A stretch of 62,807 bases of DNA, the filler included, from Sanchytrium tribonematis (lineage: Eukaryota): assembly GCA_018985235.1 (NCBI GenBank). It is 14 parts of 14 records of this genome, joined end to end, with 100 filler letters (N's around TTAATTAATTAA, not from the genome) between each part and the next. Parts side by side here need not be neighbours in the genome. Positions count along the whole stretch, not along the records: positions 1 to 18,534 come from JADGIG010000111.1; positions 18,635 to 20,695 come from JADGIG010001133.1; positions 20,796 to 22,852 come from JADGIG010001134.1; positions 22,953 to 25,008 come from JADGIG010001135.1; positions 25,109 to 27,158 come from JADGIG010001136.1; positions 27,259 to 29,308 come from JADGIG010001137.1; positions 29,409 to 47,890 come from JADGIG010000112.1; positions 47,991 to 50,038 come from JADGIG010001138.1; 6 more parts are not named here. The stretch is one strand, 5' to 3'. Position numbers and translations under genes: made by a program. How positions within the stretch are numbered: position 1 is the first letter of the stretch; each line of letters starts with the position of its first letter. Below are positions 1 through 62,807 of the stretch, piece by piece. Under the pieces are notes generated by a model. The model was not told where the DNA came from. It worked only from the letters and a program-made list of their open reading frames with translations, and did not search any database.

Positions 1-2
1 CA

Positions 3-401
3 AATGGGAGATTAGAAATAGATGGGATAGATGGGAAACAAATATTTATTCGGAAAAGTAAAGAGACGATTGAGGGATTGGCTAATTCATTTGAAGTTGG
101 AATGACGATGCAAGAATTGATTGTGGCATATAAAGACACATTAAATCAACAATTGAGACAGGTGTATCGAGATGCATTGAATATTGTATCACAAGAGAAT
201 ATCATGACAGAGAGTCAATTAACAACCATGAAAATGGATCTAGAGAATGCCAATACACTTAATGTTGCATTGACAGCATCCTATTTAATTATTCGATTAA
301 AGCAATATGCGATTCAATATGAAAATTCAGAATTGTGTATTAATGCCATTAAATTATTGGGTGATTATTATAGAATTGATGCAGAATTGAAGATATTGTA
401 A
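3..401 (+). CDS. 5'-truncated member of a tandem family of secreted helical proteins (paralogue of the genes at 546 and 1647)
   Basis: The frame is open from the window start. NGRLEIDGIDGKQIFIRK aligns with NGKLEIQTSSNTVTFRRK of the 1647 ORF. Confidence 0.6.
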   Translation, partial: NGRLEIDGIDGKQIFIRKSKETIEGLANSFEVGMTMQELIVAYKDTLNQQLRQVYRDALNIVSQENIMTESQLTTMKMDLENANTLNVALTASYLIIRLKQYAIQYENSELCINAIKLLGDYYRIDAELKIL

Positions 402-545
402 ATAAAATTTATGGCGTCATATTCTTTATCACATTATCATCACATGGTCTTATCGTACTTTTTAATTGGCTGATGACACCATTTTCAAATCACGCATCAC
501 TCACATGATTGAATAAAAACATGGCAATTGCCATCCATGACATCA

Positions 546-1459
546 TGTTGATTGCCAATGTATTTGCCATTCCAACCGGTAGATCAGCCAATCCTTTGTC
601 TGCATTTGCGGGCCCTGATTTTATTGGAAAAAGTACTGGATATAGAACTACAACGTCAAATCCATTTAACAACATTCCTCGAATGACAGCATCCGATGAC
701 CCACATAGACTGACTTTCATTCCACGTTTTAGAACAAGTGATGACGAATATACGGAGCGTTTTAGAAAAGGTCAATCACTTGAAAGTAATGTGTATAAAA
801 TGTATTATGACGAGGAAGATGCGGATTTGGTAGTTATGAACCAAAAGATTTCAGAATTAGCAAATAGCATAAATATCAATCTGAATTTAGTAGGCGCAGC
901 TTATGAAGAGTTGAATGGAATGATAAAGAAAACTGAAAATGAACTTGATCCTGCTAAAAAGACGATGAAGGCATTGGAGTTGGAAGAATTTTGTGAAAAA
1001 CTGATTCCAATCTTGATTGAATTAAATGTGCCAGAATCTGCAGAATTCAAGTCGAAAATTATAAAACTGCAAGAAAAGTACTATCAATTGGCATTAGATG
1101 GTATTTTGATTGTAGTGGGACCATTGGAATTTTACACGTTTAAAAAAACTCGCCCTGCAGTTAAACCTGATCGATCCAATGAGTTGGATAAACAATTGAG
1201 TGATTTGTCAATCAAAGTATCTCGATTGGCGTGGGAATCAAAAGCCATTTCAAGAATAGAACTTATTCAAATGAAATTGACTTTTAATGAAAAACAAAAT
1301 AGAACAGTGCGTGATATTGTATTTTTCATAACAAATTTAAAAGCCAAATGTGAGAGATATGCAAATGAGACTGGTGATGCTGATTTGTTGGGCGAATTGG
1401 AGAATGTTATTGCTGAAATGCAACAAAATTCAGTTTCGAGAAGAAGAAAATTTCAATAA
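546..1459 (+). CDS. Putative secreted helical protein, tandem family
   Basis: Short signal-like start MLIANVFAIP. Shares P(A)xKxxxALELxExC, LIxLxVxES and SNELDKxLSDL with the next ORF. An upstream ATG at 521 is also possible. Confidence 0.7.
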
Positions 1460-1646
1460 ATCTCACGATGCACTATATCTTGCAATCTAGCACAAAGTAA
1501 ATGATGGCGTCATATTTTACTGATTGCATCGATAGGGAAAGTCACATTATCATCACATGGTCAAATTAGAGTATTTCATTGGTTGATGACATCATTTTGA
1601 GGTCACATCTACTTCACATGACACTATAAATCTATGGGATGTACCA

Positions 1647-2597
1647 ATGGACATCATGTTGATTGCCATTGTATTTGCCATTCCTGTGCATAATATAGGA
1701 AGTCCATCTGCAGCATTTGCAGCATCTGCAGCATTTGTTGACATGCACCCATTTATTGGTTATGGGCAACTTAGGTCAATGAGAGCAGCTAGATTTGATC
1801 CAACAGAAGGAACCAACCGGGCAGACTCCCTAAAAATCTCACCTGAATTAAACACTATTGTACATAGATTGAAACTAGGTGGACCATATCCAGATATGTA
1901 TCAAAAAAAAGGTGTTGTTAACCTTGACATCGTCATTGGGAATTCACAGTTAATAGATCTACAAAGAATCATTCGATTTGTTGTTACACAATTTGCTAGA
2001 CAGCTTTCTCACATTCTAGAAAGACTATACAAAATGGATTTTGTAAAATTAAATGAAAAGATTGAGAGATATGGGAGTGAATCAAATCCTGCAGTTAAAG
2101 CTAAATTGGCACTAGAGTTGGGAGAAACTTGCAAACTAATTGCTTCAAGTTTGATTGACTTGAAAGTGACCGAATCTTTGAATTTGAAAGGCGCCATTGA
2201 CCATCTGAATACTGAATTTGATAAAATTGCATTAAATGGAAAACTGGAGATTCAAACAAGTTCCAATACTGTTACGTTTCGAAGAAAGTTGCAAATGCAC
2301 CAATTAAAATCCTCGAATGAATTGGACAAAAACTTAAGTGACTTATTTGTTGAATCTTTCAATATGGCTTGGGAAAACGAGGTGCTTTTGAAGCAGCAGT
2401 TGCGTGACTTGAGGTCAGAAACTAATAATGAAAGAACAGTTCATAAAATTAGCTTTGAGTTGGTAGAGTTGTTGCGTAAGTGTCAGAATCGTGCTATAAA
2501 TACACAAGATACTGAATTAACAAACAAAATAACTGAAATATATGGGAAATATAAAGCAAATACGAAAGAGAGAATTGAAGACATATTAAATAAATAG
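1647..2597 (+). CDS. Putative secreted helical protein, tandem family
   Basis: 316-aa ORF starting MDIMLIAIVFAIP, paralogous to 546..1459. Confidence 0.7.
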   Translation: MDIMLIAIVFAIPVHNIGSPSAAFAASAAFVDMHPFIGYGQLRSMRAARFDPTEGTNRADSLKISPELNTIVHRLKLGGPYPDMYQKKGVVNLDIVIGNSQLIDLQRIIRFVVTQFARQLSHILERLYKMDFVKLNEKIERYGSESNPAVKAKLALELGETCKLIASSLIDLKVTESLNLKGAIDHLNTEFDKIALNGKLEIQTSSNTVTFRRKLQMHQLKSSNELDKNLSDLFVESFNMAWENEVLLKQQLRDLRSETNNERTVHKISFELVELLRKCQNRAINTQDTELTNKITEIYGKYKANTKERIEDILNK

Positions 2598-2825
2598 TCA
2601 AAATTATTTTTCATAATTCAGAGCAATTTAGCACAAAATAACAAGAATGGGGTTCATTACAAAACGCAAGTGCCTTTGGCTAGAATTTAATTGGATAATA
2701 AATGACTTTGGATTCCAATCAATCAACTCATTTAAAAATATACCAATCACAACGAGGTGTAAATGACTTTTGCAAGAAATACCAAGTAAATTGATTATAA
2801 ATACAAACACCCAGACACAAGTGAC

Positions 2826-4649
2826 ATGTTACTATTGTTGCTTCTTCAAATATTACTTGCGACAAATGGCGATTCTCACAATGGAGGAGATTCACATCCA
2901 CAACAGCAACAAGGAAATGGAAATGGAAATGGAGGAAAAGATCAAGGTAATAAACCTGATAATGATAAAGGAAAACCAGAAGGGAAACCAGAAGGAAAAC
3001 CAGAAGGGAAACCAGAAGAACATGGAAAAGATGATAAAGGAAAAGATAAAGATGGAAAAGGAACCAATGGCGCACCTCAAAATGGAGATGGAAAGGGACC
3101 TAATGGAAGTCCGCCAAATGGAGGAGATCATGGACCACCAGCACCAGGAAATGGAGACAGTCATGGACCACCAGCACCAGGTGGAGACGATAAAAATAAA
3201 GGATCCGGGGATAAAGATAAAGACAAAGGATCTGGATCTGGGTCTGGAGATAAAGGAGGTTCTGGATATGGAGGAGATAGCCATGGCTCTTCATCACCCA
3301 GTGGCGGCAAAAGTGGAGATAATCACGGATCTCCTTCTCCAAGTGGAGGCGATAAAGGCGGCGATCACGGATCTCCTTCTCCAAGTGGAGGAGATAAAGG
3401 TGGCGACAAGGGCGGAGACAAGGGTGGCGATAAAGGCGGAGACAAGGGTGGCGATAAAGGCGGCTACAAAGGCGGTCCACCAAATTCACCAGCACCATCC
3501 GGAGGCGATACTAATAAAACTCAAGGACCCCCACCAGCAGCACCAGGTGGAGATAATAAAGGCGGTGACAAAGGTGGCTCACCAGCACCAGGTGGAGATA
3601 ATAAAGGTGGAGATAAAGGTGGCTCACCCGCACCAGGCGCACCTAGTGGAGGAGATAAAGGCTCCCCGGCACCAAGTGGGGGCGATAAAGGAAAAGGAGG
3701 ATCTCCTCCAGCATCTACTCCATCAGGGGGATCAGGAACACCAGCAGGACCAGCAGGAGGTGAAGAAATACCTTGTCCAGATGAACCTGGTGCAGCAGCA
3801 CCCGCAGCACCTGCTGCTCCGGCAACACCTGCAGGAGGAGATGATCCTTGTCCAGATGATGCACCAGCAGCACCAGCAGCACCAGCAGGTGGCGATGATC
3901 CATGTCCAGATGATGCACCAGCAGCTCCTGCAGCTCCAGCGGGAGGAGAAGACGATCCATGTCCTGATGAAACTCCTGCGGCAGCACCGGCAGCACCAGC
4001 AGCACCAGCAGCACCAGCAGCCGGAGATGATTTACCATGTCCACCAGTTGGTCAACCAAGTAGTCCAGCACCAGCAGCCGGATCCAATCCACCTGCAGCA
4101 CCAGTGGGACCTGCTCCAGCTGCGCCATTACCTGCAGGTGGTCAGACTCCCCCAGCACCAGTTGCACCAGCACCGGGTGGATATAAAGCTGGTCCATCTG
4201 CACCAGCTGCACCAGTGGCTCCAGTAGCACCAGTTTCAACTTTGACCCCTGCAGTTCCCGCTCCAGCAGATGCAGCACCTGCAGCACCAGTAGCACCAGC
4301 AGACCCTGCCCCGGCACCAACTGCACCATTACCAGTAGGAGGAATAGCGCCTCCAACAACAGACCCTTTACCACCTACAAAATCAGAACCTGAGCCAGAA
4401 CCAAAAGTGGAACCTGTTCCTGAAAATGAACCAGAACCAGTTACTTCTCCATCTGCTGCAGATCTACCACCACCAGATGTTGCACCAGATGCTTTAACAC
4501 CAGATACACCATCACCAATAGCAGCAGCAGATACACCAATGCAATCTGCAGATGCACAGCCCGTTCCTGGTGATTTATATGGAAGTGGTACGATGATACA
4601 GTCAACTACAACTTTGTTAGGAATAATGGCAATGATGATTATTTATTAA
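2826..4649 (+). CDS. Gly/Pro/Ala-rich repetitive surface protein, probably GPI-anchored
   Basis: Signal peptide MLLLLLLQILLA, GGDK repeats, DDPCPDD/APAAP repeats and a hydrophobic C-terminus (LLGIMAMMIIY). Confidence 0.8.
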   Translation: MLLLLLLQILLATNGDSHNGGDSHPQQQQGNGNGNGGKDQGNKPDNDKGKPEGKPEGKPEGKPEEHGKDDKGKDKDGKGTNGAPQNGDGKGPNGSPPNGGDHGPPAPGNGDSHGPPAPGGDDKNKGSGDKDKDKGSGSGSGDKGGSGYGGDSHGSSSPSGGKSGDNHGSPSPSGGDKGGDHGSPSPSGGDKGGDKGGDKGGDKGGDKGGDKGGYKGGPPNSPAPSGGDTNKTQGPPPAAPGGDNKGGDKGGSPAPGGDNKGGDKGGSPAPGAPSGGDKGSPAPSGGDKGKGGSPPASTPSGGSGTPAGPAGGEEIPCPDEPGAAAPAAPAAPATPAGGDDPCPDDAPAAPAAPAGGDDPCPDDAPAAPAAPAGGEDDPCPDETPAAAPAAPAAPAAPAAGDDLPCPPVGQPSSPAPAAGSNPPAAPVGPAPAAPLPAGGQTPPAPVAPAPGGYKAGPSAPAAPVAPVAPVSTLTPAVPAPADAAPAAPVAPADPAPAPTAPLPVGGIAPPTTDPLPPTKSEPEPEPKVEPVPENEPEPVTSPSAADLPPPDVAPDALTPDTPSPIAAADTPMQSADAQPVPGDLYGSGTMIQSTTTLLGIMAMMIIY

Positions 4650-4929
4650 GTAAATAAATGCAAATTTTATTCAACTTTAAAAATTTGGCAGTTTCATTTT
4701 CATGAAAAGCCTTTGCAAATTTTATAAATTTTAAATTAAATGACTTGGTATGCAATCAATTTGCTTATAATTGGGAGAGTCATAGGTCCCAAAGGATTTA
4801 ATATTTCTTTGATGAATTTGTAGCCAATCAAATTTACCAAGTCGCTTTGCCGGCACGCAAATCCTTCATATTGCAATCCAAAGTACCAAGGACGTCACAT
4901 AAAAGCATGCAATACCCATTATATTGTCA

Positions 4930-5379
4930 ATGATCTTTATCACCAACTTGTTAGCTATAGCGTCACCTTCATACGATTCAAAAGCACCTGCTGACAAATA
5001 TGTAGCACCAGCACCCGCAAAGGTTACTCCTCCAACGCCACCCCCACCAGCACCAGTACCTACTCCAGCAGGATATGATGCACACAAAGAAGTGAAACCA
5101 CCAGCTATTCCAAGTTTGCCAACGCCTCCAAAGCTTCCTGAAGTACCAAAAGAAATGCCTAAAGTGGAAGAACATGCCAAGTATGACACCAAAGCACCTG
5201 TTGCACCTACTGTACCAACTCTGCCTGATGTACCAGCAACATTGCCAGATAGTTCAGTGAAACCAGAATACTCAGAACCACTTCCAATTGAGACACACGC
5301 TCTTGACCACAATGCGTACTCTAGTGCAAACATCTTAAATGCTAATCTGTTGTTATCTGTCTTGTTTTTATTCAAGTAA
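4930..5379 (+). CDS. Small Pro-rich secreted or GPI-anchored protein
   Basis: Signal MIFITNLLAIA, Pro-rich body and hydrophobic C-terminus NLLLSVLFLFK. Confidence 0.7.
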   Translation: MIFITNLLAIASPSYDSKAPADKYVAPAPAKVTPPTPPPPAPVPTPAGYDAHKEVKPPAIPSLPTPPKLPEVPKEMPKVEEHAKYDTKAPVAPTVPTLPDVPATLPDSSVKPEYSEPLPIETHALDHNAYSSANILNANLLLSVLFLFK

Positions 5380-5392
5380 ATTCAAATTGTGT

Positions 5393-6208
<816 letters not shown>

Positions 6209-7458
6209 TTATTTTGCTGTTTGTTGATTTAATACATGACGAATATGCTCAATAGATGGTCTACTAGTTGAATCTTTCATCAAACATGATTTAACCAAAT
6301 TGTAAATGTGTGGATTATTTTCTACTTTATTTCACATAAATGGTCTTCCACAGGGTTGGTCCCAGTTAATGTCATCCAATATATACTCTGTTCTACAATG
6401 CCATGGAATTTCTATGCTAAATATCTCACCCATTAGCATTCCCAGTCTAAAAATATTTGCAGCCGTTTTGCCCTCAAAATCCATAATTTGAGAACAATTA
6501 GATGATTTACACTCTGGTGCCATATATGCTGATGATTCGGATTCTTTAATCCCTTGATTAATAATACAATGGCCCATATCCACTATTTTCAAATTCCAAT
6601 TAAAATCAAACATGACACTATTACTGCAAATATTGGAGTGTATGTAACAATTTAAATGTAAATACTGTATGGCGCTAGTGATATATAATGACATCTGCAA
6701 TAAACTTGTAAAATTTAGTCGATTCTCGTGGTTTTGAGGATCAGAAAGATGAAGCAAATAAAATAAGGAATGTTGATAATACTGAGAAACAAATGCCAAT
6801 TTGGAATCAATAAATGTATAGGCAAGACATTTAGATATATTAGGGTGCTCTAATTTTATTAAATTATTAAATTCAGAACAAAATTTTGAATTATTGAATA
6901 CTTTGATATTCACTGACTTATTTTGATATAAACCAAGATATGAAATATAAGATTTGGCAGATTCTAATTTATATGAAAATATTTGTAATTTTGATTCATT
7001 TACTAAATAATTAGTTCATTTAGTAATAAATTCAAATGTAATCCAAGCTGTATCATTAGTAAGTCGAGTTGGATATTAAATTGATGAAAATGTGCTTCAA
7101 AATGATTTGGATGATGTAGAAATATGCGTGATCTTGGAATATTTAAAAATGAAACATATTTTCGAAATTGTGGTGAATTTGACTGTATTTCAATGTGTAT
7201 CTTCCATTCAATATGAAGATGTGCTTTAAAATCTTCAATGAATGCCTTCAAATCATCTAAAATGCCTGGTTTGATGTGGTATTTTACAGATTTTATTGAT
7301 TTTGATAAATTTGACATTTTTCTGCCCAAAAGACGCCCTTTAATATTTCGAGTATTGATGCTATTAAGATGTTGAATAAATGATACGAATAGATTGAGAT
7401 GCTGGATGATATATTTAGTATTAGAAATGGAATATTTGGATAAAATTAAGTCAAACAT
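6209..7458 (-). pseudogene. MLKL-like helical N-domain plus TKL-type pseudokinase, disrupted
   Basis: Helical N-domain at 7003..7458, then a kinase in another frame (HSNICSNS in place of HRD, DMG in place of DFG). An in-frame TGA at 6332-6334 is followed by subdomain XI (LVKSCLMKDSTSRPSIEHI). Confidence 0.55.
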
Positions 7459-7682
7459 GTTTCATTTATAAAATTGAGAAATGCTAATGAAAATGAGTCT
7501 AATCTAAGTTAATAGAGCTAAACAGTCGTCACAAGTCAAAAGGGAAACAGGGTATCGTGATATACTTGGGTTTACTGTACTTGAACCAATAGAAAGTGCT
7601 TGGTTTTTAATGTCAAAAGTCTAGCAACCAATCAAAAATAGTTTTTCATTGCGATTTAACAGTCATAAAGAGACGCACCTAC

Positions 7683-8045
7683 ATGGCCATAATGAACAAC
7701 TTAATCAAATGTAAGTGGGCCTATTGCTCTTTTGAAGCAGAGAATCTCAAATCTTTATACAATCATGCAAAACAACAACATTTGACTGACTATTTACAAG
7801 TCACATGCTATTGGGATAACTGCAATATCAATGCAGTGTGTATGGCTCGTCTAAAAACACATATACTTACCCATATTCCATATCGTGCCCACAAATGCGA
7901 AACATGCCCTAAATCTTTCAAGAGATTACAGGAACTGAATCGCCATATCAAAGTCAAACATCCGGATCTACTTAGTCCCGTCAGTATGTCCTCTAGAAAA
8001 TCATCCTATCCACCTAAAATGTCTGTGGATTTTATAATTCATTAA
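7683..8045 (+). CDS. C2H2 zinc-finger protein (three fingers)
   Basis: Fingers CKWAYC..H..QH, CYWDNC..HILTH and HKCETCPKSFKRLQELNRHIKVKH. Confidence 0.9.
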   Translation: MAIMNNLIKCKWAYCSFEAENLKSLYNHAKQQHLTDYLQVTCYWDNCNINAVCMARLKTHILTHIPYRAHKCETCPKSFKRLQELNRHIKVKHPDLLSPVSMSSRKSSYPPKMSVDFIIH

Positions 8046-8060
8046 TAAACTAAATTAAAT

Positions 8061-8282
8061 TTACTGATAATACAACTCAAATTCAAACCCATCTGTGATT
8101 TCATATGTCTCTAAATCGATATGGTCTTTGAATATTGAATTGCCTTTCTTCAAAACTAGTTTATCTGCTGGTGTGCCAATATGCAGTGAAATCAGCAATT
8201 TCAATTCTTTGATAGTGTCATGCACATCACACTTTACCCGACATCGTTTTCCTAATCTGTCATTGCAAGTAATTTCTATCAT
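8061..8282 (-). CDS. HUB1: Ubiquitin-like protein Hub1/UBL5 (spliceosome-associated)
   Basis: [18 protein letters not shown] ... ELYYQ, 73 aa. Confidence 0.96.
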
Positions 8283-8307
8283 TCTGTTTGCAAATATTCC
8301 CCTTGAA

Positions 8308-8577
8308 ATGAAATTTGATTTGACCCAACTTTCTCAAAATATCTCTAAAATGCCAAATGATGCAAAAATATCATTTGATTCATACGGCAATGCATATATG
8401 GATGATCAGGGTGCTGATAAAGATGAGATTATGCGTAAATTAAGCAAATTGATGGAAGATTGTGAAAATTGTAATGAAATACCCGTGGAAATCGAAGTCA
8501 ATTCCGATCAAATAAGTAAACAAGCAAAAGAATCATATAATGATACTGTTATGGCACAAATTATGGCGAGAAAGTAA
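8308..8577 (+). CDS. Hypothetical protein (~89 aa)
   Basis: The ATG follows a CCCCTTGAA motif and the composition looks coding. The ORF track's upstream extension overlaps HUB1 and is rejected. Confidence 0.55.
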
Positions 8578-8660
8578 ATTGACTCGATTATTTCAACTAT
8601 TTGGCTGCAAAAAGTAATGAAGAGATTTCTGTACAATAATACAATTTAATTCTTAATCAT

Positions 8661-9906
8661 TTATTGAACATGCGCCATCATAATTGTCAATAATACAATA
8701 ATAGATCCAAATTTCTCAGAATTTGAGGTTGTTTCTAAGTAAGTGAGAATGACGTGTTGCAGACATTTCTTGTGTTTTTGAGACAAACAAAGTGACGGAT
8801 GGTGTTGTGCTAGTATCCATTGGCACATAAGCAGTTAGACTATCATTTGAATACACTTTTGTAGAGATGAACACAGATGGGCTAGTCGAATTCAATGCTT
8901 CAATCTCAGTAGTATTTGTGGCGTATTTAAATTTGTAATACTCAGCAACTGAATCTGGATCTGACAAATTATACAAGTGGTCCTGCTTGCACATGGTCAA
9001 AAGTGTCAAATTGGTGTATCCTAGCATGGGATTTTCTGACAAATCACAATTTGATAAATATTGCGTATTTTGAATTACAATCCCAGTAATCAAATTTGAA
9101 TTTAATACAACTTCTAATGGTTTACCTGTGATGGTATACTCTCCACTAATCAAGTTATCCCACGCTTTGATGACTGAAATACGGAATGTTGAATTTGAAA
9201 ACGCGCTCAATTTGTTTGAATAAATCTCTAAACTGGTCAAATATGGTGTCAAATTGGGTACAATACCACACAATTGATTGTTTCCTAATGCCAATGTCTC
9301 TAAACTTGATGGAAATGGTGGAATTTGACCAGAAAACAGATTATTTTTAAAATTGCCTTCTACTAAGAACGTTGGAAAGACAAGTTCGCCAGATAACAGG
9401 TTATTCATCATATACAATCCTCTTAATTTAGATGGCATAGATGGAAGTGTCCCATTGATTTGGTTATATGAGATATCCACTGCAATTAAAGACTTTCCAA
9501 AATTTGGAAGATTCCCCGTGAATCGATTTCGACTCACTTGCAACATACTAAATGAGATAGATAGATAAGGAAGTGGACCACTCAGCATATTATTTTGAGC
9601 AAATAATGTTTGAAATTTAGATGGCATTTGTGGTAAATTTCCAGTCACAAAATTATCAGAAATATCCAACGTATTCAACATATCCAATAAAAGCAATGCA
9701 GGACCATTTAATGAACCAGTCAAGTTCATGTTAAACCAGTAAATAGCAGTGACACGTAATGTCGGTGAACAAGAAACAAGCGCATTTGAACAACAATCTG
9801 TTTGAATTTGCGTGTAAATCATTGGCTGCGCTATTTCCATTCCCAAATCACTAGCAAGTGTAATCACATTCGGACAGTCTCTGCTAATCATTGAAAAGAA
9901 AGTCAA
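8661..9906 (-). CDS. LRR surface protein with GPI-like tail (intron 8735..8753; start codon uncertain)
   Basis: DC..CC..C N-cap, LxLxxNxLxG repeats and an S/T stalk. Splicing gives ATQTTSNSEKFGSIIVLLTIMMAHVQ*. No in-frame ATG precedes the hydrophobic signal segment. Confidence 0.7.
8735..8753 (-). other. 19-nt GT-AG intron
   Basis: GTCATTCTCACTTACTTAG; removal joins the ORF to a hydrophobic C-terminal exon. Confidence 0.7.
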
Positions 9907-10223
9907 TAAAAGAAGCAGCGAGTTTGAAAAGGTGGCTCAAATTACCCATTCTTTGTAATTTTTAAATTACAATGTATTCACATAATATTCGTGACTATGT
10001 CATGTCGTGTCATGTCACGGGGGTCACGATAGTCCATTTAACCCTAGTTCATTTGCAAACACTTGCAATCGAATTGCAAGCAAACTGCGTGCAGATATTC
10101 CTGCGACGCCCCTTGATTGGTGTCGCCAAGCAGAATTACAAGCAGATTGCATCGACCATATTCTGTGATTCGCCATCTCATTTATTGTAACATTTAAAAA
10201 GAAACAAATGTATTTACCCTAGT

Positions 10224-11168
10224 ATGTTGTTTACTACAGTTTTACTAACATTGGTTTCAGCTCAAAAACCTCGTAAATGTGTTCGAGACACAAATAGAAA
10301 CCCATCACAAGGTGGAGAACATGGTCATCCATCTCCACGACAACCAGTGGCCCCGCATCACTCTCAAGAACCTGAGCCAACTGCAGAACCAGAACCAACT
10401 GCAGAACCTGAGCCATCTCATGCGCCATCTCATAGTAAACCACCAGCTGCATCTCCATCACCATCTGACAACTCTACAGGTGCACCAGTGTACTCTGCAG
10501 ATTCCATTTGTTCCGATAAATCATTATTATATTGTGATGATTTCTCAGCCGATATTCAAAGAACTACTGACAAAAAAGTGGTAATTGAAGATGGAAAGAT
10601 GATTATTGCCAAGAACAATACTTGGAAAGGATTCGTATATGGTGAATTCGAACCAGCACCTGTCATTTACGCAAGAGCCATGGTTAAAACCGATATGCTT
10701 CCAACTTCACCAGATTGGGTCCATTTCTCATTAATGGAATTTACAGATGAAAATGAAGAATATTTAGTGCGTCCAATTGGTGGACAAGTGATTCCTGGCA
10801 AGGGAAATGAGCCATTAATGGGAATTGGAAATAACAAGGGAACCACTGGAGATTGGTTAAATTGGCATGAAAATACGAAATTCCCAATGAACAAATATGT
10901 TTGTTATGAATTTGTGATGGATAGTACTGCTACCGGGGATGAGGCTGTGATTCAAGTGTGGTTGGATGGAAAAGAAATTCCTGAATTAAAATTGACGCAA
11001 TCCAATTGGGGAGAGCAAAATAGTGAAAAATCAGGATTATTTACATTGCCTAAATTGAGTAGAGCCAAATTCGGTTACCAATTGTATCAGCATTCGCCTG
11101 TGACTGCTAGAGTCGAATATGATGACGTGGCAGTTGGAACCAAAAGAATTGGATGTCCAAAGAAATAA
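10224..11168 (+). CDS. Secreted protein with a Pro/Ser linker and a Cip1-like / ConA-lectin-fold domain
   Basis: Signal peptide, EPEPTA repeats, and LYCDDF ... YVCYEF ... VWLDG ... YDDVAVGTKRIGC. Confidence 0.65.
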   Translation: MLFTTVLLTLVSAQKPRKCVRDTNRNPSQGGEHGHPSPRQPVAPHHSQEPEPTAEPEPTAEPEPSHAPSHSKPPAASPSPSDNSTGAPVYSADSICSDKSLLYCDDFSADIQRTTDKKVVIEDGKMIIAKNNTWKGFVYGEFEPAPVIYARAMVKTDMLPTSPDWVHFSLMEFTDENEEYLVRPIGGQVIPGKGNEPLMGIGNNKGTTGDWLNWHENTKFPMNKYVCYEFVMDSTATGDEAVIQVWLDGKEIPELKLTQSNWGEQNSEKSGLFTLPKLSRAKFGYQLYQHSPVTARVEYDDVAVGTKRIGCPKK

Positions 11169-11178
11169 ATGCAATTCA

Positions 11179-12723
11179 TTATTTCATGGACATGATTGTG
11201 ATTTCGCCTTCTTTACCGCCTCCAAGTGTCGTAGCTTCAACGTGATTTAATTTCATTTTCACAATTGGATTTTTCATTGTTTTTGTAGCAACAACTAAAA
11301 TAATGCAAATAATGACAAGTGCAATGAATAAAAAGACAATATTCATAATAGAGACTGGACTAGAGGTATTGGCATCTGAGGAGGGACTATCTGTGGATAG
11401 TGGAGTATCTAAAGAAGATTCTTGGAAAATAGGGATTGTTTCAATTTCACTCATTTGTGAGAAATCAAAGGATGATTCTAAAGATTCAAGGACTGCAGAT
11501 GACTCAACATCTGTCAGTACTTCAAAATACGCTACTGATGATGGAATGACATCAAATTCCACAGAATTTGAATTTTCAAAAGTTTGCAACTCAGAAGAAT
11601 CCAAGAGACTCACTGGTTCTAATTTGATGGTGCTGGTCAATTGAACATCGTTTTCTTGAGAATAGAATGTGAAAGTTGATCCAAAAGTGCTCGTTTTGCT
11701 GAAGGCCGCAGATAAAGAGCTAAATTTAGACATAAGAGCCGTTGTTGATTTTGGAGCAAGAAAATAAAGATAGTTTTTGGTGCACTTTGACAAACTTGAT
11801 AACGAAGCAGATCCAAGCATTGGATTGTTGGAAATATCACATGTTGCCAAAGATGAAGTATTTTGAATTGAAATGCCTGTTAACAAATTGTTAAATAAAA
11901 TCACATTTTGAGGATTTCCAGTGATTGTGATTTCTCCGCTCAATAGATTTCCTTGTGCCCTTAAGTCTCGTATATTCATGATCGGATTTTCAAATTTAGA
12001 AAATAAATTCGAATTAAGTTCCAAAGAGTACAGAGATGGAGGCAAAGCAGGAATGACGCCCTCTAGCATATTTTGCCCAATTGAAAGTAATTCTAATGAA
12101 CTTGGGAAAGGTGGAATCAATCCAGTTAGTAAATTGGCGTAATAAAAACCAGCAACCAATTTTGAGGGAAATTGACCAATTGTTCCAATAAGCATGTTTG
12201 ATTGAATGTACAGTCTATCTATTAGATACGGTAAGGCCGGTATTCCGCCAGAGAGTAGATTGTACCCAATGTCCAATGAAGTCAACGAAGGGGGGAAATT
12301 TGTCGGAATATTCCCCGTGAGGTGATTTGAACCCAAATACAGTCCGGTCATTACAAAAGGAATCAATGCGATAGAACCATTTAAAGCGTTGTGATACGCA
12401 GAAAATACGTTTAATCCAATTGAGATAGTTGGCATACTACCCACAATGAAATTATCTGACAAATGTACAAATTTCAAATCTATCAATCTGTTGATGGCGG
12501 TCTCATTTATGGATCCATTCAAATTTAAAGCTGGCCAAGTTATAGTGCCAACATGTTGCTTTGAATTATCACAAGTGACTCCAACAGCACTACAACAATC
12601 CGTTTGAAGTTGCAAATATGTTTGTGGTTGCACTTTGTCCATTCCCAATCCTTTTGCAAGATTAATCACATCCATACACTGAGTACTCACACTTTTAAAC
12701 AATGACAGCAAGAGCAGTAACAT
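11179..12723 (-). CDS. LRR receptor-like type I membrane protein
   Basis: Signal peptide, Cys N-cap, LRRs, S/T stalk, TM helix and a short cytoplasmic tail. Confidence 0.88.
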   Translation of the reverse strand: MLLLLLSLFKSVSTQCMDVINLAKGLGMDKVQPQTYLQLQTDCCSAVGVTCDNSKQHVGTITWPALNLNGSINETAINRLIDLKFVHLSDNFIVGSMPTISIGLNVFSAYHNALNGSIALIPFVMTGLYLGSNHLTGNIPTNFPPSLTSLDIGYNLLSGGIPALPYLIDRLYIQSNMLIGTIGQFPSKLVAGFYYANLLTGLIPPFPSSLELLSIGQNMLEGVIPALPPSLYSLELNSNLFSKFENPIMNIRDLRAQGNLLSGEITITGNPQNVILFNNLLTGISIQNTSSLATCDISNNPMLGSASLSSLSKCTKNYLYFLAPKSTTALMSKFSSLSAAFSKTSTFGSTFTFYSQENDVQLTSTIKLEPVSLLDSSELQTFENSNSVEFDVIPSSVAYFEVLTDVESSAVLESLESSFDFSQMSEIETIPIFQESSLDTPLSTDSPSSDANTSSPVSIMNIVFLFIALVIICIILVVATKTMKNPIVKMKLNHVEATTLGGGKEGEITIMSMK

Positions 12724-12794
12724 AAAAAAGTGGCTTCAAAATTACCCAACTCAATATTTCTAATAAAATTGAAAGAGACGTGACTCAAATTTGT

Positions 12795-14348
12795 TTATTT
12801 CATGGACATGATTGTGATTTCACCTTCTTTACCGCCTCCAAGTGTCGTTGCTTGCACGTGATTCAATTTCATCTTCACAATTGGATTTTTCATTGTTTTC
12901 GCAGCAACAACTAAAATGATGCAAATAATGACAAGTGCGATGAATAAAAAGACAATATTCATAATAGAGACTGGACTAGAGGTATTGGCATCTGGTGTGG
13001 GTGCTTTTGTAGTCAATGGAGCATCTGAAGAAGATTCTTGGAAAATTGGAATTGTTTCAATTTCACTCATTTGTGAGAAATCAAAGGATGATTCTGACGA
13101 TTCAAGGATTGTGTTCAGTTCTGAATATACAGTAGAAAGTGAATCTGATTCAAATATAGTTGTGAATTCAATAATATCAGAAATTGTCATTTCTGCATTT
13201 TCATAACTTTCAAACTGCTGCATTTTCATCGAGCTTTGAAGCAATTCTGAATCACTTGAAACAGATGTGACCATGATCAATGCGCTGTGAACTGATTCCG
13301 TCGATTGGAGAGCTACAGAATCAAATTTTGTTGAGGTTTTCGACGAACTCTGATTTAATATCGATGGTTCTGTGGTCGTTAAAGGCAAAGTGTACAAATT
13401 GTTTTGCACACACATTTTCAAAACCTTTAGTGATGGGTATCCAAGCATCGGATTGTTGGAAATATCGCATTGGGTCAACATTGATGTATCCTCAATTACA
13501 AACCCTGTCAATAAATTGTCATTTATGATAACAGTGTTGGGTTTACCACTTATATGAATGACTCCACTTATCTTGTTATTGTCAGCCACTAGTGTTGTTA
13601 AGGAAAAGGTGGTGTTTTCAAAACCGGTAAATAGATTTTGATTAATTAGAAATGAGTTGAGTGTTGGAGGCAATGTAGGAATCACACCCTCTAATTGATT
13701 AGCGGATAGACACAATATACTCACGCTATTTGGTATTGCTGGAATGGATCCAGAGAACAAATTGCTGTAATAAAATCCATCAATCAATTTCTGAGGAAAT
13801 AATTCAATTATACCAGAAAGGAAGTTGTTTTGTACACCTAGATATTGCATAAGATTCGGCATTGGTGGAACTGGACCTATAAATTTATTACTTCCTATAA
13901 AAAAGTAAAATAATGAATTTGGCAAATTTGTCGGAATGTACCCCGAGAGGCTATTTGTGTCCACATTGAGCGTGGTCATTGTTGATGGGAGAGACGGAAG
14001 CGTGCCATTTAGCTTGTTTTTTTCTGCAATCAGACTTAAAAGATTACTTGGCAGCTGTGGAATATTTCCTTCAATAAAATTGGTTGACAAAACAATACTT
14101 GTTAAATCTGTCAATTGATTGATAGCTGTCCCATTCAAATTACCATTCAATCTTAGACTATTCCAATCAATTGCTAGTATCTTCGAACCAGAACATGACA
14201 CAAGAGCGAAATTGAAACAACAATTCGATTGAAGTTGCAAATATGTTTGTGGTTGCACTTTATCCATTCCCAATCCCTTTGCGAGATTAATCACATCCAT
14301 ACACTGAGTATTCACACTTTTAAACAATGACAGCAAGAGCAGCAACAT
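12795..14348 (-). CDS. LRR receptor-like type I membrane protein, tandem paralogue
   Basis: Same architecture as 11179..12723, with nearly identical termini. Confidence 0.88.
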   Translation of the reverse strand: MLLLLLSLFKSVNTQCMDVINLAKGLGMDKVQPQTYLQLQSNCCFNFALVSCSGSKILAIDWNSLRLNGNLNGTAINQLTDLTSIVLSTNFIEGNIPQLPSNLLSLIAEKNKLNGTLPSLPSTMTTLNVDTNSLSGYIPTNLPNSLFYFFIGSNKFIGPVPPMPNLMQYLGVQNNFLSGIIELFPQKLIDGFYYSNLFSGSIPAIPNSVSILCLSANQLEGVIPTLPPTLNSFLINQNLFTGFENTTFSLTTLVADNNKISGVIHISGKPNTVIINDNLLTGFVIEDTSMLTQCDISNNPMLGYPSLKVLKMCVQNNLYTLPLTTTEPSILNQSSSKTSTKFDSVALQSTESVHSALIMVTSVSSDSELLQSSMKMQQFESYENAEMTISDIIEFTTIFESDSLSTVYSELNTILESSESSFDFSQMSEIETIPIFQESSSDAPLTTKAPTPDANTSSPVSIMNIVFLFIALVIICIILVVAAKTMKNPIVKMKLNHVQATTLGGGKEGEITIMSMK

Positions 14349-14439
14349 AAAAAAGTGGCTTCAAAATTACCCAACTCAATATTCTATCAAAATTGCAAGA
14401 GACGCGTCAAATATCCAGAATATCTAATTTCTACATCAT

Positions 14440-17400
14440 TTATTGAATATGCATCAAGACAATCATCAATAATCCAACCATCATTTGACTTGCAGAAGAT
14501 GGAGATCCAGTTTCTAAATAAATTATAAATTACGTGCAGCTGGTTCAATGCTTGAAGTACTTGCAGTCTGTCCATTACCATTATTTGCAACAGTAGAAGA
14601 AGCAGGTGTATCTACCAATTGGTTGCTACCAGAAGTCAATTTAATAATTGGGAAATAAGTGCCAGTTTGCGTAAAATCTCCACAAATTTGAAGTCCATTA
14701 AATGTCATTTTAATGTTTAATGGTGCACTCAATTGATTGTTGTTCAATTTTACAGCATCGTACACTGTATATTTACCATCTTGTGGAATGGTTGGAGAAA
14801 CATCCAAACATCCAGTAAATGCTGAAACGGGTTTATCAAATGAAAAACTCTTTCCATCTCCAATCAATTGACCTACTGTTTGTCCATTGCTTTTAATAAC
14901 TGCATAACTGCTGCTTGTTAATCGCTTGCTCAATCTGAATTTATTTGAAGGAGATTGTTGTGAAAATGAACCAGAACTGACTAATCCGATATCTACACCG
15001 ACAGAAGAGTCTTGTGAGCTTGGTAATTGCACATCACATCCATTGGTTTGACCAGGATCTGCTCTACAACTCTTTTGAGGAATTACAGTCGCATCAAAGC
15101 AATTTGCAGTAGATCCAGAGTTGGCACAGCTACAAGCAACTTGTTTAATAGCACCTAATGGGACTAAAAAGGATTGTTTGTACGTATTGATCAATTCTTT
15201 ACCAATAATAGCCCCAACAGAGTTTTGGATTGTTTGCTGTAATCTGTCTCTTGAAACTACTTTTAACCATTGATTATCAGATTTTAATTGAGTTGGTTCA
15301 TATTTACCGGGTTTCATTTGTCCTTTCTTCCAAACTCCGCCATACCAACTGTAAAATGATTTCATTTCTCCGTGACACTTTTGACATTCTTCAACTCCTT
15401 TTTTAGAGAAGCCATATCTATTTCTTTCATAACAGCCACTACCATGTGCAGCACATTCTTGTGCATTCTTTGCACGCTGTTTCCATTTACCAGTACATTG
15501 AGATTTAGTAGATTGTTGGTCAATGCAGCCCAATTGACTCCATCCTTGATTTTGAGGACAATATTGGTTGGTACCATTATTCATGTATTGAAATGGCATT
15601 AAACAAACACCATTGGTCTCTTCTGTGCAAGAATTGCCATTCCATTGACATTGAGGCGTAAATTCATAATCAGAACATTCTCCAGTGGATTCACAACTAT
15701 CTTGGTTCTCACAGTTGGTCCATTGATTCCAATAACATTTCAAAGTCGTGTAAATTCCATTTGCATTACATTTATCTTCAGACAATGTATCACACGTAAT
15801 CATCTTTCCTTGCTGTCTAGCGCAAACATCTTCAGAGACACTCAATACGCATTGATTTGAGTTGTATAAATTACCATTTTGTGAGTCACATACTGTAGAA
15901 TTAGCACTAATCAAACATGCAGATTGTTGATTATAATTTGCAGAAGATTGACATTTCTTACAGCCTCTATTACAATATCCGGATGCTTCACATTCTGTTT
16001 TATTGGTGGTTTGTACATTCCAGTTATCACAATATCCATTTTTGCAATCTGCTTCATTATCCAAATAACCAGGGGTAAATTGTTTTTGAACATAATAATT
16101 GAAGCCATCTCGCTGTGCTCTCTTGATAATATTGCTTGTATATTTACTATAATCCATAATATCACCGTAGTATACCATACATAATCCTTTTTCACCAGCA
16201 AATGTATTAAAGTAAAAATATGGCAAACTTGCATCATTTTGTTGGTATCGCGTCTGCATTCTTGTGTCACAAGCAGTTTGATTGTCACTGGTGTATGCAA
16301 ATGTACCATAATATCCCTTGCCACCTAGATTACCAAGACATTGTAATTCTGTTTTAGCATCTGGAAAATCACAAGATGTCCATGTGGAATACGTGTAATT
16401 GTAAACAGTAACAGATCCACCGGATAGTGTACATCCTTCTACATCATCACCAACATAGATTTGACAGCTAGATGGTCTGCTAATTGGATAACACCATCCA
16501 TTATCGCCTCCTTCACATCTGCTGCAAATATTTGGTTGTTTCTTGGCAATGGTATTACATTGTTGTTGAGTCGTATCTTGCCATGGCTGTGCATTACATT
16601 GTTTGTGCGCAAGACATTTCTCTTGATTGGCAGGTTGACATGTCTCCTTGTAATATCCTGATGAATCGGGTTGCCAGGAACATTGTTTATTACCACCAGA
16701 TTGCCATGCCGTGTTACCTACACAGTCATATTCACTTAATTGATCATTAATTGATGTTTTAATCAATTGTAAATCTTTGTCAGTGACATTATTGCTAAAT
16801 GGCAAACTTAAATCGGATTTGATCTGATAAAACAAGTTAGATGGCATATTATCCAAATAACAACTCAATAACAATCCAGTATCTTGACCCCAAGGGACCA
16901 TACACATCTTTTGATCTGTGCAATATCCAGATAAACAATCTGCATTTGTTTTACATTGCGTATTGTAAACTTTGTCTTGACAGGTATTGAAGAAATCAGT
17001 GTATTTTGTATATTCTGATTGAATATTGTTGGATTGAGACTGAGATTGTAATTTTCTCATGGATTCCAAGACGGAGTAAATTAAACCTTGTACCTTGTCT
17101 TTGTCGGAACAAGAAGCCATATTTTGGTCGTTGAATTGTTTAACAGCCATATAACTTACAAATTGGCTTCTTGGAGCACAACATAATGGCAATTGCTGGT
17201 TACAACATGGATCTTTTTGGAATTCAGGGTCGTCATAAGACAATTGACAATAAGCACCTACAGTAATCTGCATTTTATCTTGTTCAGGGATAAAGAGAGA
17301 TTGTGCTTTCTTCATACATGCATTGTAAGCAATGTTAGATTGCAAACCATTGAAAATAGAAGGGATTTGATTAAAATCTTGCATATTCAAATCTTTCTTG

Positions 17401-18410
17401 CTAAATGTATCAATAATATTAGTTGCCATGTTGTAGAATACCAATAAGTCATCATAAGTACATTGAGGTTCTTTGCCAGCAGTCAATTGCACGGGTGCTA
17501 CAATTGGAACTCCCAGTGAATTTGTCAAAAAATGCTGCAAATTAACCCATCTCTTTGACACTCTTGGGCTAGAAGACTGTTGCTGTGGAGGTGGTGCTGT
17601 AAATTGACTGTTCGGTGAATTGAAAATCACTTGGCAAGACGCAAAATCTGGTTCTGGCATTTTTGGTGGCGCATTTGCTCCCATTTTTTGAATCATTTCT
17701 GGAGGATAATTAACTTGTAAAGGCATCAAAATAGCAACACGGTTCTTAATTGTAGGCTCTTGTAGTGGCACACCATTCATAGCCATTAAGAATGTACTAA
17801 ATGGACTGGTGACGGATGCAGTTACATAAACTGTGCTAAAGTCAGGACCATTAGCTTGTGGAGAGTCATAAGTATTTGGGTACCATGTCTTATCACCACA
17901 CTGCAATTTCAACAAGTTCTTGCTGTATAAAACACTTTTTGGAGTGCTACTTGTTTGGCCGTATGCTGAATAAATTTCTTGCTCAGACATCAAATCGATG
18001 GATACTCTGTTCAAGAAATCATCAATAAACAATTCCTGGTCGAAATCAATAATGATTTCTGCTACATCGATGGTCATTCCACCACTATCACCTCCTCCAA
18101 TGCTCAAACCTCTAGAAACTCGAACTTCTACATGTTGAGAGACTGGGGCGTTTGTTGTTGGTCTATTGGAGATAACAGGAGCTGTCTGGTTATACCAATC
18201 ATCTTTATACATGTCTTGAGGACTAGGTTGGAAATAATTTGGACCATTTGAGCTTCCAGTATTTCCAGAATTACCAGAATTACCAGAGTTGGACTCCATC
18301 TTACCAGTTGGCATTGGCATGTCTTGAGTTTGGGTTGGAGTGGCTCCAAGCACCAGGCTACTCAAAAGCATTTGGGATGAACTGGGAGATGCTTGTTTTC
18401 TTTTATACAT
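14440..18410 (-). CDS. Large (~1300 aa) Cys-rich extracellular protein with GPI-like tail (intron 14514..14533)
   Basis: Signal-like MLLSSLVLGA (the true start may be the second Met) and dozens of Cys. Splicing gives AAQTGSPSSASQMMVGLLMIVLMHIQ*. Confidence 0.8.
14514..14533 (-). other. 20-nt GT-AG intron
   Basis: GTAATTTATAATTTATTTAG contains the ORF's stop codon; removal adds a GPI-like signal. Confidence 0.75.
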
Positions 18411-18534
18411 TTTCTAACCAATCAAATCAATTGCTGAGCCACAGATGAACCAGATGACTAGGACGATTTATGACCTAAAGCATCGCGATTTTGAAGTCAA
18501 ATAACGATTGCCATGATATTTTATTGATTAAATG

Positions 18535-18634
18535 NNNNNNNNNNNNNNNNNNNNNNNNNNNNNNNNNNNNNNNNNNNNTTAATTAATTAANNNNNNNNNN
18601 NNNNNNNNNNNNNNNNNNNNNNNNNNNNNNNNNN
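18535..18634. other. Artificial contig linker (N-run, TTAATTAATTAA, N-run)
   Basis: 100-nt six-frame-stop spacer. Identical copies start at 20696, 22853, 25009, 27159, 29309, 47891, 50039, 52183, 54316, 56446, 58570 and 60691. Confidence 0.98.
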
Positions 18635-19207
18635 AATAATGAGTCCAGTGAAATCATTAGAATCCTAAACACAGAGTTTAATCAATTTGCAAAACATCCT
18701 GAAATTGACTTGTATCCAAGTGAATTACAATCCAAAATTGATGAAGTCAATGATTGGATCTACAATGACATCAACAATGGTGTCTACAAAACAGGATTTG
18801 CCACAAAACAAGACGTCTATGAAACAAATTGCGGCAAATTGTTTCAATCCCTCGATAAAGTAGACTCAATTCTCTCAAAACAACCATTTCTCACTGGTAC
18901 TCACTTTACAGAAGCTGATTTACGATTATTTGTCACTACAATTCGATTTGATCCTGTTTATTTTGGTCATTTCAAGTGCAATTTAAAATCCATCAAATTT
19001 GATTATCCAAACATCTTAAATTGGCAACGACGCATCTACCAATTTGAAAATGTCAAGGATACTGTCAATATGGAGCATATCAAAGGTCATTACTACATGT
19101 CCCATACTCAAATTAATCCAAATAAGATTGTTGGATTGAGTAATGGGCCAGATATGTCAGTACCAGTAGAGCCATTAACCAGAAATGAATTCGTGACTAA
19201 AAAATAA
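18635..19207 (+). CDS. Glutathionyl-hydroquinone reductase (ECM4/YqjG-like GST), 5'-truncated
   Basis: Motifs NNESSEIIR, INNGVYKTGFA, TIRFDPVYFGHFKCN and HIKGHYYMSH. Confidence 0.93.
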   Translation, partial: NNESSEIIRILNTEFNQFAKHPEIDLYPSELQSKIDEVNDWIYNDINNGVYKTGFATKQDVYETNCGKLFQSLDKVDSILSKQPFLTGTHFTEADLRLFVTTIRFDPVYFGHFKCNLKSIKFDYPNILNWQRRIYQFENVKDTVNMEHIKGHYYMSHTQINPNKIVGLSNGPDMSVPVEPLTRNEFVTKK

Positions 19208-19222
19208 ATATATTGGGATCAT

Positions 19223-19966
19223 TTATTCTGTAATTATAAATTTTCGGTGTTGTAAATCTTTTGGAAACCATTTAATTACGTCTTCATTTTTGAAGTACTC
19301 AATAAATACATCTCTTATTGGATCTGATAATAAATTTAAAAGATTCGGAAGAATCAATTCTTCAATGCCCAAAAATTCCTTCACCGTTTGGTGAATAATT
19401 GCAGGAAATTTTCTTAAAACAGACTTTAGAATATGGATCATTTCATACTTGCTTATTAGGGCATTGATATATGCAATTTGTTTCTCTCGAGTATTTGGTC
19501 GGTCTACAAAAAAAGCTACTGCAAAATCACCTAATAGTTCAGGAATCTTGTCAGGAATTAATGAGGAAACGTGATTAAATAAATTACTCATGACAATGCG
19601 ATAGACACTATTTTGACTGAATTGGCTGCTTACTAGTTGGGTAGCAATAATCACAACTTTACAATGACTATGAAATAACTGTAAAGAGAATTTCTGAATG
19701 ATTTCATTTCTAAATTGCGCTAAATAATAGAATGAATTGACCACCCACCCAGGATCTAAAATTATGATTGTTTTGGTTATGAATTCTTTGGAACGTAAAT
19801 TAGGTTTTATGAGTAGATCATGATATTTGTCACGCAGAAATGGAATTTCCATCTCACTGTGAAATTCTGGTAATTGAAGATGCAGCGATTCTCTTTGATC
19901 CTCTTCCCTATCTTCTTTCATTGGGCTCATGGTTTTACCAAATGCTACCCATAATATTAATAACAT
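19223..19966 (-). CDS. Hypothetical, possibly secreted protein
   Basis: Probable start MLLILWVAFG, preceded by CCCCA. Confidence 0.55.
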   Translation of the reverse strand: MLLILWVAFGKTMSPMKEDREEDQRESLHLQLPEFHSEMEIPFLRDKYHDLLIKPNLRSKEFITKTIIILDPGWVVNSFYYLAQFRNEIIQKFSLQLFHSHCKVVIIATQLVSSQFSQNSVYRIVMSNLFNHVSSLIPDKIPELLGDFAVAFFVDRPNTREKQIAYINALISKYEMIHILKSVLRKFPAIIHQTVKEFLGIEELILPNLLNLLSDPIRDVFIEYFKNEDVIKWFPKDLQHRKFIITE

Positions 19967-20173
19967 TGGGGCAAACTTTGAAATTTTTGTTGTTTTGAAA
20001 TGACGAATATGGGTCACATGTGTGGTCATCTGGCAGAGATTGCAAAGATAATTGCGACATAAAATATTGACAATTTTCGTCAAGGTTTTAATCGACACTC
20101 TCATTTACTGATTGAATGTTTACTAGAGTCAATACAAACAATATCTGAGGGAAACTCCCTTGAAACTCCAATC

Positions 20174-20695
20174 ATGTCAAATTTGCAATTTCTCACCATT
20201 TCATCTACTGTATCCATTTTATTACTAAATCACTTGCAATTTTCATTCATATATATATTTGTGATTCAGTCATGTAAATGGATCTACTATATTCAATTAA
20301 ATCACCCTGAATATCTCCATTTTAAATATTATGAAAAATGGCAAAATTATCAAGACTCTATTTCTGATTCATATAAAATGATTCCATCTAAGAGACATCA
20401 TTATATGGATGCATTTAGAGGTATAGCATCTATTATCGTATTTATGGCTCACTTTACTGATAAAATGCATGTATCTCAAGATTATTTGAATTCAATGACT
20501 TCATCCCATTTCACAAATATGCGTCAATATGCAAATCAAATGGTCACATTATTTATAGTAATGAGTGGTTATATATTGACACTCGTGTATTCTAATTATA
20601 GCTTTAAAAATCTAATGATAAAGCGCATTTTAAGATTTTATCCAATTCATATTTTGACTTCAATTTCATATTTCATACTTATTTATTACATTTCT
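20174..20695 (+). CDS. Acyltransferase-3 (OafA-like) membrane protein, 3'-truncated
   Basis: Motifs MDAFRGIASIIVFMAH, VTLFIVMSGY and KRILRFYP. Confidence 0.85.
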
Positions 20696-20903
20696 NNNNN
20701 NNNNNNNNNNNNNNNNNNNNNNNNNNNNNNNNNNNNNNNTTAATTAATTAANNNNNNNNNNNNNNNNNNNNNNNNNNNNNNNNNNNNNNNNNNNNTATGG
20801 CCAGAGATATAATGTTGGAGACTGATATCTATGAAATGATCGATGAAGAATAAAATAATTTAATTTTTTATTATTTTCTACAAAATTCAGTATTTACCAA
20901 ACA

Positions 20904-21308
20904 ATGGAGACACATTCTGAAATCCACAAACTTATTGTCGAGGGTCGCATCCGAGAAGCTGGATACCATTTAAATCAATTAGATGATTCAGCGCAAGACG
21001 AATATTTTAACTTGATGAAAATTTGGAAATCATTAATGACGCATGATTATGAAAAATTACATATTTATTTAAAAAACGAGAATACTGAATTTCAAAATGG
21101 CCTAATTCTATTCATTAGCAACATGTTGTGCGATTTGTGTATATCTTTAACTTCTGAGCAGGTTAATTATTACATTGGAGAATACACACAATTTATTGAT
21201 CATTGGGAGAAAGACGGAAATTTCTACATTTTGCACAAAAGCAAAAAGAACGTTATTACTGCGAGCGAGTTGATGGAGATATCTGATGCACTTAGGTTTG
21301 TTAAATAA
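20904..21308 (+). CDS. Hypothetical protein, possibly a divergent CSN8/PCI-like subunit
   Basis: 134-aa ORF with only weak resemblance (IWKSLMTHDY, HWEKDGNF). Confidence 0.4.
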   Translation: METHSEIHKLIVEGRIREAGYHLNQLDDSAQDEYFNLMKIWKSLMTHDYEKLHIYLKNENTEFQNGLILFISNMLCDLCISLTSEQVNYYIGEYTQFIDHWEKDGNFYILHKSKKNVITASELMEISDALRFVK

Positions 21309-21340
21309 ATATATCAAATACACATTTACTTGCTTAATAA

Positions 21341-22852
21341 CTAGCCACCAAGATTTTCTTCCATAGAAGGGGACTGAGTGACAGGTTGATCAGCAGATTG
21401 ACTATAATTAGAAGGAGTTTTAGAATAAGGCTGAGCCATCGTAGCCAAGGTTTCATCCTCTGACATCATTGGACTATTGGCAGCAATATCTAGATCAGAA
21501 TGATTATTGTAAAGTGAATCGTCGTCACTATCGATTACATTCACCCTCTTCTTAGAAGATGTAATATTTTCATTGGGTAGTTCCATATCCATGTCCATAG
21601 TACTCGGACTCGGAAAAGAAACAATTTTAGAATAGTGCTGCTTAATATTTTCGACTTTAGCACTTTTTCTGCGGTAAAAAAGTAAATAAGCACTTCTAGA
21701 TTTAATTCGCTCTTCTGCAGTCTTGTCATCTCCAATTACAGTTACACTAGAATCGTCGCAGTTGTACCAAAGATTGTCATGCTTTGTGAAAGCAGTATAA
21801 TGGCCACCACCAAGTCCACCAAAATGATTCTATATTAGATCAAAATACATCAACAGCGTATAATTCGTATTTATAATAGTCCGGACTATCAGGATCAGAG
21901 CCATCTACAGGGGTTTCAACAGGATTACCGACAACCAACGATCGAATATCCAATTCCATAGGAAAATCGATAAAATCCTCGACTTTCCTCGCCCGAGAAT
22001 AAATAGAAGCAGTACTGCTACTCTGAAAACGTTTTAATTGAATGACCAAAATAGGTGGAATGTGATTAAATAAAGAATACTTTAAAGCCGGCTCGAAGTC
22101 CTTACATTTTGGGCATCGATATAAATTCCCGTCTTCTTTCAATTCTTCTGGCTCAAAAAAGTGCATTAAGCAATCTTCTAAAGTTGTAACACCAGGTTTC
22201 AATTTCCTTTTTCTAGCATCAGACGAATCTTGGAACTGCTTAAAATTTGAGTCTATATTTTCTAAAAAGCTCAAGGTTTCCTTATTTAATTTGTCAGATA
22301 TATCAAAATGTTCGCTTAGCGTCACGCAAAATGCATTTTCCTTGTCTTTCTCTAATTCACCTAAATCAAAAGATTCTATTGTAGTAAAGCGAGATATGCA
22401 TTCTAAAATCTTCTCCTTCATGTCATCAGTTCCATCTATGATTAAGGGATATGGTACATTCGAATTTTTGTGAGAAAAGCGTATATTGACAGGGTTTTCG
22501 TATTTCCTGTATGCGATAAAATCTTTTTCAATTACTTCAGAGTCACTTTTTTCATTATATAAGCGATGATTCCAATGGTCCCATACTACAAAATCTACAC
22601 CAAATTTTTCCTTCAATTTTGATTTCAAAAGTCCGACCGTATCTGTCGCTGGAATTTTAATTTCATAGAGTTTGTCGTGAAAAACTAAGATTTCCATACT
22701 GGTAGGTATTGGAACAGACACAAACTGAAAAGGGTCGTATGTAATTGAAATATGATTGCAATTTTGGCACTGGACTGTTCCTTTGAATTGCCCTCCAAAT
22801 AAATCAAGAATTGCTGAATCGAATCTTTGTTTAGACTTTTTCCATACAAGAA
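21341..22852 (-). CDS. Ubiquitin-specific protease (USP4/11/15, Ubp12-like), 5'-truncated; intron 21830..21848
   Basis: [18 protein letters not shown] and LVIQLKRF. Splicing restores the His box [20 protein letters not shown], then AYLLFYRR. Confidence 0.93.
21830..21848 (-). other. 19-nt GT-AG intron
   Basis: GTATTTTGATCTAATATAG; removal restores the conserved USP His-box motif. Confidence 0.92.
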
Positions 22853-22952
22853 NNNNNNNNNNNNNNNNNNNNNNNNNNNNNNNNNNNNNNNNNNNNTTAA
22901 TTAATTAANNNNNNNNNNNNNNNNNNNNNNNNNNNNNNNNNNNNNNNNNNNN

Positions 22953-22987
22953 CAAAGCGAACGCTCTACCAATTGAGCTAATTCCCC
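22953..22987 (-). tRNA. tRNA-Ala (probably TGC), 5' half, cut by the contig end
   Basis: GGGGAAT-TA-GCTC-AATTGGTA-GAGC-G-TTCGC-TTTG gives the acceptor strand, D-arm and the start of the anticodon arm. Confidence 0.85.
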
Positions 22988-23021
22988 AATGTTTTCTCCT
23001 ATGAAATAGACACTATATTTA

Positions 23022-24116
23022 TTAATACAAGAAATAGGATAATACAATAAATGACCAAGACAATGAATTAGCAGGAGATCCTTCAAATCCATCTGAATAT
23101 TCAGCATAAGAATTCTTTGCGTACTTTATAGTTGATTTTAAACCGGGGTGATTTGTGAAATAATGGGCATTTGGGTCTGCTGACGGAATTTTGTCATGTA
23201 AATATGCAACAACTTTTTGACAATATTGTGGGATATCTTGTGCGACATCTTGGATTTCTTTAGGGAGTAAATTGAGGGCATATTGAGGGATTTTAAGATT
23301 TTGAAATGAAAGGAGGACATCTGGAAGGGATTCTTGTTGCGAATTAGGGTTGGAAGAGTCCGTTGGATTAGCTATAGGACTAGATGAACTAGTTGGGGAC
23401 GCTGGTGGGGATGAAATGGCTGGAGAAGATACATTTTTATGTGCAGATGCCAGACTTGCTGGTGATGACGGAATAGCTGGTGGAGGGGTGACTGGAGTTG
23501 GACCAGAACTTGCTGGTGATTTTGGGGAAGATTGAGTGGGTTGTGGAATCGGGATGGAGATTTTTGGCAAATTTGGAATTGAAGCAACAGAGGATTTTGT
23601 TGGCGTGACGACTGCTGGTGTAGCTGGTGTAGCTGGTGCTGCCGATTTGGGTGCTTGTGGGGCACCAGGAATTGGCGCATCAATATCAATAGGCTTATAA
23701 TCACTAGTAGGATGTGAAAAGGTTTGAGTCCAATATATTTTACCATCACTCCCTGTAGATTCAAAATAGCCGAATCTGTCATAATTGGGATTTAAAAGAT
23801 TCTCTCTGTGTCCTGCTGAGTTCATCCACGCAGTCATGACTTCTTCAACAGATTTTTGACCTTCTGCAACATTTTCAGCAACGGCATCCCATTTGAAGCC
23901 TAATCTGGATAATCTGTCACCAACTGAAGTCCCATCAGATCCAACATGACCCATAAATTGATGAGTGGATTGATCCAAAGTATGTTCCTTAGCAGCTGCT
24001 ACACAAAGCGCATCCAATTTAAGAGGCTGGGCATTTGCAAGTTTACGTTGCGTATTTACAAGATCCAACATTAAATCGGCATAAGAAAGAGTGATTAAAA
24101 AGTAAATTGATTGCAT
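23022..24116 (-). CDS. CAP/SCP-domain (YkwD-like) secreted protein with a P/S-rich stalk and GPI-like end
   Basis: Signal peptide; motifs HVGSDG, AENVAEGQ, WMNSAGHRENLL and YWTQTF. Confidence 0.9.
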   Translation of the reverse strand: MQSIYFLITLSYADLMLDLVNTQRKLANAQPLKLDALCVAAAKEHTLDQSTHQFMGHVGSDGTSVGDRLSRLGFKWDAVAENVAEGQKSVEEVMTAWMNSAGHRENLLNPNYDRFGYFESTGSDGKIYWTQTFSHPTSDYKPIDIDAPIPGAPQAPKSAAPATPATPAVVTPTKSSVASIPNLPKISIPIPQPTQSSPKSPASSGPTPVTPPPAIPSSPASLASAHKNVSSPAISSPPASPTSSSSPIANPTDSSNPNSQQESLPDVLLSFQNLKIPQYALNLLPKEIQDVAQDIPQYCQKVVAYLHDKIPSADPNAHYFTNHPGLKSTIKYAKNSYAEYSDGFEGSPANSLSWSFIVLSYFLY

Positions 24117-24356
24117 ACAAAATGGGGATACTCAACTTTTTAAATGCCAATTTGGCCTTGGGTTGATTTTTACATGATCACTTTTTAATATGCAAGCAGA
24201 CTTTTTGGACTCAAAAGTGACTTTGGATAAATACTATGGCATGTCAAAGAGCACCAGTCTTAATTTATTTGCCATGGTCTTGCCCATATTTAAGCAGCTA
24301 ATGCGGCAGTGCGTGATTTAATGTGCTAGATGCGGAAAATATATCGTCCGACATAC

Positions 24357-24806
24357 TTAGAGGGATTGTTTATATTTACTTAAATCTATAAGCTGCTTTG
24401 TCAATTGCTTCCATTCTTTCTCTAATAATTCTCCCAAAATGACATTATTCTTATTTTCCCACATTTGACCATTAAAATCAAATCGAAGTGGCCCAGAGAT
24501 CGGACTACTCCACCATATTTGTTTATTGGGTGGTTGTTTGTTCAATACGTAGTTGTAATTGCTAATATTAAATGATAAAATGCCATCATGAAAATCACTT
24601 GTAAAATCATCTAATGACTCACCATGTTCTTCTAATATCTCTGATAAATGATTTAAATATTGATCACTTAATCTGTGATACTGGTCTGCTGTTAATTTGG
24701 CAACCTGGTGCTGAAATCTTTTCAACATTTGAGTTTGAAACGGAGAAACATGCTCAGGGACTTTTCCAATACGCTCTAAAATCACACAAATGCTTTTAAG
24801 ATACAT
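24357..24806 (-). CDS. YFH1: Frataxin
   Basis: DGIL..YVLNKQPPNKQIWWSSPISGPLRFD. Confidence 0.95.
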   Translation of the reverse strand: MYLKSICVILERIGKVPEHVSPFQTQMLKRFQHQVAKLTADQYHRLSDQYLNHLSEILEEHGESLDDFTSDFHDGILSFNISNYNYVLNKQPPNKQIWWSSPISGPLRFDFNGQMWENKNNVILGELLEKEWKQLTKQLIDLSKYKQSL

Positions 24807-24815
24807 TTATTCGAT

Positions 24816-25007
24816 TTAAAACTCAGATTCGCGTGAATGCACACTAATACCTCTATTTCTTTGACGCAATGATTGAATTTCTGGTTTTATTGTAATAATT
24901 TTAGTCACACGCGATCTTTTATACGCGCTAACGAGCCCATAAATACTTGCTATAATCAATAATGATAGACAGAGCACCCCAATAACCAGTGAACCCGTAA
25001 TTTCCAT
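24816..25007 (-). CDS. Small single-TM protein, possibly 5'-truncated
   Basis: Hydrophobic helix followed by a basic tail; starts at the contig edge. Confidence 0.45.
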   Translation of the reverse strand: MEITGSLVIGVLCLSLLIIASIYGLVSAYKRSRVTKIITIKPEIQSLRQRNRGISVHSRESEF

Positions 25008-25108
25008 CNNNNNNNNNNNNNNNNNNNNNNNNNNNNNNNNNNNNNNNNNNNNTTAATTAATTAANNNNNNNNNNNNNNNNNNNNNNNNNNNNNNNNNNNN
25101 NNNNNNNN

Positions 25109-27158
25109 TGTTCCTTTCATTTGCATTATTAGTAAAGAGTCCAATATCAGCAATCCCAAAATAAATAAAAATTCATTTTTCTCAATCTGTCTTGCTCTAG
25201 TTGCCGTACGAAGCAATATATAAATAAGACTGACAACAAATAAGCCAAAAATAATATTACCATTTGCAGTTGTCATATAATACATCCTTAATTGAGTAAA
25301 ACATTCCAGGTTAGTTTTTGCGGTTATTTGACAGCCGAATGCTGCAACATTGTTTGTATCAGTTGAAAAGGGTGTGTAGCTGCTTGTGACCGTTTTAAGA
25401 TAGCTTGTAGTGCTCAAACTAGTCACATTAATTTCAAATGATTGATTTATGGAACAAATTGACTGATTTGGTGACAATGATGAATTTGAATACCAACAAG
25501 TAGAAACAGTGGAACTTTTTGACGAGTCAGAAATAGCCTCCAACAATGTCTGCACTTTCGAGCTTGACCACGAATGATATTCACTACTTTTGAAATCCTT
25601 CGTATTGCTAGCAAGGTTAGTGCTGGTGTTAGAAGGATAAATTTGTATGTTATCTGAAATGAACTTAGATGGGATAAAAGTGATCAAACTACTTGAAGTC
25701 AAATCCGTGGTCCTAGCGTCTAATCGCGAGACTGAAATGAACTCCGTATTACCGGATCGAAGGCTCTTTATCCCATTTGTCGGGGTATTCAAACTTTGCA
25801 AAGAGGTGTTGTAAGTTGTATTATATATGAGTTCTGAGTCGATAAAATCGTTGATATTTAGTTTCGTCTCATTCTCAACCTCAGAAAAGGAATTGGAAAA
25901 ATAATTGCTTTGTGGTGTAGTAGAATTGGCTATAAAGGTGCTTGTTATTGATAAGCTTTTGTCATCTTTAATATCTAAGTTTTCTTGTGTAGTTGTAACT
26001 TTGGATAAATAGTTCTTATATTCTAACGTAGGGTGGTATTGCGATTTTGTGGAGTGAATTCTGACTAGATCGTTGATTAAAGTGGATTCATCGGTTGGTG
26101 CCTCTGAATAGAAAATTGAGGCCATACTCAATTCTGTTGTAAATTCGTATCCTGCTACTACAGTAGAACTTGATTCTCCTGTCCAGACATCCACAACTGG
26201 TTCTAAAGTGCTGCTCAAATTGCTAAGTACAGTCGAAGTAGAAGCGGGTGATAGCACCACGGAGCTAGAGTCAATGAAAAATTGGTTTTGAGACAAGGTC
26301 GAGGCCGAGATGGTTGTATTAGGGATTAAATTAGAAATATTTGTTTCCGTTGCATTGAGAATACTCGTCACTAGTGTAGTTGTAGACGTAGGTGTTGCTG
26401 TTAAAACATTTATGTCATAAATTTCATTGGTAGTAATGGTGTAGGTAGAATCATATGTTGCAGTTTGTTGGCATGGATTAAAATTATCAAAACAAAACGT
26501 ATACTGTGTAATGGAATATGCAGGCGCCGAGCTGCAAGTTGAAAATCCATTGTCAGATAAGCAGAGTTGAGAAAAAATATTCATAAGTTTACCACTATTT
26601 AGAACGAATGTTTGCCTATCTGATATGCTAAAAACATTCTCGCAAATTGCAAGCATTGATGCATAAGGATCAATTAATGGATTCCAGGACGTTGAAATGC
26701 AATAGTTAGAATTCCAAAATCTAATAATAAAGTAACGATTATCAGTAAATCTAACATCTTCTCCCATTGATGGAATGATTTCCCATAATTTTGAATTGCT
26801 ACAAGCACCGCTAACAATTGACAAATTTAATTGACCCAAACAATTGATATTTTGAATCGAAACTGGAACGTTAATTAAACTTGCGGAAATTTCAGAAATT
26901 ACAAATGAATTTGATATTAAAGTCGCCGTGTTTAAGCTGCTAGAACAAGTATAAGTGAATCCCCAAATTAGAGTAGTGGTGGAGAGCTTCAAACATCCAG
27001 TGCTAGCCTTAATAAAAAATTTGGTTTGCCCACTAGGAATTCTAATTCCAAATTGACTAGTTATAAGACCAGCCGTAGTAATATAGGGCTTAGCATTACT
27101 GTCTAATCCAAATTTGTAAGTTGTGTTTCCTAAATACATGTTATAACTCGAACTACTT
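25109..27158 (-). CDS. Surface protein with ricin-B-like repeats, a long S/T stalk and TM helices; truncated at both ends
   Basis: Repeats of the SNYCIST / SQLCLSD / NINCLG type, a mucin-like region and C-terminal hydrophobic helices. Confidence 0.65.
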
Positions 27159-27258
27159 NNNNNNNNNNNNNNNNNNNNNNNNNNNNNNNNNNNNNNNNNN
27201 NNTTAATTAATTAANNNNNNNNNNNNNNNNNNNNNNNNNNNNNNNNNNNNNNNNNNNN

Positions 27259-27571
27259 GTAGAAAATTGACAGAAGATGGAATATATTGTGATTTAATGG
27301 TCCCATTCACATTAACATAATCTAATTGTAATGCGAATATGTGCTCATTAGCAGCATTACCCATACATTCAATATCAATGACTGCTAATCCATCCGAATT
27401 GACAAAATTACAACAATCTGTTGGAATACTTTGAAATAAATATGGATCTGTTTGATGGAGATTTAAACCACGTAGAAAATTAAAAATGATTGGACAATCT
27501 ACGGAAACACCTAATAATCGCGTGACAAAGATGATATAAATGATGAAAATGGATTTGATATTGGGGAACAT
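27259..27571 (-). CDS. N-terminus of an LRR surface protein, 3'-truncated
   Basis: TRLLGVSVDCP..GLNLHQTD..QSIPTDCC, paralogous to the 48478 gene. Confidence 0.75.
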
Positions 27572-27650
27572 GTCTGATGGATTCTGTTTGGCCTAGTTGA
27601 GAACATATGTTGGCGCAAGATTTCATTATGTTTATTGATTCACAAATCAT

Positions 27651-29308
27651 CTAGAGTCTACCATTCATGCTAAAACTTAAATAGTGACTAGATCTTTCAC
27701 TTTTTTGTGGTTTCTTTTGCAATAATTTCTTGAATGGGGTTATTTTTAATACAATCATCAATAGCAATGAATCAATAAGTAATTTCAATATGATTATGGG
27801 TGAAATGACAAGTTTAAATGTCTCCACTTGCTTCCATTCAAATGGGATGCTTGAAACTGAAATTTGAGATGTAGTTTCATTTCTGGGAATAAAATGAGTT
27901 ATGGAAGATTCTTGAGACGCTATGGCAGATGTCAACATGCGAATGGGGCCTAAATTAATTGAGGATACGGGTGATAATGGTTTTATCTTTTAAAATTTGA
28001 GAAACATCTAAACTTGTATTTAAAGTAGATTGAAATAGTGAATCGTGTTTTTCAGATTCTTCAATTGTCAGTATTCTACAGGTGCTCTGACTAGTCGTGT
28101 AAATCCCATTTAAATTGCATTGATTTTGAAATGTTTTACCAAACACTCCTGGTGCCATTGGATTATTTGCCAACTACAATTTGATAACCCTATTGCATTG
28201 CTAATCAACACGTCATTCAATCTGTTATTCTGTAAATACAGCTGAGAGGGTGCTAGAAATGACAAATTGCCACTCAAATAATTATCATTGAAATAGAAAT
28301 TAGAGCCATTGAATTGGAAATTGATGCAGCCACTCAAGTAATTATGAGATAAATCCAATGTAGTAGCATATTGAAGGGATTTTGGGATGCTGCCAGTGAA
28401 TGAATTGTTGGAAATATTTAAATAACTTGGATTTGCATAATTGGGATTTCTCAAAACATTTGGGATATTGCCAGTCAAATTGTTGTTTGACAAGTCAACG
28501 GTGGTGAGTGTAGTTGGCAGATTATAGCTAATGTTGCCCTGCATTCCGTTGTTGTCCAATTTAAGTGTATTGATTGATTTTGGCAATGATTTTGGAAATT
28601 TGTCGAATTTGTTGAAACTCAATCTCAGATCATTAATTGTAGAATATCCCAAATCAATTTCACCAGATAGTTGATTATGAGATAGGTCTGCCGATGTGAT
28701 AATCGGTGTATTTAATTTCGGCAAACTTCCATTAAATAAATTGAATGATAAATCCAGTATCTTCAGATTAATAAGTGATGCAATGCTACATATTGAACCA
28801 TTCAATAAATTGTGACTCGCCGTTAGTATAGTCAATCCACTCGCCTTTGTAATTAGAAGATTTCCACTCAATAAATTGAAATCTAACCTTGCTGTGAGAA
28901 ATCTTAATGGTAAATCAGGAAATGTACCATTAATCAAATTCCCTGATGCTTCAAAATAAGTCAACAACGCAGGGAATGTAGTGATAGTCCCTTGTAATCT
29001 ATTATGACTTAAATACAATTCCTGAATGGAATCTGGCAAATGATTGGGATAATTACCATAAATCAAGTTGTTTGCTCCATTGATAGTCATAGCAGTACTT
29101 GGGAATGTATTTGGAAATTGATCTACTATATATCGTAAATTTGTAATATCTCTAGATTTGGTGGTAAATTGGGCATTTTAGTAAATCTATTATGATACAG
29201 ATTTAGATGTTTGAGTCCGGATGGGAATGAAATGGGTTGCCCACTTAATTGATTATCAGATAATTCCAATGCTACCAATTGATTTGGAAGAGTCTCAGGA
29301 ATATCTCC
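27651..29308 (-). pseudogene. LRR-TM protein with frameshifts (near 29125 and 28172); intron 27950..27968
   Basis: LRR runs lie in different frames with no GT-AG solution at two sites. The final exon encodes a TM helix and KITPFKK. Confidence 0.65.
27950..27968 (-). other. 19-nt GT-AG intron
   Basis: GTATCCTCAATTAATTTAG; removal joins TIIT-R-PIRMLTS in frame. Confidence 0.8.
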
Positions 29309-29408
29309 NNNNNNNNNNNNNNNNNNNNNNNNNNNNNNNNNNNNNNNNNNNNTTAATTAATTAANNNNNNNNNNNNNNNNNNNNNNNNNNNNNNNNNNNN
29401 NNNNNNNN

Positions 29409-29924
29409 ATCAAAGCACTTTTAGAATTTTATTATTTGGAGGGCGATCTTAAATATCTAAACTTGGCTCTTGAATTTCAATCTCAACAGGACGCTCTTTT
29501 TTGGGATCAGGATGAAGGAGATTATTTTACTTCAACTGAAGATCCTTACATTATCAGAGGTAAAGACGTCCAAGACGGTGCGGAGCCTTCGACACAGACA
29601 ATTTCACTTGAAAATTTACTTTCCTTGTCAATGGCGACTTCTCGAGAAGAGTTTCTTGAAAAGGCCGATAGAATGACTAAAATTTATCTCGGGGTCATCT
29701 CTCAAGCACCACATGCTGTGATTGGACTATCCGGGGTGGTTTTAACACAATTTAGAAAAATTACAATCAACAAAAAGGACTATCACAAAATTTCTGAAAT
29801 TCTAAGAGATTCTGTGTATCCCACAATTCTCTCATTTGAAGACAAACTAGATGGAAACTTTATCGAATGCTTAGGAGAAACTTGCTTTGACAAAAAACCT
29901 ATTACCGATTTTCAAAAAATGTAA
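29409..29924 (+). CDS. SPATA20/YyaL-like protein, 5'-truncated
   Basis: Motifs QDALFWDQDEGDYF, KDVQDGAEPS and CLGETC. Confidence 0.88.
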   Translation: MKALLEFYYLEGDLKYLNLALEFQSQQDALFWDQDEGDYFTSTEDPYIIRGKDVQDGAEPSTQTISLENLLSLSMATSREEFLEKADRMTKIYLGVISQAPHAVIGLSGVVLTQFRKITINKKDYHKISEILRDSVYPTILSFEDKLDGNFIECLGETCFDKKPITDFQKM

Positions 29925-29952
29925 ATTGTGGCTCAATAAACCTTCAAAATTT

Positions 29953-30180
29953 ATGAAATTTTTCAATTTTCCACTTTCAATAAAGCGAAAGGTAAATATT
30001 TCAAAGAAGTTACCAGTTGCAGAGACTAGAATATCAAAAGATGCAGGCTTGTATGATGATGTAATGAGTTGTCTCTGTTTTCGATGTGAAAAATGCATCA
30101 AAGCACTAGAAATTTCCAAAGCAGAAGCAAAAGATACCCACGAGGAAGTAGATTTTGTCACCATATACAATGCATTGTAG
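29953..30180 (+). CDS. Small hypothetical protein with CxCxxCxxC
   Basis: ORF starts MKFFNF and contains SCLCFRCEKC. Confidence 0.4.
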   Translation: MKFFNFPLSIKRKVNISKKLPVAETRISKDAGLYDDVMSCLCFRCEKCIKALEISKAEAKDTHEEVDFVTIYNAL

Positions 30181-30391
30181 TAAATAGCATTTTATGTTTT
30201 TAGACACCACCAGTGGTGAAATAGTATTGACCTACATTCATGCATGATGGCCAAATAACCATTTAAAATGAAACAAATAGTGTTTGACTCTGTGGATCGC
30301 GATTTTATTGTGAGACTACGAGCCAAAACGCCTCGCAGATAAGATACATCAAGTTAATTTAATTTTTTGAAACCTTTCCAATATCTTAACA

Positions 30392-31429
30392 ATGAAAGTG
30401 GTAGTCATTAAAGTTGGCACAGCATCAGTTACAAATGAAATTATACAATCTCTCGCTAACGTATGTAAATCTTTACAAAATGAAGGTTGCATGCCGATAA
30501 TAGTGTCGTCAGGTGCGGTAGGAAAGGGTAGCGAATTGATTTCATTTGAACATATTACTTTGGCCAGAAAACAAGCTCTTGCATCAATTGGTCAACCAAG
30601 AGTCATGTCAATGTATTGGGATATTTTTCAGAAGCACAATTTGGTCGTGGGACAACTTTTACTCGGCCGCAATATAATTAATGAAAGGTCTCAGTATCTC
30701 AACGCAAAAAACACAATTTTAGAGCTCCTTAAACTCAAAGTAGTTCCAATAGTCAATGAAAATGATGCTGTTGTGGTCCAGGAGCTTAAATTTGGAGATA
30801 ATGATCGTCTATCTGCTTTTGTTGGTGAAATGATTGGGGCGCAAACCCTTTTTATATTGACCGATGTGGATGGACTGTACACTGAAAATCCATCAAATCC
30901 TGGAGCCACTTTGATTAAAAAAGTTGAATCGTTTTCTGAACTAAATATAAAAGATCTTGAGAAAACAGGATCGAGTACTTCAACAGGTGGGATGCTAACA
31001 AAGCTGATAGCTGCTGAATATGCAACAGCGGCCGGCATCGATGTTTGGATATTAAATGCAAGCAATTCTTCAAGAATCCTTGACATAATGCACAATAAGG
31101 ACACAATCGCTACGTTATTTACTGCAAAAACTAAGCAAACTTCACGAACTTGGTGGATAAGAAATGGTCTTCTTTCGAAAGGCAAATTATATCTAGACGA
31201 TGGCGCTGTTAATGCAATTAAAAATAGGGCCAACTTATTTATAAATGGAATTATTAAAACAGAAGGTAGTTTCTATGCTGATCAGGCTGTGGATTTATGT
31301 GATTGCCACGGAAATAATTTTGCTAAAGGCCTCATCAATTATTCGGCCAAAGAAATCGAATTGTTAAAGCAAACTCCAGAAGAGGCAGACATTGTAATAT
31401 TTCGTGAAAACATTTACATTGAAAATTAG
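30392..31429 (+). CDS. PRO1: Glutamate 5-kinase with a PUA domain
   Basis: Motifs VIKVGT, VSSGAV, PIVNENDAV, FGDNDRLSA and TGGMLTKL. Confidence 0.96.
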   Translation: MKVVVIKVGTASVTNEIIQSLANVCKSLQNEGCMPIIVSSGAVGKGSELISFEHITLARKQALASIGQPRVMSMYWDIFQKHNLVVGQLLLGRNIINERSQYLNAKNTILELLKLKVVPIVNENDAVVVQELKFGDNDRLSAFVGEMIGAQTLFILTDVDGLYTENPSNPGATLIKKVESFSELNIKDLEKTGSSTSTGGMLTKLIAAEYATAAGIDVWILNASNSSRILDIMHNKDTIATLFTAKTKQTSRTWWIRNGLLSKGKLYLDDGAVNAIKNRANLFINGIIKTEGSFYADQAVDLCDCHGNNFAKGLINYSAKEIELLKQTPEEADIVIFRENIYIEN

Positions 31430-31568
31430 GATTGATAACAGTTATAGCTTTTTTCAAAATATGTGCAAGTAGGTTCGAAGATCTTGCAATTCTTGAAGAA
31501 AATTGTGTTACGAGCCACAAGATTTTTCAGGAGAATCTCAAAACAAAACGTCACTCAAAATATAATAA

Positions 31569-32042
31569 ATGTCTGCCAATGTACTCAAGGAACAAATTTC
31601 GTTAATTTTTTACAATTGGCCAGTCATGCAATACATGGGTTCTCAGCTAGATAGGTCCAAACTAATGTGGTTTGTTGAAACTATAACCAATCATTTACAT
31701 ACATATTACAACTCTAAAAAAGCATTTATTGACGAAATTGAAGATATATTGATGGATGTCCTCGAAGCAGAATTTCAAATATATCTCGAAGATGGCTGTA
31801 TGGATATAGCTACTTTATGCGTTTTGGCCAAATCAAATAAGCTGGATGAGCAATTTTTAAGAAAGCAAGTGCAGGATAAACCTTGTCAATCTCTTCGATA
31901 TCTTCTAGACGAAGACTGTCTGGAAGAATCCGAAGATGACTCTGACTCTATGAACGATTGTGAGTCTTTTGAGCATATTCATCAAGAATTTAAGCAGCTT
32001 GATATTGACGAAGATGGCTGGACATTAGTAAAGCACAAATAA
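31569..32042 (+). CDS. TSR2: Pre-rRNA processing protein TSR2
   Basis: Motifs IFYNWP, IEDILMDVLEAEF..LEDG and the C-terminal DEDGWTLV. Confidence 0.85.
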   Translation: MSANVLKEQISLIFYNWPVMQYMGSQLDRSKLMWFVETITNHLHTYYNSKKAFIDEIEDILMDVLEAEFQIYLEDGCMDIATLCVLAKSNKLDEQFLRKQVQDKPCQSLRYLLDEDCLEESEDDSDSMNDCESFEHIHQEFKQLDIDEDGWTLVKHK

Positions 32043-32044
32043 AT

Positions 32045-33341
32045 TTAGTTTATTTTAGTCTCTTTGTTGTCAGGATTGAAATGAGGCTTTAAGTCCTGCC
32101 ATACTTTGTAATATTCTGGTTGTAATTTTTGGGATATTGACATAGCATATGGTGTAGGTGAAAGAATAACACTTGTCTCAAACATAAAAGCCATTGTATT
32201 TTCAGCAACTCTTTCTGGTTCTAATTTAGCATTTGATGCTTTTTTGAAAGTTTGAGCATCAGGACCATGTGGTGTAAACATTGAATGTAAAGATGCTCCA
32301 CCTGGGTTAAACCCATTTTGCTTCGCTTCATATTGCCCCGTAATGAGACCCATAAATTCAGTCATGCTTGATTAGATTGAATTACCAGTTTCGGTGAAAA
32401 TAAGGTGGGCGGAAAGTGTGGCTTTGAACTGCCCATCTGGGTGGAAAAATAACAAAATCACACATAGCTACGCCTGGAGTGTTGGTTTTACAAGTTAAAA
32501 CGGTAAAGATGGAAGGATCTAAATGGTCATATGATACCGAATTAACAGTATTAAATTTCCTTAGATCATATTTACACGGGGCGTAATTACCTTGCCATCC
32601 CACTACGTCAAATGGAGTAAAGCCAACGCATTTGTATAGGTTGTGTTGGTATTTGTTGAGAATGGTAAAGTTTGGTTTCTCGCTTTTGTCATGTACGTAT
32701 TCCGCACTAGGGTACACAAAATCTTTTGGATCTGCGAGACCATTGGCGCCAATAGGACCTAAGTCAGGAAGCTCAAAATGACCGTTGTATACTTCACATA
32801 TGTAACCTCGGCTTGGACCACTAATTTTAACTTGAAATCTAATTCCTCTTGGTATGATGCAAATTTCCAAGGGTTCTACGATTAATCTTCCAAGCTCCGT
32901 CAAGATATCTAGTGTGCCTTGTTGTGGCACAATAAGATAATCTCCATCAGAATTCTGAAAAGCTTCTTTTTCCATACTTTTTTGACAAGAATAAATGTGG
33001 ATAGCCATTCCGGATTTGTCTGACGCATTTCCTCCAATTGCAACAGTTTTAATACCATCAACAAAGTTACAGTCTTCTATATTGAAAGGATCCCAGCGCA
33101 ATTGATTCGGAGTCGAAATACATTCTTTTGCTACAGGATGAAATTCTCTGACTAGTTCAAAAGGTTGATGAACAACTTGTGGCCTGATTCGATATACCCA
33201 AGTTCTTTGGTTATAGATTCTAGGCACGGTGAAGGCACTTCCTGATATTTGTTCCGCATATAATCCGTATGGACATACTTGTGGGGTATTATGCCAAGGT
33301 ACGGCTCCTTCTAATGCCTCGCTTTTTAGATGATGGATCAT
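32045..33341 (-). CDS. HGD: Homogentisate 1,2-dioxygenase; intron 32367..32385
   Basis: [23 protein letters not shown] and [12 protein letters not shown]. Splicing restores [13 protein letters not shown]. Confidence 0.97.
32367..32385 (-). other. 19-nt GT-AG intron
   Basis: GTAATTCAATCTAATCAAG; TG|C recreates the conserved HRNCM motif with no residue gained or lost. Confidence 0.93.
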
Positions 33342-33405
33342 ATTTCAAGGGACGAAGCAAAGTGAGACAAGTCGTTGCCGTCCGTATTAAAAACATTTGC
33401 CCAAT

Positions 33406-34545
33406 TTATTTAAATACCAGACAATTAGCCAGAACGACAGATGCACAGCTTCCAACAACGCAGCCTAGCAGCATAGAAAAATTAAGCACTTTTCCTACTT
33501 GCTCGTTCCTAAATTTCTGAGTCGCAAGCATCATTGCTGCGTTTGTAATGTACCCATTGGAGAGTCCAAAAATGAATAATCCGATAAAGAAATATATGTC
33601 TCTATATTCTATTGTGTTGAGGTATAGATATGGGAATAAGAATGCAAAAGATATTCTCCCAATTGAAGCAGAAAATAAAATTTGTATATTTGGAATTAGT
33701 GTGATAAATCGACCACTTAGATCTCCCAGGTTGTATAAAAAGAATCCCAAAGGGACGAATAAAGAAGTATAATACTCATCATCTATATCTTCAATAGGGA
33801 TGATAAGTGAGGTAGTTGCTGGAAATAGAAACAAGGTCACAAACAACGTTGTGAAACAGGTCATAACATGGTATTTAGCCTCATGTAGGCTATAGTTATT
33901 TAGAGGATCATCAATTGACTCTTCTTCCGATAGTAATTCGTCTGGATCCAAGTTTGGCTGATTGTCATCAATCTGCTCATATACACTCAATAAAGTGGTG
34001 TTGGTCAATCTTGAGAATATTAATAAACAAAGGATGCATATAATAAATGCAAAAAGAAAGTAAATAATAAATGGGTCGAATATTTTTCTACCAGCTAAGC
34101 TTAATACCTTAAATAATACATCTGACAACGACACGATTAAGCCAGCTATGCCTTGACCAATTAAAACATATTGAATAGCCTTTTCACCTCTAATAGAAGC
34201 TAGAGCCATTATCTTAGACTGAATGGTAGCAGTTGCTGCTCCATCTAAAGCAATCAATAAACAACAAAGATAAAAATAATATTCATGGGATTGGTTAATA
34301 AGTCTCATGAGCAAAAATATTAAAAAAGAAATGCTTATCATTATATATGACAAGTTTCCGTAATTAACTTCCCTCCGAAGCCAATAAAGTGTCACAGAAA
34401 CCACAGAAACATTGAAATAAAATGCAAAATAACTTTGAAATGTGGGGTGATTAAACATTAGCTTGAAAAAATCGTGCGCTGTAATTATGACATTCCACGG
34501 CAACAGCATTCCCACGCCTTGAAATAGAAAAAGATGATGAAGCAT
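33406..34545 (-). CDS. Equilibrative nucleoside transporter
   Basis: Motifs GVGMLLPWN, GQGIAG, LYNLGDLSGR and GLSNGY; multiple TM helices. Confidence 0.92.
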   Translation of the reverse strand: MLHHLFLFQGVGMLLPWNVIITAHDFFKLMFNHPTFQSYFAFYFNVSVVSVTLYWLRREVNYGNLSYIMISISFLIFLLMRLINQSHEYYFYLCCLLIALDGAATATIQSKIMALASIRGEKAIQYVLIGQGIAGLIVSLSDVLFKVLSLAGRKIFDPFIIYFLFAFIICILCLLIFSRLTNTTLLSVYEQIDDNQPNLDPDELLSEEESIDDPLNNYSLHEAKYHVMTCFTTLFVTLFLFPATTSLIIPIEDIDDEYYTSLFVPLGFFLYNLGDLSGRFITLIPNIQILFSASIGRISFAFLFPYLYLNTIEYRDIYFFIGLFIFGLSNGYITNAAMMLATQKFRNEQVGKVLNFSMLLGCVVGSCASVVLANCLVFK

Positions 34546-34674
34546 GTTTTAAAGGGGATGCTTTGTAGATGATATAGACTCAAAGGGTATTTATGGTGTT
34601 GACAACCATGATGTTTTGCAAATAGATACATTGATTTTAATGTTAAACCAATTTAAATTCCTCCTACTGCAACA

Positions 34675-35346
34675 ATGCAACAAAGCTATCAAGAATTAAT
34701 TGAAGAAAAACTATCACGATTGAATGGCAAAAGAAATGCGGACCACTTGACACCTGTTAAACAAAGAAATTTTATACCAGAGTCCAATTTTATGCAATCA
34801 AGACGGAAGTGGAATGCCTTGAAGGACGATTTGATTCAGCTACAAACTGTAAAAAAGAAAGATAAAACATGCAAAGTGGAGCTACCAAAGTTGTGGACAA
34901 TCTCTTCATTTTTAAAACTAAAAGTTTTTATAAATAATCGAGAAATACCTTGGAATCCGCCCGTATTATTGTTAACCATATCGGATCTTCATCCTCTTTA
35001 TGACTTGGGATATTTTGAATCTGCCAGCAAATTATTAAACTTAATCGGTAATTCCAATATAAGTGTATATCATACCCAAAAACAAAACACCACTGCAAGA
35101 TTTTACAGACAGTGGGCAAATTTAGAATTGATTTATTTTCGAGTTCAGGAAGCTTTAAATGTCATTGAAACTGGAATTCTCAATAGAGCGCAACCCCTTC
35201 ATGAATTGAAAGAGCATCTTGAATTTATCAAGTCAAGATCTTTGAAAGTGGATGAAAAGTTGAGTCCATTAAAAACGCCAACTAAGAGAGGCATAGATCT
35301 GCTGGAAGAGTCTTTTTCTGAACTAGATGTTACCCCAACTAAATAA
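34675..35346 (+). CDS. Hypothetical protein
   Basis: 223-aa ATG-to-TAA ORF with no recognised motif. Confidence 0.6.
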   Translation: MQQSYQELIEEKLSRLNGKRNADHLTPVKQRNFIPESNFMQSRRKWNALKDDLIQLQTVKKKDKTCKVELPKLWTISSFLKLKVFINNREIPWNPPVLLLTISDLHPLYDLGYFESASKLLNLIGNSNISVYHTQKQNTTARFYRQWANLELIYFRVQEALNVIETGILNRAQPLHELKEHLEFIKSRSLKVDEKLSPLKTPTKRGIDLLEESFSELDVTPTK

Positions 35347-35513
35347 ATCTCTTAAAGAATTATACAAACTTAGTGATAACCAATCTTATCGATAAACATT
35401 TTCTGGGTTGAAATAAATTCGAAGTTTTTGCCAAATACGTCGCATTTTATTGATTGGTTCTGCAACAAAACGTCTATCAATATAAGAAAGCAGTGCACTA
35501 GCCACTAGAAATT

Positions 35514-36462
35514 ATGGCAGAAACTAATTACTTTCGCTTAGTATCTTTGGCACTTTTGGCTGCTTTGTACTTTTATGGATTTAGTGGATCAGATTCTGAA
35601 AAATCACGAAGAACACCTACACCTGTTTCTCAACCTCTTCTAAGTTTATGTAGCCGTGACAAGCCAAACGTAATATCCTTTGCTTTTACTGAGGGAGTTA
35701 CTGGTGCTGGTGCTTTAATGGCTCAAACACTCAAAAGTTATACTGGAAATCCAACAGCAATATTTTTTTACATTGACAAAGACTTTTACTTTCAGACTGA
35801 TAATGGTTATTCTGCACAACTGGTAGAAAATGGACACATAGTAGGTTTAAGATGGTACCAAAGTTGGACTGATACTGCAAAGCTTTCAAAATCTGCATTT
35901 CAACAAGCAATTATTGCTTCATCCGAAAAGATTAATAATCAAATTAATCAATACATCACCCCATCAAAAGCAGGAAAGTATTATCCTAAATATATTGCTT
36001 TTGACTATGCTGATTCTTCTAAAAAAAGTTTACTTCAGCAGTACTCTGGATATGCAGGTGAGTTGGGAATGTACACAGTCTTGAGTGATTTCATGCCTGA
36101 GTCAAACAATGAGAATTATGAGGCTGTAAAGTTAAATTATAAAGCTAAATTTGACAAGGACGTTGGAACCTTGGGTACTTTTGCCATTGCAATGCACCCT
36201 GGTAATCCGCAAGCTTCAGTTAGTGGTTCAAACATATTAGATTTGATCAACACAACCATTGCACCAGCTGGAAAGACAATTATTTCAATCTCCAATTGTT
36301 TATCCGCAGCAACTTTATATAGAACTGGTATTTCTTATTTATTTAGACAATGCATTACCAGCAGGAACTAGTTCTGACCCAGGCACTAAAGGATCTGCAA
36401 ATTTCGTGTCGCTATCATTCTTTTTGGCTACAATTTTATTGCTAGGTTATTTGGCATTGTAA
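35514..36462 (+). CDS. NodB/chitin-deacetylase-like protein lacking catalytic motifs, GPI-like tail; intron 36328..36346
   Basis: C-x4-VISFAFTEG resembles LTFDDG, and ENGHIVGLRW and ISISNCL also match. Splicing adds DNALPAGTSS...SFFLATILLLGYLAL. Confidence 0.72.
36328..36346 (+). other. 19-nt GT-AG intron
   Basis: GTATTTCTTATTTATTTAG; G|AC joins the ORF to the GPI-signal exon. Confidence 0.82.
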
Positions 36463-36478
36463 TAAAAATTCCATTTGT

Positions 36479-37051
36479 TTATTTAAACAACTTTTCAATT
36501 GTAGTTTTGCAGTCGTTAAAAACGATTTCAACATCTCTATCTCCGTTAACAGTATACACATTGCCCTTGTAATAATCGATTACAGGCATTGTCTGATCTT
36601 TGTAAACAACTAGTCTCTTTTTTATTGCTTCAGGATTATCGTCTAAGCGACCGCTATTTTGAGAACGTTTAAGAATTCTCTCGACAAGAACTTTTTCATT
36701 CTCAATATTTAAAAATAACACCCCTAAAATTTCGAATCTCTTGTCACTGCTGGCTTGTAGTTTCTCAATTTGAGCTTCAAAACTTTTGGCTTGTTCGATT
36801 TGCCTTGGGAAGCCGTCGACCAAGATGAGTGGATCAGTCATATGATCAAGAAGAAGCTCAATTGTGATATGGCTCGGAACAATCTGTCCATTTTTGATAT
36901 ACTCGTCGATCAATTCCCTATGCTTTTTGCTACTTCGCAATAAATCGCCAGCACTCAAATGTTGTGCCTTAAAGTGCTTCTTTAACAAATCACTCTGAGT
37001 TCCTTTACCACTTCCTGGTCCACCAAGAATAAATAGAATTTTAATCACCAT
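36479..37051 (-). CDS. UMP-CMP kinase (adenylate kinase family)
   Basis: Motifs FILGGPGSGKGTQ, HLSAGDLLR, LVDGFPR and SGRLDDN. Confidence 0.94.
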   Translation of the reverse strand: MVIKILFILGGPGSGKGTQSDLLKKHFKAQHLSAGDLLRSSKKHRELIDEYIKNGQIVPSHITIELLLDHMTDPLILVDGFPRQIEQAKSFEAQIEKLQASSDKRFEILGVLFLNIENEKVLVERILKRSQNSGRLDDNPEAIKKRLVVYKDQTMPVIDYYKGNVYTVNGDRDVEIVFNDCKTTIEKLFK

Positions 37052-37121
37052 TTCAGTTTTATGATTTCCCCTTACAAGATTAAAGCCTAAATTTATTGTT
37101 TTAAGAGATGTGGATAAAAAT

Positions 37122-38465
37122 TCATGTTCGATTTGCACTGCTATTGTCATCTTTTTTATCACCTTTCAACACGTTGCTCATAGTTATATCTAAGCTGCTA
37201 GCGCTCGCATCTAATGTCTGATTGCCATCAATTGTTTCCTTGAGCAAAATGGAAAGTTTCTGGCATCCAATTTTAGAAACAAGCATTTCAAGTCTATATT
37301 TTATAAGGTCGACATATAGCATGTTGGGTGACTTTTTATATAAATTTTGGCTAATATGCTTTATAAAAACTATTAAATCACATATTGAAGAAACCCGGTC
37401 TTTACAATATATACATAAATGGTGAGAGTTGGTGGTTTTACTTAGTATCGTGGTAGTCACTATCGTAAGAGTGAAGTATGGATGAAAATAAAGATCGTTA
37501 TCACAAATGCCACATTTAGATGGCCTTGATAGTTTTGTTGGGGATTTTGGGGGATTAGCTGTCACTATTCGAGAAATGTTGGGATCAACCGCAAAATAAT
37601 CAAGCTTATATGCATCTCTTAATGTATTTTCAATTAAAACACCCGTATTAATCTTTCCTTTGAGTAATAATTGCATTTCTTGTATTATAGGCTGCATGAA
37701 TTGATGTGTATTGACCAGAGTAATTAAATTAGGTAATGCACTTGAAAGGTCATCATCATAATTACTGAGCAAATCTTTGAGGTCAAGAGTGAATACCTCA
37801 AAAGACTCAATTTGTTTATCATCAATTTTATCAATCCATTTAACGCTAGATTTTTGGGTTTCTTTAACAGCATACATTTTGGTTTTTAGTTCCTTTAATT
37901 GGAGCCTTTCATTGTAAAGCTCGTCCTGTAATTGCGAAATTTTAACTTTTTGATTGCGATTATCTTGTTCCAAGTAAAAGTTTTTCTTATTTTCCTCAGC
38001 AACCATTCCATTGGCTTCCTCAAACAACGCTCGACTAAGCTCTTGTAATTCTGTATTTATGGCATTTTTCTCCTCCATGTAAAATAAAGATTTGTCCTGT
38101 TCCTCTTTTAGTTCCTTCTTATACTTGTCAAGTTCAATCATGAGCTCCTGAATTTTAAGTTCATATTCGATATTCCTACTCGACTCTAAGCCTTGAAGTT
38201 GATTGTATTTGGTGGTCAGATCTTTCAGCTGTTGAGACTGCTGTGCGTTTGTATCTTTAGCTTGGGAAAGTTTGTTATTAAGATAATGGTTTTTTTCACT
38301 CAAAGAATGGTTGCTATTTTGCAATTGGTGATATTCTTTCAAAAATATTGGAAATAATGTATTGCTGCATAATTGACATTTCAGATTAGTAGTGCCATCA
38401 GATGGCACAATTTTGGTATGGATACATTCCGCTTCTTTCGAAAATACCGATGAACTTTCTGACAT
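37122..38465 (-). CDS. SEC2: Sec2-like Rab GEF
   Basis: ELQELSRALFEEANGMVA coiled coil; C-terminal CGIC and LCIYCKDRVSSICD. Confidence 0.88.
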   Translation of the reverse strand: MSESSSVFSKEAECIHTKIVPSDGTTNLKCQLCSNTLFPIFLKEYHQLQNSNHSLSEKNHYLNNKLSQAKDTNAQQSQQLKDLTTKYNQLQGLESSRNIEYELKIQELMIELDKYKKELKEEQDKSLFYMEEKNAINTELQELSRALFEEANGMVAEENKKNFYLEQDNRNQKVKISQLQDELYNERLQLKELKTKMYAVKETQKSSVKWIDKIDDKQIESFEVFTLDLKDLLSNYDDDLSSALPNLITLVNTHQFMQPIIQEMQLLLKGKINTGVLIENTLRDAYKLDYFAVDPNISRIVTANPPKSPTKLSRPSKCGICDNDLYFHPYFTLTIVTTTILSKTTNSHHLCIYCKDRVSSICDLIVFIKHISQNLYKKSPNMLYVDLIKYRLEMLVSKIGCQKLSILLKETIDGNQTLDASASSLDITMSNVLKGDKKDDNSSANRT

Positions 38466-38498
38466 TTTAATTTCAAGTTTCAAAAATTTTGATTTATT

Positions 38499-40262
38499 TT
38501 ATTCGATTGACATTGCACTTTCTGGAAGTGCTCCACTTTGCTTTGCGTTCAAAAATGCTTGCTTTGCATCCTCAAAATTGAAGTTGCATTCTCTGAGACA
38601 CAATAGGGAATACCCAAAATTCATGCCAGTGCCTTTAATGAATTCTAAAACTAATTGATATTGTTGCAAATTTAAGTCGACTGGTTTCGTTAGAGGTAGT
38701 GTGAGTGATTCCCTTATGGTCAGCATATCGCTTTTAATCTTCATATCATTGTTTAGTAAAAAAACCCTATCGAATCCAAGTACTAAATTTGTTGAAAGAT
38801 CTTGAAAATCAGAGTGAATTACTAAAACATGCCCTGTATTTTCTGTTGGATAGAAGTCAAATAATATTTTAGTTTCATCAGTTAAAAAGGAATGAATAGT
38901 TCCAGGCAGCATCATTAAGGCTGGTCCAATTTCATTTCCATAGAATAAAGAATTGAATCTTTTTTGACTGTCTTTAGTAAACTTCATATTTCTACTTATC
39001 TGGGAATATTGCGCATAATCACTCATCGGTGAACTTCTTGGCTTGTTGAGTTGAACAGAAAAAAATGCATCAGGAGTATAGGCTTGCTGAAGTACCGAGC
39101 GATTGGTATCAAATGCGCCAAAGTAGTCCCCCACAAAGCGAAAAGCTTTATCCTTATCTACCAAAAAATTGGGCAGTACTACCTTTTCAAAATCTGTTCG
39201 AGGCACATCAAATTCGATGCCTTTTACTGGAGCGCCATCTAACTCTTTTAACGCTGGAAATCGTTTCAATATTTCATCTTGATAGTAAGAGCCTCCTTTA
39301 CTCATTTCGCTGGTGTATAGTGGAGAATCCTTCAAAATCAAATTTTGAATATTGCTTCCGTCCATGTGATCCAGATCAGTGTAAAATCTGATTCCGCTAC
39401 CTTGCAAGCTTAAATTTTTCAAGTGACTCAAATTACCCAAAGAATGTAGACAAGCTGTATTAGTAAGACTAGGATTCGCTTCTAGATTCAGCGAGAGTAA
39501 ATTGGGTAGATGATCGCATAAATATTTTACCAAAGCAGGCATTGCGTTACTTTGACTATCGAAGAATTTGATTTGCCTCTGATTAACCAAAGAATCTTGA
39601 CTTAAATTATTTAAATCCAAACAATTTATATCTTGCCTATATCTTTGAGCAACGATACTTTGAAATACATGTATCAAATCGCTTGTACCCTGTAATTGAT
39701 TTCTGCCTCTGTAGTTACTTGAACCTCTTGGCTCGTATTCTCTGGTGGTATATCTACTCCCACGACTAGTGCTATTGTTGTCACTTGAGTAGGTGTTGCG
39801 GGATCTTGGTTGGTAAGACCCGGAATCGCTATATCTGGATCCACGTTGGGAAGAAGTCTCATCATTATATCTACTAGCCCTCGGTCTATAATTTGATCTT
39901 GAAGCATCATCTCCGGAATTATAGCGTGAACGTGGTCTTTGAAAACCATCATCGTTCGAATACCTAGAGCCACGGTAATTTGAATTAGAAGTATCTTCAT
40001 TGTTATACCTGGAGCCTCTGTAGCTTGAGTTTGATGTGTCGTCATTATTGTATCTATTAGATCTATAATTTGTTGACCCTCGATCAGAATTTGAACTATA
40101 TCTCGGTCTGTAGGTTGATTCGCCTCTGTCAGAATTCGAATTATATCTTGGTCTATAATTTGATTCTCCTCTGGGTCTAGCGCGTGGCCTGTAACCTTCA
40201 ATGTAATTATTTCCTCTATAATTCCCTCTTCCGCGCTGGTTACCTTGAGCGCTGTCTTCCAT
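38499..40262 (-). CDS. MEX67: mRNA export factor Mex67/NXF1
   Basis: RG/RS-rich N-terminus, LRR, NTF2-like domain (FVGDYFGAFD, GFDRVFLL) and TAP-C (TGMNFGYSLLCL). Confidence 0.9.
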   Translation of the reverse strand: MEDSAQGNQRGRGNYRGNNYIEGYRPRARPRGESNYRPRYNSNSDRGESTYRPRYSSNSDRGSTNYRSNRYNNDDTSNSSYRGSRYNNEDTSNSNYRGSRYSNDDGFQRPRSRYNSGDDASRSNYRPRASRYNDETSSQRGSRYSDSGSYQPRSRNTYSSDNNSTSRGSRYTTREYEPRGSSNYRGRNQLQGTSDLIHVFQSIVAQRYRQDINCLDLNNLSQDSLVNQRQIKFFDSQSNAMPALVKYLCDHLPNLLSLNLEANPSLTNTACLHSLGNLSHLKNLSLQGSGIRFYTDLDHMDGSNIQNLILKDSPLYTSEMSKGGSYYQDEILKRFPALKELDGAPVKGIEFDVPRTDFEKVVLPNFLVDKDKAFRFVGDYFGAFDTNRSVLQQAYTPDAFFSVQLNKPRSSPMSDYAQYSQISRNMKFTKDSQKRFNSLFYGNEIGPALMMLPGTIHSFLTDETKILFDFYPTENTGHVLVIHSDFQDLSTNLVLGFDRVFLLNNDMKIKSDMLTIRESLTLPLTKPVDLNLQQYQLVLEFIKGTGMNFGYSLLCLRECNFNFEDAKQAFLNAKQSGALPESAMSIE

Positions 40263-40409
40263 TATTTGTTTTGAGGAGTTAACTTCTCAGTATTTTCCGC
40301 AATAAGATATTGAGAAGAAAATTATCGCTTGTATTATTTGGATTTGTTAACTATAACTTGGAGTGAATGCAAAATTTAATTTAATATTCTCCATTTGAAA
40401 CTTTACCAA

Positions 40410-42309
40410 ATGGCAAAAGAATATGAAGTCTTAAAATTTCAAGACGTACCTAAAGAAATCAAAAAGCAAAGAGTTAGAAGAAGAATTTTAAAGATATTTC
40501 CATACTTCCAACTCATTTCGATATTGTTAGCAGTAGCAGGCATTGTAAGCTGGCTTGTTTTACCAGCCATAACTAGGCATACTTATGTAAGCGAAAATGC
40601 ATTAATGCCTGGACAGGGAGAAATTGCTTTTAAGAATTTCGATTTATTTGAAAACTACTACAATGACCTGAAATCAAACGTGACGTTAGAACACGCTTTT
40701 TCACTTGTGAGTCAGGAAAAATTAACCGAGTTATACGCTTTACATAACAATTACATGCTTATGAGAAGTAAGTCTCAAAGAGGCGATGGTTCAGAGACAT
40801 TACTATTGTATTCCAGCATTTCCTCTCCATTGGCTTGTGCATTGTTGATGGCATACCATGAGGACTTACGAAATAGAAATTACCTTGCAAAAGATGTTGT
40901 CATTCTGATCACTAGAGACGAACCCAGTGGATCCTTTGAATTTGTTAAGGAGTGGTACCATTCAAATAAGAATCTGATCTGGAATAGACCTGGTGAAATT
41001 CAAGTTGCATTAGGCCTTTTATTAGATAGTAAGGATTTTGACACATTTGATATTTTGTACACAGGCCATCAGCCAAGACTTCCAAATTTAGATATAATTA
41101 ATATTTTGACGAGAATTACTCAAATGTATGGACTTAGAATGTCTGTTCATGGGTCTATGGCAATCGGCGGAAGCTCATATTTCGACTACTTAAGAAGAAT
41201 GGTTTGGATGGTGAGCAGCTTGATGATAGGAGACTTGGACAAACATTCCGCTCATTCTAATTTCGGAACTGTGGGACTGGATGCAGTCACAATTCATTGC
41301 AAGAATTCAAACACTACAAAGTCTTACTATACTGGAGATGGCGGTCAGTCATATAAAACTCACAATCCAAAACATGTTACTTTAGTTCTAGATTACATGA
41401 CTAGAGCGTTTAATAATTTGTTGGAAAAATTTCATCAATCATTTTATTTTTATATATTAGCGTCTCCTACTAAATATGTTAGCATAGCTGATATGTCTAT
41501 ACCCATTGGGATTTTATTAATTGCTTTAATTTTTCAGGCTATTGCGTTGTGGTATTACAGCGATTCTGGCTATGAATTTCAAAAGTATATTCCGAGACAT
41601 ACTTCTGAAAGTAGACCTGTACTTTCAATACTTAAGACAGTGATGGTCCCACTTGCAATAACTACTTTTTTATTTGGAGTTGTCTCAATCATCAAGCAAA
41701 TTCGTGTATTTCCGGATAACATCGTACAGATTTTTAATTTAGATATTTCCAATACATGCTGTGTTGAGTATGCTGATTCATATCATACTGATCTTAAGAA
41801 GCGAAGACATTTTTGATAATCTATTGGAAGATTTTTTCATTATAAAGCATCAACAACGAGATTGGATGGTTTTCAAATGCTTTTTGTGTGTGGGTGCCAC
41901 CTGCTATTTATTTGCTATATCGACCTTGAATTATTTCTTGTCCGCATTCATGACAACAATACTTGTTCCAGTAATTATTTTTATTGGTCCTCCGAAATCT
42001 TCTTATCACAGGACTTTTCTCAACTTGGGTTTACTGGCATTTAGCGCAAGTGGTTTATTTTTAGTTTCACAGACAATATATCAATTCAATTGGTCCTCAA
42101 TTGTAGATATTATTGAGATGTTGGGACTAGACATATCGGCTTTGAAGCTGATAAAACCCATTAACATTCCTCAATTATGGCTTGGTATGTTTAAAAAATG
42201 GTTTAAATTTGGCAATCCGTTTTATCCATCTTTGTTTATCGCGCATCAGGCTGCAATACTTGGCTGCGTCATGATTGTCAACGGATTTGCTTTCAATATG
42301 CAGGAATAA
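40410..42309 (+). CDS. GAA1: GPI transamidase subunit Gaa1; intron 41724..41742
   Basis: Motifs TYVSENALMPG, YLAKDVV, LPNLDIIN and NNLLEKFHQSFYFY; splicing links the C-terminal TM exon. Confidence 0.94.
41724..41742 (+). other. 19-nt GT-AG intron
   Basis: GTACAGATTTTTAATTTAG; removal fuses the two overlapping GAA1 ORFs (DNI|IFPIHAVLSMLIH). Confidence 0.85.
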
Positions 42310-42311
42310 AT

Positions 42312-42869
42312 TTATTGCTGTCCGATTATGGTATGAGTTTTTTCAACAATCTTTGATAGTGCAGCCAACCATTCTTTTTGTTTAGGAAGTATGTCAGCTT
42401 CACTTTTTCCAGCACTAAGATTTTCATAAAAGTTTTTTCTGTATGGAATTGCCTTCATAGCCAAACTAAAAATTGGCTTGACTAAAAAAGAATGATACTT
42501 TGATAGAGTTTGACCATAAGCAGTGCTAAAGCATTCGGAGAGTTCTTTGTTAGGGTTGTCTTGAGCCAGTTGGAGAGATTGACATGTGAAATTTAAACCT
42601 CTATTGAGCCACAACAATGCGCAAGTCGCTGTCCCACTTTTTTCAATCTCACCCTTTTGAATGAATTGATCCAATCTTTGTTCAACCAAGTTTTCAAGAG
42701 TGGCAATGTTTCCTAGTAGATCTTTCTTTACAGGCGCAAAAGCAGTAGGGCTGAGGTAATCAAATATTTTTACCAAATCTTTGCAAGCATTAATATATTC
42801 CACGCGATTAATTCCTTCTTCGACTTGAGTCACCTGAGCAAACGAGAAAATGCTATCAAAATATGACAT
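42312..42869 (-). CDS. Glycolipid transfer protein (GLTP/HET-C2 family)
   Basis: Motifs AFAPVKKDLLGNI, ALLWLNRGL and YGQTLSKYHSFLVKPIF. Confidence 0.93.
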   Translation of the reverse strand: MSYFDSIFSFAQVTQVEEGINRVEYINACKDLVKIFDYLSPTAFAPVKKDLLGNIATLENLVEQRLDQFIQKGEIEKSGTATCALLWLNRGLNFTCQSLQLAQDNPNKELSECFSTAYGQTLSKYHSFLVKPIFSLAMKAIPYRKNFYENLSAGKSEADILPKQKEWLAALSKIVEKTHTIIGQQ

Positions 42870-43043
42870 TCAGTTCGTTTCAGAAGTCGCGAAAATTATC
42901 TAGCACCAATAGAGGCGTATCATATTGCCGTCACTGTACAACGGGAGTCGAACTTTCGAGCAAGAGATGATCTGATGATTTATTTATAAGCAGCTGATTG
43001 GTAGAATTTTGAATATTTAGACACGAAGCCCCAGACTTTAAAA

Positions 43044-43226
43044 ATGAAATGCTCTTGCGGAAAAAAAGCTTCACTTGTCGGACAATGCCGATATTGCTCT
43101 AACAGTTTTTGCTTAAACCACCGATTACCCGAAGACCACAGCTGCTCTGGGGACTACAAAACAATTAAAAAAAATGAATTATCAGATAAATTACTGAATG
43201 AAAAATGCACGCCATCAAAGGTTTAG
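43044..43226 (+). CDS. Minimal AN1-type zinc-finger protein
   Basis: CSCGKK..CRYCSNSFCLNHRLPEDHSC. Confidence 0.88.
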   Translation: MKCSCGKKASLVGQCRYCSNSFCLNHRLPEDHSCSGDYKTIKKNELSDKLLNEKCTPSKV

Positions 43227-43441
43227 GTGCTTTTACAATAAATGCTTTAATGAATGGCAACTATTGGTAAATTACTCTCGTGAAAAATTTTGATTTCATT
43301 CTAAGATAAATAAATTAAGCAATAAAGATAAGTTACTGCGGCAGCTATAGAAAATATAGTTTCAAATATCTTATTCAAAATACCATAGTGGTTTTAAATC
43401 TGTTGCAAAGGAGGTAAATTTGTGACAGATTTTCTTAAATT

Positions 43442-45752
43442 ATGGATTTTTTTGATCAGAATGAAGAAGCCCCAGAAGCGATTGATTTTCCAATCTCTCC
43501 GGAGGAAATCGAAGACATCTTAAGGCCTGAAAGCCCTCATATATACAGTAATTATTTCAATTTATATCCTGAAGAAATTCCTAGTTTTGAGATATTGACA
43601 GCAGAAATGCCGCTAGTGAAAATAACATTCAGTGAAAAATCCATGGAAAAGCTCGAGACAAAATCAGATTCTGCAAATGAGATTGCAGACAATCTTAAAT
43701 TAATAATTGATAAAAGCTTCAAAGATTCAGATTTCGATCAAAAGGGTACCGAGAATATCGAAGAATCAAATGTGGAATCACTGCTCGATCAGATATCTCC
43801 ACCTGACTCTACAATGAAATTGAAGCCAAAGTTAAATATTGATATTCCGCCTTCACCTATTGAGATGCTTCCAAGTGCAAAGCCTGGCTCAAATCTTCCT
43901 ATTACGGCCAGATTATTAGAAAGAAATAGAAATTCAAGTATAACGTCCATGGCAACAAATATTAGCAACATTTTAAATAGCGAAGATAACTTTGCAATCC
44001 CCTCATTCGAAAAAGGGAATCCAACGATCTCTTGGGAAGAACTGGCGATATTTTCTGCTGAATACAAAGAGATGCTAATGAGATTATGTAGCGAGGAGTC
44101 ATTCTTGGTCCCTGATAAATTTTGGACCAAGATTGTTAATATGGAATTTCCCTTTGCTCAAAGTAAGGATGGCGCGTATGAAATTTGGTGTGCCCAAGAA
44201 TGCTTAAAATCTAGAATTTTAGAAAACTGCACTAAAAATGGAAATGTCTATGCCCTTTTGAATCACGTAGTTGTTAGACTATTAACTTTTTCAAACAAAT
44301 CTCAGCAACCTAGTAGAGACGTTTTAAATTGTCTCGGTTTGTTTAGATTTTTTGCACATGTAATCATGCAAGAGAATTGGGAATGTGCGCGACTTTGCTT
44401 TCTCCCTCCCGAAAACGACGATTCTCCTACAAAAGAGAAGTCTGAACTTCAAAGTTTGTCTGAACTCTTGGTCAAAATTGTGATAAGATCGGACATGGAA
44501 ACTATATTTCACAAGGCACTTTACAATGAAACTTGCCATTTATTGATTGTTTTATTAAGCAGCCAGATGCATCACGAACAAGACACAATAACTGAAATCC
44601 TTATGGGTGAAATTGACCACCGAGTGTACAACAGTTTGCTTTACAATTCATTGCATTTTTCAAATATGACATCCAGTGGAATACTAGGTTATTTTACTTC
44701 CGGTACTTCCATTGTGGACTATTCGAATAGGTTGAGTTGCCAATTGTTTTTGCTTTTGATCCAAAATAATGTTTTTATCCTTCATGAATTAAATCTGGAC
44801 TTTGGTATGCTCTACAACAGTATCAAACACATCCAAGATTATGAATTGTTAATAACTTTACTTTTTCTCGTCATTTCACATTCGAAAGATTTTACAGGGT
44901 ACATTATGTCAAAAGCTGATCCGGAGTCATTTATACTGCCAGTTTTGCAATGCATGTATTCGAATTTGCGGAAAAAATGTCATGCTTCAAAATTTTATGT
45001 CCCCTCCATCCTGTTATTTTTAATGAGCCAAGACAAAGTTTATCTAGGACAACTTCAAAATGCTAAAGTCGGCACTCCAGAATGGTTTTTAGATAAAAGA
45101 ATGGGAAATACAAGCCTGCTCAATATTATATTTACTAGCTGCACTTATCTGCTTGTTTATAATGCTAGTGGTCTCAAAGATTCTTATATCCAAACAAATT
45201 GCCTTTCAATCCTTTATAACATGGCCGTTTTCATAAAGAATCTACACCCTTATGCCGCTCAAAAGTTTGTAAGTATGTTGGAATCATTTTTCAAAAAATT
45301 CATTCGATCCAGTGAAGAGGAAGAAAAAGCTGCGCTAAAAAGTATTATTTTATGTTTAATTCAAATTATTAACGGACTAATTTCTACAAACATTCAACAA
45401 AATCCGCATATTGTTTATGTGTTGATTCAAAAACTGAATTTTGTAGAGGCAATGTCGCAACATGAAGAATTTGAACCTTACTTTCACAATATATCAACAG
45501 TACTTGCTTTTAATATAGGTTGCTCATATGCTTGATGACTTTATAAATAGTGATAATCTCAACGATCCTGAGCAATTATTTTCAATGGTTGAAAATGAAT
45601 TGCGGAAACCTATAAAATTGGAAGATTGTCCTATTCTCCAATTAACTTGTTCAATTGAATACGAATTTTTTCTTCCTCACATATGGGCGGAAATAGTCGA
45701 ATACCCTTTAATATATTGGGGAATTGGCAACCCATATGAGATTTTCGAATAA
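43442..45752 (+). CDS. Dymeclin/Hid1-family protein; intron 45500..45518
   Basis: Motifs YIMSKADPE, DSYIQTNCLSILYNMA, LHPYAAQKFVS and NPHIVYVL. Splicing adds the EFFLPHIW exon. Confidence 0.87.
45500..45518 (+). other. 19-nt GT-AG intron
   Basis: GTACTTGCTTTTAATATAG; removal gives NIST|VAHMLDD in frame. Confidence 0.87.
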
Positions 45753-45771
45753 AATTTTCCCCTTAATTCCC

Positions 45772-46389
45772 ATGGAGGAACTCTCAGCAGAAGCACGCGC
45801 TGCATTGTGTGAATTTCTTGCAGAAGAGCAGCAGTACATTGACCAGTTTGAGCAATTAAAATCGAATTCAGAAAAGTTGTTCACTATGAAAGTTTTTAAA
45901 GAAAATTGGCAATTGTCGCAATTTTGGTATGACGACAAAACTGCTTCCACTTTAGCCAATGAAGCAATTCGCTTAGTTGGAATCATAGGTTTTGTATCTT
46001 CTCCAACCGCTTATGTAAAATACAAATCATTGACAAGTAAGCCAGCTGTTTTATTTGAATTTGATGAAAGATTCGCTTGCTATGACGAATTTGTGCATTT
46101 TGATTACAATGATCCTTATAATGTAGATTTGAAATTACACAATCATTTTGATGTCTTAGTAGTTGACCCTCCATTTTTGTCTGAAGAATGTTTGCTAAAA
46201 ACTTGGAAATTTGTGAAAATTTTGGGTAGTCTAGAATGCAAAGTTATATTATGTACTGGAAAAACTATGGAAAAACATTTACTGAAATTGGGTTTTCAGG
46301 AAACTAAATTCAAGCCTATGCACGAAAAAGAAAGGCTTTCCAATGACTTTGGTTGCTTTATCAACTATGAGAGTGAAAATTTGAAGTAA
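45772..46389 (+). CDS. EFM5: eEF1A lysine methyltransferase EFM5/N6AMT2
   Basis: Motifs ENWQLSQFWYD, LFEFDERF and VVDPPFLSEEC. Confidence 0.93.
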   Translation: MEELSAEARAALCEFLAEEQQYIDQFEQLKSNSEKLFTMKVFKENWQLSQFWYDDKTASTLANEAIRLVGIIGFVSSPTAYVKYKSLTSKPAVLFEFDERFACYDEFVHFDYNDPYNVDLKLHNHFDVLVVDPPFLSEECLLKTWKFVKILGSLECKVILCTGKTMEKHLLKLGFQETKFKPMHEKERLSNDFGCFINYESENLK

Positions 46390-46415
46390 ATTTATTTAAA
46401 ATGTATTGATTAATT

Positions 46416-47890
46416 TCAATTGAGCAATTCTGAAAAGTAAGTGTCCCCGGCCATTATGTTTTTATATATATTTTGATATAATGACATTGTAAAAACTGGA
46501 AGTATTTTGCTTCGAATAGCCACCACAGTTTGATTCAGCGACATTCCATTATAAGCCGTTTCGCCGTGGACTAGTTCGTACAGTAGAATGCCAAAACTAT
46601 ACATATCATCTAATTCTGAATATCTGTAGCTATTTCCCTTGTCAAATTGACAAATTACGCTATCACTCAAGTATCGTGCATACAATGGTTGCTCTGGATC
46701 ACTTTGAGACAGAAAAGGCTGAATTCTCAAATCCCCAATAATTATGTCAATTGTTTCGCCTGCTACCAGTTTCTTGATAAAAATAGAATGAAGGCCCAGA
46801 TTGCCATGACATCGTTTTTTAGCATGGATGGCTGTCATTCCTACAACTATTTGATTGACTATAGTCTGAATTTCTTTTTGATAATCTAAAATTGGAAGCA
46901 TATTTGTAGAAGGGTTTAAAAACCATTCATGTAGAGTCATTTGATATTTCTCAAAAATCAAAATATTTTTGTTCGGTGCTTGTGAAAAGCCACAAATTTG
47001 ATGTACTCTCTGAACTCCTCTTAAATTGCAATACAACTCCATTTCTTTTAAAAAATAGGACTCGCTTGACGAGTCTATACTTTTAAGTATTACAAATTTG
47101 TAAGGATTGTGGTCGTCGCTTTGGAGTAGCTTCCCACTTTTAATTTCAATACTGCCTCTCGTAGTAATTCTTTCCATCGGCTTGATATCTTGTAAGGAAA
47201 TTTTGTATGCCTCATATCTTTTCAATATATTCGCTGTTGGCACAATAGATACTTTATTTATAGCGTTGCGACCTAGTGATTGCTTCGCCCAAAGAATCAA
47301 AAATATTATAATAGTTACTACAAATGCTGACGCGGTAGCTAATACGACAAATATAGGTGTCGGGAGTCCAAATGACTCTGATGCTTGCGATACTGCTTTA
47401 GTCTGTGTCAAAGAAAAGTGTATAGAAACTGAAACTGTGTTGTTTTCTGAAAGTGTTTGAGTATTAGTGAGGATCAAATTCTCCAATAAATTTGAAGACA
47501 AATCCGACGAGTAAAATTGACCACCCAACCTCGAATTTGAAGTAGAAATGGAGCCAGAGTTCAAAGTTTTAAGAATGGCTGTGGCATGTGCAGTATTATA
47601 ACTTGCCGTATCCTGTAGACTATTTGCATTAGTCAGATAAGAAGTGGCATTATCATCACTACAGAGATGGTAAATATTTAATAAATCCAATTGACTGATA
47701 TAGTGGTAATGATGGACATGAGAAACGTTGTTTAATTGTGTTGCTTGCTGTTCATCAATTAAATGAGAAACAGTAGTTCGGTCTTCGATATAATTTGTTA
47801 AAGTTTTGCTAGTCCAATGGCAGGGTTCGGTAGAATTTTCTTGAACTGTTATGGTGGTACTATTAGAATTGATAAATGTAGCAGAATCTG
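46416..47890 (-). CDS. Receptor-like TM protein with a TKL-type pseudokinase, 5'-truncated
   Basis: S/T ectodomain, TM helix and a kinase fold with CHGNL (for HRD), GDLR (for DFG) and DMYSFGILLYEL. The frame appears open to the contig edge. Confidence 0.8.
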
Positions 47891-47990
47891 NNNNNNNNNN
47901 NNNNNNNNNNNNNNNNNNNNNNNNNNNNNNNNNNTTAATTAATTAANNNNNNNNNNNNNNNNNNNNNNNNNNNNNNNNNNNNNNNNNNNN

Positions 47991-48301
47991 GGATGTCGAT
48001 ATCCCTGTAACAACTCGTAATTCTCATTTATTTAGGTCCAACTCGTTTTATTGTAAATGGTCTCACTTCTGTAATTCAATCCATAACGACAACAAAAGAC
48101 ACCACCAAAAATCTCACAAGTAAGACAGAATCACCCCAAATTACTTCTAATCAATGGTCCATTCAGCCATTTAAAATTGAATGGTCTGTTTTAGTCACCC
48201 TCAAATTCAGTATTAGTATTTTTATAGTGGGAATTGTAGTTAGTAGAACACCATTCAGAAGAAAAAAGAGTTCAAAGAAGCACACAGAATTTCGTGCGTA
48301 G
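47991..48301 (+). CDS. 3' end of an LRR-TM family gene (not in the ORF track); intron 48017..48035
   Basis: After splicing it reads TT-R-PTRF...WSVLVTLKFSISIFIVGIVVSRTPFRRK, homologous to the 27651 tail. Confidence 0.7.
48017..48035 (+). other. 19-nt GT-AG intron
   Basis: GTAATTCTCATTTATTTAG, at the same position and phase as the 27950 intron in its paralogue. Confidence 0.8.
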
Positions 48302-48477
48302 TGAATAAATAATGAATTGATTGATTTGAATTATCTTTCGTCATAGTTGACATGTGATGTTGCAGTCCCATATAATTTGATCACCATAATGGCTATTAGT
48401 CTCTTATACGTCTCATACGTCCATTTATAACAAGTAAAAAGCCAATAATACTTCTAGGCCAAGTTTCAAGTTCAAAA

Positions 48478-50038
48478 ATGTATTCTGGCTTTCAAAATCT
48501 ATCACTGTTCTATCTAATGATGATAACACGCGTATTTGGAGTATCTTCAGACTGCTCAAATGTTATGAGTTTCTTTCAGGGATTAAATCTTCATATCACA
48601 GATGCTGCACTTTATCAGAGTATTCCAGCTGATTGTTGCACGACGTATATCAGCAATGCACTTGGAACGGTAGTGGTCGCTTATTAAGGGTCAATTTATT
48701 CCAAGTACTACTACTTACTTACACATTTATCAGACTCCCATTTCTGCCATTCCAAGTGATTTACCAAGCACCATTTTGTATCTTTATTTGGGAAATAACA
48801 AGCTACAAGGCGCGATTCCAAATACATTGCCTTCCCAATTGGTTGTTTTGGAGGCGGATGGAAACCAATTGACAGGATGGCCAACTTCATGGCCTTCGGG
48901 ATTAGTGTCTGTGTCGCTTATGAATAACAATTTAGCAAATTGCCAATATTTCCACCAAATATCGGATCTCTGAAACTTTCATATAATTTGATAAGTGACA
49001 CTTGGCCCAGTTCAGTTCCAGCTACTCTAAATATATTTTCAGTTAGTTACAATTTGATGACAGGTTCAATGCCCTCGAGTTTACCAAATTCTCTTTTGTA
49101 TTTGTATATAGAGTACAATTTCTTCACGGGCGCATTTCCAGTGGTTTCTCCACAAATGAAAGAATTATATATTAGTGGCAACCAATTTACAAGTTTCCCA
49201 GCAACACTGCCTTCAACCACCATAATTGTGTATTTGGATCATAATTTACTTACTAAAATGCCGCCATTTCCCCCAAATTTGTATTCCATCGACATATCTA
49301 ATAATTTGATTTCTGATAAAATTCTTCAAACATTCCCGACAACATTAGTTCATTTCCGTGCTTCTAATAATTTGATATTTGGTTCATTTCCAAGTTTATC
49401 AAATCAAATGAGTACTGTAGACCTAAGAAATAACAGATTAAATGGAACATTCCCAACTTTGACTACAGCAATCACCTATTTGTATTTGGAAAATAATTAT
49501 TTGACGGGCTCACTACCAGCAAATTGGCCACCTGGGTTGACAGAATTAACAGCTGGGAACAACAAATTGTCTGGGAGTCTCGCTAGTTTGTCTGATTGCA
49601 GCAGCATTGTAAAACTAAATTTGTCAAGTAACCAATTTAGCGGAGATTTGCCACTATTTACTGCACCCGTGTACTTGCTGGTAGATTTGTCAAATAACCA
49701 ATTATCTGGGGACATTTATTTGGGATACGCTACAATATATGATTTGAGATTGAGTTTCAACAAATTTCTAAGAAATCCATTATCTTTACCAAAAGCCATC
49801 GATACGCTAAAATTGGATCATAATCAAATCATTGGCGATATTAAGTATGTCCTACCAGTTTCTCTGAGTACTATCGACCTGTCAGGCAATAATTTGACTG
49901 GAACTATCCCAAATATTCAAAATCTAAATTTACTATATTTCAATATTTCCAACAATTTATTTACTGGCACTATCCCAAAATCACTCCAAAATGTCACTAC
50001 ATTGGATTTATCTCATAATTACTTGAGTGGATGCATTA
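48478..50038 (+). pseudogene. LRR surface gene with frame disruptions, 3'-truncated
   Basis: Signal, N-cap and LRRs are split across frames (~48652, ~48705-48733, ~48938). Confidence 0.65.
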
Positions 50039-52089
50039 NNNNNNNNNNNNNNNNNNNNNNNNNNNNNNNNNNNNNNNNNNNNTTAATTAATTAANNNNNN
50101 NNNNNNNNNNNNNNNNNNNNNNNNNNNNNNNNNNNNNNAAGCAGTCGCCATGACTGCATTTAATTGTGTTTTTAAAATAGAAGAAAATAGTTTACAATAT
50201 GGTGATATTCGTTATATTGTTAAAAATGGTCGTGAGAAACTAACTGTCAATTATTGATGTGAAAGTGAATTTATAATTGGAAGATTTGCGTCAGAAAAAG
50301 TATCAGATCCAACTCCATTTATTTTAAAATTTGGGGGATCTACATGTTTAACTAATGTGTCGCAGACTAAACTGTTCAACATGCGAATATAGTTTAAAGT
50401 ATGGTAATGCTGTAATGGTAATTGACTTAGTGAATGTTTTTGCAAAAAAATTTATACAAGATTCGTTGTCACTATAAATACAATAGTTTGAATGACGTAT
50501 TCCATTATTAACTAGATTATTTATGTAATGTATACTCTGTCTCACCCTTCTGACACAGACAATGACGCTTTCCGACTTCCAAAAATCAATGATAAAATCA
50601 ATGAATGCAAATACTTTGGAACTAACTCGTGATCAAGTACTTAGCTTTTTAAAAAGATATAGAAAAGTGGAAACAATACAAACTTATTTCCATCTGAATT
50701 AACACTTCCTCATCAGAATACTTTGCTACAGTGTCATTTGATTTAAATTGTGAATAAATTAATCGTCGTATTTTGATTCAATCCCCTCGTTTCTTGCTTT
50801 GAATTGAAATCTGCAAATCAATTTAATATTTTATTTGAATTAACAATATGGTTGTGTGGCTGGATTTAAGGTATATGATAAACAAATTTGATTTTGAAAG
50901 TAAAAAGCATATTTGTTTTGGTGACCACTGCCATGAAATTTGCATTTATATGTTGGATATTTTTATTCTTTTGATAATCGTAATTAAATGGATACCATGG
51001 CTGGCAAAAAGTTGATAAACAGTTACATAATTTCGCTCCATTAGCCAGCCAATCAAATTTAATGTTCTAGCCAATTAAAGCAATATCGTTATCCAATCAA
51101 CATCAACGTGATAGCCAATAAAAACGCTTCAAATGGTTATTATTAATGATGTTACTAACCAATAGACTGCTTTTAAAGGTTGGTTTGTAACAATTTGTGT
51201 TCAAATAGATTTAAAGTGATTGGTCAGGGAACATTTATAACAATTGAAAAATAACATTTGTAATAGTATGAAGTTAAGATCTGAAAAAGCAAGAGAAAAA
51301 GAAATTTTTAAAGATGTTTTGAAAAACGTGCAAAATCAAATATCTTATGACTCATTAAAACTAATAGTTGTAAGAGTCGACAATCAAAATTAAGAAAGTT
51401 AAAGTTGACGACAAATAGTATAAAACAAAGCCAAATCAATACAAAAAATTTGAGAAAAACTGTTTCCAAAAACATAGGTCTTAAAAGCCTAAGTAACATT
51501 CAAAAAAACAATAAGCTAAATAGTCAAAAATTGCAAGGTCTTAGACAAACTATAAGTAATCGGTTAATTGTCAAAAATTTAGATTATCCAGAGTACACAC
51601 AACCACATTTGCTTAATTTAAAACTATTTTTAGACTTCCATGTTAAATTAAAGAACTTATCCTTTGCCATTAAAGTCGAAGTACGAGAATTTGTTTGCCT
51701 TAACTGCAGTTCTTTGATTAAACTGCAAAACCTTGATAAAAATCAAAAGTATAAAATCAAATGTTCTGATAGAAATTGGGATAGCATTTCGGAATGTATA
51801 AAACTTTTTGTTTATCGAAAAGTAATGCAATTCCATGTTCCAAGTCGTTTCGTTGATCACTCCGTTCAACTTTGAGACTTTCGGAATTCGACATATTTAA
51901 TAATTTCTTCTTTTTCTTTGATGAGAAGTCATTCGTTTCTTGGCTGGTTGAGACATAATGCAAAATGTAAATTTGAAATTAAAATTATTTTTTGACCAAT
52001 TAACAACCATTGAATTACTATTAGCCAATCAATTGTAAGTAAAACAAATTAAAAAATATAATCCCCCTTTGAATTAAAAAATAGAGGTC

Positions 52090-52144
52090 TGCGTGATCCG
52101 AAAGAGTCCCTTACCATCCATTGCGTGATTCGAAAGAGTCCCTT
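52090..52144 (+). repeat. 23-bp direct repeat with a 32-bp period
   Basis: TGCGTGAT(C/T)CGAAAGAGTCCCTT at 52090 and 52122. Confidence 0.85.
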
Positions 52145-52558
52145 GGAAAATCTCTATGGTTTAAAAGAATGTTCGTGCAAAANNNNNNNNNNNNNNNNNN
52201 NNNNNNNNNNNNNNNNNNNNNNNNNNTTAATTAATTAANNNNNNNNNNNNNNNNNNNNNNNNNNNNNNNNNNNNNNNNNNNNATTCATACAAATGATATA
52301 GATGGAGAACATCTGAGATGCCAAAATAGATATTTATTAGTGCATCACATTCAGCCATACACGATTTATGAGAAACAGGCCAATTTTGAAACTTGTGGGA
52401 ATCACTGTAGATGCAAATAAATGACTGTAAATTATTGAGTGACGCATATAAGTCGTGAAAAGGGTGCCGAATAACTTAGTAGTCGAGACAACGCTCATCA
52501 TGCTAATTGATTTTTCTAGATCTCAATAGTTTTGAAATAAAGTGGCTTGATTTCAAAA

Positions 52559-54315
52559 ATGATTTTATTTTACTTTATTTTCGGAGTCATTTCAGACTGT
52601 CAAATTGTCATCCAAATGGCCCGTAAACTAGGTTTAGATCGTCATAAACCAGTCATGTACGCGAATATCATGATAGATTGTTGTTTGTCTTTTGATTTGA
52701 CTGGTATAACATGTTCAAATGGAAATGTCAAGTCTATCGACTGGAACAGTCTTGGATTGGATGGAGATGTGACAAGTTTAATCATTCCTTCCAAATTGAG
52801 TAGCTTGATTTTGGATTTTAATGATTTGACGGGACATTTGAATTTCAAATTACCTTTAGAATCGTTTTCTATTACCTGCAATCGATTATCTGGCAGTTTG
52901 AATACCACTATTCCATCTACTTTAGATAATTTGTTTCTTTCTTATAACCAATTGAGTGGGTATTTGGACTTTGATTTTAATGGAATTTATTTTGATGTTT
53001 CAAATAACAAATTGATTGGAAATTTACCAAGAATGAATACTGCTACTTATATAACTTGTCATTTAAATCAGTTTAATGGTACATTGACTGATAAATTGCC
53101 AGCAACACTCATCATTGGAAATTTAGGACATAATCAATTTTATGGGCCAATTGGATTCATTCCAACGGCAGAAACCATCATTTTGGATTACAATTTGTTG
53201 AGTGGTAATGTTTCCAACTTTCCAAGCAGTTTAAGAACTTTTTCTGCCAGTCATAATTTACTTACTGGAGTGATTCCAGATTTAGTGCCAAATCTGTTTT
53301 ATTTACATTTAGACCACAACAAATTAAGTGGGTTATTTGAGCCTGATGCCACCAAATTAATAGAATTGACTATTAGTCACAACAAATTGGCTGGAAATAT
53401 GAGCAATTGGCTGTCTGCTGAGAATGTACGAACATTGGATATTTCAAATAATCTATTTTACGGTGAAATTACTATTTTTAGTGACAATTGTGCATTGAAC
53501 ATGACTCAAAACAACATTTCAAGCGTAAAAGTGAAGAATGGGGGCTGTTTAGTAGGTGGTTCTGGTAATTATTGCAATATTGGAAACAACCCCATTTCAA
53601 ATTCAACGAATTTACCAATTAATTGCCAGTTGAATTTATCTCCAAACAGTGGATATGGCTGCGAACAACTTGCTGTATTCGCCAAGTCAATGCAATTGGA
53701 CGTCACGATGCCGGAATACTACAAATCAATAGAACAAGATTGTTGTCTGGTGATGAATATTTATTGTAAACAAGGGATAGTAGATCAAATTGAATGGTCC
53801 TATTTGAACCAATTTGGTCCGCCAATTACTTTAAACCTGGATTTATTGCCAAAAGGCGTTAGTTCAGTGTCTTTGTCTAATAATAACTTTGTCAAAATTG
53901 TTGGCCAAGTCCCTGTAAATTTGACTCAAATTGATATATCAGTTAACAAAATCAATGGTTCTTTGCCTGATCTTAGTCAATTGACCAGTATACTCGCATC
54001 AATCAATTTATTTAAAGGCCCCATCACTCAGAAATTTGTAAAAACAGGAATCCTCGTTTTAAATGGAAACCAATTCAATGGCACATTACCAGAAGCACCA
54101 AATGCGTTTTTCTACATATTATTTGACAATCAGTTCAGTGGTCCAATTTATATTCCACCAAATGCCTATTATTATTTTGTACATAATAATTTCTTGAGTG
54201 GCTCATTATCTGGTTTCGGCAACATTTATGAGGGAATTATGAGTCATAATTTATTGTCTGGCACAATTCCATTAATTCCAGAGAGTGTAAATAGTTTAGA
54301 TTTGTCATTTAATCA
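52559..54315 (+). CDS. Secreted LRR protein with two N-cap/LRR blocks, 3'-truncated
   Basis: MILFYFIFGVISDC..DCC..C, with a second cap GCEQL..DCC..IYC. Confidence 0.85.
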
Positions 54316-54415
54316 NNNNNNNNNNNNNNNNNNNNNNNNNNNNNNNNNNNNNNNNNNNNTTAATTAATTAANNNNNNNNNNNNNNNNNNNNNNNNNNNNN
54401 NNNNNNNNNNNNNNN

Positions 54416-54848
54416 TATGAATTACAGCATATTTAGAAACATCTGCAGGTGCTTTTTCGTAAATATCTATTTTCGAACTAGTTATAAGTACAGGATATTC
54501 TTTAATCAGATTTTGCTGAGATTCAGAGTACGATTTTGTACTGTTTGATATTGTATGCATCGAATCGATGACTGAGGTAAATTGATTTACAATATATTGG
54601 TTTAAATCAAAAGCCTCAATAACAATGACTACCGCATTGCAAGTATTTAACAAAAATTTTAATGTTTTTTCGCTTTTTAAATCCGGAATCTCAAGCCATT
54701 CCACATAAAAGTTTTTGTTGAATTTTTGGCTAAAATGTAAGCTCAGATTGCAAATGCCAGAATCATTAGAGCTCATCTTTTTAATAAAAGTTGATTTTCC
54801 ACTTTTTCCACTACCCCATACTGCAATTCTAATTTTCTCCAATGACAT
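54416..54848 (-). CDS. Rab-like small GTPase (RABL3-like), 3'-truncated
   Basis: Motifs IRIAVWGSGKSGKST, FYVEW and SSKID. Confidence 0.7.
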
Positions 54849-54907
54849 TTGAAACAAGGTTTGCAAAATTATTTTCTTAATTTTTTCAATTTCAAGCCAT
54901 ATAAATA

Positions 54908-55657
54908 TTAGCTAAATTTCCTAGCAACAGCGTTTTTATGAAAATCATTCATCCACAATGACAAAAATATCTTATGTTCCTGTTTTTGCTCAAATAATAC
55001 GCCTTTAACACCCAAAAAAGCTGCCTTGTAAACTTGAGGAAAACTTCCTTTAAAATCAATAATTTTTAAGTTTTTAACATTTGAGTTCAAATGATGCGAC
55101 TCAGTATGGTCTAGTATACTATCAGCAAGGCCTGAATTTAAGCAATCTTCAGCTACGAGCTTATCTGCTTTAGTCAATATTTCAAGTGCCTTTTGTTTCC
55201 CAACAATTTCGAGTAATCTTGATGTTCCACCCCATCCAGGTATTATTCCAAATTTTCCATGAACGAATTGAATGTAAGAGTCTTTTCCCATAATTCTGAA
55301 ATCTGTGAAGCAGCACAATTCTGAACCTCCCCCAATTGCTAAATTGTCAATGATAGAATACGTTGCGAAAGGTAATTTTTTCAATCTAATTAAATTGCGA
55401 GTCATTAAACTGTTCATTAATAATCCTCCTTTCGTAGTTAAAAGTGTTCTATCCCTCAAATCTGCTCCTGTACAGAAATATTTTGAGCCAACCAAATTCA
55501 AGCCTTCGATAGTACTTTGAGAAGACTCTAATTCTTGAAGCACCTTGGGAAACTCCTCCATCATTTCCATACACCAGCTTGTTTTCAGCAATTTTAATTG
55601 AACAAAACTTGCCCTGTCTGCATATCGACTAATCGTAAAAAATTTGAAAATCGACAT
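54908..55657 (-). CDS. Crotonase-family enzyme (ethylmalonyl-CoA decarboxylase/ECHDC1-like)
   Basis: Motifs FCTGADL, AIGGGSEL, DFRIM and GIIPGWGGTSRL. The start is placed at MSIFKF. Confidence 0.85.
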   Translation of the reverse strand: MSIFKFFTISRYADRASFVQLKLLKTSWCMEMMEEFPKVLQELESSQSTIEGLNLVGSKYFCTGADLRDRTLLTTKGGLLMNSLMTRNLIRLKKLPFATYSIIDNLAIGGGSELCCFTDFRIMGKDSYIQFVHGKFGIIPGWGGTSRLLEIVGKQKALEILTKADKLVAEDCLNSGLADSILDHTESHHLNSNVKNLKIIDFKGSFPQVYKAAFLGVKGVLFEQKQEHKIFLSLWMNDFHKNAVARKFS

Positions 55658-55668
55658 AACAAGGAGAA

Positions 55669-56388
55669 ATGACAAATCTCGGGCCGGAGCAAGAATGGTA
55701 TCTGCAAACGCTATCCACGGCTCAAAAAGATATCTTACAACAATTGCAAATAATTTTAAAGTATTTTTCACAACCTGTAAAGCTTGCCATTTCTACTGAG
55801 CAAATAAGCGGATACTTGGCAATAACAAATAATTTGGTGCTGTCCGGAGAAATGGTTCTTAAAAAAGGCAAATCAAAAATCTCGGTCAATAAAGAGATAC
55901 CTTACTCTATCATTCAAATAGAAAATATAATCAAATATATAATCATGGCAAGCGAATCTCTTGATGTTGGACATTTTATTACAGCACTTGAGCAAATAGA
56001 CAAAATGAGTAGGATGATCCGCAGGACGAGACAGCAGTTATATTTTAGAGACCCTAGCCTCAGCTTTGCGCATTCATTTATTAGGCAAGGTTCATTTGTG
56101 GAAAAAGATCATATTATCGATATCAATCTTAATGAAAATAGGCTCATTATATACATTTATCATTTTAGGAAAACAATTGACTACAATTATTCACTCGAAG
56201 AATACCAAGACGTCTATAAAATATTCAAACGAATCATACCAAATACAAATAAACATTTGCCAGAAATTGAAGGTTGCATCGAATTAGAAATTGAGCATCC
56301 GCCAATGAAGCAAGTTCTTGAGAGAATCCATGTAGTAGAACAATTAATTCGAGAATGTATATACACTTTACAATGCTTCAAGAAATAG
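55669..56388 (+). CDS. Rogdi/Rav2-like protein
   Basis: EQEWYLQT helix, GYL strand and YSIIQIEN, which resemble the Rogdi_lz family. Confidence 0.6.
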   Translation: MTNLGPEQEWYLQTLSTAQKDILQQLQIILKYFSQPVKLAISTEQISGYLAITNNLVLSGEMVLKKGKSKISVNKEIPYSIIQIENIIKYIIMASESLDVGHFITALEQIDKMSRMIRRTRQQLYFRDPSLSFAHSFIRQGSFVEKDHIIDINLNENRLIIYIYHFRKTIDYNYSLEEYQDVYKIFKRIIPNTNKHLPEIEGCIELEIEHPPMKQVLERIHVVEQLIRECIYTLQCFKK

Positions 56389-56545
56389 AAAGTAAATTTA
56401 TTGACATAATAAGCTGGCGACTAAATCATGACAGTCGTCATCAACNNNNNNNNNNNNNNNNNNNNNNNNNNNNNNNNNNNNNNNNNNNNTTAATTAATTA
56501 ANNNNNNNNNNNNNNNNNNNNNNNNNNNNNNNNNNNNNNNNNNNN

Positions 56546-58569
56546 ATATCCCATATAAAGCCAAAAGAAGATTTAGAAGTAAAGCAGAACAAGATATTTT
56601 ATTTTTGAATAGAGATAAAATGCTTGAACTTGATGTAATTGAAGAATGTCCAGATGACGGGACTGATTTTGCACATGAGACTGTCATTGTATCAAAGAAA
56701 GGAACAGATGAGAAACGAGTTTGTGTTGATCTCAGGGCACTTAATCTGTTAATAATAAAAAACATGTATCCTCAAGCAGATGCTGAGGAGCAATTGCAAA
56801 GATTTGCCGGAATGAACTTCTTCCTTCATGTCGATTTGACCAGTGGTTACTGGCAAATCATTTTATCTCCGGAATCAAGGAAATATACTGCTTTCTATAT
56901 TGGAGATAAACTGTATCAATTTAAAAGAATCCCATTTGGAATTGTGAATGCTCCTGCGTGGTTTCAAAAAATAATGAATGATTTGTTGAAAGATTTGCCA
57001 TTTGCGAAAGCATTTCAAGATGATATCTCAATGGGAGCTAAAACATTTGATGAATTTCTATATCAAACTGAAGAAATCTTTAAAAAATTAGAAGAAAAGA
57101 ATTTCAAATTAAAGCCATCCAAATGTAGTCTTGGATTTGAACAAATAGAGCTATTAGGTCATATTGTGTCTGGATCAGGACTCCAACCCGATCAAAATAA
57201 AGTAGATAACCTTTTAAATGCGTCCACCCCTCAAGATAAGAAGCAATTAGCATCGTTTCATGGAATGGCACAATGGTATGCGAGATATATACCTGATTAC
57301 TCAATTGTGGCCAAGCCAATGCTCAAATTGCTGCGCAAAAATGAAAGGTTTGAGTGGGGAGATGAGCAGGAATTTGCATATCGATCAGTTTTAAAATTAT
57401 TAGCCCAAAGAACAGTTTTACATTACCCAAATCCCAATTTAGATTATCAGATCAGAACTGATGCGTCTAGTTTGCGGGGTATTGGAGCAGTGTTACTGCA
57501 AGATGGCTTGCCACTTTACTTTTGGTCAAGAACAATTAAGGAGCGGGAATCGCAATGGCACATCACCGAACTTGAGTGCCTTGCGATTGTCGAAAGCCTT
57601 AAGAAATTTCAAAGATATATTTTTGGTAAGAAAGTGCAGGTATTTACTGATCATGGATCGTTGTCATGGCTATTAGTGAGCCGAAATCTGCTAATTGGGA
57701 AATTGTATAGATGGGGTCTGTTTTTATCTTCTTTTGATCTCACCATTATCTATGTCAAAGGATGTGTTAATTTTGATGCTGATTATCTATCACGAAATCC
57801 AACCATTCGAGATGCTGTGCAAAACGCAAAACTACTTACCAAAAATAAATCTGCTGCCGTGGTAAATATGACAACTAGAAGTCAAACCAAAGGTGTTCTG
57901 ATTGATGGCATGCAGGATAATATGGAAATTGATCATGAAATTGTCCATCAAAATGCAAATACTGATTTTCAAGGGGAACAACCCGGGGACAATGTAGAAG
58001 AAGTGACAGAATTTGAGTATTTACTTATTCCTGGTGTCACAAAAGCTGACCTGTTGACGGTGCAACTATTAGACCTTGAATGTCGGGAATATATTGGTAA
58101 GATTTTTGGAGTGGATCATATTTCGGCAGATTTGGCAAAGATTCTTGAGGAGAAACACATCGAAGTCATCTTATACGAAGAAAGAATCTTTGTACCAATG
58201 TGCTACAGAAAATCAGTATTGTTTTATGCGCACGATTCCACACTGTCATGCCATCTTGGTATTAATAAAATGATGGGGCAACTCAAATCAGTGTACTGGC
58301 CAAAAATGAATGAAGATGTCTCTAATTATTGCCGATCCTGTTTATGGTGCGTAGGCTATAAAACTAGTACTAATAAAAAACACGTTGCTGCACGCACTCC
58401 GCCTAAATATCCGTTTCAAATTGTTAGTATGGATGTATTGCATTTAATAAATGAAGAAAACGACCTTGGCGATATAGTGGGTAAAGCATTGGTAGTGGGG
58501 GATACATTCTCTTCTTTCGTGAGAATTATTGAACTTCCAAATGAAGAAGTGACTACCTTAGAAAAAGCA
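56546..58569 (+). mobile_element. Ty3/Gypsy LTR retrotransposon pol fragment (RT, RNase H, integrase)
   Basis: CVDLRALN, DLTSGYWQI, PFGIVNAP, FQDD, TDAS, ELECLAIV, TDH, H-x6-H..CxxC and PFQIVSMD in one uninterrupted ORF. Confidence 0.95.
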
Positions 58570-58669
58570 NNNNNNNNNNNNNNNNNNNNNNNNNNNNNNN
58601 NNNNNNNNNNNNNTTAATTAATTAANNNNNNNNNNNNNNNNNNNNNNNNNNNNNNNNNNNNNNNNNNNN

Positions 58670-59134
58670 GCAAAATGCAAAGAAATTGAAGGAGCGTGTT
58701 GTTCTAAATCATTGGGTATTTGTGGGGACACGTATGATATCTGTAGAACAGATGCAAATGGATGTGATCCCAAATTTGGAGCCTGTAGAGGTGAATTATA
58801 TGGCAGATGTGGCCCACAATTCAACAAAACATGTCCATATCCAATGCATTATGAAAAATGTTGTTCAGCAGATGGATATTGTGGATTTGATGCACAACAT
58901 TGTGGCACTGGATGTCAAACTAAGTTTGGAATTTGTGGTCTGAATGTGTTAAATTATAAAGTTGAATATGTGAAAATGGGAGAAGCCTGTGGACCCACAA
59001 ATAATGGGGATGGACCAGATAAAATTTGTAAAATGGATGGCGTAGATATCTGCTGTGGAACGAATGGAATTTGTGGGGATCCTTCTTTAGGCTGCGCGAG
59101 TCCGTGTGTTAATGGATATGGTCGATGTTTCTGA
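58670..59134 (+). CDS. Hevein/CBM18 chitin-binding repeat protein, 5'-truncated
   Basis: CGP..CCS.DGYCG..HCGTGCQTKFGIC repeats. Confidence 0.88.
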   Translation, partial: AKCKEIEGACCSKSLGICGDTYDICRTDANGCDPKFGACRGELYGRCGPQFNKTCPYPMHYEKCCSADGYCGFDAQHCGTGCQTKFGICGLNVLNYKVEYVKMGEACGPTNNGDGPDKICKMDGVDICCGTNGICGDPSLGCASPCVNGYGRCF

Positions 59135-59166
59135 TTTAATAAATCAACAAATTCTACATTATTTAT

Positions 59167-60066
59167 TTAATTTGATTCACTACTATTTTGTCTATATGAT
59201 CTCATTTCATCTAAATAATCATCATAATTATGAATTTGAATGATAAAATCACTTAATAAATACTTTAAAATGGAAATTTGCATACATTTATCAAAATAAT
59301 AATCAAACATTTCATCGTGACAATATACGTGTAAATCATGCTTGATGGCATATAATTGCTTTAAAGGTTGTTTATAATTGGAAATAGTGATGAAATCATC
59401 TATTTTTAATACAGATTTGCATTTTGCATTTAAAATTAATTCAATGGCAAAAATGACATCATTTGGAGTGGCTAAGAATTCTAATGGACCTTGATCAATA
59501 TCAAATGCCAATTGGAGTTGTAAATGGGTGGTTTTGGGGAATTTACATGGGATTAATTGGATGGATTCATGGGTTAAATAATCAAATTGCAAATCGATTA
59601 AATTTGAAATAGTTGGCAAATGGATGAATTTGTCAATTGGGACTCTATAATCTTTGAAATGGATAGATTGGATGTAATTGAATAGACGAATACCCTCTAA
59701 ATTAGATTCTTTAAAGCATGTAATGGTTAATTGGGTGATTTTAGGAGCATGATTTGCAATTAATGGAAAATCGGATGATGCTTGCAAAATAGTGGCATTT
59801 GGGAAGAATGGAAATGATTTTAATTCATAATCACCAATAATAGTGATTTCTTTGACCATTTCACGATAGGGATACATTGGATCGTTGATAAAATAGCCAT
59901 TAAATCGACGATGTGTTTTGAAGAAATTAAAACATTTGAATTTGGTGAATGCTCTATTGAAATAATATTCAAAGCATGATTTGTTGACGATGTAGTAGTT
60001 GAAATCAAATGGCAAGTGGCTGAATATCTCCAACAACACTTCATTCGGGAAAATTTGTTGTGTCAT
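59167..60066 (-). CDS. F-box protein
   Basis: N-terminal FPNEVLLEIFSHL. Confidence 0.75.
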   Translation of the reverse strand: MTQQIFPNEVLLEIFSHLPFDFNYYIVNKSCFEYYFNRAFTKFKCFNFFKTHRRFNGYFINDPMYPYREMVKEITIIGDYELKSFPFFPNATILQASSDFPLIANHAPKITQLTITCFKESNLEGIRLFNYIQSIHFKDYRVPIDKFIHLPTISNLIDLQFDYLTHESIQLIPCKFPKTTHLQLQLAFDIDQGPLEFLATPNDVIFAIELILNAKCKSVLKIDDFITISNYKQPLKQLYAIKHDLHVYCHDEMFDYYFDKCMQISILKYLLSDFIIQIHNYDDYLDEMRSYRQNSSESN

Positions 60067-60160
60067 TTTTCAAGGGGCAATCACAAAACATTACAAACAT
60101 CACAATATTGTGATTGTGCGATTTGAACACAACAGTCGCAATACATTATTCAACCATAAT

Positions 60161-60690
60161 TTATTCTTCTTCACTCTCCAGTGTATATTTATGAATATCC
60201 AAATTCGATAAAATTGGTTTCAAACACGGAATTGTCATTAAATGGCCATAAAACTCATAATCCATCTCATTTCTGGCTATTAAATGGATTCCACATTGTC
60301 TAGTCTCTATCATATTCATCTCTAATTCACTATAATCACTATTTTGAATAGTAATATGCTCATTTATATAAATATAAACATCTCTGCCCACAGATTGGAT
60401 TAATTGAATAGCCGTATCTATATCTGAATGATTGACACATTCAATCGTGAATACAAATGATAATCGACTGAATTTAGGGAATTTAATAGGAATTAATAAA
60501 ATCACTTGAGAGTGAATATTGTAAAATGTTAAATCAACTTCATTTTTAATCAATGGGATGGATTTGAATTGTTTAATGGATATATTTTCACACGGACAAC
60601 TCTCTGAAAAGTGAATTTCATTTAAATGATGGAATTTATTTAATCCGTTGAAATTGATTGTTTTGTATTGATCGATTTCAAGGGATTGAA
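60161..60690 (-). CDS. C-terminal fragment of a hypothetical protein, possibly an F-box paralogue
   Basis: LIPIKFPKFSRL resembles LIPCKFPKTTHL of the neighbouring gene. Confidence 0.45.
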
Positions 60691-61088
60691 NNNNNNNNNN
60701 NNNNNNNNNNNNNNNNNNNNNNNNNNNNNNNNNNTTAATTAATTAANNNNNNNNNNNNNNNNNNNNNNNNNNNNNNNNNNNNNNNNNNNNGAAACCTTTG
60801 TGTTTTTCTTTGGCTCTTTTGCTTTAAGCTCGTAAATGCTATCATTAGTAAAAAACTCCGTGTCATCCTTCAATGATTGCTGCGGGACTTTGCGGATAGT
60901 TTCCACTTGGCTAAATCTTTTATCTTTTTTAGTAACCTTTCTTAGCAGATGTTTAATTCGACTTTCTTTTTCTTCTGGATTAACGTGTTTAATAGAATGG
61001 TGAGTTGGTCTTTTATGCCCGATATGCATTGTGTTCTGAATTGCGAATACGCGTAGCCTTTTATGTAAAAAAATTAGAGACACATGTG

Positions 61089-61164
61089 ACGCTAATTTTA
61101 CACACTTTAAATTTTCGAATGTACGCTAGTTTTACACAGTTAAATTTTTCGAATGCACGCCAGT
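61089..61164 (+). repeat. 34-bp tandem repeat (~2.2 copies)
   Basis: ACGCTA(A/G)TTTTACACA..TAAATTTT(T)CGAATG at 61089 and 61123, with a partial copy at 61157. Confidence 0.8.
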
Positions 61165-61741
61165 CATAACCAAAAATTAAATTGGCTCTGGGTTTTAGTC
61201 ATGAAAAGCAATCGGAATTGTACCTTACACTTTCAACTAATCATCGAACCAGAGCTGATACAATTATGCAAGATTAATTCACTTTGAAATATTAAAATTT
61301 GTCAATTCCGTGTTAAGTGTTTATTGGTAGACGGAATTCGTAGGAGTTTTGTCGGGAGTCGTTTCCAAACATGGAGATTGACGATTTGGACAGAGAAGTT
61401 GCTGCCATTCGTGCAAATGCCATTAGTAAATCAACCTTTGACTCTTATATTCGATATTCCGCGAAATACATCAGAGCACCCGAAAAATGCATCGAATATC
61501 AATATATTGCAATAAATACATTCTAATAATCTATTGTATGATTTAATGTACATCAATAATTTATTGCCTTTTAGTAAAATTAAAATATATCTTAAGAATA
61601 TTCAAGTTAATTACAAGTCATTATTACAAATAAAATTGCAATGAATGACTAGTATGGCACAATAATAGATGTTAAGAATAATCTAGAAATATTGCATTTG
61701 GAATAAAAGTAGTACAAATGCGAATAAATAAATTGATTTAA

Positions 61742-62572
61742 ATGACCAATATGAAAAAGACCTTCAATCCACAGCAAATTGCAACTTTTTACTTTCAAAA
61801 AGTTGAAGTAATTAAAGGCATTGCTAAAAAAGGCAAAAACAAAGGATCTGAAGTAGAGGTTGCTGCTTTATGGAAATGTGAATGTGGCACACAAAGAAAA
61901 AAAAGTAAGGGAACAGGCTGGACAAACTTAGAGGATCATGTACTGAAGCTGCATCCAGATTGGGAAAACGAAATGAGAATGATTGTAGATGAGGATGTAA
62001 AATTAGAAAAATTGGATCTTTTTTATGTTGATTCAAAGTCAGTTAACATTTATGGATGGTTAAGATGGACTATCAAAAACAATTATCCGTTTTCCTTTTG
62101 TGAAAATGTAGAAACGCGACTGTATTGCAACTTACAACCTATCTGTACTGAAACTTTTATGAAATACATGAATAGATTAAGCATTTATGTAGAGCAGAAT
62201 GTAATTAAAGGGATACTGCCCAACAGATTCGGTATAGTATTTGATGGTTGGACAAATACGTCACAACATTATGTGGCTATATTTGCTGTTTTCAGAACTA
62301 GAGAGAGAGTGGGGCCAATGGAAAAGATCCTACTAGCAATTGCACCTTTGTTGAATGAGGAGGATTATTCTGCGACTTCACATTGTGAATACTTAGAGTA
62401 CGTACTTGATTTATATGGCAAAAGTGTTAAAAATATCGATTTTATGACCTGTGACAATTGCTCCGTCAATACATATATTTCTGGATTGTCCACAATACCA
62501 ATAATTGGATATTTAATACATCCAATGGACAATTTCCAATTTGCCAGATTTAATAACATCGGATTTATTTGA
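61742..62572 (+). mobile_element. hAT-like DDE transposase, C-terminally truncated
   Basis: BED-like CxC..GTGWTNL..H...HP, then FDGWT and DNCSVN. Homology stops at IPIIG, before the expected CxxH. Confidence 0.75.
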
Positions 62573-62807
62573 CGAATTTGTCATCTTTAATTCTGATATA
62601 AATTCAATTTCGAGTCTTCAAATGGAATTAGATACTGCAAATGATGAAGATAAACCAGTATTAGAAAGAGATTTGGAAAATTTGCAAAAAATTTATCCAA
62701 AAGGCAGTTACAATTTTTAAATAATTGGATTAGAAATAATCCTTCGCCTCCTCTTCATTTCCAATTGCTTGAAGCCAGACACTTTTTTAAATGGCTGGTT
62801 ACACTGC

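Follow-up and report, generated by a model that had tools for sequence, protein, structure and literature searches.

Nine short GT-AG segments in the window, that is, the whole 62,807-nt stretch of DNA analysed here, are very probably genuine U2-type introns, i.e. substrates of the major spliceosome, in a sanchytrid fungus, where they appear to have shrunk to ~19–21 nt. This reading of the sequence is based on frame and motif repair and on breaks at the same sites in related genomes. All nine segments begin with GT and end with AG; eight comprise 19 nt and one 20 nt, five on the minus and four on the plus strand:

8735–8753, minus strand: 19 nt, phase 1, in an LRR gene (about 8661–9891) at 0.94 of the CDS; paralogue of 14514–14533
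14514–14533, minus strand: 20 nt, phase 1, in a Cys-rich surface-type gene of 1316 aa (14440–18410) at 0.98 of the CDS
21830–21848, minus strand: 19 nt, phase 0, in a ubiquitin-specific protease (USP) gene (21341–22852) that is truncated 5' by the contig end
27950–27968, minus strand: 19 nt, phase 1, within the C-terminal tail; the gene is a decayed, frameshifted copy from the LRR group
32367–32385, minus strand: 19 nt, phase 2, in the homogentisate 1,2-dioxygenase (HGD) gene (32045–33341), within the Cys codon following HRN
36328–36346, plus strand: 19 nt, phase 1, in a gene whose product has a hydrophobic N-terminus (35514–36462)
41724–41742, plus strand: 19 nt, phase 0, in the gene for GAA1, a GPI transamidase subunit (40410–42309)
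45500–45518, plus strand: 19 nt, phase 0, in the dymeclin gene (43442–45752)
48017–48035, plus strand: 19 nt, phase 1, within the C-terminal tail; the gene is an LRR-family paralogue truncated 5' by the contig start

In all nine cases, excision fuses a long reading frame upstream with one that is open downstream, whereas the unspliced versions run into a stop after 1–35 codons. Thus, the coordinates, lengths and frame repair claimed by the first-pass annotation were recovered for every segment. So was the exact restoration of motifs that it had described for HGD and USP. Removal of the HGD segment restores HRN-C-MTEF, and exactly one residue separates HRN from M[STA]E[FY]M in 108 of 113 homologues, this residue being Cys in 93. 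The 19-nt excision ranks first among 27 alternatives (697.6 vs 611.9 bits; margin 86 bits), and the two exons cover HgmA_C positions 1–58 and 60–153. The spliced USP product reads YAVD|NHFGG, and Pfam UCH positions 109–203/204 on exon 1 and 205–254 on exon 2 form contiguous halves; an alternative in-frame GT, giving 25 nt, is passed over, and its use would lose two motif residues. In dymeclin, the 19-nt excision ranks first of 16 (217.2 vs 213.2; unspliced 199.2). A distant-homologue HMM for GAA1 placed it third of 38, leaving the top three excisions unseparated (within 0.7 bits). Three further excisions create hydrophobic, GPI-signal-like C-termini, the best C-terminal hydropathy rising from 0.37 to 2.45 (8735–8753), from −0.19 to 2.52 (14514–14533, with a tail of the same type) and from 1.58 to 2.52 (36328–36346). 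The segments 27950–27968 and 48017–48035 align in position as paralogues. The latter appears to be the weakest of the nine: only 8 codons precede it before the contig ends, exon 2 runs to about 48301, and the assignment draws on the motif and on paralogy with 27950–27968. Given this pair and the pair 8735/14514, the nine segments represent only seven independent positions.

The overall consensus is GTAHTT...YTWAYNWAG, and the YTWAYNWAG ending noted before, with T at −8 and A at −6, occurs in 9/9 segments, as compared to T-8 plus A-6 in 408 of 4558 background GT..AG segments of 15–30 nt. A branch site usually conforms to yUnAy or CURAY near the 3' end, as do all nine segments. The usual fungal donor, GTRAGT, carries a G at +5. 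This G is found in none of the nine donors, seven of which have T at this position, and donor information scarcely exceeds GTA. A GTAAGT donor is also given in PMC2483917. The pattern GTHN7YTWAYNWAG matched 10 times in the window vs 1.68 ± 1.33 expected (100 shuffles, none reaching 10), and the identical motif spaced to 16 or 22 nt matched zero times and once, respectively; having been built from the nine segments themselves, the pattern provides an independent test through its length peak only. A length-blind frame-repair scan using only GT..T.A...AG returned 46 candidates, seven of them 19 nt long; no shorter ones occurred, and no other length from 12 to 120 had more than two. A motif-free ORF-joining scan gave no clear peak (13/846 at 19 nt, other lengths up to 15). 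A crude codon-only Viterbi search with a flat length prior, which often just merged adjacent genes and was excluded from support, made 17 calls at low penalty, three of which hit the nine introns, and found one of the nine at higher penalties. Three other 19-nt candidates were put aside: 890–908, a match to the consensus, sits in an uninterrupted ORF; 36541–36559 falls within a complete adenylate kinase C-terminus; and 48670–48688, another consensus match that may yet be an intron, lies in a decayed LRR copy where a deletion probably had its breakpoint. Elsewhere in the window, decayed LRR copies and a kinase-like ORF contain frame breaks with no such intron.

The source organism is an alga-parasitising sanchytrid fungus of the Sanchytriomycota, to judge from its sequence, the contigs being tied to this clade by KRR1, HGD, GAA1 and dymeclin only. 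Protein trees group it with Amoeboradix gromovi (KRR1, 100/100; HGD, SH-aLRT 100), identity to A. gromovi is 78% for KRR1 and 81% for HGD as against no more than 72% and 63% for others, and the GC content of 34.3% compares with 34.6–36.3% in published sanchytrid genomes. Close orthologues from A. gromovi and ENA records were available for comparison of HGD, GAA1 and dymeclin; the five surface or LRR introns, two of them in decayed or truncated copies, lie outside this comparison. All nine orthologous ORFs (4 HGD, 3 GAA1, 2 dymeclin) stop or lose register at the same site: 4/4 HGD ORFs end at the intron, 3/3 GAA1 proteins diverge at the same NI|V, with tails decoding to 19, 19 and 21 nt, and 2/2 dymeclin proteins end here, with tails decoding to 19 and 20 nt. 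Back-translation of the tails yields 19 nt six times, 20 nt once and 21 nt once, one tail being undecodable; these lengths derive from protein tails, not DNA, and the three HGD lengths and the 21-nt length presuppose that the acceptor TAG doubles as the stop codon. In A. gromovi, the tail of GAA1 matches exon 2 at 16/29 residues for a length of 19 but at no more than 8 for 11 other lengths. All eight decodable tails are compatible with AG, T-8 and A-6, and they also rule out G at +5. Hence the 17 measured or decoded introns (9 in the window, 8 orthologue tails) all span 19–21 nt, an ultrashort and narrow range (~21 nt or less). The window samples 62.8 kb as 14 contigs joined by N-linkers, and longer introns are possible elsewhere in the genome. 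Since orthologues and paralogues yield 19, 20 and 21 nt, the first-pass annotation's description of the introns as fixed in length is not supported as worded. Its warning that gene callers would truncate such genes proved justified: the published sanchytrid proteomes were derived by running TransDecoder on contigs of genomic DNA (PMC8371127), and the A. gromovi proteins HGD (325 aa), GAA1 (462 aa) and dymeclin (663 aa), all labelled 'complete', are cut short at the introns.

That the lineage encodes the major spliceosome is known via A. gromovi only, whose entries listed in the published eggNOG table include Prp8, Brr2, SF3B1, both U2AF subunits, BBP, U1-70K, Isy1 and Snu13. A loss of U2AF, SF1 or SF3b, which the first-pass annotation had suggested looking for, is not seen in this annotation. 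Five queried KO labels, which we take to be U1-C, Slu7, Prp18, Cwc15 and Syf2, are absent among the sanchytrid entries listed, but the table covers about half of the proteins, so these absences are weak. An Rfam search of the window returned two chance-level matches and zero snRNAs. U12-type introns have an RTATCCTT donor and a TCCTTAAC branch; the U12 branch occurs in 0/9 segments, and a GTATCCTC start is present only in 27950–27968 and not in its paralogue 48017–48035.

Could the breaks instead stem from errors of assembly or from frameshifts in pseudogenes, with GT and AG on either side by chance? The unrepaired breaks in LRR copies and in the kinase-like ORF, as well as the origin of the published sanchytrid genomes from whole-genome amplification (PMC8371127), would fit, but the same-place breaks in 9/9 orthologues of other genomes contain different intervening sequence, and HGD requires exactly this segment to be removed. 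Moreover, an unrelated chytrid-like metagenome contig, L001, carries a canonical 24-nt intron at the identical HGD site. L001 was the single locus, and not a sanchytrid one, in a scan of JGI metagenomes for HGD introns of 12–42 nt; a Rozella-like origin had seemed plausible, but a quick tree without Rozella HGD places it with chytrids (SH-aLRT 93). As orthologue tails decode to 19, 20 and 21 nt, assembly error is refuted for HGD, GAA1 and dymeclin and remains only for 27950–27968 and 48017–48035; overall, we regard this explanation as very improbable. Even less credence is due to spliceosome-independent, Ire1-type splicing. Its HAC1/XBP1 introns of 19–26 nt (HAC1: 19 nt in Candida albicans, 20 nt in filamentous fungi) resemble the sanchytrid segments in size only, being Ire1-cut, non-GT-AG and restricted to a single gene, with conserved CTGCAG-like borders in strong structure (PMC2606855). 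Here, GT-AG termini accompany a branch motif, the folded junction regions were unremarkable (5/5; z −1.03 to +1.05), and none of the host genes is related to bZIP factors.

Two further alternatives accept the segments as introns. One holds that they are mostly retained owing to poor splicing, as in microsporidia, such that truncated products or NMD targets dominate. Short E. cuniculi introns are on average <20% spliced (PMC6349667), the early stops of all unspliced forms fit, and UPF1-like entries are present in the A. gromovi annotation. However, the coding sequence of exon 2 has been conserved (HgmA_C, E=9e-38, in HGD; the catalytic UCH box in USP), and functional amounts must therefore be spliced, which makes predominant retention unlikely. 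The other, compatible with the segments being introns, invokes a dedicated, remodelled spliceosome that acts as a ruler, selecting the donor by its distance from the branch point alone after loss of +5 G recognition and of second-step factors. The donors, barely more informative than GTA and devoid of +5 G in window and orthologue tails alike, speak for it, as do the disregarded in-frame GT of USP and the five KO labels (U1-C, Slu7, Prp18, Cwc15 and Syf2) missing among the listed entries for about half of the proteins. On the other hand, lengths range from 19 to 21 nt across orthologous and paralogous sites, core splicing factors are present in A. gromovi, and 'the nearest GT above a steric floor' accounts for all nine segments, the true donor being in each case the closest GT at least 10 nt upstream of the AG. 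In addition, a published neutral account explains narrow ranges by deletion bias against a floor (PMC10245619). A ruler spliceosome thus appears possible but doubtful. Accordingly, of the earlier proposal, spliceosomal introns in a fungal nuclear genome are very likely, whereas a distinct length-measuring spliceosome is no more than a possibility, U2AF, BBP, SF3B1 and Prp8 having been kept in A. gromovi.

Ordinary U2-type introns reduced almost to minimal size fit best, and splicing would probably proceed as follows. U2 would pair with the YUWAY element, and the predicted branch A, placed six bases from the 3' end from consensus only, would generate a lariat loop of 14–16 nt and a 5-nt tail. 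The first AG, 5 nt past the branch A, would serve as acceptor, a choice also made in Yarrowia and Stentor; the closest GT 13–15 nt upstream of the branch A would be the donor. The narrow size likely reflects deletion bias working against a steric floor in a largely conventional spliceosome, and an intron-poor lineage may have retained mainly one 3'-proximal intron per gene.

Much of this has precedents. Introns of the heterotrich ciliate Stentor coeruleus measure 15–16 nt with the branch A at nucleotide 10 in the 15-nt and 11 in the 16-nt form, i.e. −6; like the sanchytrid segments they are GU-AG, AU-rich, have a 5-nt tail and mostly occur once per gene, and most spliceosomal proteins are retained (PMC9505925). 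The missing +5 G would be no bar to U2-type membership, as the commonest Stentor donor, GUAAUU, likewise lacks it (PMC9505925). Unlike in Stentor, the sanchytrid introns span 19–21 nt, with a loop of 14–16 rather than 10–11 nt, a clearer YUWAY branch motif and a 3' instead of the reported 5' positional bias (PMC9505925), and the host is a fungus. Chlorarachniophyte nucleomorph introns (18–21 nt) and mikrocytid introns (16–17 nt) share the narrow size class and the setting of reduced parasite or endosymbiont genomes (PMC10245619). Nucleomorphs, however, are intron-dense, with >800 introns in about 300 genes (PMC10245619), as compared to ~0.2 per gene in the window (9 in ~45 genes or gene fragments). 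Mikrocytids have only 17–19 spliceosomal proteins and intron-free metabolic genes (PMC10245619), whereas A. gromovi retains U1-70K, U2AF and BBP, and the metabolic gene HGD contains an intron. As in Yarrowia lipolytica, Trichomonas and Giardia, there is no 3' polypyrimidine tract and the distance from branch to AG is fixed, and the Yarrowia distance of 2 nt also puts the branch A at −6; yet Yarrowia introns are long (median 204 nt) with a strong ACTAAC (PMC2483917), in contrast to the degenerate YTWAY of the minimal sanchytrid intron. Microsporidia, with short introns of about a third of 76 nt (PMC6349667), and myxobolids/Dicyema, with a lowest median intron of 22 nt (PMC13644364), are likewise parasites with introns <30 nt and donors cut down to GTa, but at 19 nt the sanchytrid mode lies below the lengths reported for them in the papers examined. 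Furthermore, the presumed myxozoan branch A drifts from the AG as length rises (PMC13644364), while the sanchytrid one stays at −6.

Thus, the −6 geometry of the branch A is not novel, being known in Stentor (PMC9505925) and Yarrowia (PMC2483917). Independent shrinkage within the lineage can reasonably be assumed. What appears to be new is the lineage, the lack of +5 G in all donors and the confinement of introns to the 3' third of genes; the intron-position pattern reported for fungi is the opposite of this apparent bias (PMC8476143), which also sets it apart from other intron-poor fungi. Among the papers examined, we found no report of sanchytrid nuclear introns, and these would be the shortest typical introns that we found reported for a fungus or animal. 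A bolder extension, which we consider rather unlikely, is that all Sanchytriomycota possess the shortest opisthokont introns (19–21 nt), nearly always a single last one near the gene's 3' end, the reverse of the reverse-transcriptase-loss pattern; their spliceosome, devoid of +5 G recognition and perhaps also of Slu7/Prp18, which act in the second step, would locate donor and acceptor alike by how far each lies from the branch point, and this choice might be linked to 3'-end processing.

If our reading is true, near-minimal introns have arisen independently once more, here in a fungal phylum. Comparison with Stentor, mikrocytids and nucleomorphs would test whether spliceosomes converge on a physical floor marked by a 10–16-nt lariat loop, a branch A at −6 and the loss of +5 G, and the apparent 3' bias would provide a test for intron-loss models. 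Finally, as GPI-like tails of surface proteins would be missed, inferences of gene or domain loss for the phylum can be distorted.

All nine of the short GT-AG segments that the first-pass annotation had put forward as frame-restoring excisions match their description, and we consider it highly probable that they are spliceosomal introns. Alignment at their 3′ ends revealed an invariant T at −8 and A at −6 (counted from the intron 3′ end) in addition to the fixed −2 and −1 positions, as well as Y at −9 and −5 and W at −7 and −3. Their 5′ ends read GT with A at +3 in 8/9 cases, followed by T at +5 in 7/9 and T at +6 in 7/9, and G at +5 occurs in 0/9. The GC content is 22.7% for the segments and 34.3% for the window. 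T at −8 combined with A at −6 is found in just 408 of 4558 background GT..AG segments of 15–30 nt. The full motif has 10 matches at 19 nt (1.68 expected), 0 at 16 nt and 1 at 22 nt, with a mean of 1.6 for all lengths other than 19 between 12 and 60 nt. A length-blind frame-repair scan relying solely on the T/A branch core returned 46 candidates, of which seven are 19 nt long and none is shorter; six of these seven belong to the nine segments, and the seventh was rejected as it is located inside a complete adenylate kinase. Pointing the other way, a motif-free scan of the window yielded no peak at 19 nt, and a codon-only Viterbi approach recovered one to three of the nine segments. Other frame breaks in the window, namely those in decayed LRR copies and in a kinase-like ORF, are unrepaired by such introns.

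Additional features of the window
6332–7015 (−): kinase-like ORF without early ATG, overlapping ORF 7003–7461
27259–29308 and 47991–50038: decayed copies of LRR genes (paralogues), disrupted by probable 1-nt frameshifts plus a deletion, which introns do not repair
8661–14360, 48478–50038 and 52559–54315: expanded LRR protein family whose members start with a signal-peptide-like segment and carry a TM or GPI-like tail; some copies lie in tandem
56546–58569: retrotransposon pol fragment (RT, RNase H, integrase zinc finger)
61742–62720: transposase-like ORF, no Pfam match, frame break near 62570

The junction 7003–7015 (−) ends in the acceptor-like ATTATTTAG, with no GT 19–20 nt upstream, and represents a frameshift, a pseudogene or a non-canonical donor. 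The LRR copy at 8716–9936 seemingly lacks the ATG that begins the signal peptide in neighbouring copies.

In the gene for HGD (homogentisate 1,2-dioxygenase), excision of the 19-nt segment ranked first among 27 frame-restoring GT/GC-AG excisions (697.6 versus 611.9 bits; unspliced 526.2) when scored with a profile built from 113 non-sanchytrid homologues of at least 420 aa each, and one residue is found at the junction in 108/113 of these homologues. In the ubiquitin-specific protease USP, the Pfam UCH match stops at 203–204 on exon 1 and continues from 205 on exon 2. Excision likewise ranked first of 16 in dymeclin. In GAA1 it ranked third of 38, within 0.7 bits, and this score alone is therefore not decisive. 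Three surface-type genes (introns starting at 8735, 14514 and 36328) possess a hydrophobic C-terminus solely in the spliced form (0.37 to 2.45, −0.19 to 2.52 and 1.58 to 2.52), similar to the C-terminal hydrophobicities of 2.01 and 2.18 in two intronless neighbours. The introns at 8735 and 14514, which differ in length (19 versus 20 nt), occupy aligned positions in paralogous tails, as do those at 27950 and 48017.

The window comprises 14 contigs, two of ~18.5 kb and twelve of ~2 kb, separated at 13 sites by N44-TTAATTAATTAA-N44 linkers (the first at 18535–18634), and gene neighbourhoods across linkers are artificial because these join separate contigs. Eukaryotic genes are tightly packed, including KRR1, HGD, NXF1, GAA1, dymeclin, Sec2, USP and many LRR surface-type proteins. 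Among named organisms, the sanchytrid Amoeboradix gromovi is closest, with identities of 78% for KRR1 and 81% for HGD as compared to at most 72% and 63%, respectively, for non-sanchytrids. The window sequences group with A. gromovi and environmental sequences in a KRR1 tree (100/100 support; 27 of 121 rows, picked for being named or close) and in quick HGD trees (SH-aLRT 100). Judged from these sequences, the window organism is a sanchytrid.

Public proteins of the relatives run into the intron because they were called as plain ORFs; those of the sanchytrid genomes were called with TransDecoder on contigs (PMC8371127). All four close HGD orthologues end at the intron site. Three terminate in W plus five residues (YFILI, YLLLM, YFSFI), which corresponds to a G followed by six codons and to 19 nt in total provided that the stop is the TAG acceptor, and T at −8 and A at −6 fit; the fourth ends at W, as does HGD of the window. 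The three close GAA1 orthologues all part at NI|V, and with 12 lengths tried, two tails fit AG, T at −8 and A at −6 at 19 nt only and one at 21 only; at 19 nt, the A. gromovi tail places 16/29 exon-2 residues in register. Both close dymeclin orthologues end at the site; when lengths of 13–25 nt were tried, the A. gromovi tail fitted 19 nt and the other tail 20 nt. Thus, 9/9 orthologues break at the same site, which rules out assembly error for HGD, GAA1 and dymeclin. Eight yield lengths, deduced from protein tails rather than DNA, of 19 (six times), 20 and 21 nt, and by this decoding the branch-to-AG distance appears constant, with donor-to-branch distance varying by ~2 nt. When JGI data were scanned for HGD introns of 12–42 nt at the sanchytrid site, one metagenome contig, L001, was obtained, with a 24-nt intron there, which makes it probable that the HGD position predates the sanchytrids. 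HGD of L001 (601–1874), which groups with chytrids with weak support, contains six introns of 24–32 nt. Of these, the intron furthest 3′ within the contig occupies the sanchytrid position, and the other five, all upstream, are missing from 5/5 sanchytrid ORFs.

Most likely, the nine segments are U2-type introns close to a steric minimum. In this model, the YUWAY element would pair with U2, leaving the predicted branch A at −6 bulged, the first AG downstream of it would serve as acceptor and the nearest GT upstream as donor, with a predicted lariat loop of 14–16 nt; the nearest-upstream-GT rule holds for 9/9 segments. The eggNOG table published for A. gromovi (PMC8371127, supplementary file 4), in which about half of the proteins are annotated, includes among the matches listed Prp8, Brr2, SF3B1, both U2AF subunits, BBP, U1-70K, Isy1 and Snu13 as well as cactin and UPF1-like entries. 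These entries therefore do not support a large-scale loss of U2AF, SF1 or SF3b. The first-pass interpretation as a whole is supported in part. The KO numbers that we take to be those of U1-C, Slu7, Prp18, Cwc15 and Syf2 are absent among the matches listed in this table, which annotates about half of the proteins. In yeast, splicing can proceed without Slu7 and Prp18 when the branch-to-AG distance is short, so that their missing labels provide a lead. BBP/SF1 of A. gromovi is represented by two adjacent ORFs on one contig (PMC8371127, supplementary file 4), as expected if an uncalled intron splits the gene.

Each intron-bearing gene contains one intron, located in the six complete genes at 0.70–0.98 of the CDS, i.e. 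in the 3′ third (P = 0.002; five independent positions, uniform model); the three other introns lie 88–162 codons before the stop. Frame-repair scans are biased to 3′ introns by design, whereas motif-only scans are not. In 30 ORFs, the 240 nt surrounding the start contained no 19–20-nt candidate, and looser 21–30-nt matches occur near 13 of these starts. Outside this set, a 20-nt consensus match at 7504–7523 (−), 43 nt upstream of ORF 7003–7461, could be a 5′-UTR intron. The apparent 3′ skew, seen in a small sample, is unexpected because fungi are reported to lose 3′ introns preferentially (PMC8476143) and introns of Stentor, like those of intron-poor fungi, are 5′-biased.

Introns measure 15–16 nt with branch A at −6 in Stentor (PMC9505925), 16–17 nt in mikrocytids and 18–21 nt in nucleomorphs (PMC10245619), the shortest median in animals is 22 nt (PMC13644364), and E. 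cuniculi introns are about one third of 76 nt long (PMC6349667). Yarrowia has the same branch-AG spacing, but in long introns (PMC2483917), and HAC1 introns resemble those of sanchytrids in size only (PMC2606855). In the open-access passages and listings searched, no report of sanchytrid nuclear introns was found, and in the accessible text of the sanchytrid genome paper "intron" occurs in the reference list only (PMC8371127). Taken together, the system itself is of an established type and the lineage is new, while two of its features are atypical: the lack of a +5 G in a fungus and the 3′ skew.
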